64,000 bases of DNA, from positions 36,954,001-37,018,000 of the forward strand of contig NC_086097.1 in assembly GCF_963921235.1 (NCBI RefSeq). Direction: 5' to 3'. Each line of letters opens with the position of its first letter. The stretch's first letter is position 1. Source of the stretch: Mobula hypostoma (lineage: Eukaryota). The notes beneath the pieces were generated by a model, which was given only the letters and a program-made list of their open reading frames with translations, did not search any database and had not been told where the DNA came from. Below, in pieces: positions 1-64,000 of the stretch. A program made the position numbers and the translations under genes.

Positions 1-1070
1 ATCCCATTTGCCCACATTAGGTCATAACTTTCAGTGCCTTGTCTATTTAACAACCCGTTTAAATCTCTCTTAAATGTATGTGACTCCCCCAGCTCCTCTG
101 GCAGTGTGTTTCAGATATAAGCCATCCTCTGTATAAAAAAAGTCTCTTCAAATCCCTCCTTAAACCTATTCCCCCTTATTATTGGTAATCCAACATGAGG
201 AAAGATTCTGTTCATAATTTCATATACTTCTATCACATTTGCTTCAGGGAAAACAAACTCAGTGTATCCAATTTCACCCTATTAGTAAGGTCCACCAATC
301 TAGGCAACATCCCAGTGAATCTCCAGTGTAACAACGTGTCTCCTGTAGTATGCTAACCAGAACTGCGCACAACATTCCATGTGGAGTATAACCACGCCCC
401 AGTTACAATATTGTGTGCAGCTTTGTTTTGTATTTGTTGTGCATTTGAGTTATGTAATCTCAACATAATTCAACTGCCCCAACCTTTGAAGACAAGCATG
501 AAATCACCCCCACCCTGCCCCCCATGAATACAAACAAGTAACATTCATTTAGCACTTGCCCCACATCACCAGGCTGCACACACGGATTATCTCTTTGCCC
601 CTTCGGGGACCCATTCTTTACCTGACTAGCCTTGTGCTCAAAATATACTTATAAAATGCCTTGTGATTTTCCTTAATCTTACTTGTAAAGGATATTTTGT
701 GGCCCTTTTTTGTCTTTCTAATTTATTTTTTTCTGGAGTTCTCTCTTACACACTCTTTATCCTTTAAGAGAGTCCCTTGATCCCAATTGATTATACCTGC
801 CCCTATGTTTCCTTTATTTTTCCTGATCAAACATTCAATACCTTTTGTCATGTAAGCTTCCCTTTCTTTACTGTTCACCCTTAACTGAACATACTGACCC
901 AGAATTCTTTCTAATTGTCTTTTAAAAGATCCACACTTGTTAGTTGTTGTTTCACCAGCAAGCACCTGCTCTCAATCTACTGCTTTCCAGGTCTGCGCTT
1001 ATACTATTGATCTTAAAATGGGGGCCAACCTTATTCCTTTCCATAACTACCTTAACACTTACAGAATCAC
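1..1070 (-). mobile_element. Old degraded CR1 LINE fragments (3' end and ORF2 remnants)
   Basis: Resembles the reverse complement of CR1 3' ends seen elsewhere in the window (11512, 19258, 38797); no intact ORF. Confidence 0.55.
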
Positions 1071-1356
1071 ATTGCCAAAGTATTTTCCACCAACACTTCC
1101 ATCACCTGCCCAGTTTCACTTAAGTACAACTCCTTTTCCATTATCTTCTTACTCCATGTCCTTTGTTTTGGTTTCTCCTAGCTCTACATTTTTCATGTTT
1201 TTTTTGTTTTAAAATAAATGCATTTGAAACAGCGACAAAAGAGTTGAATGAAAATATTCTCCTCCCTAATCAGGATGCACTACAGTCCTTGTTTATTAAC
1301 AGTTACAGAGGAAGTGCAGTGCAGGTAAACAATAAAGAACAAGATTGTATCAAGGT

Positions 1357-1810
1357 AGCAACACACATCAAAGTTGCTGGTGAACGCAGCAGGCCAGGCA
1401 GCATCTCTAGGAAGAGGTACAGTTGACGTTTCGGGCCGAGACCCTTCGTCAGGACTAACTGAAAGAAGAGCTAGTAAGAGATTTGAAAGTTGGAGGGGGA
1501 GGGGGAGATCCAAAATGATAGGAGAAGACAGGAGGGGGAGGGATGGAGCCAAGAGCTGGACACCTGATGAGCAAAAGGGATATGAGAGGATCATGGGACA
1601 GGAGGCTTAGAGAGAAAGAAAAGGGGGAAGGGGGGAGAAAACCCCAGAGGATGGGCAAGGGGTATAGTGAAAGGGACAGAGGGATAAAAAGGAGAGAGAG
1701 AAAAAGAATGTGTGTATATAAATAAATAACGGATGGGGTACGAGGGGGAGGTAGGGCATTAGTGGAAGTTCAAGAAGTCAATGTTCATGCCATCAGGTTG
1801 GAGGCTAGAA
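1357..1810 (-). mobile_element. Penelope-like element 3' part (GIY-YIG C-terminus plus pseudo-LTR)
   Basis: Near-identical in reverse to 16217-16846 and 27297-27941; minus strand encodes SLQPDGMNIDF; contains hammerhead motif. Confidence 0.85.
1421..1457 (-). ncRNA. Minimal type I hammerhead ribozyme motif in Penelope pLTR
   Basis: Minus strand UAGUC-CUGACGA-AGGGUCUCGGCCC-GAAAC-GUC-AACU; catalytic core intact, first stem I pair mismatched. Confidence 0.7.
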
Positions 1811-1849
1811 AGATAGAATGTGAGGTCAGAAGTTACCTTATCGTACAAG

Positions 1850-2165
1850 AGGTTCATTGAAGAGTCTGATACAGTGGGGTAGAGGTTGTCCTTGAGCCTG
1901 GAGGATCATGCTTTCAGGCTTTTGCATCTTCTACCTGATAGGAGAGCGGAGAATATCTGGGGTGGATTGACTCTTTGATTATGCTGGCTACATTACTGAG
2001 GGAGTGAGAAGTGTAGGTAGGGTCCATGGAGAGGAGACTGGCTTCTGTGATGTGCTGAACTGTGTCCACAGCTGTCAGCAGTTCCTTGTGGTCATGTGCA
2101 GAGCAGTTGCTGTACCAAGCCATGATGCATTCAGTTGGGAAACTTTCTATGGTGCATCAAAAAAA
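1850..2165 (-). mobile_element. Rex1/Babar-like LINE C-terminal fragment
   Basis: ORF 1914-2123 AWYSNCSAHDHKELLTAVDTVQHIT...ASIIKESIHP is homologous to the C-terminus of the 48284-49353 RT ORF. Confidence 0.75.
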
Positions 2166-2600
2166 TCAGCATCCCATGTCACCACTGTGAACTGGAGGAC
2201 CCAGATCGATGGCCCATTGAGGAATCCTGTTGTTGCCAGACAACAGAGATCCCCACTGTCACATGTCTGGGTAGTAAACAACAGCAAAAGGAGAATGTGC
2301 AGGAAATACCTCAGCACTGTGGGGAACAGCACTGAGAGCATTTCTGAGCAGTGGCTCAGGTTGTTTGGGACCGGCACCTGAGGGGGCCTGGTTACTTGGT
2401 AGGCATCTATTGAGCAATTCTAGCTGAGTGGAATCCACTCCAATAGGATCTCTCCATACTCTTGCACACACCATAATGGAGCTCTTGGAGACTTTAGCTG
2501 ACTTTCCCCTCCATCTGGTCCACCCCACATCAGAACACCCTCGACCAACGACAGGCTGCAGAGTAGAAGGGCACTCCCACTAGAGGCGATAATGTCACAT

Positions 2601-2634
<34 letters not shown>

Positions 2635-2655
2635 CTCCCCCCCCCCCCACCCCCT
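2601..2655. repeat. (TC)n microsatellite followed by poly-C
   Basis: Directly visible. Confidence 0.95.
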
Positions 2656-4294
2656 TTGTTCATTGACAGAGTGTCAGCCTTCTGAGTCGCCAGCATCTTG
2701 GAGCAGAGACCCACCGCAATGCTATAATAGCCATAAAATCTCAGTCAATTACAGGGTATAAATTGCCCACAATTTTCAGTCTTTGAGAAAAAGAGTTTTC
2801 ATTTGAGTGATAACTACCAAATGTTTATTTTTGCAAATCGCACATTGATTTATATAAAAAAAACTATTTTTGTAACCATCGCATAGGTGGAAAAAAGGCA
2901 AACGTGACAGGGTTATCCCATAACATACCCCCGTAAAAATTAAACTCAGATCTTCTAAACCCTGAGAAGAATGTCTCATTGTTCTTTAAATCTGCATCGC
3001 AATTAGGTAAAGAAACAGGTTAGATAGGAGTGGAAGATAGCAACACAACTGGTTCCTACTGCTGCAAGGACATTATTCACTGTTCTTATTTCAAAGGTCT
3101 CCTTATTATTCAACTTGTTGGTATCCAATGTGAAATCTCTCAAATCGTGCCACTATTCCACATTTGTTCAATACAAATTTAAATCTGAAATTTAGGTGTC
3201 CTAAACAGTTGACTTATCTGACCTAATTGCTTTTTTAAATTAATCGGTTAAAACTATAATTTCTCCAAATATAAGTTTGAGAGGACATCCTAATCTCTGA
3301 CAAAGTTACTTCAAATCTAAGCATGCAATTCAAGCAGTTGAAAATAATAAACATTCATTAAAGAATTGCTCTGAAATTCTTTTCTTACTCAGCGGCACCA
3401 TTTTATTATAATTACATTCTACATTTCATAAGGGGCTGCCAGCAGTTGCCTGTGAAAACTGCCATTTAGAATAGGGTTTATGAGAAAATAGCTAACTTTG
3501 CAAAGCCTCAACTTTCCTGAAAGAAGCTGAAGATTCCTCTTTGACACTGACAAACAAGGCTCCTCTGTCACATCAATCACTAAAGCCGTGCTAATAACAG
3601 GGCCACTCAGCATCGAGTTGCACTTTGTGAAAGTGTGCGATTGATCATCATTTTGCTGGAGACTTCTGCAGCCCAGTGAACTGTCCATTGTGTTCAATCA
3701 AGGACCTTGTCAATGAGAGGAATTAGGTGCGTTCATTATCAGATTATAGCAGCATTTTCATAGGTTCACCCTAATCACAGTAATTTAGATGGCTTCATTG
3801 TCAACACATTGGGCCCAAGGGGTTCTATTCTCCCAAACTGTGTTCTAGTAAGCCTTGCTCGTCCAGTAACCTATTCTTCTGTTTAGAAACTTCTTGGGTG
3901 GTGGAAAGCTAACTGGGATTTTTAAAAGGCTGTTTACAGCTGGCATATGAAGAGTAAATTCTACTTATTTCTCCTGCAGGGTGAATTACTGAAAAGTTCA
4001 GAAAATGCAGTGGAGACCTTTTTGATGTGTCTTGTAGTAGCTGATGTGTTCCTTCTGTGAGAGAAATGGCACTGGGAGCTTGGGGAAGGAGTTGGGCGAT
4101 GTGGAAGGCCAGAAAGTCTAGAATCCTGGTCAGATGTAACTTCCTAGTAAGAATTCAAATTCGTGACTCCTTTGAGAGCCATGTTTCTAAGCAATTGTCT
4201 CTCTCAGTTTTGTGCAAAATCTTGGGTGAACAATATTCCAATAGGCACAATGTGCAAAGTAATTTAGGTTTATAGTGCTGGGTCTTGCATACAT

Positions 4295-5620
4295 ATAAAT
4301 GCATAAAGGTACTTAAATCCCCAGCTCCTGACCAGGTACCTCTGAATGCTATGGGGAACAAAAGAGGCAACTGCAGGGTCTTAGCAGAGAGTTTGTTTGT
4401 TAGCAGAAGACTGGAGGAAGTCACAAGTTTGAATTCAAACTAAGAAGCTACAACTGGATCTAAATCAACAGGAAAATGGATATAGGAATGAAAAATGGAA
4501 TTTATATCAGACAAATGTGCTGATACATTTTGCAAGTTAAACTAAGATGGAGACAATGAATGGCCGGGCCCTGGGTAGTGCTATTGAACAGAGAGGCTTT
4601 GAACTATAAGTATGTTGTTCCCTGAAATGGTGGACAGATGGTGAGGAGGACAGATGGCATGCTTGCCTTCATCAGTGAAGCATTAAGTATGAGTTATGAT
4701 GTCATGTTGCAGTTGGACAAAACATTGGTGAAGCTGTACTTGGAGCACTGTGTACAGTTCTGTTCACCACACTATTGAAAGGATGTAATTAATCTAGTGA
4801 GGGAGCAGAAAAGGTTCACAATGTTGTCAACTGCACTGGAGGGCTTGAGTTATCAGAGAGAGATTGGATAGACTGGCTCTATTTTCTCTGGAGCACAGAA
4901 GGCAGAGACAGGGGTACATTAAATTATGAGAGGCCTGTATGGATAGGGTAGATGGCCTGTGTCTGATACCATGGTAGGGGCTTCTCAAACTAGAGGCATA
5001 GGTTTAAGGTAAGTACCGGTGGGCAGCACAGTAGTGAAGCAGTTAGCATAATGCTTCACAGCACGGGTGATCGGAGGTCAATTCCCTCCGCTGTCTGTAA
5101 GGAGTTTGTACGTTCTCCCCGTGACCGCGTGGGTTTCCTCCAGGTGCCCTGGTTTCCTCCCGCAGTCCAAAAGATGCAGAGGTTAGGGTCAGTGAGTTGT
5201 GGACTTGCGATGTTGGTGCCAGAACCATGCAAAAATTGCAGGCTGCCCCCAGTACGTCCTCAGACTGAGTTAGTCACTGACGCAAATGACGCAGTTCACT
5301 GCATGTTTTGGTGCACATGTGACAAATAAAGCTAACCTTTAAAGTTTCATTTCTAAAGTGAGGGGAAAGTGGTTTTAAGGGGATCCAAGGGGTAAATTTT
5401 TTTACTCAAAGTATTGTTCATATATGGAATGAGCTGCCAGAGGAAGTGATGGAGGCAGTAACAATAACAACACTTAAGAGGCAGTGAGAAAGATACTTGA
5501 ATGAGCAGAGCATAGAGGAATCAGGAGTCAATGCAGAAAAGAGGGATTCCTTTAGGAAAACATAATGATCAGTATAGGTGTGGTGCTCTAAATAGCCTGT
5601 TTCTATGCTGTATAATTCTA
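4295..5620 (+). mobile_element. Decayed CR1 LINE (ORF2 3' half), interrupted by a V-SINE
   Basis: IKVxKSPxPD-like start, LEHCVQFCSPHY-like segment, CR1-type 3' end gcctgtttctatgctgtataattcta. Confidence 0.75.
5020..5345 (+). mobile_element. tRNA-derived V-SINE (HE1-like head) with Rex1-like tail
   Basis: tRNA-like head, V-domain gtttgtacgttctccccgtgaccgcgtgggtttcctcc; tail tcactgcatgttttggtgcacatgtgacaaataaa. Confidence 0.8.
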
Positions 5621-5630
5621 TATTCTGTCC

Positions 5631-6160
5631 CCACTTTATTAGGTACATCTGTACATCGGCTTGTTAACATAAACATCTAATCAGCCAATTGTGATGCAGC
5701 AACTCAGCCCATAAAAGCATGCAGACATGGTCAAGAGGTTCACTTGTTGTTCAGAACAGACATCAGACTGGGGGAAGAAATATGATCAAAGTGACTTTGA
5801 GCGTGGACTGATTGTTGGTGTCGGACAGAGTTGATTGAAGGTCTCAGAAACCGTTGATCTGGAAGTTTCACACAGAGCAGTCTCCAGGGTTGACAGAGAA
5901 TGGTGTGAAAAACAAAAAAAAACATCCAGAAAGCAGCAGTTCAATGGGCAAAAATGCCTTGTTATTGAGAGAGGTCAAAGGAGAATGGTCAGACTGGTTC
6001 AAGCTGACAGGAAGGTGACTGTAACTTAAATAGGCACATGTTACAACAGTGTGTGCAGAAGAGCATCTCTGAGTGCACAAGACATCGAACCTCGAAGTGG
6101 CTGGCTACAGTGGCGTGAGATCATGAACATACACCCAGTTGCCAGTTAAATATGTACAGG
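5631..6160 (+). mobile_element. Tc1-like DNA transposon deletion derivative (N-terminal HTH region of transposase)
   Basis: TIR-like ccactttattaggtac; peptide AVSRVDREWCEKQKKTSRKQQFNGQKCLVIERGQRRMVRLVQADRK; homologous to 62740-63233. Confidence 0.8.
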
Positions 6161-6595
6161 AGATTCTATGACTTTGACACACAAGGTTGGCTCAAAGTTA
6201 CATCCAAACCACAACTGTGGCCGTTTCCAATGTCTAGCCTGCCCTCAAAAGGTCAGGAGGATCCAGGAGCCTTCAACAGACAAAAGAATCTCAGGCACCG
6301 CTGAGCATGGGGGTCGGAGGTGCTGATGGTGGTTATCAAGTCACAGAGTTCTACAGCATAGACAGAGCTTCTGCAGTCCACCACATCACTGCCAACCGTC
6401 GATTCCCCATCAGCTCTTATCACGCTCACCAGCAATTTGTCCACAGACATCACAGTTCAGCAGTTTACATGGGTTCTTCTTCAATGTTGTAAAGTACCTG
6501 CTTCAACCAAGCACTTAGTCAGTGCAATTCAGCAGGTGATCAGGGTTCTGCAGGGACCTAGGAATAACAAAAGAATAATTAAACACTAATTTATC

Positions 6596-6790
6596 CGCCT
6601 GGTGGTTTAGTGGCATCAGCACCGGACTTCAAGGCGAGTAGTTCCAAGTTCGAATCTGGCCACCCCTTGCACACTTTTCCTGCATGCCGGATTGAGTGTC
6701 GAGCTAGCAACTTGGCCTCATAAAAAAAAAACAGTCAAGTGCAACAGAAATGGCAAAAAACAACGAACACTGATATACCGCACAACAATT
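6596..6790 (+). mobile_element. tRNA-derived SINE
   Basis: Pol III A box tggtttagtgg and B box gttcgaatc; cloverleaf does not close; A-rich 3' part. Confidence 0.6.
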
Positions 6791-8829
6791 TCTTCCAAAT
6801 CAAAGCCACAGCCGTGATTGATTGGCCTGTAACTTTGGGCCAATCACTTGTGTCATAGGCACACAGTCAAGGCTGGATAGGCCGGTTGTTAGGAGACAGC
6901 AAATTTACAGTGGCAGCAGATAACAGAATCACAAGAATGGTGCCAAACATGTGCTTCATTGAAACTTGTCACACATGCAGCTGGTTGTCATCCTGGAAGA
7001 GCTGAGCGTGTACAGTTGATCACATTTAGCAATCATGTTTTCATTGAAATTGCTCCACAGGATACACACAAGAGGTTTTGATAAACAGAATTTGTAGGCC
7101 GCTTCACAGCACCCCCTACTGCATCACGTTGCTCATCTCACTCTGATATCCACCAAACATTTTTCTGAAAAGGTTAATAAACCGGCTGGCACGTTCCTGT
7201 AGGAGGCACTGTCAGTCACAGGCAAAAATACAGAGCTTCAGTCCAACCGGACAACTCCCAGTCTGGTGGAGATGGCACAAAATGAGACTAAAGGTCCTGT
7301 TTGCCCCCTCAGGGTACCTTACTCATGGGGTGGTTTTGTAGAACACTCAAATGAAGAGGCAGCTGACCTTTTTTCTGCCATTGCCAGTGCCATATGGGAA
7401 TGACTGGTGAGATGGCTGCCTACTAGTTCCTACCCTGTGAACACAGTTCCACAAGTTCAATGTCAGGCGGGCGCCAGCTGTAGAAGTGGGCTGAATATTG
7501 CAAGCACTTAGGCACCTTTCCTTCAAAAACACATCAAGGGGGTTCCCATTGGGAAAGAGAATAACCCAATATCATGGGCGGACTGAAGAGAAAGGGAGAA
7601 AAGTTGTCAGATCAGCCAATTGGAAACACGAACGAGACAAAGGAAATGAGTTAAAAAATGAACTGCTGGAGCATCTTGCAGGGGTTGAAATGTATCTTCA
7701 TAAAACATGCACTAACCTAAAAGGTCCCAGAAAAAAAAGGTTTTTTTTTGCTTTTGGATAGTTGCTGGCAAGGTTGCTTTTCCTCCTGGACTGGGGATGG
7801 CTAAGTGTCAACCCAGCACAAAAGCAAAGATGTTGAGTGGATATCAGAATAACTGGGAGCTGATCTTTATTAAGACTGCTATAACAAGACGTTCCAGAAA
7901 TTCTGGCAATGCCTCTAGCACCAGGACAATGTCCAACCAGAAAACAGGTTGTTACATTCAGAAGACAGATACGGTTCCCCCGTCTGTTCTCCAGATGGGT
8001 TACAACCTCTTAAGACAATTAATTGGATGGAAGTAAACCAATAATGTCACTGAGCTATGAATATTATCTGAATGTATATTATGCTGCTACATTTTAGCCA
8101 ATATTTCTTCCAAAAACAATTGTCAAACCGATTGAAGTTCCCATCCCTCTCATTATAAGTTTAGGTGATCAAACTTGAAACGTGGCAACTTCTGCAATTC
8201 TGATTGACACTGCACCAAAGCTGTCTGGAACAGTGAGTGTTCAGTTGTTCTTCTGCCTCTGGGATCTAGGCTCCAGTCCAAAATACTTGGGGCAGATAAA
8301 AGCCTCTTTTCTGTGCAGGCCACAATGGTTGAACATGAGAAGAGGTTGCACAATATTAGTCAAATAGCTGATGATGGTATTTTGGCACTTATTTTAAGAA
8401 AGGTTCTCCATTGTCCATTCTATACCTTGGCTCAGAATCAGAGATTAATACTTGTCCAATGTTGAAACAGAAGACACATTCTTAGCGGCAGGTAGAGGGA
8501 GATCATTAAAATTTAAGGGAAAAGCAAGATGTTGGCTCAATCTAAGATGCCCTTTGGCAGCTCTTTGTTCAAAGCAATGTTGTCAAAAGTACCTAAAGAA
8601 TCCAGTCATTAATGCAACTAGCAGCGAGAATAGATGAAATGGTAGGGAAGCTTAGAGGTAATTCTAAAGTAAGAATAATAAGAATGGTTGTATCTGGTAA
8701 AATGTGCTTTGAAGAAATCACTACAGCATGGTTGTTTCTTGAGTATCTAAACTTCATCCATTCAAAACATTGGGCAATTTTTCTGTGACCTTCAATACAA
8801 TAGAAAACGCATACAACAACCAATTTCAC

Positions 8830-9520
8830 ATCATGCTAGTTGAGTGGTGCAGCAGCAACGACCTTGTTCTCAACATCAGCAAGACTAAGCAGTTGATAGT
8901 GGACTTTGGGGGGTGGGGAGGGAGTTGGGAGAAAACACAACAGTCTTCATTGAGGGGTCAGTGGTGGAAAGGATGAGTAGCCTCAAGTTCCTGGGTACCA
9001 ACATCTCCGAGAATGTACCCTGGACCCAATACATTAATGCAATCTTGAAGATAGTACACCAGTGGCTCTACTTCACTGGGGGTTTGAGATTTGCTATGTC
9101 ACCAAGGATTCTCACAAATTTCTGTACATGTACGGTGGAGAGCATTCTGACTGGTTACATCACTGCCTGGTGTGGACGATCCAATGCACAGTATCAAAAG
9201 AGACTGCAAAGGTTTGCAGAATCTGCAGCCCCATCATGGACACAACGTTCCCTACCATTGAGAACATTTTACAAAGGCGGTGCCTCGAGAGGGTGGCATC
9301 CATCGTTAAGGACCTTCGTCATCCAGGACATGTCCTCTTCTCATTACTACCATCAGGGAGCAGGTGCAGGAGCCTGAAGACACACACTCAACCTGTTAGA
9401 GACAGTTTCTTCCCCTCTGCCATCAGGTCCATGAACTTACGAACACCACCTTGATATTCCTCTTTTGCAAAACTTATTTATTTTTATATTGTAACTTATA
9501 GTAATTGTTATGTTTTGAAT
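8830..9520 (+). mobile_element. Rex1/Babar-like LINE fragment (RT C-terminal half, frameshifted)
   Basis: LVEWCSSNDLVLNISKTKQLIVDF, VERMSSLKFLG, VESILTGYITAW, DSFFPSAIR in successive frames. Confidence 0.85.
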
Positions 9521-9584
9521 TCACATTGTAAATCTCAAGGCTATCCAGTCCTATGTCACACTCATCATTATCAGATATTCCATC

Positions 9585-10970
9585 TTTCTTTCTTTTTAAA
9601 TCTTTTTATTGAGTAAGTATACAAAAAAGGTAAGCCATATAAACATTAATACAATGTTAAAGTATAATAAAATTCCAAAAGATAACAATACCAAAAAGAA
9701 AATACTACAAACAATGTAATTTAAGCATAAGAAACCAAGATAACATAATAGTATACTAGATTTTATATATATCAATGGAAAAAAAAGAAAAAAAAACCCC
9801 CCAAAAAAAACCCACCGTGCAACTAACTAAAAGCAAAGCAAAGCAATGGGCTAACTTGAAACCAAACAGAGTTAAACTTAAAATCACGTCCTCAATCCCG
9901 ACCTCCATTAAAACAGTGAAGAAAAAACAAGAAGGGTAAATATTACATTAAATGAAAATATCGAATAAAAGGTCCCCAAATCTGTTCAAATTTAAATGAA
10001 GAATCATAAAGGTTACTTCTAATTTTCTCCAGATTCAAACATAAAATCGTCTGAGAAAACCAAAAAAAGGTAGTTGGAGCATTAAGCTCTTTCCAATGTT
10101 GTAAGATACATCTTTTCGCCATTAAAGTAAGAAATGCAATCATTCTACGGGCTGAAGGGGAAAGATTACTAGAAATTTTAGGTAGTCCAAAGATAGCAGT
10201 AATAGGGTGAGGAGAGATATCTATATTTAATACCTTAGAAATAATATTGAAAATATCTCTCCAAAAAGTTTCCAAAGTAGGGCAAGACCAAAACATATGA
10301 GTTAAAGAGGCTATCTGCCCCGAACATCTATCACAGAAAGGATTAATATGCGAGTAAAAACGCGCTAACTTATCTTTGGACATATGTGCTCTATGAACCA
10401 CTTTAAATTGAATTAGGGAATGTTTAGCACAAATAGAGGAAGTATTAACTAATTGTAAAATCTGCCCCCAATCATCCACAGAAATGGTAAGCCCCAATTC
10501 CTGTTCCCAATCTACCCTAATCTTATCAAATGGAGCTTTCCTAAGTTTCATAATAATATTATAAATCATAGCCGATGCACCTTTCTGACATGGATTAAGG
10601 TTAATTATCGAATCTAAAATATATATAGGAGGAAGCATTGGAAAGGAAGAAAGTATAGTACTTAGGAAATTTCTAACTTGTAAATATCTAAAAAAATGTA
10701 TTCTTGATAAGTTATATTTATTAGATAATTGTTCAAAAGACATAAGGGAACCATCTAAAAATAAATCCAAAAACCGTAAAATACCCTTAGTCTTCCAAGT
10801 TTGAAAAGCGCGATCCGTAAAAGAGGGAGGAAAAAATATGTTACCTAAAATAGGAATCGCTAACCCGAATTGATTAAGATCAAAAAATTTTCTGAATTGA
10901 AACCAAATGCGCAAAGCATATTTAACTATCGGGTTAGAGACCTGCTTAAGGCGTTTCGAATCAAAAGGAA
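9585..10970 (-). mobile_element. Young 5'-truncated L1-clade LINE with 12-bp TSD
   Basis: Perfect TSD agatattccatc at 9573-9584 and 10971-10982; AATAAA then an (AAAG)-rich tail on the minus strand. Confidence 0.9.
9943..10970 (-). CDS. L1 ORF2 C-terminal fragment (Cys-rich zinc-knuckle region), open up to the truncation point
   Basis: 323-aa ORF extendable without stops to the 5' junction; FFRYLQVR, QFKVVHR and CDRC...HMFWSC motifs. Confidence 0.8.
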
Positions 10971-11034
10971 AGATATTCCATCAACAGCATGCAGATTTGT
11001 GTCTTGGGTTCATTTAAAATATCCTCATCACCAC

Positions 11035-11276
11035 TGTTATGTTGTGTAACTCCAAAACGTAAAACTAAATAAATAAAACACGGAGCCAGAAAAAACTTGT
11101 CTTAGTTTCGTTTTTACTTTTAGCGAGGCACAAACATATAACGTGGCAGCATAATGACAAATTCCATTCACATATTGTTGCATATTACTGAATTATTGAA
11201 ACAAACAGAGATTGTTTAATCAAACAAGATATTTACAATATTACTCAAATATCACTGAAATATTACATACACAACA
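11035..11276 (-). mobile_element. Probable solo LTR (Gypsy-like)
   Basis: 242 bp with TGTT...AACA termini and short terminal inverted repeats; no convincing TSD. Confidence 0.5.
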
Positions 11277-11511
11277 GTCATTTTCATGCCTTGCTGCCAG
11301 AAAACAGCAGATTCCACAACGTCCAGTGTGTCAGTGATAATAAACCTGATTCTGGAACATCACAATTGATGAGTTGGCAATAAACTAGGAAAGAGCATTG
11401 ACCATCTTTTAGAGCGGATCTTCTGAAGTTATTGACATTTAAATCAATGCAAGTTCAGTCAGATTCAATAACAGGTAGGTGATCCACTCTGCTATTCTAC
11501 TACTCAAGTGA

Positions 11512-11750
11512 AATAGAAACAAAGAAACATAGAAAACCTACAGCACAGTACAGGCCCTTTGGCCCACAATGCTGTGCCAAACACCTACTTACTTTAGAAG
11601 CTACCTAGGGTTATCCATAGCCCTCTATTTTTCTAAGCTCTATGTACCTATCCAGGGGTCTCTTAAAAGACCCTATGGTATCCGCCTCCACCACCGTCAC
11701 CAGCAGCCCATTCCACGCACTCACCACTCTCTGTGTAAAATACTCACCCC
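11512..11750 (-). mobile_element. CR1 LINE 3' end
   Basis: catagaaa-type tail repeats, caggccctttggcccaca stem, ttccacgcactcaccactctctgtgtaaa. Confidence 0.8.
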
Positions 11751-11751
11751 A

Positions 11752-12050
11752 ATGGATGCTGCATCGGCAAGTTGGCGGCGCTGGAGGTTTACCGTCTGCG
11801 TGAGATGATGGGACTTTCGCGAGACTCTGAGACTTTTACCGTGCCATGGTCTGTTCTTATCAAATTACGGTATTGTTTTGCACTGTTGTAACTATGTATT
11901 ATAATTATGTGGTTTTTGTTAGTTTTTAAGTCGGTTTGTCATGTGTTTTCGTGATAACATTCTCGAAAGACATTTTTATCATTTCTTAATGCATGCATTC
12001 CTAAATGACAATAAAAGGGGACTGCGTGTCCTCATAATCATAATCATAAT
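11752..12050 (+). mobile_element. 3' end of an unclassified non-LTR retroposon with (CATAAT)n tail
   Basis: AATAAA followed by tcataatcataatcataat; CpG-rich 5' part. Confidence 0.55.
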
Positions 12051-12929
12051 AGGTAAAAATTACTCCCAAGAATATGGAAGGATATTTGTGGAACAAAATG
12101 AATTGTATAACATATTCTATGTCCTTTAAAAATACATTTTTCCTTAAGTCCATGCAGTAACATATGTAATAGGTGAGCTAGTTAACTTTAGTCTAATTTT
12201 ACACGAAGGAATACAGTGAAAATGAGGACCACAGAAAACGAATTAAAACACCTTGAAGCAGTTGATGTTCTTTTTAAAGACTGCTTCAGAAAAGATAGCA
12301 CAACAAAATCTGATAACAGCATGCCCATTTTTCAGGCACGATATAAGCGACCAAGCATTCAGTGCAGCTCATTATGACCCTGAAGTGCACTGAGAGCCGC
12401 ACTTTGGTGACAGCAATAAATGAGTCATCAGGGGTCTACCTAAGCACAAATGCAAGTAGGGGGCCTGACATCTGCTTAAAGGTCACATTAGCAAAATAGG
12501 GCGGCTTTTTATATGCCCTACTACAGTATATTCAGGAGCATTGGTTAGGGCCCTAACCAATAATAAATCTACCATGGAATATTTTAGGTTTTCTCAAAAA
12601 TTCCCACCTCACTCCGAGATCAGGAGCAGCAGGCTGGGGAGGCTCCTCTCAGACCAAATGCTGCGATAGAAGTCATCCCATTCCTTTGCTTATCTCCAAC
12701 AAGGGCAAACAGATGGATCAGGAGAAGAATGACAGAGAAGAGAAAATAAATTAAGGATGTGTAACAGCATTAGAAGGCAGTGGCAAATTAGAGTGGAAAT
12801 AAAATGAGGGAGAAGATTATTAGAATGAAGGATGCATACACGAGGCAGCATCACGCTTCAGCAGTACCGAGGAGACGGCCTGAGAAGATTGGGCTACACG
12901 TTCATCGTGGGCACTGATAGATAACGGAG

Positions 12930-13352
12930 AGCATCAGACAACTCCGTCTACACTTCTCACTGCCTCAGTAAACCAGCCAACATAATCAAAGACCCCGCCC
13001 TCCCCAGATATTTTCTCTCCTCTCCTTTCCCATAGAGCAGGAAATACAAATGCCTGAAGGCATGTACCACTAGCCTCAATCCCTTCAATCCCACTGTTAT
13101 AACACGACTGAATTGTCCCTAGTCTGACCAGATGGACTCTTGACCTCACACTCTACCTGGTTAACGACCTTGTGCATTTTTGTCTACCGCACTGCGCTTT
13201 CTCTGCAAGTGTAACTCTTCATTCGGCAATTCTGTTATGGTTGTCTCTTGTATCACACTGTTATGATGATTTGATCCACCTGATGCTATACAAAACAACA
13301 TTTTTCACTGTACCTTGGTGCATGTGACAATAATAAACCAATTGATCAATTT
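12930..13352 (+). mobile_element. Rex1-like LINE 3' end (subfamily with tttcactgtaccttggtgcatgtgacaataataaac tail)
   Basis: YTSHCLSKPANIIKDP-type C-terminus; same tail as 34800-35265. Confidence 0.7.
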
Positions 13353-14489
13353 ACCTATTTAGTGAGTTATCCCAGTTTGTTGATCTGTTGACTGCTTGTT
13401 CCGCATCACTGCCCGAGATGAATTTTGTCCCAGTTATATTAAACTATCCGCTGCAAAGCCACAGAGGAAAGCATATTGAATAAAGGGGTTTACTCCAGGT
13501 CTGATGGAACTCGTGTGACCAAAATGGATGACTTGGAAGAAAGTACATCTTTCACAGCACTTCTTCACATCTGCATAGTCTGTACTTTCCATAATAGTCT
13601 ACTTTCAAGCTTTGATTTACCTCTGACACTCTAAATCATTGCCCGCTTTATTCAAATCAACTCAGGTTTATTCCAACCTAGGTAAATTTATCTTACCATT
13701 CATATTTCCATCTGCGCAAATCCCTTCACCTAGCTTTGACTTGTATTTACTTAAAAGCTGCAACAGACTTCAAAGAAGTTAATACAAAGTCAAAATAACA
13801 GAGAATCTCCAAGCTAAATGTAAATAATGGAATTCTTTAAGAAAATCTAATTAAAATCTAATTAGGATATAATTCACTTTCTATCTCATTCACTCAACTC
13901 ACAAATATAAAGCAATGTTAAATGATGTGCATTATGACTTGCTCACTAAGCACACACAGATTTGACAATGTCTCGAATAATTTAATTGGCCCATCAATCA
14001 AAAGAAGCCTTGTGCAACCTGACCTGAAACTAAACCCACCACTGATTTCAAAAGTGCAGAGAAATTAGACATTCCTACCTTAAAGGAACACATCTACCTT
14101 TAATACAATACGGCCTAATGTGATACCCTTAAGACAACTTGGGGTACATAATCTTGTACATAATAAAGCAGGGTTAAAGGACCACCTGGTCTATTTCTCC
14201 TTTTATTTCTGATGTTCTTAATGAGTTCCTTTTTCTACCACCATGAATTAAATCTCTGTGAGACTTGTATCTAATATGTATCTAGTCAGTGAGGCTTTTG
14301 GGTGTTTGACTCTTAGATATACAAAGGTTTCTTTATCATTCCCATCTTCCCTACATGCCAAAGCAGAACTTCTCTGATAAACCTATTTGTTTTAGCCTTT
14401 TCTTTCCCGGTGAAACTTATTTCTTCCTAATTGAACTCTTCCCACCTACATCTGTAACTTTTCTAATGTCTTCCACCACTTTAACAGAA

Positions 14490-14776
14490 CCTTTGTCGTT
14501 TGGTCCTAACTGTTTCATTTTCACTAAAGACACCCAATGCCTTTACACACCCATCCCCCACCAGGAAAGCCTGAAGGCCCTCAGCTTCACTCTTGGATGG
14601 AGGCCAATCCAGACTCCATCCATCAACCTCACCACCTGGCTAAACTTCCTTTTAATACTCAACAACTTCCCTTTTGATTCCTCGAAATGAAAGATGTTGC
14701 TATGACAACCCATATGGTGTCCTGGCTATACCTGCCTATTTGTGGGATACTTAAAATATTCTTTGTTCCAGTCCTA
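14490..14776 (+). pseudogene. Penelope-type reverse transcriptase fragment
   Basis: IFTKDTQCLYTPIPHQESLKAL...LILNNFPFDSS then KDVAMTTHM, corresponding to PLE RT motifs DVxSLYTSIP and GVAMG. Confidence 0.75.
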
Positions 14777-16216
14777 ATGGAATCCCCTGTCTCACTTCTT
14801 TTCCGGATAAATCAATCCCACTTCATGCTCTTCTTCATCTTCCACCTTCCTGTCAACAGACCCTCCAATACCCTGCCTCTTCTTTCCTCCTCTTTCAACA
14901 TTGTTAGTGTTAAAGCAGGAGAAGTATGTGGGCTGGAAGAGGGCTGCCTTTCTAACTCTGTCCTCAATGTTTTCAATGACATTTTCAGCTTGTCTCTCAC
15001 AAATATGCACACTCACAGACAAACAATAGCGTACTCATTGTGCTCAGTTAAAGGAAACTCTGCTAATTCACAGAAAGATTAAACATGTCAGCAATAGATA
15101 AAAGAAAACGTTCTTGTTGCTTATCTATTGTGACAATTTACTTTCAAATTGCTATTCAGCTTTAAAGAAGGCCAGAAATAATTTTGCTGGAGATGGATTT
15201 CAAAATATTTTAAAATGATTTATAAACAGATGTTGTATCAATAATTACAGTATAAAACATTACTTTTCTATATCCATACTTTAAACCTCTAGCTTTATCT
15301 TCATATAATTCTTTACTCTTTGTATTTGTTGAATGTTGTTGATTTTTGCTGTATGTGGTACCAACACACAAGAGCAAATTCGTAATACATGTAAATGTTC
15401 ATGGCAAATAAAGTCAGTCCTTGACCCCTGATTAAAGCAATTTCCCCACGTCCTGCCCCACCACCAGCACCACTTCACACACTGCTCAGAACTAATGTAC
15501 ATGCAGTCACTGCCATGCTAGTTCTGCCATCTGCTTCTAATCACATAAATGTTCATAGAAGGTAAACAATGAATTTTTTTGGTGACTAAACCCAGGTAAA
15601 AAGGTATAATTACTGTATTGAAATATACCAGGCAGCTGATTTAATTGGATGCCTGTTAACAGTTCTGGCCACAAGAGGTCAATGTAGATCTGTGTGGTCT
15701 TAAGACTTAGCGCTATTGACAGCAGAATTTTGCTGTTGTTTGAAGTGATGTTTTTGTGAGGAATACATTCTCATCAAAAGCATTGAATGTTAATTCAATT
15801 GGTCACTGTAATGAATTACTTTCTTGTCCATATTAATATCCATTGATTCAATGTTTAAGAATGGGATGTTACAGTGAGCAGATTCTAAAAAAGGCGTCAT
15901 TTAAATATCACTGGGTAAGAGGGGAAGTGTGAAATTACAGAGATCAGTAATAGAAGTGCGATGAATGAGTACCTTGCTGGTGAGATAGCCCAAGGACCTT
16001 TTCCATTACAGCTACAAGTTATCTGTGTCTGAACTGTCACTACGTCAAGTCTGTGCACCCAAACTTTGCCCTCACAGCAAATCTACTGGAACTTCTTGAA
16101 ACTGCTGCTTATGTTGCACATGTTGACATCAAAACATTGATTCTGCTGTTCTAGTCACCATTACCAATACTGTTTTTACAGATTATTACACATTAGGTCA
16201 TGTCACATTAGATCAT

Positions 16217-16846
16217 ACTGGGAGACCACTTTGCTGAACACCTACGCTCTGTCCGCCAGAGAAAGCAAGATCTCCCAGTGGCCACACATTTTAATTCCAC
16301 ATCCCATTCCCATTCTGACATGTCTATCCACGGCCTCCTCTACTGTAAAGATGAAGCCACACTCAGGTTGGAGGAACAACACCTTATATTCCGTCTGGGT
16401 AGCCTCCAACCTGATGGCATGAACATTGACTTCTCTAACTTCCGCTAATGCCCCACCACCCCCTCGTACCCCATCCGTTATTTATTTTTATACACATAAT
16501 CTTTCTCTCATTTCTCTCAGTCTCCTTTTGCTCCCTCTGTCCCTCTGACTATACCGCTTGCCCATCCTCTGGGTCCCCCCCACTTTGTCTTTCTCCCTGG
16601 GCCTCCTGTCCCATGATCCTCTCATATCCCTTTTGCCAATCACCCGTCCAGCTCTTGGCCCATCCCTCCCCCTCCTGTCTTCTCCTATCATTTTGGATCT
16701 CCCCCTCCCCCTCCCCCTCCCACATTCAAATCTCTTACTAACTCTTCTTCAGTTAGTCCTGACGAAGGGTCTCGGCTTAAAACATCTCTTCCTAGAGATG
16801 CTGCCTGGCCTGCTGCGTTCACCAGCAACTTTGATGTGTGTTGCTT
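16217..16846 (+). mobile_element. Penelope-like element 3' part (GIY-YIG plus pLTR, degenerate hammerhead)
   Basis: VATHFNSTSHSHSDMSIHGLLYC...LEEQHLIFRLGSLQPDGMNIDFSNF; CTGACGA at 16759-16765 with GAAA mutated. Confidence 0.85.
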
Positions 16847-17029
16847 AGATCATGTCAAATGGTTTTGGGATGGTCTGTGCATAATTAAGAGGGTAATTTA
16901 ATTACGCATGAAAAAAGGGAAGAAAATTTGTTCCTAAAATGGCCAAAGTTAACAATGTAAATGAGTACATTGAATAGTACATTGAATTCATTTGCAAGAT
17001 GCACTGACATCACTTTACTGAAGAGTATA

Positions 17030-17136
17030 AGGCTGGTTCAAGAAGGCAATTCAGCATCATCTTCTCAAGGGAAATTGGGCATGGTTAATAGATGCTGGTC
17101 TTGTCAATGATGCCCCCATTCTATAAGTCAATAAAG
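17030..17136 (+). mobile_element. Old CR1-type LINE/SINE 3' tail
   Basis: ggttcaagaaggca...cttctcaagggaaattgggcatgg...gctggtcttgtcaatgatgccc...aataaa. Confidence 0.5.
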
Positions 17137-17504
17137 CAGATATGTGATGCTCATTAAGTCTGAAACATACTTACTGGCACCCTTGGCATTCTATACTAAT
17201 CCTTCTCAAATTGCCCTGCATTGTACTTTAGGAAAAGTGAGAATGCATTACCATTCGCCAAAAAAATGTTTACATTCAAATTTTGGGATCACCATTAACG
17301 TTATTGGTAAATGTATCTGCTGTCTCATCAGATGAATTGCTACTGGCCAATAATATTCATGGAAGGTCTGGTTCTGCCCTTGCCTGCGTGTGTATGCATG
17401 TACGTACATTCCCTCAAGGTGATTTAAAACTGATCAGGAACAGAATCCTAAACCTTCACAAATGCTGTTTGTGCAGAAAGCAGCTGCCGATATCCTCATA
17501 CCAC

Positions 17505-17700
17505 AGGCTTACATTTATGATGTTTCTTTCATGACCTCAGGATGTCCTAAAGCACTTTAAAGCTTGAAATATAACCATAGTCACAATAAGAAGAAAAATG
17601 GCATGAAATATTCGCAGAGCAAGATCACACGATCAGCAACATGACAATGACCAGATAATCTGCACTTCAGTGTGAATAAATCTAGGCCAGATTCACCACA
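17505..17700 (-). mobile_element. Ancient Deu-domain SINE relic (SacSINE1/AmnSINE1-like)
   Basis: tttcatgacctcaggatgtcctaaagcacttta and aatgaccagataatctg match the recalled DeuSINE 3' half in reverse. Confidence 0.55.
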
Positions 17701-19257
17701 TTCAAGGCTGCAGCTTTTGAGATCTGTACTGATGGGTTATTAACCCTGCTGCATCAAAAGTTGCTTGGTTTCCTCATAGGGAGTCCATTTACCAAGAGAA
17801 ACAAACTGTAATTGTGCATTCATGATATGCAAGACAGCATTTATTTTAACCAAAATAGGGAAGGAACACTGTTTGGCACCCAGTTCCATAAGTACGTGGA
17901 CAACACATTTTGGAATATTCTGTTGCTCTATGACTTGGTAGGGTGGATTATGTTGTAAAATACCTTTTCAAGAATTTCATGCCTGTTGGTAATGTATCCA
18001 TCTCAGTTACACACATTGACAGATGGGGCATATTGCCAAGAGTCCTCTTAGACCTCAGTTTTTTTTTTAAAAAAGGAAAGATTATAACCATTATTATCAG
18101 CCTAATTATTTACTGTTCTGTGAAGATTTCAGTCCTTTCACTTGACTTTTAAGAACCATATGCTGAAAATTTATGTTTTTTTAAACAAAAGCTCTTTTAT
18201 GTTCATAATTATATTTTTTAAAGGCACAGCTTTCTGCTGTTGTTCAGGGTCAGTTGCTATAACCTCTCTCACTCATACAGCCTTTGGGAGTGATACAGAA
18301 ACGACAGTCTGCAGAAGGGTATTTTACAGAAAAGACATGCAGCTTTATTACTGAGTGTTCAGAAATACACTGTGTGAGTCACAAAATAAAGGTACCGTCA
18401 CATTGGTTTGTTTTATATTTTAGTGCAGTACAATCATTGGGTGTGTAATCCAGTTATCCAATACATGTCAATATCAGTGGCTGAGATTAACAGATGTTAC
18501 CCAACTCCACTGTGGGATAATATTTACCTTTCTGTGAAGGTACTGTCCAAAACAATCTCTCCGAACCTTCTTATATTGTCCCAGCAAAGCAAAATTGTCT
18601 GCCTGCAACACACAGTCTCTTACCTTTCCCTGCTGTCCAAACTATTCCCTCTCAGAAACAAATACAAACATCGCACATTTACATATTGTATTACAACACC
18701 ATCTATCAAAAGAAAATTGCCACAATGATAAATATTTCTTCAAAGTGTATGAAATTCCTTGCTTTTATCACGATTTCCTACAACTGGTGAAGATTTAATG
18801 TTCCTATCTGTTGAATTATTATACAGAATATTTATGAACATTTACATACAACAACATTTGATAAAATCTCGGGTGACTGAATATTAGAATTGAGAGATCA
18901 TATACTAAGTTCACAGATTTATTCATAATTACTAGGACAAGCTCACTTGCATAATAAGAACCATATTATGTCCAATCAAACCTAGTCTTAAAACTCACAA
19001 CAGTGAGGGAGTGCTACTATAACATGAACCGTCTGCATTAAGTAATTGTAGAAGAGCTTCATGCTTGATAGATGAGGAGTTGTGTCTTTCCTCTAAAGAA
19101 TAACAGGTTGAACGTTCAGCTCATCAGAAACTGTCGTACTAACTTGGCAAAGTGATCCACAATCACTACTACTGCTGTAATGATAAATGCAAATCAACTT
19201 CTTAAATCAGGTGGGAAAAGCAATTGCATACACCTCAGGTCACAAATCTGGTTTTTA

Positions 19258-19625
19258 GAGCATAGAACATAGAGAAATAAACACTACAGTACACTACAAT
19301 CCCTTCGGCCCACAACATTGTGCTATCCTTTCAACCTACTCTAAGATCAATCAAGTCCTTCCTTCCTACATAACCCTCCATTTTTCTATCATCCATGTAT
19401 CTATCTAAGAGTTTCTTAAAGGTCCCTAATGTTATCTGCCACTACCATCAGCCCTGGCAACACGTTCCAAACACACCACTCTCTGTGTAAATAGTCTACC
19501 TCTGACATTCCCCCGATACTTTCCACCAATTAATTAAAATTATCCCCCCTCATATTAGCCACTTTGACCTTTGAAAAAAGTCTCTGGCTATCCACTTGAT
19601 CTATGCTTCATTTCATCTTGTATGG
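19258..19625 (-). mobile_element. CR1 LINE 3' end
   Basis: catagaacataga tail, cccttcggcccaca, accactctctgtgtaaa. Confidence 0.75.
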
Positions 19626-20084
19626 GTCAGTTTTGAAAAATATTCCACTTGATTCAGTGTTCTCTCACTTAACTTGATTAATTAGTCACACAATTACTGA
19701 AGCGGAACGTAGACGCGTTATAATTTATACTGCAATTACGCCTAATATTCCAATGTTTATGTAGTATGATTGGGGAACAAATGAAAAGTGCTTCATGTGC
19801 AGAACTGAAAAGATTTTCACTGTTGTTAAGTCTGATTACCAAATTGTTTTAAAATTACTTACTTGGGCATCACAGTCATTCTGAAATTCCTACATTACTC
19901 AGGCACTCCTATTTCCATCCCTCCAAATCTTGCTGCTCTCTTCACTCATTCCATTCTTCCCTCCAGTTCACATTCACTATTATCTCCTTCATTTTCCATT
20001 TCCAGCGGTACATTTCTCCTCTCCCTCTCAATGGCTCAATGGAGCTTTCTTGTTCAAATTCTGAGTTTGCACTACTACACATTG

Positions 20085-20200
20085 AAAAAAACAACTGTTT
20101 ATTCCCCTCAGTGGATGCTGCCTGACCTGCTGAGTTCCTTTGGCATTCTGTGTGTGTTGCTGTGGATTCCCAGCAACTGCAGAAGCTCGTGTGTTTATGA
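20085..20200 (+). mobile_element. Penelope pLTR terminal fragment
   Basis: gatgctgcctgacctgctgagttcct...tgtgtgttgc...ccagcaactgcaga. Confidence 0.7.
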
Positions 20201-23104
20201 GTTTACACTGCTCTCCCTCTCACTTGTGAGAAACTTTCCCTACCAACCAACAACAAAAACATGGTTTCATGTGTTGCATTCCATGTGCTTAACCACCAAG
20301 CTGCATCAGAAGAAGTAATCAAACATTTGATACTAAAACCAAACTAAAAAAAAATTAGAACAAGTTAATCAATATCTCAATTTTAAATCAATTACCCTGA
20401 TTCACAAGTTTTACATCGCACACATATCTCTTCCTCTGCAATCTGCCCCAACTCTGCAATGTTCCCAGTTGCATTCCTACCATTCTGGTGTCTTGATTAC
20501 GTTCTGATCAAGAATAGTTATGGAGAGGTGGAACTAGAACTCACCAGTGTGCAAGCTGAGCCAGGGCTGTGGATGAAGTCATTGAAAGCAAGGGGCCAGG
20601 ATGGAGAATAAACCCTCAGGAGATTCCCTGAAGTACCATTGGTGGCAAGCAAGAGCCAAACTAATTTTGGTTTGTGAGCATCAACAAAGAGGCTCCACTT
20701 CCAAAATGCTGATTGTGCACGCAAAATACAGATTGTTGACATGTACGCAGGCACTGCAAATCATCATTGGAATGACGTCCTCTTTAAGAAAGGAGATGGT
20801 TCTCACTGCTGTATGAGCTCTCTATCACCCATTTACAATATTAATTTAATAGGAGTCCTACGATGGCACTGAACAGATATTCAAACAAAGCAGTCACACG
20901 TAATCGTGCATTTTCATGGGTGTCCAGCAAACAAATAAGACTTGCCAAACAATGCCCCCTTCATACCTTGTGCTTCTTGTAGCTTTCCAACCATATTAAA
21001 CCAGCATTAATTTGCATCAAATAACTTAAATTGAAATAAATCCTGATATTTGTTAGACTGGAATAGCCTTCATTTGGTGTCAGTGAGGTCAGTGTTCAAG
21101 TTGCAGTCTGTGGGAACTGTTTAGGTGCCTCTTTGTCTGGCCCGCTGTATAACTGGAGTAAGGTTTCACACACAGCCCGAGGGCAAGCAAAACAGCTGCA
21201 GGCAAACTGCAAAGTTCCTCCAATTACACTGTGGAAATGGTGACTTTCTGGTGAAAAACTCATTATTCATAAATACAGGGATTCTGCTGGTCATAAGCAC
21301 GGCTGATCACCAGGAACTTTTGTATTCCAAGCATCTCATCACATTCCCTGCCTTTTGGGGTGAACAATTAGCTATTTCATTCTTGTATTCCAGAAAAAAA
21401 AATACATTCCTTACAGAATTTACAATAGTGTATAATTAGAGTAACCGCCATTAAATTTGTTTTACATAACTGAGTTATTTCCATCACTGAAAAAGTATTA
21501 CTGCTAGACTGTCTAATCACCCAGGAAGGATGATCTTACGCAAACCTCTACTCACCAATCAGTTCAATGAGGAATAACTAATTAATCTGACTGGTCTTTT
21601 ATTTATTTCTCCCATTTCAGTTTCACACAGGAGATCATTCCCAGGCTCAGCCAACGTAGTAAATTGATGAAAGTTACCCAGGCTTTTTGTCAGTAAATTT
21701 TTTGTAACGAGCCTGTAAGAGAACATACAACAGCCTTAAGGAAAACAAGCTGGTACAGATTTTTTTTTGCACTTGGAGGAGTGCTTACTTTAATTTGGAT
21801 TTATGTAATAATTGAAAATTAGTCAATTACAACACTGAAACTAATTTCCAGGGTCATTTGTTTCATAAACTTTCTGAAAGAGAAATTTCAGCATGCTTTA
21901 GTCCCTATGCTGTCATTTTGAGACTTCTTGCATTCCACTCATCTGAAATATCAAGAAACATTTGGAGCTTATTCACAAACAGTTAGCAGCTCCCAGTAAA
22001 TACAATACTTGCTCCTTTCTCATAATTGCCTAATGTTCTGCCAGGAGATTTATCTAATTAAGTAATTTCAATTGAAATGAGCAAGGGATTAGTTTCATTT
22101 TACCATCAACAGGCATTTTTTTTCTCCATTTGGACTCAAAGAATAGAAAGCACATTGATTTTCAATGTTGAGTTTTGACCAGCAGTGGAGCTTTATACAA
22201 TATTGTAAGTCAACCGTGTGGACATTTAGATTATTGGTGACTGGATCAGGAAATTAAGCTCTTATGAAACATGCGAACAAGTTTGTGGAAATTGGAAAGC
22301 AGAAATGTCACCTGGTAAAGTGGTTAGCACATAAAAGGCAAAACCATTCAGGAGAGCTAAGGAAATAGTTACACAAATAAACAAAAGGAAAGAAGATTTA
22401 AGTGCACAAACAAATAACTAAGAACTATTAAATTGAGCAATGAAGGAATTTTTCCAAACATCAATGTTAAGACTGTTGCTAAATCTTTGATCAAACATCT
22501 TCAGTTTTCAAAAAGATAGAAATGGGTGCTCGTGTATGAAAATGCCTTCTGTAACGTATGAAAAAAACAAAGATTCTACTTGCGTCAGGAACTAATTAAA
22601 GATGAGCAGCCAAGGTCTGTGACCGGAATGCGAAGGGTATTCCAAGGAGTCGGAGGGGAGATGTCTGTATGATCCTGTTCGAGTTTGAGGGGAGTTTAGT
22701 GTGTGTAACCAGTAGTGTCCCGCTTAGGCTGAAAAACCATCCCAGCAATATGATGGAAATAATCCCCTTCCATTACAAATAATTCTAAAATGGAAGCGGC
22801 AGCTTTAAAAAATGGGCAGTGACTAATCTATCGGATTTGGATTATGTTTTATTCATAAATTCTGAATGAACTTTAAAGAAGCTATTGATGCCCTCACCAG
22901 AAGAGACTCTACTTTATTATAATAATACGTTAAATGGAAACCTTCATATACGTTCCAGAAATTCTTTCATCTTTGTTCTACCGTCAGGTGTTAAGAACTA
23001 TTTAAATCTATCTTCCTGCAAGCTTCAATGTTTTAAGTGAACCAACTTGAATATTTTTCTCTATTATAGTCACTCAGCTGAAATAGACACCACTGAAAAT
23101 ATTG

Positions 23105-23290
23105 AAACAGTCGGGCAGCATCGACAGAGAGGAATAAAGAGTCGAAGTTTCAGGCCGAGACCTTTCATCAAGACTGAAACATTGAGTCATTATTCCTCTC
23201 CATAGATGTTGCCCAAAATGCTGAGTTCCTCCAGCATTTTGTATGTGTTGCACTGGATTTCAAGCATCTGCAAGTTCTTTTGTGTTTATG
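23105..23290. mobile_element. Collapsed inverted Penelope pLTR pair
   Basis: gggcagcatcgacagagaggaataa ... ttattcctctccatagatgttgccc arms around a hammerhead remnant. Confidence 0.65.
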
Positions 23291-23364
23291 TGTCACTGGA
23301 AATAATGGTGTTTATTGTCAATCTCTAACTACCCTGAAATGAGATGGCAATTCCGGGTCTAGAG

Positions 23365-23422
23365 CAGAGGTCCAACCTTTTTTATGCCATGGACCAATAC
23401 CATTAAGCAAGGGTAGCCCCTG
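23365..23422 (+). mobile_element. hAT (Buster-type) mini-MITE, internally deleted
   Basis: Body shared with 37425 and 39152 copies; 8-bp TSD gtctagag/gcctagag. Confidence 0.75.
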
Positions 23423-24280
23423 GCCTAGAGTCAGACATAGAATGGACCAGGAAAGGTTAGCAAATTTTCCTTCCTGAAGGATAATAGTGAATCAGATAGG
23501 TTTTGGGACAATCTGTAGTTTTTCCCAAGTTATACTTGCATCACATACCTGCCCAATAACCTTTGTTCTCTATTCACCTTGAGACAAGGGGCAGGAGGGG
23601 ACTCCGAGAAAATAGGAGCATGTTAATCTTCAAGTGTCAGCAATATCTAAATGTGAATCTATCTGGCTTTACTACCAATACCTAGAAACGATTAATGAGA
23701 ATTGGAATTTTTTTCTGTGTCATTAGAGGTAAAACAATCAGCTGAAAGGAAAGGACAAGAGAAGCACAATGCACAGCAGAATTCTGACAGTTGGTGCTGA
23801 TTTATCAGGACTTTGGTTTAGAGTCCTCTGCACAAGGTGATGGCTTGATATATGCACACATCATCATTTTCTATGTGCATTGTTCCTCATGGTTTGTCAA
23901 ATCTTTCCATTTTTGTCAGTTGTTTACCACCATGCACAAATCATTGATACGTACAGTCCATGGGGAGTAGGAGATGTTCCATTATGGAGTCCTGGTTATC
24001 ACCAATAACCACAAGGTAACAAACAGAACAGCACTGACTGTTACCCCTACCCTATTTCCCCAGAAAGAACCATCAACAGATACTGCCTTACACTGAGGAA
24101 GACGGTAAACTGCTGACAGGGATATATTAGAGGTGCAGGGTTATTACAAAGCACAAAATACAGAGAATTAGTTCCAGAAGCCACTGGTTAATGAAATTAC
24201 TATAAATTTTAAGGTATGACATTTACTTCTTAACTACAAATTCTCTAGGCCTTACCACTTGTGAGCATGAAAGGAATAAA

Positions 24281-24316
24281 CAGTCAACATTTCGGGCTGA
24301 GACACTTCATCAGGAC
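24281..24316 (-). ncRNA. Isolated Penelope-derived hammerhead motif
   Basis: Minus strand GUC-CUGAUGA-AGUGUCUCAGCCC-GAAAU-GUU-GACUG. Confidence 0.5.
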
Positions 24317-24459
24317 ACCTGGTTGAAGATGAATGCAAATATTTCACCTTTCCTTTTATCATTGACATACTGTGCCCTGTTGTAGATAAAAATGGTGATG
24401 ATCATGGTGAACGCATTTCCTGTTAGTTATGTACAATAACACATAACAGAATGTGGTAA

Positions 24460-25515
24460 AATTACAGTCTGTGCAGATGGGAAATAACATCTCCTCCTCG
24501 CTGACAATCAACACTGGCACTCCTCAAGAATGCATGCTTAGCCCACTGCTCTACTCGTTCTACACCCACAACTGTGCGGCAAGGCACAGTGCAAACACCA
24601 TTTATAAAATTGCCGATGACACAAATATTGCTGTCAGAATTTTAGATGGTGATGAGGAGGTGTACAGGAGCAAGATATATCAGCTGTTTGAGTGGTGTGG
24701 TGGCCACAATCTTGCACTCAACATCAGTAAAGACTAAAGAATTGACTGTGGGCTTCAGAAAGGAAAGTCAACGGAATACTCACCAGTCTTCATCAAGGCA
24801 TCAGAAGTGGAAAGGGTAAGAAATTTCCAGTTCCTGGGTGTTAATACCTCTGAGGGTCTTTCATGGGCATATTGAAACAATTACAAGGAAGGCACGACTG
24901 CAGCTATATTTCATTAGGAGTTCGTGGAGAATTGGTATGTCACCAAAGACACTTGCAAATCTCTGCATATGTACCATCGAAAGCGTTGTAACTGGGGTTG
25001 CATCACCGTCAGGTAAGGGCGGGCCACTGCATAGTATCGAGAAAAGCTGCAGAAAGTTGTACACTCAGCCTGCTCCATCGTGGGCACCAGCCTCCCCAGC
25101 ATCCAGATCACCTTCAAAAGGCGATACTCAAAAAGATGGCATCCATGATTAAAGACCCCTCATAGCCAGGACATGCCCTCTTCTCATTGCTACCATCACG
25201 GATGAGGTACAGGAGCCTGAAGACATACACGCAACGCTTCAAGAATGGCTTCTTCTCCTCCACTAGCAGAATTCTGAATGGACAATGAACCCATGAACAA
25301 TACCTCAGTATTTTTTTCCTCTTGTTTTGCTCTAATTCTTTCTTTTAATTTCTTTTTTTAATAAATACAGTACTTCTTACTGTAATTTATTATTGTAATT
25401 TATACTTTTATTATTATGCTTCTGCAGTACATTCCATTACATAATAATAAAAGTACAAATTACAATAACAGATTTCAGGACATATGCCAGTGATATTAGA
25501 CCTGATTCTGATTCT
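24460..25515 (+). mobile_element. Rex1/Babar-like LINE (RT to 3' end, frameshifted)
   Basis: NTGTPQECMLSPLLYSFYTHNC...KIADDT...EWCGGHNLALNISK; (ctgatt)n tail. Confidence 0.85.
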
Positions 25516-25984
25516 AAACTTTGATCTGACCATTGGCTGCTGACACCCATCTGTAATATATTGCTTCCTCCAGATAATATAGATACAGTCAGATTACAAG
25601 GCACTTTCTTTTAAGTATGCTCTCCGCTGTTTCTGTCGGCCTGCACTGAACCATTGTTGGACTTCTAACTAGATGGTAATTGTAGAATGAAGGAGATATC
25701 AGGCCAGGGATTTACATATTGTGGTAAAACGTAATTCTGCCACTGCTAATTGTCTACACCAACTGTTGCCCAGTTACAAACTGTTTGACTCTATCACATT
25801 TTCCACATCTACTCTAATAATGTTCTCATAGCCACAGCCAAGAATGCCCAGATGTTTCCACAAAAAAAGAAAATTCTAATGGGAACCTGAATAAACTAGC
25901 ATAAAGGATTAATAATTTGTGATATATTCTAAGCAAGAATATCCATTCACAAGTAGCCAAAAACGACAGCTTATACATATCAAA

Positions 25985-26298
25985 TTCCAAAGTAAAGTAA
26001 GTTTTATTATCAAAGAACATATATGTATGTCACCATATACAACCCTGAGATTCATTTTCCTGTGGGCATACTCAGTAATCTATAGAATAGTAACTATAAC
26101 AGGATCAATGAAAAATTAACTAGAGTGCAGAAGACAACAAACTGTACAAATGCAAATATAATGAGAACATGAAATAATGAGATAAAGAGTTCTTAAAGTG
26201 CAATCATTGGTTGTGGGAACATCTCAATGGATGGGCCAATTAGTGTAGTTATTCCCTCTGTTCAAGAGCCTGATGGTTGAGGGGTTGTTACTGTTCTT
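25985..26298 (-). mobile_element. Rex1-like LINE 3' UTR
   Basis: tttattatcaaagaacatatatg...gttcaagagcctgatggttgagggg, the reverse of a Rex1 C-terminus and tail. Confidence 0.6.
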
Positions 26299-27296
26299 AG
26301 AGAAAAAATACGAGAAAGATAAGGAACTGGAATCTGGAATTACTGTAAAAATTAATTTCCAATGAGAGTATTTTACAGAGGTACAAAGCAAGGATTCTAC
26401 ATTAAATACACTTGTACAAAAACTTGCAAATCTTCATCCTTGGTATGTGTCTAAACACCCTTTTCAATAATTTCTTACTTAACACATTCAGTGTTTATGT
26501 TCAACTAAATAAAGTTGTCCAAAATTAGCAGAAGTCTATAACTGTCTGTGAGTTAATGCATTTATCCTTTTGTTCAAAACATTGCAACAACTGAATTTAT
26601 GCACTAAAGTTCTCTTTAAGACATGAGATGCACCAACCATTTAATCAGTACTTATGGAAAACAGAACCATGTTCAAAATCTGTCCATTTGTGCCTGGTAT
26701 AAAACTGGCAAAAGCTTCATACCAAATGTCTAAAAATGTTATTGCTGTACTCACAGTCCTCTTTTTACACCAAGAAATGTTTCTGGGATCATATTTGGAA
26801 CATAGAACATAGAACAATGCAGCCCAGTACAGGTCCTTTGATCCACGACGTTGTAACACTCTATACAAACATACTCGACAATCAACCTCACCCTTCCCTC
26901 TTTTAAATGTTCTATTATATCAGCCTCTACCTCCACCCACTAGATGCATTAAAATCATGCAAAATATGACTTACAGATTTTTTAATCAATCCCCTCTTCA
27001 AAATAAATGACCACATCTTTAAACAGAATATGAGGGATGGCCTCTTCCACACACAAAAAAAAATCATTGTGTCCAACACTGGCTCTATTCACATTGATGT
27101 TTTTTCTATCAATAGACTTGGATTTGAGAACCTGTTAATGATGAACTTCAAGTCCAAGATCAATGGACTGGAAACAGGATGTTAAAAAATATCATGTCTT
27201 CAATTTTTTTGGATAGTTTGCATATACCACATTCAAATTATATCTGGGTTACATCTAGCTAATTGTAAACACTTTGCAAAAACCTTAGGTTTACCT

Positions 27297-27941
27297 TTCT
27301 GTCCGCCTTTCTCTGTCCGCCAGAGAAAGCAGGATCTCCCAGTGGTCACTCGTTTTAATTCCACGTCCCATTCCCATTCTGATATGTCTATCCACGGCCT
27401 CCTCTACTGTCAAGATGAAGCCACACTCAGGTCGGAAGAACAACACCTTATATTCCGTCTGGGTAGCCTCCAACCTGATGGCATGAACATTGACTTCTCT
27501 AACTTCCGTTAATGCCCATCCTCCCCCTCGTACCCCATCCGTTATTTATATATATTTATATATTCTTTTTCTCTCTCTCCTTTTTCTCCCTCTGTCCCTC
27601 TCACTGTACTCCTTGCCCATCCTCTGGGCTTCACCCCTCCCCCTTTTCTTTCTCTCTAGGCCTCCTGTCCCATTATCCTCTCATATCCCTTTTGCCAATC
27701 AACTGTCCAGCTCTTGGCTCCATCCCTCCCCCTCCTGTCTTCTCCTATCATTTTGGATCTCCCTCTCCCCCTCCCACTTTCAAATCTCTTACTGGCTCTT
27801 CTTTCAGTTAGCCCTGACGAAGGGTCTCAGCCTGAAACGTCGACTGTACCTCTTCCTAGAGATGCTGCCTGGCCTGCTGCGTTCGCCAGCAACTTTTATG
27901 TGTGTTGCTTGAAATTCCAGCATCTGCAGATTTTCTCGTGT
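27297..27941 (+). mobile_element. Penelope-like element 3' part with 12-bp TSD
   Basis: GIY-YIG C-terminus plus full pLTR end; perfect TSD ttaggtttacct at 27285-27296 and 27942-27953. Confidence 0.9.
27809..27846 (+). ncRNA. Minimal type I hammerhead ribozyme motif
   Basis: UAGCC-CUGACGA-AGGGUCUCAGCCU-GAAAC-GUC|GACUG; core intact, predicted cleavage after 27841. Confidence 0.7.
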
Positions 27942-28056
27942 TTAGGTTTACCTCCTATCACCTTTCCACTGATTATTGTATGAAAATCTGTGTTCTACTT
28001 TAGGTGCCATCTTAAAAGTTTCTTAGGACATTAGGATCAATTTGAAAACAGAATAT

Positions 28057-29045
28057 AAACACAGGAGTTTCTGAAGATGCTGGAAATCCAGAACAACATA
28101 TACAAAATCCCAGAGGAACTCTGCAACATACAGAAAATGCTGGAAGAACTCAACAAGTCAAACAACATCTATGAAAATGAATAAACAGTTGATGTTTCAG
28201 GCCAAGACCTTTAATCAAGACTTGAAAGGAAGGGGAAGTAGCCAGAATAAGAAGGTGGAACAGTACAAGCTAGAAGGTGATAGGTGAGGCAGTGGGTTGG
28301 AGAAGAAGGAATCTGATAGGAGAGGAGAGTGAACCATGGGAGAACTCAGGGACTGGGACTATTTTTTTTTGCATGTGACTGTATTTTACCTCTGTCTTAT
28401 ATGTGCTGTGAATGACTGTTGGCCGATTTCCAGCATCTGCAGATATTCTCATGTTTGTAATGAGTGATGGCACTATGCTTTGTACCCTGGCCCCAGAATA
28501 ACTGTTTTGTTTGGCTGTATTCATGGGTTTTCATGTATGGTTAAATGACAATTAAACTTAAACTTGAACTTGAGAAAGGGAATGATGAGGGGAACCGGGG
28601 AAGGTGACTGACAGGTGGGGAGAAGAGGGGGGCCAGGGTGGAAAACTGAGAAAGAGGGAAGGGAACAGGGGGAAAATAACGGAAGTTGGAGAAATCGATG
28701 TTCATGCCATCAGGTTAGAGATCACAGAGATGGAATATGACATGTAGACCCTCCAACCTGAGAACGTCCTCAGTATGACAGAAGACGAGGCCATGGACCA
28801 ACAGGTCAGAATGGGAATGGGATTGGAATTCAAATGGTCGGCCACCTGGAAATTGTACTTTTTGCAGATGGAGCTCAACAAAGCGTTCCCCCAAATCTAT
28901 ACCGGGTTTCCCCAATGTAGAGGAGGTCGTATCGGGATGCTACAAGTCATGCAGCATCAATGGAGAGGAATAAATAGTCAACTCTTCGGGCTAAGATCCT
29001 TCATCGGGACAGACATGCTGAGCTCCTCCAGCATTCTGTGCTTGA
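28057..29045 (-). mobile_element. Older Penelope subfamily copy with nested insertions and terminal pLTR remnants
   Basis: pLTR, purine-rich linker and GIY-YIG segment (SHSHSDLLVHGLVFC in ORF 28715-28915). Confidence 0.75.
28355..28573 (+). mobile_element. Non-LTR retroposon 3' end with (AACTTG)n tail nested in Penelope
   Basis: gacaattaaacttaaacttgaacttga tail; Penelope sequence resumes on both sides. Confidence 0.6.
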
Positions 29046-30823
29046 AAGCTGGATAATTTACTATGGCTCTCAGTAATGATTGAGTTCCTAAATTGAAATA
29101 TGTTCTGTTAATGAATCATTTTAAGTGTACTGTTACACATATCCCCTATAAAATTCATTTTGAGTGTAAAGTCTGATTGGTGCAAGTGAGGGACAGAAGA
29201 GACTGGGGGAAGTATCAGGCATTCTCTGCTTTCCAGTCAGATGAAGTCTGTAAAGGTACATTTGCCTTTTTCATGGAATCATATACAAAGAAAGTACTTG
29301 AACCTGGGTAAGGAAGAGACGAAATTAATTAGCAGAGAAAACAGAAGTGTGTTTGTATTCAAAAGTTTCATTCCGTACTTTGCTCTAACTCCAACAAAAA
29401 TTAAACAAGTAGAGAGGGCCAGTGATAATAAACGCAGGGAACAGCAAGTCTCTGCAAGTCAGGCAGCATCTGTGGAAAGAAACAAAATAACGAATCTGGT
29501 CAAAGACCTTTTGTCGGAAGGGGTAAAGAGAGAAAAAAAGTTAGTTTTAGTTAGAGGAGTGCAAGGGATGGATGGGGAAAAGGAAATTTCTCTGATATTG
29601 TGAGGTCAAGGTTGTCATGGAGATAAATTGAGGACAAAGCCATCTGGTTGATAGGTTAATGAGGGCAGTTTTAAAAAAAAGGACATGAACAAAGGGACAT
29701 AGAAGCTTGATGTGAGGGTAATTAGACAGGATGAGAGGTCAGACCTGTACCTTACTGCAAGGCTTTTCCCAAGGCTGTATTTTGTACTTCTGTAGAATGG
29801 CCTTTACCTGGGAACTTTGAAGAAAAAAACATTTCAAAAAATATACTTTTTATGTTCCTTTATAACCTTCTGTCCTCAATTACCCGGTTTTGATTAAGAG
29901 TTTTCTTTAGTTCAGAAATTATTCTGGGACCTGAAGCTATCTAATGCACAATCACTTAACAATGTGAGAGACTGCATACCCCGCAGGTCAATTTTTTATG
30001 AAGGGAAATTTTATCATTTTTAGAAAATTGGAACTTTCAATTGTTACTCAGTTTAAAATCACACAAGAGATTAAGTTTCTTAATCTGCATGCAAATAATA
30101 TAATCCAATAATAACTGTATTTAAAGTAATCTTTTCCTCTCAGGCATACGGTTGAGGCCAGTATTCAGAAGTACAAGAACAGTGTTGGGAAAAGCTTCAG
30201 AGAAAGATACTTTCTTGATAACTTAGCCTATGCTAAAGCCTCTCATCCCAAGTCCCCCTGCAACATTACAATGTTATGGGGGTGTGGGTTGGGAGTGGGA
30301 GTGGAAGTGGAGGAAGGGAATAGATCACAATTTCCAATTTGCTAAACAATACCATTACTTTTGAACCAAGACTGAACTCTCACAGATACCTTATCATTGA
30401 TACTTCATGGAACAATGAACAAATAATCTCTTCAAAGCATTATGTATCATGAAGACCAAAATATTTTTCTCCATGATACGTATTAAAGTAGTGCAAAAAC
30501 AATTAACAGTATTTGATCCAACTGAGCCTACGTAAAGTCACGTTTGAGCGAACAACATCCATTTTATTAATGATTGTTATGACTCTACACACTACAAAAT
30601 AAACACCTCACCAGAGAAAAGTAGCCTCCTCATGGACAGCATGAAAATGATGCAATAAAAAATATAACAAACTTAGCAGTTTAAAATAGGAGCAGAGAAG
30701 ATTTATTTCATTTTTGTCACAATAATGCCACCCACAGAGTATCATGATGCATTCTGAATCAATATTTACAACCAACACCATAATGGGTACTTTGTTGTCT
30801 AATGCTTGCAGCAGGGAGCGACA

Positions 30824-31220
30824 CTTCAAAGTACATTATCATAGTATGGATACGTTATACAACCTTGAGATTTGTCTCCTTAAGGGCAGCCACAAAACAA
30901 AGAAACCCAGAAGAACGTACAAAAAAAGACAAACGAACACCCAATGTGCAGAGAGAGAGAGAAAAAAACCAAGTCGTGCAGACAATAAAAGTCAGCAAGT
31001 TTCAATGAGAACAAAAGTGAGGCCTCAGAGATGAAGCCCAGAGCAGCCAAATCAGACCCGCAGCCGCAGCCTCAGTTCATCGTATCGCAGAGTAAGCATT
31101 GCACGGCCCGCAGACATGAAGCCTGGAGCAGCCTGAGCAGGCTGACAGCCTCAGCCACAGTGCAGCGAAGAGCAGCCATCTGCAAGGAACTCTCTTCAGC
31201 AAGCCTGGGTGTGCAGCCAT
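30824..31220 (-). mobile_element. Non-autonomous retroposon with Rex1-like 3' tail
   Basis: ttcaaagtacattatc...tatacaaccttgagatt resembles the tail at 25985. Confidence 0.5.
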
Positions 31221-31711
31221 GAGTTTTTCTGTCCATTCAAGTTAATGCCTCTTATTTACTCCCTTCAAGTATGGCTGCTCACTGAAAACACTAGATTGAG
31301 AAATCATCTCATCAACTTCAAGGCAAAGGTGCCCTTTGAGATACCATAGCTTTGATTTTAGAACACAAATGCCCAGAATGTAATTAAGATTAGATTGCAC
31401 TAAAGCTCAATGTTGCTGGATTCACTTAAACTGCACAAGTGATAACCTCTTAAATCGAAAACTTGAGGTGCAAGTACTGAATTTCATTGTCCATTTTTCC
31501 ACTACTATTTTCAAACCCATCCCATGAGTATGGCGACTGATCACCGGCACAGGCTGCTCTGTGGTGCTACCCCTTTTCACTCAATTACCATGTACCAGGT
31601 TAGACATGAATACTTTTAGTCTGTTCATTTAAAGGACCTAACAATGCCAAGTTCAGCTCCATCTTTGTCCACCATGTTCACAACCACGGCTCTGCATTGG
31701 TTATTGAATTT

Positions 31712-31942
31712 GACAGAGCATCATAGGAAGTCATTCCTGCCTGTGGCCATCAAACTTTACAACTCCTCCCTTGGAGGGTCAGACACCCTGACCCAATAGG
31801 CTGGTCCTGGACTTATTTCCTGGCATAATTTACATATTACTATTTAACTATTTATGGTTTTATTACTTTTTAATTATTTACAGTGCAACTGTAACAAAAA
31901 CCAATTTCCCCCGAGATCAATAAAGTATGACTATGACTATGA
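31712..31942 (+). mobile_element. Rex1/Babar LINE 3' end with (TATGAC)n tail
   Basis: RKSFLPVAIKLYNS C-terminus; aatttcccccgagatcaataaagtatgactatgactatga. Confidence 0.75.
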
Positions 31943-32107
31943 ATAAGTGATCAGGAGCACCTGATCTTTGTCCTCTATTAACAAAGAAGGTGACTGGAAC
32001 ATTGTGCACCATAAATATCTCTTAATGCTGAGACTGATCACACACTATCATTTTAAATATATATATATATACATAATATACTCATATATAAATATATATG
32101 AATAATT

Positions 32108-32363
32108 ATTTCATTACTACCTTCAGGGAAGAGGTACAGGAGTCTGAAGATTCACACTCAATAATTCAGGCTTTTTACTCTTCGCCATCAGATCGCTGAA
32201 TGATCCGTGAACTCAAGAACCCTGTCTCGCTATTCCTCTTTTGCAATATTCATTTATTTTTAATTGCATCACATAGCAATGTCCTTATGTTTGGCACTGT
32301 CCTGCTGCCACAAAACGACAAGCTTCACAACATGTCAGTGATAACAAATCTGATTCTGATTCA
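32108..32363 (+). mobile_element. Rex1-like LINE 3' end
   Basis: [16 protein letters not shown]; (ctgatt)n tail. Confidence 0.75.
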
Positions 32364-34799
32364 TAATGAACTGCAAATTGAGGTAAGCACAGGTGTGCAG
32401 TTAAATGCAAAAATTCAGCTGTTGTAAGTTAAGGACCAGCATCTTATTGTCCAGTTTCCTGCTCTGACATATTAGTAGTTAGGAAATTCCAGTACCCTTG
32501 TCTTGAGATCACCATAGGAAACTAGCTCAGTTTATTTCATCCTTCTTGTTAATTGTATGATAAGCCTTAAGTTCTGAAAAAAATCCCTCTATCACTGAAA
32601 ATTAATTTTTACATATGACATGATCTTTTAATTGCTGAAGATCTTAAAGTATCTTTTTTAAAATTTTCTCATTGTATCTTTTTTCTCTGTAAACCTATCC
32701 TTAGTCTCCTCAATTTCCGATTTGAAATTAAATTTACTATTTTGCAGCCTCTTGATTCCAACTCCCCAGTCGGTGATCAGTTTTTCAGTCTGATCGGTGC
32801 TGGGATTCACAGTTGTTTTGCATGTTCACATGGTTCTCACAGAGAGCGGCACAGTATCCCATCCACAACAGCAGGACATGCAAAACCTCATGGATATCAA
32901 ACAAGCTGGGACCTATCACCCATTATTCATTTCTTGTTTATAGTAAATTCTGCCTATTATGATATTGCTGAACGTACAGGCTAGTCTGTTATTGCGCGAT
33001 AACTTGCGAATTTTCTTTCTACCATTTGTATCATATCAATAAAATTGCACTCATCCATTAACTTTTAACAGGGAAATACCTCTAGAAAGCCTGTAATTTG
33101 ATACTTCATGGAGTGCTGCTTTTGCTTTATGAAAGAAAAAGGTCAATAAATAACAGATGACGATTCAATGCACTATGGTGTACTAAAATACTTGTTTCCG
33201 GTTTAGAAAGGTTTCTTTTCTAATGTAACCAAGATCTAATATTTCTATTTTCTAATGGAGATTCTGTCACCTTTTTCTCCTCCACTTCACTGTTCTTCTC
33301 AGGAAAACACAGTTGATAAGCAGGCGTCTGAATCCACTTCCTTCAAGATACAAACGCTAAGAGCAGTCTGAAGTGGAACGTTGCTTTCTGGGGCAAATAT
33401 TTAACACACAATCCCTCTTTCCCTCAGGGAAACTCTATATCTATCTTTATAATTGAGATGTTAAAAAATATTGCAGACATAACTGAAGTACCTCCTTCCA
33501 AATAAACTCCAACCCATGACCAGTAACAGGTGTGAAATTTGCACCTTAACCTTTACCCAGCAGACTGAAAAAGGAAGGTTAAAAGTTTTCACATGAGCCT
33601 CTTCTTTTAACGAGAAGGAATTGTGGAATTGAAAGAATGTAACTTTTATTTTCCTCCTCTTTTGTGTGTGATTTGAAAGAGAAATAATATTCTGGACACA
33701 TTCCTAGGTATAATGGAAAAGAATGCTTGAAGTCTGCCAGCTCTGAACAGATGCTATGCCCACAAATGTACCCAGTGATTTACACAGCCTCTGGAGAATC
33801 TGTGATGCTTTGTCCAGAAGGAAGGTTGCGAAATACTGTCTCATTTGTTACAATGAATTGATATGTAACTATCAAGCAGCCATTTTTTTTTGCATGAGCA
33901 TGCAATATGTCCTTCAAAGTCTAAAAAAAGAGTTTAAATCCTTGTCGTAGGTATAAATGCCGGTGGGTCTATGTATAGCCAATTACTTAAGTGTATTTGT
34001 CTCTTTATGTAGAAGAATTTACTACAAGCTGTTCTAGTAAACAAGATTCATAGCACCCTGTAGCCAGTTGTTAGAATCAATCACACTGTCTATCTCTCCT
34101 CCTCATCATTCAGTGTCACTAACATTGAATACATTTTTATTGCACAAGGAAATAATTCTGACAGATTACCAAGAACACCACATAATTTATCAAACTGATG
34201 ATTTATTAGTATTCACATTTAAAACTAATTTGTTAGTTTCAAGTGATAATGATTTCCACATTGGATCCATTACTCTCAAGAAAAAAAGAAGTAGCCTTTC
34301 TCCTGATGGGTTTGTTCGTTAAGTTTCTCCTACATGCTCCAGTTCACTCATATGGATCTCTAAAGGTGGGCTTTTAACAAGCTACGTCATCTGTTGAGAG
34401 GGGGAATTTACTGTCCAGCACCGGGGTAATATGATAGTTCAGTACTTCTGTCAGTCTTCTCCAGTCTCCAGGGGAGTCTGAGCAAGGAAAGTGTGAAGGT
34501 TAGCGTTGAAGAATTACGGCAGGAACTACGTTTGTTATCACTGACATACGTCCTGAAATCTGTTGTTTCGTGGCGGCAATGCTGTGAAATATGAAAGAAA
34601 TTACTTTGTTACAATAAGAATATATTTTTACAAAATGAATTAAATGTTCATGGGAATCAGAATCAGGTATATCATCACTAACATAAGTTGTGAAATTTGC
34701 TCAGCGCTATTCATGGACCCCTCAGAAATTTGATCATGGAAGGAAAGGAGAAGGATCATCATTCTGTCAGGATACACAGCGACTTGATATGACATCTGC

Positions 34800-35265
34800 T
34801 CTGCCTGTGACCGCAAGAATCTGCAGAGTGGCGGACGCAGCTCAGAACGTCACAGAAAACCACCGCCCCTCCATGGACTCTCTCTATACTTCTCGCTGCC
34901 TCAGTACAGCAGTCTGCATAATCCAAGAGCTCCCCCACCCCACCCCAGACAATTCTCTCTTCTTCCCTCTCCCATTGGGCAGGAGGTAGAAAACCCTGAA
35001 AACTGGTATCAACATACAATCAAGAGCTGCTTCTACCCCACTGTTACCAGACTCCTAAATGGATGTGTTGTATAATAAATGGGTTCATGACCCTGCTCTT
35101 TATTGTCTACCTGCGCTGCACTTTCTCTGTAGCTTTTATATTTTACCTGCATTGTTATTGCTTTATCTTACTCTGCCTCAATGTAATAATTGGATCTCTA
35201 TGAACATATGCAAGACAACTTTTCACTACATCTTGGTACATACAACAATAATAAACCATTTCCCC
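34800..35265 (+). mobile_element. Rex1-like LINE 3' part
   Basis: RVADAAQNVTENHRPSMDSLYTSRCL; tail like 12930-13352. Confidence 0.75.
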
Positions 35266-35853
35266 ATTTCCACTACAGGATTATGAATGGTCCTTCAGTT
35301 TCCACTTTTCTGCCACTAGAACTCCCAGGCATTTTGCTAAACTGATATAGAAAATATATATCAAGAAATATTTCAGTGTCTGTAGAAGCACAGACTACAG
35401 GTTGAAAACTCTTACAAGATGTAATGCCTTTTAATAATAATTACTTAAAGCACTTTAAGAAATCCAGTGGTTGAAAGAAAGTTTAGTTCAAGCAGGGGAT
35501 CAGCTGACAAGCACAGCAGAACAACAGAAAAGATTACTACCTCCATCCCAATCCTCCAACATTTTCATTCCTTCAAACAGATAGATTTGCACAAGATCAT
35601 CAAACCTGCTCTCTGTTATGACAGTAAACCCACAGAGGCTTCATCAAGTATCACTAGTCAAGAGACCAACAAACTCCGTAAATAATCTTTCATTGCAGCC
35701 TCCAGCAGGTAGTTCCAGAGTTAAAGAAAATAATTGTTAGATATTGATGTTCAAAGTCTAAGTGGCACACTCCCAGCTCTTGAGGGACACTATGAAAGGG
35801 GTAGCCCCAGAGCAGCCTCCATTTTAAGAGGAAGGACAGCTAAGACAACTTAA

Positions 35854-36148
35854 GGTGCCACAGTGGAGTAACGGTTCGCGTGACACTGTTACAGCTCAGG
35901 GCATCAGAGTTTGGAGTTCAGTTCTGGTGCCGTCTGTAAGGAGTTTGTATGTTCTTCCCGTGATTGCGTGGGTTTTCTTTGGGTGCTCTGGTTTCCTCTC
36001 ACAGTCCAAAAACATACCGATTCGAGAGTTAATCGGTCACTGTAAACTGTCCTATGTTTAGGCTAGTTTTTAATAGGTGGGATGCTTGGTGACACAGCTT
36101 GTTGGTCTGGGAAGGCCTGTTCTGTGCTGTATCTCCAAGTAAATAAAT
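35854..36148 (+). mobile_element. V-SINE (HE1-like) with CR1-type tail
   Basis: V-domain; tail ggcctgttctgtgctgtatctc. Confidence 0.8.
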
Positions 36149-36299
36149 GAGAAACTCTCAAATAATTAAATCAGGGAAAATGTAAAAGACCAAGCTAGAA
36201 AGCTGACAGCTTTGCCCTGTTTCTATGATTGAAGATGGATGTGCAGAGTAATGAGAATCTCCAGATCATTCTGTGTCACTCTGCATATTCTCCTATCTC

Positions 36300-36420
36300 A
36301 AACAAGAAAAAATCTGCAGATGCTGGAAGTCCGAGCAACACACACGAAATGCTGGAGGAGCTCAGCAGGCCAGGCATGCTTTCTAGATGCTGCCTGGCCT
36401 GCTGAGTTTGCGTGTGTTAT
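36300..36420. mobile_element. Collapsed inverted Penelope pLTR pair
   Basis: Perfect 16-bp arms ctcagcaggccaggca (36361-36376) and tgcctggcctgctgag (36391-36406). Confidence 0.75.
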
Positions 36421-36444
36421 TCCCATTTCTGTCATGTTTTCTTC

Positions 36445-36725
36445 TGCTACAGGAGGCCATTCAGCTCCTGATTGCTGTCGGAGTAATCCCATCAGTCCCC
36501 TTTCCCCATTCATCTTCCTTTTCCTCTCTCACTTGCCAATCAGCTCCCCTGTTTCCCCTACAACCATTTACTCTAAGGATAACTGACGTGAGCTACGTAA
36601 CCTACCAGCCAATACCTCCTTGGGACACGGAAGACAGTGAGAACTCCACACCGACGAGGACGTAATCAAACCGGGTCCTCTGGAAAGGTCCAGCAGCAGC
36701 ACTACCTGCTGCATTGTGCGATGGG
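36445..36725 (-). mobile_element. Old degraded V-SINE-like element
   Basis: Reverse-oriented CR1-type tail and tRNA-like head remnants. Confidence 0.4.
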
Positions 36726-37424
36726 CACTTTGCTCCATGAGTTGTGCTTGTGCAGGCACCTAATAAATTATGCAACTTCACATCGAACGCTCCTTCTGGT
36801 GGGCACGAAGACTCAGAAGACAAACCCTTCAAAGGTCCCAACGTGGTGCACAACAGAGAACCAACATCACCAATTAAACCAACTTGTAAAAGCAGCAGCC
36901 TCTGAAACTTCTTCATTGCAAAGTGTTCTACAGAAATGGGTAGAAGGTGATTCTTGAGCTTGCACTGAAACCGTCTGCCTGTATCAGATTTGGTCCTTTA
37001 CTCAGCGTGCCAATGGTATACAAGGTGTATGAATATTTCTCAGGAGGAATAGATATGTTGAAGGACGTGTTAAGGATGGATAAGAAGGTGGGCTCAGAAA
37101 GCCCTCAGGTTGGGAACATGGGGATGTCAGTAGGCTCACTGAGCAACCAGACCTGTTGGGAGATGTTTCCCAACAAGCATTCTATCTTCACCTTCGTCTC
37201 TCTTGTCTTCATCATCCACTCAGGGCTCCTGCTGCTGTGGCTCTGTTGCACTCATGTTCAGCTTCCCCTGTACTGTGAGGACACACAGGCACAAGCCAGG
37301 TCAGTGATCCAGGGCACAACGAAGAATGCTTCCAACTGGTAGAACGTCTCATCTTCACCTCATCCCTACTATGTGTTCCCTCATGATGGTCTTGAGACTT
37401 TAACCTTATCTGTTCTGTCCAGAT

Positions 37425-37503
37425 CAGGGGTTCCCAACCTTTTTTATGCCATGGACTAACACCATTAAGCAAGGGGTCCATGGACCCCAGGTTGGAAACC
37501 CCT
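37425..37503 (+). mobile_element. hAT (Buster-type) mini-MITE
   Basis: TIRs caggggttcccaacct / aggttggaaacccct. Confidence 0.8.
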
Positions 37504-38796
37504 AGATGCTGTGAGGAACATTGTTCAAGTGCATCCTGTGCATCAACCATTCAATCACATTCTTAAGAATTAACTACTCAGCAGTATATAGTCAGCAGAA
37601 GTAGATATTTAATCTTTCACTTCTGCACCACCACATAATGAGACTGTGGCTGATTATAAACATAACTTTTCTCCAGTCAATCAACTTTATCCATCTCAGA
37701 TTTAAGATCACCAATGGATTTAGCATTGTCTTTGGATGAGACAATTCCAGACTTCCCCTTCCCAAACTCTAGAAATACAGTCTTCTTTTCTCTAAATTAA
37801 CTCTTGGGGTCTAGGCACCTTTCTAGTAAATTTATATCACACTTCCAGTATTCCAGGTGTGGTTCAGATAGGACTTTGTACAAATGTAGTCTAATTTTCA
37901 TCCACAAACTCCAGTCTGATTTCCATTTCATTTGTTAATTATTTCTTAACAGGTGCATTGAGGTTTTAATATTTAACACAGTTGATTTCTAAGTCTCTTT
38001 AATTTTAATGTCAACAGTTGTAAGTTCATCCACTGTGTGATATAAATGGTGAAAGAATTAAAACAGTGAACATGCAAAGACAGCATGCCTCAGTAGCAAC
38101 TAGTGATAAGTCATTGAGGCCTTCCCCTCCAGTAAACCCAACCTGAGCTGCAAAATCCCAAATATGGAATTCTTTTCAATGCAACCATTTTATGTGCCGC
38201 ACAAATGAATTTTATCTAAACCCCAGTCACTTATCACAAGTGGTACCTTTTTGAATGCTTAGCAAATTTTTAGATATTTGATCCCGATCCACTGTACAAA
38301 TGAAACTATTTCTGCACTGTAACATGAACCAGGGCCCAATACAAGGATAACATTGCTTGCATCAGATTCTACTTTGCCTCTAAGGCTTGTGAACTTTGGA
38401 TTTCAAAATGCTGGTGCAGGGCTTCACTTAAGGATTGGGCCTTACTCCAATATTAGTACTTGCTTTAGTGCTAGGAAGGCCACCATGCTAATCTTTCTTG
38501 ATAAGAAAGTTTTATACTTTCCTTTACATCTTTAATTTCCTCCCCGCCTATTCCTCGCACTCCTAGCAAAATCCTCACAGATTTCTCCTCAGCTCTCTCA
38601 CTGAAACCTCCTCAGAATTCCCTTCCACCCCTTCCTCAATTATCCATTTACCTCCCAACTGCAATCATCTCCCCAGCCACTTCCACAATCATCCTGCACA
38701 CACCGTCTCCCTGACCACTTCTACCATCCCTTTAGGCTCCAGTCAATCTCCGCCGTAGCCAGCAGACCTTTCCTCACTTGTCTCACAATATGCTGT

Positions 38797-39300
38797 TCAT
38801 AAGACCATAGACATAGAGGCAGAATTATGCCATTCAGCCCATCACATCTTCTCCAGCATTCAATCATGGCCACCTTATTTTCCCTCTCTATCCCATTCTC
38901 CTGCCTTCTCCCCATCACCTTTGTTGCTCTTACTGATCAAGAACCTATCAACGTCCACTGTCAGTATACCCAATGACTTGACCTCCACAACTGTCTGTGG
39001 CAATGAATTCCAGTGATTTACCACCCTTTGCCTAAAGAAATTCCTCCTCATCTTTGTTCTAAAGGGACGTCCTTCTATCCTGAGGCTGTGCCCTCTGGTG
39101 CTAGACTCTCCCATTAATGGAACATTCTCTTCACTTGCACTCTGTCTAGACTAGGGGTTCCCAACCTGCGGTCGACAGATCTCTTGCTTAATGGTATTGG
39201 TCCATGGCATAAAATGTTTGGGAACCCCTGGTCTAGACCATTCAGTATTCAGTATAGTTCAATTTTTCTAAACTCCTATATATACAGGCCTAAAACCATC
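38797..39300 (-). mobile_element. CR1 LINE 3' end interrupted by hAT MITE
   Basis: GESSTRGHSLRIEGRPFRTKMRRNFFRQRVVNHWNSLPQ; cataagaccataga tail. Confidence 0.85.
39152..39230 (-). mobile_element. 79-bp hAT (Buster-type) MITE with perfect 8-bp TSD
   Basis: TIRs taggggttcccaa / ttgggaacccctg; TSD gtctagac at 39144-39151 and 39231-39238. Confidence 0.9.
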
Positions 39301-40229
39301 AGTCAGTCCACGACCTCTATTCTCTGCAAAGGCAGGAGAATCCCTTATGCATAGTTGCACATTTATTCTACTGTGCAGGCCACTTCAGGTATCACATACT
39401 GTAGAACAAGTGCAGAAGTTATGGGTCTGAACAACAGACTTCAACCACTACCTATACAGCACCTCTTTAACCTACACTTAGAGCATAAGATAGCTTCCTT
39501 TTTCGCAACACTAACAAATAGGAGCAGTTTGCAGACTGTGAAACAAGGCAATTATTTCATGCAATGTCCTTAAAGGTTCTAATGGCAAAAGAATTCAGGT
39601 CATGGTTATCTTCAAGACCCCCAGACAAAGCCTTCTATTTCAACAGGCATCAGATAGAATCCAGCCTGGGGAAAGTGAACCCCATCCTTGAAAGTGGCCT
39701 TTTGCCTGTACTCCATACTTTCTAGCTCTGCCTTCCTTCAAGAAGCTTCCCTGCCCCCTTCACGAGACACTGCCATCTACTGCTGCTGCACTTTCAAATG
39801 TTCCTGTTTCTAGAGGAGAGAAGGATGCTCCCTATAAAATATGAAGGAAGGCTGAGCTGCCCCAGTCACCAGAAAGTAAACTGCAAATTAGAAATCTCCC
39901 AATAACCCAATGAGTAAACAAGATCCCTGATCCTGTGACCAGCTAAGGCTGATTTAAATTCTCTTGTGCACTGATCAGGCAAGGTTTCACTGGTCAAGGG
40001 TTTGTCATTTGTAGATCAAAATGGCAACAGGGGCTGGATGATGTAACTGGGGCACAACTGCTACACTTTGATTTGGATCCCACTTGCCAAGGTCAGGATT
40101 TGGTCACACCTCAAAGCAGCCCTAAACTGTTAACGCTGGTAGTGGGTTGGAACAGTGTTTTGAGCACAATGTACTGACATGAACACGTCTCAACCAATAG
40201 TGAGCACCTATGTCATGCAGGTGGACAGT

Positions 40230-40515
40230 GGGGTGGCACGGTGGTGTAATGGTTAGCACATCGCTTTACAGTACCAGTGACTTGGGTTCGATTCCTGCCA
40301 CTGCCTGTAAGGAGTTGGTATGTTCTCCCCGTGACTGCATGGCTTTCCTCCAGGTGCTCCGGTTTCCTCCCACAGTCCAAAGACCTCCCGGTTGATAGGC
40401 TAAATGGTCATTGTATATTGTCCTGTGATTAGGCTAGGATTAAACCAAGGGAATAATGGGCGGTGCAGCTCAAAGTGTCAGAAGGGACTATTCTGTGCTG
40501 TACCACAATTAAAAG
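40230..40515 (+). mobile_element. V-SINE (HE1-like) with CR1-type tail
   Basis: A box tggtgtaatggttagc, B box ggttcgattcc, V-domain, tail gaagggactattctgtgctgta. Confidence 0.85.
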
Positions 40516-41399
40516 AAAAATTGGATAAGCTTCACCAAGTTTCTTATCATGAAATGGAATTTCTCGCATAAGGAAACATGTATTATATATAAAGGAGACT
40601 AAACAAAGCGTGGCCCTTGCTGAGAGAGAGGCCAATGAATTAAAAACCTGAGAGGACAGATCACTTTTCAGTAGCTCACATGACAATGCTGCTAACTCTG
40701 GTTCTAAATAAACACTGCGGTTATTGCGTCAAGGAAATTTAATCTTAAAAAGGATACAATGTCACATTATGAAAAATAAATAACTGTCTTGTCCTTGGGA
40801 CTGAGAGATCTGGTGTGAACCCAAGCTTAATGTTCGCAGTGAGGCTTCCCCTGAGCAGTGAGCTGGTGATCTTGAAACCAGCACCCACGTGGAGGGAGGT
40901 CCTGATATCATTATACATATGGTATCTCCCAGCAGAACTGGCATGATACTAGCTGTGGTGCTGTGCCAGAACATTTAATCTTCTCAACTCTAACAGAGCT
41001 CTAAAAAGCGAAAATCTAAAAGCCGATTAACAGCAAAGTTTTTCCTTTCCGATTCTATCCAAGATATTTTTTTAGTAATGAGAAGTGGATGAAATGACAG
41101 GAAGCAACATGGCAAACGATTGGGAAGGTAAATGAGCTCCTTATTACTAAATGGAGAACAATCAGAAAATCACTACAACTATCAACTCCATGTAATCACA
41201 GAAAGATCATTTGGTCTTTTATGAAGGTTTTGTTCCTCACTTGATCCATCAGTTTAGAGGCCTTCTCCTTGGTTTAGTCCTGTGATCTTTAAGACTTTTC
41301 TTTCACTTTTATTTCAGAAATATAATTTCCTCATTATATATTCACAGTATGTACAAGCATCTTTCTCACTGTATCATCAGTTCAACACACTTGCTTGCA

Positions 41400-41740
41400 A
41401 TGTGTCAATGGACACATTTCCTCCTCACACAATGAGTCTGTGAGGAATTTGAAAGGCTGTGACACGGGGCCCAGCCACTCAATGTCACGAGGCCGCCAGA
41501 CCTCAGACAAGCTGCACCAGGCTCCTGTGTGTCCCTCAGCATGTATTGCTGCACCTTGGACATAGGCCATTCAGCAGCATTCCTTACACTGGAAGACGAA
41601 CAAGTTTCAGGCAGACCAAAGTGCGTCTTTCACTGAGTTGACAATCTGCCAGCAGTACTTGATATTTGTCTCAGTATGTGTCCCTGGGAACAGCCCACGG
41701 ATCACGGAATCCTCTGTTATGCAGCTGTTCAGGGCAAATA
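41400..41740 (-). mobile_element. Tx1-type non-LTR retrotransposon ORF2 C-terminal remnant
   Basis: Minus strand reads GLFPGTHTETNIKYCWQIVNSVKDALWSA, typical of Tx1-like ORF2 C-termini. Confidence 0.65.
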
Positions 41741-42009
41741 ATTTCTTACTCTTTTAATACTGTGTGCAATCAGCTTTCGGTAACATATCGTAAGGCATCC
41801 TCTATTTTAAATAACCTTTTCAATTACTGTGACACAGGGCTTTACTTTTATCAGCAGAAATAGGGTTTTTTTGTTTTTTTCAGGAGAAAACTACTCACAC
41901 ATTTCTGGGCATAAATGATGAGCAGGTTATTGTTAAAGTACTATCCATCTATGCTCTGACACCAAGACATGGAAGAGGGAAGTCTGACACAGAAGATGAC
42001 CACATAGTC

Positions 42010-42673
42010 TCCTTTATCGATGTAGTTAAAAAGAAGGCAAGACAGGGGCTATACTGTATTAGGAGCTTGAAGAGATTTGGCATGTCAACCAATACACCCA
42101 AAAACTTCTATAGTTGTCCCATGGAGAGCATTCTGACAGGCTGCATCACTGTCTGGTATGGAGGGGCTACTGCACAGTACTGAAAGAAGCTGCAGAAGGT
42201 TGTAAATCTAGTCAGCTCCATCTTGGGTACAAGCCTACAAAGTACAGTACCCAGGACATCTTCAGGGAGCAGTGTCTCAGAAAGGCAGCGTCCATTATTG
42301 AGGACCTCCAGCACCCAGGGCATGCCCTTTTCTTACAATTACCATCATGTAGGAGGTACAGAAGCCTGAAGGCACACACTCAGCGATTCAGGAACAGCTT
42401 CTTCCCCTCTGCCATCTGATTCCTAAATGGACATTGAACCATTGGAGACTACCTCACTTTTTTAAATACACAGTATTTCTGTTTTTTGTACATTTTTTAA
42501 TCTATTCAATACAGGTATACTGTAATTGATTTACTTGTTTATTTTTTATTATTTTTTAAATTTTTATTTATTTATCTTTTCTCTCTTCTAGATTATGTAT
42601 TGCATTGCACTGCTGTTGCTAAGTTAACTAATTTCACGTCACATGCCGGTGATAATAAAGCTGATTCTGATTC
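42010..42673 (+). mobile_element. Rex1/Babar-like LINE 3' part
   Basis: ESILTGCITVWYGG...CLRKAASIIEDLQHPGH...FRNSFFPSAI; (ctgatt)n tail. Confidence 0.85.
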
Positions 42674-42959
42674 ATTATGATAACTCCTGCAGACCATAAT
42701 TTCCAGCTAATAAATCCTGACCCAGTTTCCACAATGACACGTATAACTGTCAGGTCCCAGACTGCCAGAGGCACTCATAGTTCTTTGACACAAGGTTGAG
42801 ACAGCAATGAGCTTGAGTTTTTAAGTGCATTTAAATATAAAACTTAAAAAAGGAAGTGGAGAAATTATAACATCAAAATACGATTCAAGCAAATACCGTC
42901 CCTTCCTTTAAATGTTTGGCTGTAGTGTGTGGTACAGCTTCTAAAGACAGAGTCAGATT

Positions 42960-43225
42960 CAGAGTCAGGAAGGAGGCACAGGAGCCGGAGGGCGCACCCT
43001 TAATGATTCAGGAACAGCTTCGTCCCCTCTGCCATCCAATTTCTGAACGGACATTGAACCATGAACACTACCTCACTACTCTTTTATTTCTATTTTTGCA
43101 CTATTTATTTAATTTAACTATATATATATAATTACTGTAATTCACAGCTCTTTTCTCTAATATTAATGTACTGCTGCTGCAAGGACAACAGATTTCACGA
43201 CATATGCCGGTAATATTAAACTGAT
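42960..43225 (+). mobile_element. Rex1-like LINE 3' end
   Basis: ttcaggaacagcttcgtcccctctgccatc...gatttcacgacatatgccggtaatattaaactgatt. Confidence 0.75.
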
Positions 43226-43394
43226 TTATTATCACTGACTTAGATGATGTGAAATTTGTTGAAAATAGTTGATCTTCCACAAAGGGCCATGCAATATCAG
43301 TAATAAAGCAAAACTAGTACAGCAGTGTTACTGAGCATCATTGGTAACATCAATTTGTTTAAAATATTTAAAAAATTAACTTAAATCAAATCAT

Positions 43395-43623
43395 GCAACA
43401 CACATCAAAGTTGCTGGTGAACGCAGCAGGCCAGGCAGCATCTCTAGGAAGAGGTACAGTCGACATTTCAGGCCGAGACCCTTTGTCCCGACGAAGGGTC
43501 TCGGCCTGAAACGTCGACTGTACCTCTTCCTAGAGATGCTGCCTGGCCTGCTGCGTTCACCAGCAACTTTGATGTGTGTTACTTGAATTTCCAGCATCTG
43601 CAGAATTCCTCGTGTTTGCGGTT
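43395..43623. mobile_element. Palindromic (inverted pLTR) Penelope insertion with ~16-bp TSD
   Basis: Arms 43395-43487 and 43490-43582 (93 bp, 3 mismatches, 2-nt spacer) plus ~40-nt tail; flanking direct repeat ttaa(a/t)tcaaatcatgc at 43381-43396 and 43624-43639. Confidence 0.9.
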
Positions 43624-44381
43624 TTAATTCAAATCATGCTAGAGACAGAGTGTGAAATGAACTGACCATCCACCCACATTAATGAAGTCCAGTGCTGGAT
43701 TTCTCATCTCTCTAATTTTATTCTCCACTGAGGTAGGTGAAGAATTATATCCAAATATGTGCGCTTCCTGCCTGATGCACTTGTGCTGACAGTCTTTGTA
43801 TTCTTGCTTTAAAAGCTTCTCAGATTTCTCAATGCTCCTCAGAAGATTCCCTAATGAAATCTTCTACCTATCAACCTCCTGCTAAGTACTGGCAATCCTT
43901 ACTGCAATCTCTCAGTACTGATACACATCTTGATTCTAAATATCAATTATACTTCTTGCTTCCACAGATACTACTTGACCCATGTTGACTTATTTTTTGT
44001 TCCTAGTTCCAGCATATGCAGTCTTTTCTGTCCCTGGATGAGGTTACTTGAACATCTACATTGCTAATTGATTTATAAAGAATTGCATGAAATTTTAACA
44101 TTTCAATAAAAAATTACAACAAATTGAGGGAAAATAATGCACTGGGCTATGAGAAATCAGATTTGAATGAGACCGAATGGACAGTTTTGCTGAAATCTGG
44201 AATTGATCATGATCAACTGACTAACGTTTGTGCTATATTCTGTACAGTACACTGATCATCCCTGCGCACAGGGAACTGAGTATGGCTGCTGTGTGGTAAG
44301 AGAGCATTTTACAAATATGTAACTACACCTTTGAGATTCAGGATCAAGAAGCATAGCTCTTACTGCAAAACAAGCTGAGAA

Positions 44382-44705
44382 TGGCATGGCAGTACAGTGG
44401 TTAGCGCAATGCTTTAGAGTGTCATTGGTCTGAAGATCGGGGTTCAGATCCTGCCGCTGTCTGTAAGGGGTTTGTACATTTTCCCCATTATCACATGGGA
44501 TTCCTCCGGCTGCTCTGGGTAACTCCCACACTACAAAGATGTACCAGTTAGGATTAGTAAGCTGTGGGCATGCTCTGTTGGCGCTGGAAGCATGGCGATA
44601 TTTGCAGGGTACCTCCAGTACATCCCTGGACTGTGTTGGTCATCGGCGCAAAATGATGCATTTCACTGTTTGTTTTGATGTATCAAAGAAAGCTCACCTT
44701 TTCTT
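44382..44705 (+). mobile_element. V-SINE with Rex1-like tail
   Basis: Same subfamily as 5020-5345 (gctgtgggcatgctctgttggcgctggaagcatgg...gcaaaatgatgcatttcactg). Confidence 0.8.
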
Positions 44706-44742
44706 TAATAAAGCCTTGTGTTACCTGACTGTTGGTATAAAA

Positions 44743-47476
44743 CAGTGGTTCCCAAAATGGACAATATCATCCCCCTAGAGGCGATGGGAGTTTCTAAGGG
44801 GTCATTAAAGATAAAGGGGTGGTGTGTGGTTGCTTGTAGCGAGGGGGGCAGCTGAGGGTTTACTGGCTTAGTTTAAGAAATGAATTACTTATTATAAGCA
44901 ATTGGTCCTCAGGGCCGCCATATTTGATTACAATGATCACATCATCACCTCATCTCTTGCTAACCCGCCGTTCCTTAGACTTTGTCAAAGCATGTTATAG
45001 TTGTTGAAAAGTAATATGACACCCCTGTGTCGGGCTTGTCATGAGAAATCTGGACCGAAGAAAATGTGTTGTTTCCAAGCCCAGCTTGCACATTAATGCT
45101 GCTCACTACCGCAATACAGTGTTATCTAGTACAATTCCCATACTCTAATCAAGCAGTGACACAATTCATATGAATTACGGTACGGTGTTCAATGAGGTGA
45201 CTTTCAGAATTTGCCCGTTTGAATGACCTTGACCACATTTCTCTAGCCCACAGCCCAACCGAGATATCACTGCCCCACTTTAGGTACTTCAGGCAGAGAG
45301 TCTGGTCTTGCCTGAGCTATGATGATGTCATAACTTTCCCCTTTATTGATCGCGGGGCTTGAGGCTGGACTTAAACAGTAGGTGATTGACCACGGTCAAT
45401 AATCCATAATGAAAACGGCAGAAGCAGACCAAATGAAAAAGTGTAGACAGTATAGTGTGGAGTATCTGAAATATGGATTTATACCAGCACCAAGCAACCA
45501 ACAGCAGCCAATGTGTCTGTTTTCCGAAAAGGTTTTTTTTCAAATGAGGCAATGAAACCATGCAGTCTCCTAAGGATTTGAAAAGAAGACAGTCTGCTGA
45601 AGCAATCAGCTTATTTCCAGTCATTTTGTGAAAACTTTCAGAAATGAAAACACTTCAAAACATGTTTGCCAACACTTCACAACAAAGCAATGATGGTTTG
45701 CGTGCCTCATATGACATTTCATTGCTCATTGCTAAATCTGGAAAGCCCCATACAATTGGGGGAAAAAAAACTGATTCTACCAGCAATACGGGAGGTTCTC
45801 AGTATGCTTTTGCATGAATTACCAGAACAAGTAATTAAAGTGACTCCACTCAGCGACAGATCTGTTCAAAGATGAACAGGTGGAATGGATGAGAATGTGG
45901 AAGACACATTGTGCAACATACTAAGGACGATGGAATTTGCTCTGCAGTTGGTTGAGTCAACTTTGCCAGGCAATGAATCTTTGTTTCTTGGTTATATTCA
46001 CTTAATAAAAGATGAAAGCATGGTTCATGAGTTGTTATTTGCAATGGAACTATAAGCAAGTATGAAGGGGGAGTCAATATTTTGGGTTGTTGAGCAATTA
46101 TTCAAGAAGGACAGTCTGCTCATTAATATTCATGCTTGTGCAACGGATGAAGTACAATCAATGACAAGACGCCATCGTAGAGTTATTACTTTCTTGAAAG
46201 AAAATGTACTTAACATATTTACCATTCACTACATAATTCACAGACATCTTGTCACAAAAAAAACTAAGTAATCACCTGCAAAAATCTTTAAATACTGTTA
46301 TCACAGCAGTAAATAAAATCAAGTCCTATGCTCTTAATTCCCAACTATTTTGAGAGCTTTGTATTGAGAATGGTGAACAGTTTGAAAGCCTGCTGTTGTA
46401 CATAGCAGTCAGATGGCTCTTAATAGAAAACTGCCTGAGACATTTTTATACTGTGATGAAATTTTTTGAAAACTCAAATGCTTCATTCAGTAATCAACTC
46501 AAGAATATTAGGCATGACATTGCTTATTTATCAGAATTATTTGCAAAGTTTAATGAAATCTATCTTCAGTTGCAAGGAAATGATGTGAATCTTATCAAAG
46601 TCAAATCAGTCGTCTCCACGTTTCTGCCCAAGTTAACTCTATTTAAGCACAACATTGGCAATTGCGACCTTTTCCAATTTCTAAGCCTCTCTGAGTTGGA
46701 AGAGACAGAAGGAATACAAGATGATGATTCTCATCTATACTCTGCTCACCTGGGTGAGCTGCATAAAGACATATAAGAGAGATTTCAGGATCTTCTCTTG
46801 GTCCAAATTCCAAATTGGGTAATATATTCATTCCCGAACACTTGTCATAAGGAACTTACAGGAAAAATGGAGGAAGAACAGATCTTGTTACAAAATGACT
46901 TTGAACTGAAGCTGAGGTTCAAAAAATCATATCAAGGTTTGTGAAAGAACTCTCCGAACACTATCCTGCACTGTGGAAAAAGGTCGAGGTGCTCTTTATT
47001 GCCTTTCCAAGATCATGTTTAGTAGAGTGCAGTTTCAGTGCAGACGCTCAACTTCTTACAAAGCAATGAAACTGACTGCAAATTCCTGAACGTGGGGATC
47101 TGAGACTCCTTCATACCACCTGATGTTGAGAAGCTGGTATCACTGCACCAAGTCCATCCATCTCAGTGAAAGGTGAAAAAGCAATGAAGTAGTGAAAAAT
47201 TGGACTACTAATTTACATTCTAAATTTGTTAACGAAAATTGCTCTTACTTTAATTAAATAAAGAAATAATTTTATTTGTAGCTTTAAATAGATCTGAATA
47301 TTTTTTGCAATTATTTGTCACTGCTTGCAATTTGCAGTTCTTATTTTCTTTCACTCTGTATCATAAATAAAATTTCTTTATAGTTTTTATGTAATAGCCA
47401 GAAAGGGAAAGGGGTTACTGGGGATGTGGTCTGGGATCTAAGGGGGCGGTAACTCAAAAAAGTTTGGGAACCTCGG
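44743..47476 (+). mobile_element. Full-length decayed hAT transposon, Buster family
   Basis: TIRs cagtggttcccaaa / tttgggaacctcgg; 8-bp TSD gtataaaa (44735-44742) and gtataaag (47477-47484) with central TA. Confidence 0.9.
45410..47169 (+). pseudogene. Buster/SCAND3-like hAT transposase pseudogene
   Basis: KKCRQYSVEYLKYGFIP...PMCL N-terminus, CATDE, IHYIIHRHL, VRWL, DIAYLSELFAKFNEIYLQLQG, and a QVHPS end; many stops and frameshifts. Confidence 0.85.
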
Positions 47477-47689
47477 GTATAAAGGTTGACGAGCTGTCAT
47501 TCTGATTTTCAGGATTCTGAGGTACTGAAGAGCATTATGGGAAGCACCCATAAACATGTACCCAGCTAAACACTACTCCATTTCTCTGGGGCCAAGGTCC
47601 AAAACACATTACTATACAGTGCAGTAGTCACACACAGCACATACAGTTATGATCCAGCACATACAGTCACAGTAAAACATTATTGATGT

Positions 47690-47952
47690 ATTTAGGATTA
47701 CAGCGCAGAATAGGCCTAGCCAGCAACCCAGCGATTTAACCCTTGCCTAACAACAGGACGATTTACAATGACCAATTAACCTATTAAATGGTACGTCTTT
47801 GACTGTGGGAGGAATTCAGAGCTCCTGAAGGAAACCCAAGTGGTCACAGGGAAAAGGTACAAACTCCTTACAGACGGGTATCGGAATTGAACTCCAAAGT
47901 TTGACTCCCTGAGTATAATAACGTTGCGCCAATCACTATGCCACTGTTGCAC
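47690..47952 (-). mobile_element. V-SINE with CR1-type tail
   Basis: Reverse V-domain (gactgtgggaggaa...ggaaacccaagtggtcacaggg...tacaaactccttacagac). Confidence 0.8.
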
Positions 47953-48060
47953 CACATATTAACCCGTCGCTGACTGACATGGCCTGAAGATTGACAGGTT
48001 GACATAGGTGCAGGTGCATGATTATGTAAGACAGTATAATGATAATGTTACTGGCACTAT

Positions 48061-49353
48061 TAAGATTCAAGATTCAAGATTCAAAAACTTTATTGTCATT
48101 CTAACCGTACATCAGCTCTGCAGGGCAGAATGAGACAGCGTTCCTCAGGGGCAGTGCAATCATAACATAACAAACGCAAGACTAAATAATAAACTTAACA
48201 ATATATAGTAAAACACAATAGCCACATGTCAGTTAAAATCAGTTATAAGTGTCCAGTGCAAGTTAAAAGTGTCCAAAGCAGAGTCAGGTGGAGCAGCTAC
48301 TTAGGAGTCTGACTGCCTGTGGGAGGAAGCTGTTTAGTAGCCTTGTGGTTTTAGTTTTGATGCTCCTGTAACGTTTGCCTGATGGCAGAAGAACAAACAG
48401 TTCATGGAGAGGGTGTGAGGGGTCTTTAATGATGTACTGTGTCTTCTGGAGGCATCGACTCTGAAAGAGGTCTTGGACAGAAGGTAGGGAGACCCCAATA
48501 ACCTTCTCTGCTCCCCTAACCACCCTCTGCAAGGCTTTTTTGTCGACAGCACTGCAGCTGGAGTACCAGGTTGTGATGCAAAAGGTCAGCACACTCTCAA
48601 CCACGTCTCTGTAGAATGTAGTTAAGATGTTAGTGGGGAGTGATGCTTGTTTAAGCTTCCTCAGAAAGTGCGATCTCTGCTGGGCCCGTTTCACAATCCC
48701 AGTGGTGTTCCTGGACCAGATGAGATTGTCCAAGATCTGCACCCCAAGGAACTTGATGTTTTCCACTCTCTCCACTGTGGAGCCGCTGATGCTGAGGGGT
48801 GTGTGCTCAGGCTGAGACCGTCTGAAATCGACGATCATCTCCTTGGTTTTGGTGACATTAAGCATCAAGTTGTTACCCCTGCACCAGCTCTCTAGGTGTT
48901 TGACCTCCTCCCTGTACATTGTTTCATCATTTTTGCTGATGAGCCCCACCATTGTGGTATCGTCTGCAAATTTAATGATCAGATTCTCCTTGAATCTGGC
49001 TGCACAGTCATGTGTTAGCAGTGTAAACAGCAATGGGCTAAGCACACAGCCTTGTAGGGATCCAGTGCTCAGTGTGATGGAGTCAGAGATGTTCCTGCCA
49101 ACACGGACTGACTGTGGTCTCTCTGTCAAGAAATCCAGAATCCAGTGACACATGGCAGTGCTAAGGCCAAGCAGCGACAGTTTCTCCACTAGTCTCTGTG
49201 GGATGATGGTATTGAACGCTGAACTGAAATCAGTGTACAGGATTCTGGCATAAGTGTCTTTGTTGTCCAAGTGAGAGAGAACTGTGTGCAGTGTGGTGGA
49301 TATTGCCTCCTCCGTAGAGCGATTTGGACGATAAGCAAACTGTAGAGGATCTA
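48061..49353 (-). mobile_element. Young 5'-truncated Rex1/Babar LINE with (TTGAATC)n tail
   Basis: Tail aagattcaagattcaagattc; possible short TSD cactat at 48055-48060 and 49354-49359. Confidence 0.9.
48284..49353 (-). CDS. Rex1/Babar reverse transcriptase domain plus C-terminus, uninterrupted (5' truncated)
   Basis: [54 protein letters not shown] in one frame; the first ~16 aa of the ORF call come from flanking DNA. Confidence 0.85.
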
Positions 49354-49389
49354 CACTATAGTAAAATAAGCAGCAGTATAAAATGTGTA

Positions 49390-50870
49390 GAGCAACACAC
49401 ACAAAGTCCTGGAGGAAACAGCAGCTCAGGTAGCAACCATGGAAATGAATAAGCTGTTGATGTTTTGGGCCAAGACCCTTCTACAGGACTGAGAAGGAAG
49501 GGGGAAGATGCCAGAATAAAAATGTGGGGGGAGGAGAAGGAGAATAGCTAGAAGGTGATAGGTGAAGCCAGGTGGGTAGCAAAGGGGTAGAGAAAAAGGA
49601 ATCTGATTGGAGAAGACAGTTGACCATGGGAGAGAGGGAAGGAGAAGGTGACACAGGGGAAGGTGATAGGCAAGCAAGAAGAGGTAAGAGGCTAGAATGG
49701 GGAATAGACGAAGAGGGGAAAGGAAGGACTTTTTTTTTACCGGAAGCAGAAATTGATGCTCATGCCATCAGGTTGGAGGCTATTCAGATGGAATATGAGG
49801 TATTGCTCCTCCAGCCTGAGGGTGGCCTCATCTTGGTATAAGAGGAGTCCATGGATCAATATGTCGGAACTAGAATGGGAATCGGAATTAAAACGTTTGG
49901 CCTCCGGGATGTTCTGCTTTTGGTGGATGGAGTGGTGGTGCTCGATGAAGCGGACACCAGTTTACGATGGGTTACACCCAGATCAAGTCGGTGGTGAGGA
50001 AGGTAAATGCTATGTTAGCATTCATTTCAAGAAGTCTAGAATACAAGAGCAAGGATGTGATGCTGAGGCTTTATAAGGCATTGGTGAGGCCTCACCTTGA
50101 GTACTGTTTTGGGCTCCTCATCCTAGAAGAGACGTGCTGGCATTGGGGAGGGTCCAGAGGAGGTTCACAAGGATGATTCTGGGAATGAAAGGGTTATCAT
50201 ACAAGAAACGTTTGATGGCTCTGGGTCTGTACTTGCTGGAATTCAGAAGCATTGGGGGGGGGGATCTCATTGAAACCTTTCAAATGTTGAAAGCCTAGAC
50301 AGAGTAGATGTGGAAAGTATGTTTCCCATGGTGGGAGAGTCCAGGACAAGAGGGCACAGCCTCAGGATAGAGGGGTGCCCTTTCAAAACAGAGATACAGA
50401 TAAATTTCTTTAGCAAGAGGGTGGTGAATTTGTGGAATGTGTTGCCACATGCAGCTGTGGAGGCCAGGTCTTTGGGTGTATGTAGGGCAGAGACTGATAG
50501 GTTCTTGACTGGACATGGCATCAAAAGTTACGGGGAGAAGGCTGGGAACTGAGACTGAGGAGGAGAAAATGAAAGGATCAGCCATGATTGAATGGCGGAG
50601 CAGATCTGATGGGCCAGATGGCCTAATTCTGCTCCTATGTCTTATGGTCTTATGGTCTTATGTAGAAGAGGCTGCATCGGGAGCGCCGGACAGAATGGAC
50701 AACCCCAGCAGATTCGCAGGTGAAGTGTTGCTTCACCTGGAAGGACTGTTTGGGGCCCTGAATGGAGGTGAGTGAGCGAGTGTGGCGGTTCGGCTGTTGG
50801 CGGGGATATGTGCTGGGAGGGAAGTTGGTGGGTAGGGATGAATGGACAAGGGTGAGAATATGTGAAGGAG
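49390..50870 (-). mobile_element. Older Penelope copy interrupted by a CR1 insertion
   Basis: pLTR and GIY-YIG segment 49390-49970; the element resumes at ~50661 (tgtagaagaggctgcatcgggagc). Confidence 0.8.
49969..50660 (+). mobile_element. CR1 LINE 3' part
   Basis: LYKALVRPHLEYC, RTRGHSLRIEG...RVVNLWNVLP; (tcttatgg)n tail. Confidence 0.9.
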
Positions 50871-50944
50871 CAGCAATGAAAGATTAAAGGTGAACAGTGC
50901 ACGATGAGAGTGTGCCCATGAGTTAGAAGATGTGGGGCACAGAG

Positions 50945-51600
50945 CATTCAGACAAGATGTACATGTGTGCTGGGTGGCTGCAGGATGCTAAGATGCCTAC
51001 CAGCCTGGGTGGGGTGGCGGGGGGAGCTGTTACTCAGTCTGACAGCTCTGATTCTTATGCTGAGGTACCTCCTGCCTGATGCCAGGAGGTCAAAGACATT
51101 GTTGGAGTGAGGTGAAGGCTCTTTGACAACACTCAGGGCACTGTTGCCACTTCCATGCAGGTATGGACTTGCACCCAAAGGTCTTTCTGTACAGGAATGC
51201 CCCCATTTGACCTCTCAAAATGTAATTCCTCATACCTGCCCTGATTAAACTTCATCTGCCGATTCTCTGCCCATATTTCCAATTAATCTATATCTTCCCG
51301 ATTCCATTGATAAGCATTGCCAACATCCACAACACTAGCAATGTCGACTCAACTGGCAAAACCGTTCTACTACTACCCTTGCATCTTGCCACCTATATGC
51401 TGTGGATCCAATTTACCACTCTCCCTTGAATCCCACAGATTTTTACCAGTTTTGACTACCCTCCTAAGTTAATCTAGACTCCATGAAATGAACTGCTGTA
51501 ATCAATCCTTCATGATACTTCCTAAAAAAAAAATCAACGATTAATCTGACAGGACCTTACCTTAACAAATCCATGCTGACTCTGCCTTTGCAAATGAAGC
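50945..51600 (-). mobile_element. Old Rex1-like and CR1 fragments
   Basis: LLASGRRYLSIRIR (Rex1-like) followed by degenerate CR1 RT sequence. Confidence 0.5.
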
Positions 51601-53644
51601 TTCAATAGTTCTCTAGTTCTAGTCTCACCTACCAATGGAAACAACTTTCCTAATTCTATCTTATCTATCCCTTTCAAAATTTTGTATGTTTCTATAAGAT
51701 CCCCTCTCATTCATCTGAACTCCAGAGAGTATAGCCCAGGCAACTCAATCTCTCCTCATAGGTTAACCCCTTCATCCCAGGGATCAACCTGGTGAATCTC
51801 TTCTTCACTGCCTCCAAAGCCATTATATCCTTCCTCAGGTATGGAGACCTGAACTGCACACAGTACTCCAGGTGCGGCCTCACCAGTACCCTGTATCATT
51901 GCAGCATGACCTCACCGCTCTTGAATTCAATCCCTCTAGTAATGAAGGCCAACATTCCGTTTGCCTTCTTAATAACCTGTTGTACCTGCAAGCCATCTTG
52001 TTTCAATTCATGAACAAGCACTCCCAAGTCCCTCTGCACAACAGCATGCTGCAATCTTTCACCATTTAAATAATAATGTGCTCTTCTATTATTCCTTCCA
52101 AAGTGGATGATCTCGCAATTACCAATGTTGTATTCATCTGTCAGAACTCGGCCCACTCACTTAATCTATCTATATCCCTCTGCAGACTCTCCATATCCTC
52201 TGTACAATTTGCTTTTCCACTCAGTTTAGTGTCATCAGCAAATTTTCCTATGCTACATTCAGTCCCCTCTTCCAAATCATCAATGTAAATGGTGAACAGC
52301 TGCAGGCCCAGCACTGACCCCTGCGACACCCCACTCACCACTGACTGTCAACCGGAGAAACACCCATTTATACCAGCTGTCTGCCTTCTATCGGTTAACC
52401 AATCCACTATTCATGCCAATACACTTCCTCCGACTCCATGCATCTGAATCTTATTTATAAGTCTCTTGTGCAGCACCTTATCAAACGCCCACTGGAAATC
52501 CAAGTATACGACATCCACCTGTTCCCCTCTATCCACCGCACTCATTATGTCCTCAAAGAACTCCAGTAAGTTTGTCAAACAGGACCTGCCCTTTCTGAAT
52601 CTATGCTGCGTCTGTCAAATGGAACCACTCCTTTCTAAATTTTTAATGACAGCTTCAAGCATTTTCCCGACTACAGATGTTAAGCTAACTGGCCTATAGT
52701 CGCCCGCCTTTTGCCTACATCCTTTTTTAAAAAGTGGTGTGGCATTTGTTGTCTTCCAATCCGCTGGGAATTGCCCAGAGTCTAGAGAGTTTTGATAAGT
52801 GATTACCAACTCGTCTATTTTAACCTCTGCCAATTCCCTCAGCACCCTGGGATGCATCCCATTAGAACCAGGGGACTTATCTACTTTCAGGCCCTCTAGT
52901 TTGCTCATCACTATCTCTTTAGTGACAGTGATTTTATCGAGGTCCTCACCTCCCATTTCATCCATAACATCCTTCTTTGGCATATTAAACGTGTCCTCCA
53001 CTGTGAAGACTGACACAAAATAGTCTTTCAAAGCCTCAGCCATTTCTTATCACCAAATATCAATCTCATCTTCTCATCTTCCAACGGACCTACGTTGACT
53101 TTAGCCATCCTCTTCTGCTTTAAAAACTTTATAAAAACTTTTGCTATCTGTTTTTATATTTTGTGCTAATTTACTTTCATACTCATTCTTCTCTTTCCTT
53201 ATTTCTTGTTTAGTTGTTCACTGTTGCTTTTTAAAGATTTCCCAATCCTCCAGTCTCCCACTACTCTTTGCGACTTTGTACACGAGCTTTTAATTTGATA
53301 CTATCTTTTATTTCCTTAGTTATCCAAGGCTGGCTCTCCCCACACTTACTTTCCTTACTTTGACTGGAATATACTTCTGTTGAGCACCGTGAAAAACCTC
53401 TTTGAAAGTATTCCACTGTCCTCAACTGTCCTATCAAATAGCCTGTGCTCCTAATCAACATTAGCCAACTCCTCCCTCATCCCATTGTCGTCTCCCTTGT
53501 TCAAGCATAATACACTAGCTTTAGATCTAACTATTTCATCCTACATCTGAATGCGAAATTCAATCATACTATGATCACTCTTTCCAAGAGGATCCCTGAC
53601 TACAAGATTGTTAATCTTACCTGTCTCATTTCACAGGACTAGAT

Positions 53645-54328
53645 CTAAGATAGTATTTTCCCTTGTAGGTTCACTAACATGCTGCTCAAGAAATGGATGC
53701 ATTCTATGAAGTCCTCCTCAAGTCTTCCTTGACCAACCTGATTCACCCAATCTATGTGGAAGTTAAAATTCCCCATGACAACTGCCGTTCTGCTCTTACA
53801 AACCTCAGTTATTTCTTGGTTAATCACCTCTGCCACTGCAATATTTTTATTAGGTGGCCTATAGACAACACCCACCAGTGATTTCTTCCCTTTACTATTC
53901 TTAACCTCTACCCAGATGGACTCAACATTCTGCTCTGTAGATCTTATATCGTCTCTCCCAATGGCCCTGATCTCATCCTTAATCAAGAGCGCCGCCCCAC
54001 CTCCTCTGCCTTCCTGCCCATCTTTCCGTATTACCTGATACCCTTGGATATTTAATTCCCAGTCATCTCCACCTTGCAACCAGGTTTCTGTAATGGCCAC
54101 TAAATCATATGCTTTGGTACTGATCTGTGCCACAACTTCACTAACCTTGTCTCTAACATGGCGGGCATTTAGATAAAGCGCCCTTATACTCATTGTCCTT
54201 TTAGAATCTAGTGACCTGTGCAATTTTTGCTTTTTACTTTTATGCACTCTACTCTTACTTTTTTCTTCACTAACTCTAGCTTTGGTCTCTGCCATCACTT
54301 CCCCCTTCTTTTCTGTGTGGGTTCCCAT
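53645..54328 (-). pseudogene. CR1 ORF2 AP-like (EEP) endonuclease domain
   Basis: LYLNAR, AITETWL, VYRPP, GNFN (GDFN mutated); frameshift downstream. Confidence 0.85.
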
Positions 54329-54340
54329 CCCCCTGCCGTA

Positions 54341-54975
54341 TTAGTTTAAAGCTTCCCCAACAGCACTAGCAAACAATCTCCCTAGGACATTGATCCCGGC
54401 CCTGCCCAGATGTAAACCGTCCAGATGGTACTGGTCCCACCTGCCCCAGAAGCAGCTCCAATGCCCCAAGAATCTGAAACCCTCCCTCCTGCACCACTGT
54501 TCAAGCCATATATTCATTCTAGCTGTGCTGCTATTCCAACTCTGGCTAGCACATGGCACCAGTAATAATCCTGAAATGATTACCTTTGAGGTCCTATTCT
54601 TTAATTTATCTCCTAGCTCCCTAAATTCAGCCTGTAGGACCTCATCCCGCTTTCTTCCTCTATCGTTAGTACCTACGTGCACCACGACAACTGGCTGCTC
54701 ATCTTCCCCTTTCAGAATGCCCTGCAGCCTCTCTGAGACATCTCTGACCCTTGCACCCGGGAGGCAACACACCATATGGGAGTCCCATTTGCAGCCACAG
54801 AAGCTCCTCTCTATTCCCTTTACCATGGAATCCCCTACCACAACAGCTCCACCACTCTTTTTCTTGCCCTCATGCACAGCAGAGCCACCCATGGTGCCAT
54901 GATCCTGGCTACTGCTGCCTTCACCTGATGGGCCATCTCCCCCAACAGACTCCAAAGCGGTATATCCAGAGCATT
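54341..54975 (-). CDS. CR1 ORF1 SGNH/GDSL esterase-like domain (5' truncated, open)
   Basis: VVVGDSMV, CLPGARV, VHVGTND and DGLHL motifs in one frame. Confidence 0.8.
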
Positions 54976-55477
54976 TGTTGTTGGCGTGGTCACAATGGCT
55001 GTCCACGGAGGAGAGCATTAGGGAAGACTAGTTGCGCTCTTCCCTCCCTTCCCCTTGCTCTTCCTTTCCCTTCTCTTTCTCTGATGTTTTTTTCCCTGTG
55101 ATTCTGCTGCAATAGTTGAGCCCTCAATAGATTGAGTCTGAGCAGTTTATAGTAAGACTGCAAAAATCATAATGCCCTTTCTGTGAACGTACATTGTATG
55201 AGCATGCCAAAACTCCTCTAATATTATCTTTCTCGTTCTCGCTGACAGACTGCACTTGGAAGAGAATGCTTCCTGCTGCTCCTTTGTCTGGGGGTGACAG
55301 GTTTGTGCAGAACTTTGAAACCAAGTCAAATTCCTTACACATCTGGCTCAGCACTCCCTGCAGGGTTGAGCAACTTTAAAGGACTCTGGAGAGTAACAAT
55401 ACATTGAGCTACTGCAGGACAGCCAGTAGGAGAGAATCAGCAACCAACCTGATTTATAATAAAAGCAATAAATATGA

Positions 55478-56085
55478 TAAAGATGCTGGAAATCCAAAGC
55501 AACACTTAGAAAATGCTGGAGGAACTCAGCAGGTCAGGAAGCATCTGTGGAAAACAGCCGACATTTCGGGCCGAGAGCCTTCTTCAGGACTAAAAAAGAA
55601 CAGGTGAAAGTGGGGGGGGGGGGAGGTAAGAGGCTAGTTGGAAGGTGATAGGTGAAGCCAGGTGGGTGGGAAAGGTCAAGGGCTGGAGAAGAAAGAATCT
55701 GATAGGAGAGGAGAGTGGACAACAGGAGAAAGGGAAGGAGAAGGGACCCAGGAAGAAGTAATAGGCAGGTGAGAAGAAGTAAAAGGTCAGAGTGGGGAAT
55801 AGAGGGAGGGGTGGGCAGGGTATATTTGTTCACCAAAAGGAGAAATTGATATTCATGCCATCTGGTTGGAGGCTACCCAGATGGAATACAAGGTCTTGCT
55901 TCTCCACCCTGAGGGTGGCCTCACCTTGGCACAAGAGGAGGCCACAGATCAACACGTCAGAACAGGAATGGGAATCAGAATTTAAATGTTTGGCCACCAG
56001 GAAGTCACACTTGTGGCAGTTTGTACAGAGGTGCTTGACGAAGGGTCCCCCCAATTTACAACAAGTGTCACCAATGTAGAGGAGA
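55478..56085 (-). mobile_element. Penelope-like element 3' part with GIY-YIG fragment
   Basis: ORF 55830-56123 LLYIGDT...VAKHLNSDSH...LGSLQPDGMNINF. Confidence 0.85.
55555..55592 (-). ncRNA. Minimal type I hammerhead motif
   Basis: UAGUC-CUGAAGA-AGGCUCUCGGCCC-GAAAU-GUC|GGCUG; stem I pairs with G-U wobbles. Confidence 0.6.
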
Positions 56086-57389
56086 GTATTTAGCCTCAAA
56101 TAGCCCTTGCTATTGCTGGACATAAGTCCAATTGAAAAAGATTAAAGAGGGTACTATCTGGAAGGTTGCATTCCTCTTTAATGGAATGGGCATCAAATCA
56201 GAATTGGATTCATGGATTTCATACTTTGCTCACTTCCAGCAGCATTAGCATCATGTTTGCTAACACTTTTCCCAATATGGCAGCCAGAACAATTTGGAAT
56301 ACAGGCATGCCTCTGCATTAATCGCCATTTCAGAATCAATTCAGCACCCTTCACAGAAAAATAATGAACATCTTGTGCAGTGCATTTTCAGCTTTTCTGC
56401 CACATCAATTGCGTCATAATCTGAATAGGTCCAGAGGAATAGAAGTTGTACAGAACATATACCAGATCACATTGTTTCTGGAGCCATCTGGATAGAAAAG
56501 TATTCTTCAAACTTCGTTATAGCGGCAAAACTAATCTGAAGTCAAAACAAAATATTTTCCACTTGCCTGCAACTGTACGGACTGTTATACTTGCATGACA
56601 CACCCACAGCTCCAACGATTGCTCCAAAAGTTGAATCCTTTATTTGATCCTTGATTAGCATTATTGAATGTCATCTCAGCAGTCAGCAAAAGATACAACT
56701 TCCACTCATCTCAAGCTACAAACTGCCGCAAAATAAGCAAGAATACGTAACTTATTCCCTTCACTTTTACAACATCCCCACACATGTGATTAGTTACCAT
56801 AATAAACGTAACAAGCATGCAATAAGAATACAAGCAGAGAGAGAACAGTTATGGCTCCTACATTCTCCTTAACTTCTCCAACTCTTCCTTTAATAAAACT
56901 TTTTTCATTCCCAATTTGGTATGCATTAGAAACAAACTTTGCACTTTTAGCACTGAAATATTTGCAACAATTTACAAACTTGTTCATATAAATGAAAAGA
57001 GTTAGTGCACTCAGGAATGCCAAGAAGTAACCTAAATCAAATGGCTGACCACAGTGACAGTTCTTCTGATAAATTTGCTATCAAACCAAATACTTCCAGG
57101 GAGTTTGATGTACTGGAGAATAACAACCTAAGCTATACATAGAATTGTTAAAACAAGGGTGGCCAGAATGAAGAGTTAAACCATTGCCATTAGCAATAGC
57201 AGTCCAAGTGTGATTTCTATAGCTACTGAAGTTGTGGTGACGTTGCTCTCAATGCCTCCAACCTTCAACATCTTTCGTATCAGTGCCCTTCTCAATATGG
57301 CTGCTGACTCAACCTGCACTACAAGATCATTCCAGAATTTCACTACTTGCTGTTTCTGGGTGGTTGAATGATACTGAGACAGAAGGAGG

Positions 57390-57697
57390 CCATCTAAAGT
57401 GGAACGGTAGGGCACTGAGGAGTGTGGTAGAACAAAGGGATCTGAGAACACAGGTCTGTAATTCGTTGAAAGTGGCATTATAGGTATGTAGGGTCATAAG
57501 TATAGCTTTTGGCACTTTGGTCTTCATAAGTCAAAGAATTGAGTACAGGCATTGGGATGTTATGTTGAAGTTGTATAAGACATTGGTGAGGCTAATTTGG
57601 AAGATTGTGTGCAGTTTTAGTCACCTACCTACAGGAAAGATGTAAATAAGGTTGAAAGAGTACAGAGAAAATTTACAAGGATGTTGCCAGGTCTGAG
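57390..57697 (+). mobile_element. CR1 LINE fragment
   Basis: NGRALRSVVEQRDL; LYKTLVR...CVQF. Confidence 0.8.
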
Positions 57698-57995
57698 GCA
57701 GCAAGAAGTATAGACAGAGTCCATAGAGGGAAGGGTGGCTTCTGTGATGTGCTGAGCTTTGTCCACAGCTCTTTGCTGTTTCTTGTAATCATTTGCAGAG
57801 CAGTTTCCAAACCTTATGTATTCAGACAGGGTGCTTTCTAAGGTGCATCAATAAAAATTGGTAAGAGTCAACAGGAACGTTCAAAATTTCTTCAGCTTCC
57901 TGAGAAAGTAGAGATGTTGGTGAGCTTTCTTGACTATGACGTTAATGTGTTTAGACCAGGACAGGCTATTGGTGATGGTCACACCAAGGATTTAG
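57698..57995 (-). mobile_element. Rex1-like LINE fragment
   Basis: Homologous to 1850-2165; tttcttcagcttcctgagaaagtagag. Confidence 0.7.
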
Positions 57996-58117
57996 AACAT
58001 AGGAACACCTGGAGAATATTAGATTTCTTTGCATATACAAATAGGGCAATAGATATTTGTTTTATATACACCTTACAAAATTAGTTTGTCCTAAAGGTAG
58101 CAATGAGGTGCCTTTAA

Positions 58118-58410
58118 ATCATCATCATCATTATGTGCTATTTTGTATGACATAGGTGATTGTGTCTATATCCATGATTGTCCTTTGGAAATACCGCAGA
58201 AGTGGTTTGCCATTGCCTTCTTCTGGGCAGTGTCTTTACAAGACAGTGACTCCCGTCATCCTCAGGGATTGTCTGCCTGGCCTCAGTGGTTGGATAATCA
58301 GTATGTGATATGCACCATCTGCTCATACAACCATTCACCATGGCTTCACATGACTCTGATCAGTTGGGGGGGGGTGATAAGCAGGCGATACACCTTGCCC
58401 AAGGGTGACT
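58118..58410 (-). mobile_element. SINE with RTE/BovB-type tail and (GAT)n end
   Basis: Minus strand gaaggcaatggcaaaccacttctg (RTE/Sauria-SINE-type tail motif) and a terminal gatgatgatgat. Confidence 0.55.
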
Positions 58411-58608
58411 CTCTAGCTCTTCTGCTGATTGCTTCGCCATACTACAAAGAAAGCTACCCATAGATCGGTGGTGTACGAATTCAAATGCCTTTTATCCACA
58501 AGCATTTAGGGAAATTCCAGCAGCTTTCTGCAGCTCACTAGACTGATGCAAATATTAGGCAAGGCTCGAGTCTTTCATAGGCTGGTATTGAACGAGGCTT
58601 GACTCTAA

Positions 58609-58741
58609 ACAAGAGAAAATCTGCAGATGCTGGAAATCCGAGCCACACACACAGAATACTGGAGGAACTCAGCAGGCCAGGCAGCATCTAGGAAAAATGT
58701 ACAGTCGACGTTTTGGGCCGAAACCCTTCGGCAGGACTGAA
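58609..58741 (-). mobile_element. 133-bp Penelope pLTR-only insertion with 11-bp TSD
   Basis: Perfect TSD cttgactctaa at 58598-58608 and 58742-58752; degenerate hammerhead at 58702-58739. Confidence 0.85.
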
Positions 58742-61356
58742 CTTGACTCTAACTTAGGCTGCTACTGGGGAAGGCTTGAATCTACCTCTAGCCAGCATGG
58801 GAGTTCTTCAAAGCCTGTCCTGCAAACAATAGATGATTCTTCATACAGTTTGCTAAGATGCAAACAACAATCCCATTAAGGAAATAGTTTTCTCATTGTG
58901 AACAGACCTTCCGTTTGCCAAATATTATTCATCACCTCTCTGCACTCTGATTGAAGCAGAAGTGAACAGAGCTTTGGCTTTAGAATCTGCTGTTCTTATT
59001 TTTGTGTGCTGTGGACAGGTTTGTCAGTGATGCCACTGCCGGGTTATGTGGGAGAGTGACAGTTGGAATCTGACTTGCTTCATTCCACATGCAGCGGATC
59101 ATGCATGTGGCTTCCACAATTGGAAACAGTAATAAATGGTGCAATGAGTCACTGTCTTCCTGGAAAACATTACCTTAGCAACCTAAACCCATGTGACTTA
59201 AAAAGAGGCCAATTTGTCAGTTGATATCCAGCCTCAGAATCTGGACTAATAAAGCAGTCAAGCACCAACTCCCTTGAAATTATATTTGGATCTAAATAAA
59301 TTTCTATAAAAGCAAGAATTTATGTTTTTCATGATTTTTTAAAAGATATTTATACAATTCACTGCACTTGAAGACCACTGACAAAAAATAATGCAAATAA
59401 TGGCCTGAAAAGTGGAGGATTTGAAGATCACCACATGACACAAGTGCCAGGAATGATTCAAAAATAATCCAGTGAATGATATAAAAATTGATACAGTTTG
59501 ATGCGGTTAATCATTTTTTTTCAGGAGAAATGTTACTTTTAATCAACAAACTGAAATGTATGTCTAAATTGTTGATATAGGTTCTGTCTGCTGCAATACA
59601 AGCAAAACTTGCTTTCAAAATATTTGCTCCTCCTTTAACTACTGGAGAAAATAAGACAGGCAGGCACCCAACTTCTAGACCCCAGCAATGCCATTTTGAA
59701 ACCAGGCACTAATATGAGATCTGTAAAGCTATTCTGAATTAGCAGCTTGCTTACTTTCTTGTGTTACAGAGCTATAATGCAAACCCAAACCAGATGGATG
59801 ACTAATAGAGGACATTTCTGGATTAGATTGTTACAATCCAAATAATTACAAACACATTGATGCATGAGGCAAAAATATTCCACCGTGTAGGTACATCTTA
59901 CAATGATTGAAGGTGACCTCTTTTATTAAGACTACTTAAAGGAACAGTAAGGGGTATGTTTTAACTCTGTTCATTAATTTTTTTTTAGAAACTAGTGTTC
60001 TGCACTTCACATGGAAATTAGCACCCAGGAGGTGGATATGAACTGAATGAGGTGATTAGAACATTATTCCTTTCACTACAAGGCGATATTTTATCACATT
60101 CCTGTCAGACCTTCAATCACAGTCTTGGTACAAAATAATAACTTAATAAAACACAATGCACATTTAGAATGAAAATTAAGCAAAATAAACAAAATATATA
60201 GGTGTATATTATATATAAATTATATAAATAATTATATGTATATTGTATATATAATATAAATGTTATATATAAAATGTTTAAAGTATCGAAAGCATTTGGA
60301 CTTTGCAATTCGTTTAGATGATCCCAGCCAACAGGAATATAAAAGACTATTAGAAATAAGAGTAGTTCATTCAGTCAATTGTGCCTGCACTGCCATTCAG
60401 TGAGACTACAGTAGGGCTAATGCAATCTTTTACCCCAGTTCCACATTCCTGCACTAACCCCATATCCTTTGACTCCCGTAATGCTCACCAACTGTATCAG
60501 AACTGCAAACTGACAGAAATTACCTGACAGAAAACCAATAGAAACTAAGAATTCAGTTGAGTTTATTAAACTGTTATGCCATCTGATTGAGAACGCTTCC
60601 ATGCATCTTTCATAAAGTGAACAACTCCTGCCTTCTAATAAAGTGCACGAAATACAGAAATATGCTCATCTAATAGGAATCACCACCGCTGAAAAGCTAA
60701 GATTACTGATACGTTGCTTCCTTCCTCTGTGTGGCATTGAACCAAAAATAAACCACAAAATGCATGCATACTGGATTAATCCATAGGAACCACAATATCA
60801 ACATATGGGGAATGAAAAGAGAACGTCTTTCAAGGAGTTGGTGCTTCGCTGTGCAAGAATATATTTTAAGTGATATGAAAGTGCTCTGCTATGATTCAGG
60901 AGACTAACCCTGCCCTCTCATTACATGATCCCTATTGTGTAGCTACTTAGCTCTGTTTATTAGCTCCAGTTATATTTTCAAACAAGTTTCCATTACTAAC
61001 ATGCAAGGCTATACATCTCACTGAAAAGCAAAATGATATCTTGCCGGATCTTCTATTTCATTTCCTGCTCATTGAACTTCAACGGTTTCTAAACCAATCC
61101 AAATCAGCAATGCTGTGCTCCTGAGAAGTAAATAAATCCACAGTATCTTTGGGACCGGAGCCACGATATATTGCGTGAATACATTCTGAAAATAAACAAC
61201 CAATTGATGTCTTTCTCTTGTAGAATGTGTCACAATCCTATCAAAGAAAACTGTCATTTGAATGTTTGTCACTGAGTGCATTTGTAAAATTTTTCACAAT
61301 CAGTGAAAGGTAATTTATTGGGTCAATCCATTAAATAATGTTTGTATTCAATTATA

Positions 61357-61845
61357 ATCACAGAAGCATGTTGATCCATGGCCTCCTCTTGAACCAAGAT
61401 GAGGCCATACTCAGGGTGGAGGAGCAACACTTTATATTCCATCTGGGTTGCCTCCAACCTGGTGGTATGAATATTGATTTCTCATTCCGGTAAAATAATT
61501 CTCTCCCCCTCCCCTCTTCTTCTATGCCCCACTCTGGCCTTTTACCTCTTCTCACCTCCCTATCACTACTCCCTGGGCACCCTCCTCCTTCCCTTTCTCC
61601 TATGGTCCACTCTCCTCTCCTATCAGGTTCCTTCTTCTCCAGCCCTTGACCTTTTCCACCCAACTGGTTTCACCCATCACCTTCCAGTCAGCCTCCTTCC
61701 CCTACCCCTACCTTTTTATTCTGACATCTTTCCCCTTCCTTCTCAGTCCTGAAGAAGGGTCTCGGCCCAAAACGTTGACAGTTTATTCATTTCCACAGAT
61801 GCTGCCTGACCTGCTGAGTTCCCCCACCATTTTGTGTGTGAAGCA
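61357..61845 (+). mobile_element. Older Penelope 3' part (GIY-YIG end plus pLTR)
   Basis: VEEQHFIFHLGCLQPGGMNIDF; CTGAAGA...cccaaaacgttgac hammerhead remnant at 61745-61780. Confidence 0.85.
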
Positions 61846-62739
61846 TACAGCATGTTTCTCAAAATACTTGCAGGATTTCTCTATCATTCCAAATATATTT
61901 CAGCCTTTATTCTTAAATGTCATGCACTAAAATGGAATTGAAACAACAAATTAATAGGGAACTTGAAAATTCGTTCCTAACACTGAAATTTATATTTTAT
62001 ATATATTTGTAAAATAAATATAAACGTGAAGCTTTATCAACTGAGCATGCCATTTTCCCAATGCTTCATAGCATTCTGCTTTTGAGTGGCGAACAAGTAC
62101 CTCAGCCCCTCTCCAATCAATAAGAGACAGAAGAGATTGCAGATCCTGTAACCTGGAACAAAATCAAACTGCTGGAGGAACTCAATACAGTTGAACTACT
62201 GGGTTACTCCAGCTGATTTTTTGCTCCGACCAACAAGAACCCGGCTGAATATCCTCTTAAGGGTGCATTTGCAGTCAAGCTCCAGTGTCAGAAGACTAGA
62301 GTGAAAGACTGGAGCCCTTCAATTAAAACGAGACAGGCAATCTGATAAATTTAAAGAAAAAGTGGTAGATAATTGTATAATGCACTGAAATAATTTTCAT
62401 TGCTGGTAAATTTTACACTCAGCTGCATTGAATTCTGAGTATTGCTGTATCTATACGCACAAATATATGCTCTCTCACATAGACAGGCAATTAAGATAGA
62501 ACGTCTAGAGATTCAAGTTACTTGAAACCAGGCAAATCAGGTTGCTCTTTGGCAGAGTTGATATAAATTAATTTCCACGTCTCAAAGTGAACTTAGAAGT
62601 GAATTGTACTCAGTCCATCCTTTTAGTGTACCCTAATTCCCCCAATCTCATTCCCTATAAGAAAAACCTTAATCTGTTTCACATGCTACCACTGATAATT
62701 CAGTTGGCATTACAAGGCACAGGCAATGAAAACTGTATG

Positions 62740-63233
62740 TACACTCAGTGGCCACTTTATCAGGTACTCACTGTGCCCAATAAAGTAGCTACTGAGTGTT
62801 TGTTCATGGCTCTCTGCAGCCATAGCCCGTCTACTTTAAGGTTCAGCACACTGTGCATTCAGAAATGCTTTTCTGCACACCACTGCTGTAACACATGGTT
62901 ACTTGAGTTATTGTCACCTTGCATTTTTGTACACAGAACTGCTGCTCACAGGATTTTTTTTGTTAGTTTTCACACCATTCTCTGTAAACTCTACAGACTG
63001 GTATGTGTGAACATCCCAGGAGATCAGCAGTTTTTGAGATACTCAAACCACTGTGTGTGGCAAATTCCACAGTCAAAGTCACATAGATCACGTTTCTCCC
63101 CAAGTCTGAGCAACAACTGAACCTCGTGATATGTCTTCGAGCTTTTATGCATTGAGATGCTACCTTGTGATTGGCTGATTCAATATTTGCATTAATGAGC
63201 AGATGAACAGATGTGAAGTGGCCATCCAGTGTA
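62740..63233 (-). mobile_element. Tc1-like deletion derivative with extra internal TIR
   Basis: TIRs tacactcagtggccactttat / aagtggccatccagtgta flanked by TA; homologous to 5631-6160. Confidence 0.8.
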
Positions 63234-64000
63234 TACTCTGTTCAGGCCAGAAAACATATGTACATTTATAAGACATCTTCATTCAAATGATTCCACATGA
63301 AGCAGGATATATTTCAGTCTCAAGCAGTCTGTTCTGAAGGGAAGAAATCTACTTGTAAACTTCCGTTGAAGTACATGTATGCTGAAAATAGCAGGTGGCA
63401 GAATGATGTCTAATGGAGCGTACATAGGTGTGTCTTTCATGTTAACAGAATGCAAACTGTTGTCAGCAAGGTACCAAAAAGATAAATCTGAAACTCCCCG
63501 GAGGTGACAACAGGTCAAAAGCATTTTCTAGATTGTTCTCTGCAAGCAGGTAAAGGGCACATTAAAACACCAACACAATTTTTAAGTGAATTCCATTTTT
63601 AGAATGTCATATTGTTCCTTGCTCCTCTTTACAGTGAAATGCTGAGGACGGATAAAATAACATGCTGAACTATTGCTTTCCACCATTAATCCCTTGGGAC
63701 ATTGCAGGGCAGCGATGAAGTTACTGGTGTCATTGACCTCAGTCATATTACATGCAGTAATTTCCTTCACATCATAATCAAACTAATTTGAGAAACAATT
63801 CTGAGTCTGCATATGTTGATCTTCGAATGTTCCATGAAATGTAAATCACATTTTCAGAGAATCCTGTGGAATTATCTATCTTCTATTCCAGTGACTTTCG
63901 TTGTGTAAATATTATCAAACTCCTGAAGGTCTCTGAGAAAACACTTACACACACTGACTGGGACCCAGGAAAACTAAGGATATCAAGAAATATGTGATTA

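Follow-up and report, generated by a model that had tools for sequence, protein, structure and literature searches.

The window, a 64-kb stretch (64,000 nucleotides) of Mobula hypostoma contig NC_086097.1, holds thirteen dispersed copies of a minimal hammerhead motif (min-HHR), a series of decayed Penelope-like 3' ends and an exon of a spliced host transcript (Table 1). The thirteen copies are strong profile matches of 27.0-53.2 bits; eight further matches are weak, at most 6.9 bits, and the best scores in dinucleotide shuffles of the window (n=10) were 3.9-10.1 bits. The profile was made from nine natural copies, which match by construction; the other four score 27.0-35.0 bits. The motif is present at 11 of the 11 places named in an earlier sequence-only reading, on the strands stated there, and two copies were found beyond that list, at 28976-29011 (-) and as a partial inverted arm at 43458-43487 (-).

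Table 1. Positions of the motif copies, Penelope-like remnants and host exon in the window.
Feature	Position	Strand	Remarks
min-HHR, subfamily A	1421..1456	-	core and stem II whole; first stem I pair broken (C-A), CpG-type
min-HHR	16755..16790	+	G12 changed, stem II weakened; cut site and stem I 3' arm deleted
min-HHR, short arm	23140..23175	-	C3 changed, palindrome broken
min-HHR, short arm	24282..24317	-	core whole; middle stem II pair broken (U-C); GUU site
min-HHR	27810..27845	+	core whole; second stem I pair broken (C-A); G10.1-U11.1; predicted cut 27841/27842
min-HHR	28187..28222	-	C3 and G8 changed
min-HHR, short arm	28976..29011	-	U4 and A15.1 changed; joined to inverted tail fragment 29012-29046 (+)
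min-HHR, partial arm	43458..43487	-	5' half of core missing
min-HHR	43485..43519	+	U4 changed, G10.1-U11.1; substrate half whole
Fold-back unit	43388..43618	.	two inverted HHR-plus-tail arms meeting at HHR 5' edge
min-HHR	49455..49490	-	A6 and G12 changed
min-HHR	55556..55591	-	core whole; third stem II pair broken (C-C); AUGU replaces palindrome
min-HHR, short arm 58605-58743	58703..58738	-	A6 and G12 changed; substrate half whole
min-HHR	61745..61780	+	G12 changed, GUU site
5'-truncated Penelope-like 3' end	1357..1826	-	last GIY-YIG ORF codons, pyrimidine-rich UTR, min-HHR, tail
Decayed Penelope-type reverse transcriptase fragment	14529..14771	+	49% to P0004, E 4e-14; without HHR
5'-truncated Penelope-like 3' end, subfamily A	16218..16855	+	76 codons of GIY-YIG C-terminus, 93% to P0001
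Tail-only fragment	20088..20202	+	homology starts within ~4 nt of predicted cut site
5'-truncated Penelope-like 3' end, subfamily A	27311..27945	+	GIY-YIG C-terminus 27312-27509, UTR, min-HHR, tail
Old Penelope-like 3' end	28056..28946	-	GIY-YIG motif remnant, internal insertion
Old Penelope-like 3' end	49391..49958	-	ORF resumes at 50659-50853 past another repeat
Old Penelope-like 3' end	55475..56084	-	GIY-YIG motif remnant
Old Penelope-like 3' end	61350..61860	+	
Host exon	21556..21712	-	AG acceptor, GTGAGT donor; splicing seen in contigs of two runs (X1, X2)

At every core column the majority letter is that of the catalytic core consensus (CUGANGA...GAAA...UH), and the extra A after the CUGANGA core, already pointed out by the earlier reading, is found in 13/13 copies. 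The 10.1-11.1 pair is G-C in seven copies, G-U in four and A-U in two, and a further U-G pair closes the stem II loop in all thirteen. In stems I and II, 85.2% of 108 cells are paired as against 15.7-46.3% when slid. Stem III had been described as reduced to the palindrome ACGU. This is indeed the alignment majority, but it is kept in only 5/13 copies, and three, including two of those called intact, have AUGU instead. The departures from ACGU are mostly CpG-type changes, and stem III has no loop. The proposed minimal type I, dimer-type architecture agrees with the consensus given in the part of Cervera and de la Pena (2014, PMC4209133) compared here, CUGANGAH-G...C-GAAAN-palindrome-NUH with a U-rich 5' flank, and the cut position that had been predicted for the 27810-27845 (+) copy is correctly placed. 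Judged by its letters, it is the minimal self-cutting RNA motif known from earlier work on the ends of Penelope-like elements.

Like the metazoan Penelope pLTR min-HHRs in that part of PMC4209133, the window copies are of type I, lack a stem III loop and have palindromic positions 15.2-16.2, G10.1-C11.1, one unpaired base between 9 and 10.1, a short stem I and a U-rich 5' flank; they too occur mostly as single motifs on truncated elements and include inverted pairs, one motif on each strand. The GUC/GAC stem I and the GGG..CCC with which stem II starts are shared with the Crassostrea gigas row, whereas stem II of the window copies is short (3 pairs plus U-G) compared with the 7-8 pairs of Schistosoma. 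The motif also resembles, as described via PMC6765202, the small Penelope hammerhead variants of Lunse, Weinberg and Breaker (RNA Biol), which have a palindromic, extremely short stem III and are said there to cleave as dimers. The closest vertebrate parallel among the systems compared is PAc, the Poseidon of Anolis carolinensis (Frangieh et al. 2024, PMC11167929), which in the sections compared is likewise a GIY-YIG Penelope with the motif at the pLTR and, behind it, the tail in which reverse transcription starts. However, PAc belongs to the Penelope/Poseidon clade and has tandem copies and an ORF starting inside stem II, whereas the window shows truncated ends only and its relatives carry a Neptune-type Cys linker. 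Animal non-LTR retrozymes, according to the part of a preprint compared (10.64898/2026.07.22.740005), also use type I hammerheads from Penelope pLTRs, but their units, each bearing a motif, are arrayed in tandem, head to tail. The window has no array of this type; the motif lies in 0/7 of its tandem arrays.

The Penelope origin suggested earlier is supported by GIY-YIG C-terminal remnants directly before 7/13 motifs; the other six sit on short arms that start at the ribozyme 5' edge. The 78-aa remnant at 16212 (+) matched 12/55 candidate proteins, the best (93%) being a Mobula hypostoma predicted protein (P0001) in which GIY-YIG (Pfam E 4.6e-4, below cut-off) is accompanied by a Cys linker and a reverse-transcriptase motif, YIDD. 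The relatives P0001-P0004 all combine a reverse-transcriptase motif with GIY-YIG (Pfam E 0.0005-0.002, below cut-off), and within the window no copy carries both the reverse-transcriptase and the endonuclease domain. A CX4CX2C linker occurs in P0001 and P0002 and has a decayed counterpart in the window at 50659-50853; the Neptune linker motif between these domains is CX2-5CxxC (PMC8557442). On these sequences, the parent element is probably of the Neptune clade, GIY-YIG type.

The pseudo-LTR label used earlier is imprecise: there is no tandem or full-length element within the 64-kb window, and the motif-bearing sequences are therefore 3' ends of 5'-truncated copies rather than paired pseudo-LTRs. 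Self-comparison of the window showed dispersed copies, no direct tandem and three inverted junctions; 5' truncation with inversion, of copies and of tails, has been described for Penelope before (PMC8557442). At the 5' edge of the arm at 23140..23175 (-), for example, a tail fragment follows in inverted orientation, 23177-23288 (+), and the fold-back unit is predicted to form a near-perfect hairpin of ~200 nt (-189.5 kcal/mol, z -26). Among the tail-only fragments there is one candidate for a start at the cut site (20088-20202, start uncertain by ~4 nt), and the remaining ones begin either some +33 to +61 from it or within variable sequence. The division into two subfamilies was upheld: five copies that have C at position 7 form a clade with support of 100/97, and the other eight, which have U, A or C there, make up an older group without internal resolution. 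The 3' regions of the two subfamilies are only 72-79% identical, and each subfamily has the catalytic core as its family state.

Four copies had been reported as having an intact core. All 11 scored core bases are indeed kept in four of the thirteen, but each of these has a broken stem pair, and the core together with the first three pairs of stem I and the first three of stem II was found in 0/13 copies. At 27812, the change responsible for the stem I mismatch is private to that copy; the family letter T, present in >99% of depth (68-110 contigs, four presumed-RNA runs), restores the pairing. For the 28187 copy, contigs of the same four runs give G as the family letter at core position 8. The CpG-type damage noted earlier is pronounced, with 27/93 CpG sites changed (25 of deamination type) versus 19/308 other sites (p 3e-8, 12 copies). 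At non-CpG positions, 8/119 core and 11/189 non-core sites are changed (p 0.81). In this small test of 12 copies the core decays at the background rate, without protection relative to neighbouring positions.

Covariation in the stems of the thirteen decayed copies was not above shuffles, 200/500 of which were as high. One stem pair shows two-sided change in these copies (453/500 shuffles as high), and the fifth stem I pair, C-G or U-G, shows one-sided change that tracks subfamily. The fold thus rests on family resemblance rather than on the window alignment. Among the metagenome matches listed, the architecture covaries across unrelated matches, and 0/122 metagenome loci matched the window by blastn, so that the scan yielded no members of the window's family. 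The check with Rfam models that had been proposed does not work, since hammerhead families were absent among the six matches at E<=1 in the window, and also at E<=10 on two 101-nt stretches. Rfam matches to mir-3926 and mir-9256 were rejected; they are below the gathering score and derive from hairpin-shaped repeats. With ViennaRNA, the hammerhead targets of both monomers and dimers lie far above the predicted minimum. Because 25 well-paired natural min-HHRs of other organisms show an equal gap, folding energy does not discriminate and was dropped as evidence. The whole HHR-plus-tail unit folds no better than shuffles (z -0.24 to 0.41, 5 copies).

Contigs of 4/6 presumed-RNA runs were compared, over 21000-30900 only. 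Since the spliced exon lies on the minus strand, the 27810-27845 (+) copy, which had been proposed for a cleavage experiment, is antisense. The 50-codon frame of the exon had 0 matches among 3 candidates, and the three phmmer matches were rejected, two being tandem-repeat proteins and the third 31% identical over 34 aa. In the search for the host gene, Pfam on 294/608 stop-to-stop ORFs (at least 60 aa) gave only retroelement domains and weak matches. The minus strand carries 9/13 motifs, or 8/11 without the fold-back palindrome (p 0.23), and minus-strand copies are not depleted. With at least part of the window inside a spliced minus-strand transcript and nine motifs on that strand, the opportunity to cut exists. 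The suggestion that intact copies could cut host pre-mRNA is nevertheless not supported, as no copy is whole, the same-strand core-intact copies are 23 kb and 31 kb apart, the core is unprotected, covariation is at shuffle level and the copy named for testing is antisense.

All thirteen copies being damaged, they are best regarded as ordinary leftovers, and cutting of host RNA is unlikely. With high probability the repeats come from a very abundant Penelope-like retrotransposon, whose 3' termini they are, and the thirteen decayed relics are unlikely to cut host RNA meaningfully. From the literature, two motifs of an active tandem element would form a double hammerhead by pairing at the ACGU palindrome and, with the element's own protein, would cleave the transcript of several units at GUC. 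Reverse transcription would begin in the tail behind the motif and usually stop early, so each insertion would leave the motif, either as a long 3' fragment or as a short arm. The deposited copies would often carry an inverted tail, and a lone copy without a partner would decay. In the parts of the two papers compared here, min-HHR monomers are inactive and dimers weak, even designed tandem ones (PMC4209133), and the Anolis motif depends on the element's protein for cutting, is dispensable for insertion in vitro and had no RNA-seq reads ending at its cleavage site (PMC11167929).

The possibility was considered that the parent element retains the motif for a non-cutting role, for example to signal a 5' boundary or to give the reverse transcriptase a structure to bind, or that the motif is a passenger on the pLTR, the short arms then being a non-autonomous family that starts at this boundary. 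As a boundary signal it would mark a transcript start or a 3' splice site immediately upstream of stem I. In 6/13 copies the arm begins at -8..+2 relative to C3, and none starts between about -370 and -16; counted as independent events, 5/12 lie at that edge (p 3e-6 under uniform truncation). Furthermore, the long copies have a pyrimidine tract and CAG directly 5' of stem I, an intron of Drosophila virilis Penelope ends at the 5' end of helix I (PMC4209133, part compared), ribozyme mutants leave insertion in vitro unaffected (PMC11167929, sections compared), and Naiad elements spread without the motif (PMC8557442). However, the 5' edge is an inversion junction in three places, a known by-product (PMC8557442), and the core is common to both subfamilies despite their diverged 3' regions. 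An identical core with compensating stems recurs in unrelated animals, as would be expected if catalysis were selected, and the Anolis motif does cut with protein, with a working C3/G8 rescue, in the sections of PMC11167929 compared. A non-cutting role is improbable. That a repeat terminus merely happens to contain CUGANGA and GAAA can be given hardly any weight. The lack of an Rfam hammerhead match, the shuffle-level covariation and the preference of ViennaRNA for other folds in monomers and dimers would fit an accidental likeness, but the folding gap is equally large in the 25 natural min-HHRs of other organisms, the motif stands at the expected place in a Penelope element, and it follows the published consensus (PMC4209133, part compared) in its spacing, in each of the 11 core bases, in the two stems, and in the extra base, G10.1-C11.1 and palindrome.

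More intricate is the idea that damaged copies complement each other, the enzyme half of one (stem I 5' arm, core, stem II and GAAAC) joining the substrate half of another (GUC and the 3' arm) to cut host pre-mRNAs in cis or trans, with good enzyme halves supplied by the many further transcribed copies and with the help of Penelope protein. A base-pairing audit passed 7/169 ordered pairs, in all of which the enzyme half is the 1421..1456 (-) copy, the only one of the thirteen with a whole enzyme half, and 5/7 lie on the minus strand, that of the spliced exon. Minus-strand copies are not depleted, the Penelope family abounds in contigs of four presumed-RNA runs, and tandem retrozymes are reported as depleted from Xenopus introns in the part of the preprint compared (10.64898/2026.07.22.740005), suggesting that active ones matter. 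However, the passing pairs are 23-57 kb apart and would be joined by a 4-bp palindrome and 4-5 bp of stem I only, their spanning by one transcript is assumed, and both arms at 43388-43618 would be buried in the predicted hairpin. Background decay of the core, the weak cutting of designed tandem dimers (PMC4209133) and the absence of RNA ends at the Anolis site (PMC11167929), both from the parts compared, also speak against complementation, which is very unlikely. Equally doubtful is its extension to a trans-acting network in a genome saturated with the family, whose dispersed copies, though each broken, divide cleanly into enzyme and substrate halves. In such a network, rare whole enzyme halves (the 1421 copy, or Penelope transcripts with protein) would cut intronic substrate halves, the cut 3' products would seed tail-only insertions such as 20088-20202, and the sharp stem I edge of short arms would be the processing site that yields a small, mobile RNA with half a ribozyme. 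Should host pre-mRNA prove to be cleaved in trans, a retrotransposon relic would be a genome-wide RNA-processing signal.

In the preferred reading, of Penelope 3' termini in decay, the motif is of a known kind and new only in its host lineage, the cartilaginous fish. These are absent among the min-HHR rows compared (part of the supplementary list of PMC4209133); the part of the retrozyme preprint compared (10.64898/2026.07.22.740005) reports non-LTR retrozymes in one chondrichthyan genome. A literature search with most subscription journals outside its scope found no paper on a Penelope hammerhead motif in cartilaginous fish. The window thus adds a cartilaginous-fish example to a motif recorded in many animal groups since 2014. 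Its decayed copies do not advance the open question of the ribozyme's role in Penelope replication (PMC8557442, PMC11167929), but a genome that carries very many of them is well suited to addressing it. In the contigs of the four presumed-RNA runs the family is extremely abundant, with a summed depth of ~1e5 or more in bin 27620-27950.

A minimal type I hammerhead ribozyme of the kind carried by Penelope-like elements had been claimed at 11 places in the window from a sequence-only reading, and all 11 were confirmed with the strands as assigned. A profile built on 9 natural copies gave 13 strong matches scoring 27.0-53.2 bits, four of which lay outside the profile seeds (27.0-35.0 bits), and 8 weak matches of at most 6.9 bits each; the best scores in 10 dinucleotide shuffles of the window were 3.9-10.1. 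In the majority motif, stem I is 4-5 bp long, one extra A follows the core CUGANGA, and stem II consists of three G-C pairs with a closing U-G; GAAA and CGUC come next. Across 108 cells the named stem pairs are formed in 85.2%, versus 15.7-46.3% with slid partners. No measure of covariation among the window copies rose above shuffles (200-453 of 500 were as high), and the Rfam check proposed in that reading failed, in that no Rfam model catches the motif in the window or in two 101-nt stretches. For the 27810 copy, cutting is predicted at 27841/27842, the position assigned to it earlier.

The motif matches the animal Penelope consensus published in PMC4209133, with one base between positions 9 and 10.1 and a G10.1-C11.1 pair, and shares with it the palindromic 15.2-16.2 and the U-rich 5' flank. 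A metagenome scan whose only fixed elements were core, extra A, G10.1-C11.1 and CGUC returned at least 122 loci. At least three stem I pairs formed in 45 of the 90 distinct matches listed, against 11.2 ± 2.7 (maximum 20) in 1000 shuffles, although many of these matches come from one family and the counts are not independent. All four Watson-Crick pair types occur in stem I of the matches listed. Among the 122 loci listed, 10 matched ray Penelope proteins and none matched the window by blastn. This shows that the architecture stands beside Penelope ORFs in other organisms too. The window motif is real, rightly named and ordinary in kind, minimal Penelope hammerheads having been described already (PMC4209133). 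The window is a new lineage example made up of decayed copies. No paper on the motif in cartilaginous fish was found in the literature searched; a 2026 preprint (10.64898/2026.07.22.740005) describes retrozymes derived from Penelope elements in a single chondrichthyan.

In seven copies (the long copies), which are 5'-truncated Penelope 3' ends, the motif stands about 300 nt past the final ORF codons; a pyrimidine-rich stretch fills the gap, and a tail no longer than about 100 nt comes after the motif. A search with the 78-residue remnant (16212-16445) brought 12 matches among 55 candidate proteins, the best being a predicted Mobula hypostoma protein (93%), followed by Hypanus sabinus proteins (76-89%). 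In these relatives a YIDD motif and a CX4CX2C linker accompany a GIY-YIG domain, whose Pfam E values of 0.0005-0.002 in the five proteins P0001-P0005 are below the cut-off. Their domain order is the layout of endonuclease-bearing Penelope elements, and the cysteine linker suggests that they probably belong to the Neptune clade as characterized in PMC8557442. The same proteins have matches in front of each of the seven long copies; further ones are at 50659-50853 and in a reverse-transcriptase remnant (14529-14771). The proposed Penelope origin is borne out by both the GIY-YIG ORF remnants and the protein match, and the matched proteins suggest a ray-like cartilaginous fish as the host. No full-length or tandem element occurs within the 64-kb window, so that for the window copies the term "pseudo-LTR" applies solely by homology to Penelope elements.

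A younger clade of five copies (support 100/97) is marked by C at position 7, and its long copies are 91-92% identical. The other eight are older, have no resolved grouping and at position 7 carry U, A or C; their long copies are 73-84% identical to one another and 72-79% to the younger clade. The suggested division into two subfamilies by position 7 is thus supported, but the 58703 copy, with C7, groups with the older set. The copies at 23140-23175 (-) and 28187-28222 (-) have a common C3-to-U change and A-U at 10.1-11.1, and possibly form a third old subfamily. In the 1421, 27810 and 43485 motifs (subfamily A), C at position 7 lets the core pair with the cut-site strand through 5 pairs, a predicted inactive hairpin, and the hexamer spanning the cut is self-complementary, which would favour an out-of-register dimer.

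Four copies had been described as having an intact core. All 11 scored core bases are indeed kept in these four, but every one has a broken stem pair; each of the remaining nine has between one and three changes in the core, and core and stems are whole together in 0 of 13. The expression data were contig sets presumed to be RNA, and contigs of four runs were compared with 21000-30900 only, at 85% likeness. Among the matches listed, >99% of the depth (68-110 contigs per run) read T at 27812, and the letter at core position 8 of the 28187 copy was G, indicating that these two defects are private to the 27810 and 28187 copies. CpG-type damage was also corroborated: 27 of 93 CpG positions are off the majority versus 19 of 308 others (p 3e-8), and 25 of the 27 changes are of deamination type. 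At non-CpG positions the core (8/119) and the rest (11/189) changed equally (p 0.81), which is what neutral decay gives, in a small sample of 12 copies with the partial arm omitted.

In the parent element, two motifs of a tandem transcript would pair via ACGU into a double hammerhead and be cut after GUC; a lone inserted copy would have no partner. The Schistosoma monomer did not cut in vitro and dimers cut weakly in the experiments described in PMC4209133; dimer cleavage is also attributed to Lunse et al., as cited in PMC6765202. The account of Anolis in PMC11167929 has the motif cutting only with the element's protein, dispensable for insertion in vitro, and with no RNA-seq reads ending at its site. 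Reverse transcription there begins in the tail behind the motif, which explains the presence of tail and motif in all insertions, even the shortest. For this window, the proposed cutting of host pre-mRNA by intact copies is not supported, since no copy is whole and same-strand core-intact copies lie 23 and 31 kb apart. Enzyme and substrate halves of different broken copies might instead complement each other in trans. When the halves were split, 7 of 169 ordered pairs passed an audit of their pairing; in each of the seven the 1421 copy supplies the enzyme half, and five of them are on one strand; however, the passing partners are 23-57 kb apart, and such complementation is improbable. Folding energies disfavour the active form of the window motifs, but this was dropped as evidence against activity because 25 well-paired natural motifs elsewhere are equally disfavoured.

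Two of the four contig sets compared, both from one study (X1 and X2), contain a 156-nt piece, 21556-21711, without mismatch and with flanks unlike the window at both ends. The minus strand at 21556-21712 has a pyrimidine tract and AG on one side and GTGAGT on the other; this is therefore a spliced exon, which probably makes some of the window intronic on that strand. No convincing protein match was found for the exon, which is possibly UTR or long non-coding RNA, and no host-gene domain in 294 window ORFs of at least 60 aa. One frame is open for 50 codons, with a stop 3 nt before the donor. X1 contigs align with no mismatch to unique sequence at 21000-21447 and at 26682-26930 as well. The 27810 copy, preferred earlier for cleavage assays, is on the plus strand, antisense to the exon; taken alone it is ill suited to such assays. 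The minus strand carries nine of the 13 motifs (8/11 without the palindrome, p 0.23), and strand counts of the 13 window motifs give no sign of purging of sense copies.

The six motifs outside the long copies stand in arms beginning within -8 to +2 of C3, and no arm in the window starts between about -370 and -16. Five of 12 independent events start in this 11-nt stretch (p 3e-6 under uniform truncation, a crude null). At the stem I 5' edge of the long copies stand a pyrimidine tract and CAG that resemble a 3' splice site; the D. virilis Penelope intron described in PMC4209133 ends there. In three places the short arm adjoins an inverted tail at this edge. At 43388-43618, two arms joined by a 3-nt overlap form a near-perfect hairpin (about 200 nt; -189.5 kcal/mol, z -26) that would bury both motifs; a microRNA-precursor match there was spurious, arising from this fold-back. 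Similar head-to-head pairs occur in three metagenome loci (L002, L055, L057), and inverted 5'-truncated copies are among the Penelope features noted in PMC8557442. The tail-only fragment 20088-20202 (+) starts no more than about 4 nt from the predicted cut site, a single uncertain case that is no evidence of cutting. An inverted tail-only pair without the ribozyme motif lies at 36300-36411.

Positions of motif copies, arm edges and other repeats in the window
Feature	Position	Strand	Remarks
1421 copy	1421		core kept; first pair of stem I broken
24282 copy	24282		core kept; middle of stem II broken
27810 copy	27810		core kept; second pair of stem I broken; 10.1-11.1 is G-U
55556 copy	55556		core kept; third pair of stem II broken
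Additional motif copy	28976-29011	-	profile match
Additional partial motif arm	43458-43487	-	profile match
Short-arm 5' edges	23175, 24317, 29011, 43485, 43487, 58738		at stem I 5' edge
Hairpin	62737-62803		end of repeat common to 5645-6142
LINE remnant	48284-49480	-	398-codon open reverse-transcriptase frame, directly behind 49391 Penelope end
LINE remnant	9943-10980	-	L1-type zf-RVT tail
CR1-like LINE remnant	51600-55030	-	esterase ORF1, endonuclease, broken RT
tRNA-like head of SINE-like repeat	40235-40306	+	below Rfam cut-off

The 62737-62803 hairpin may be a DNA-transposon terminus, a weak HTH match being found at 62966-63241. The SINE-like repeat has five copies in the window.
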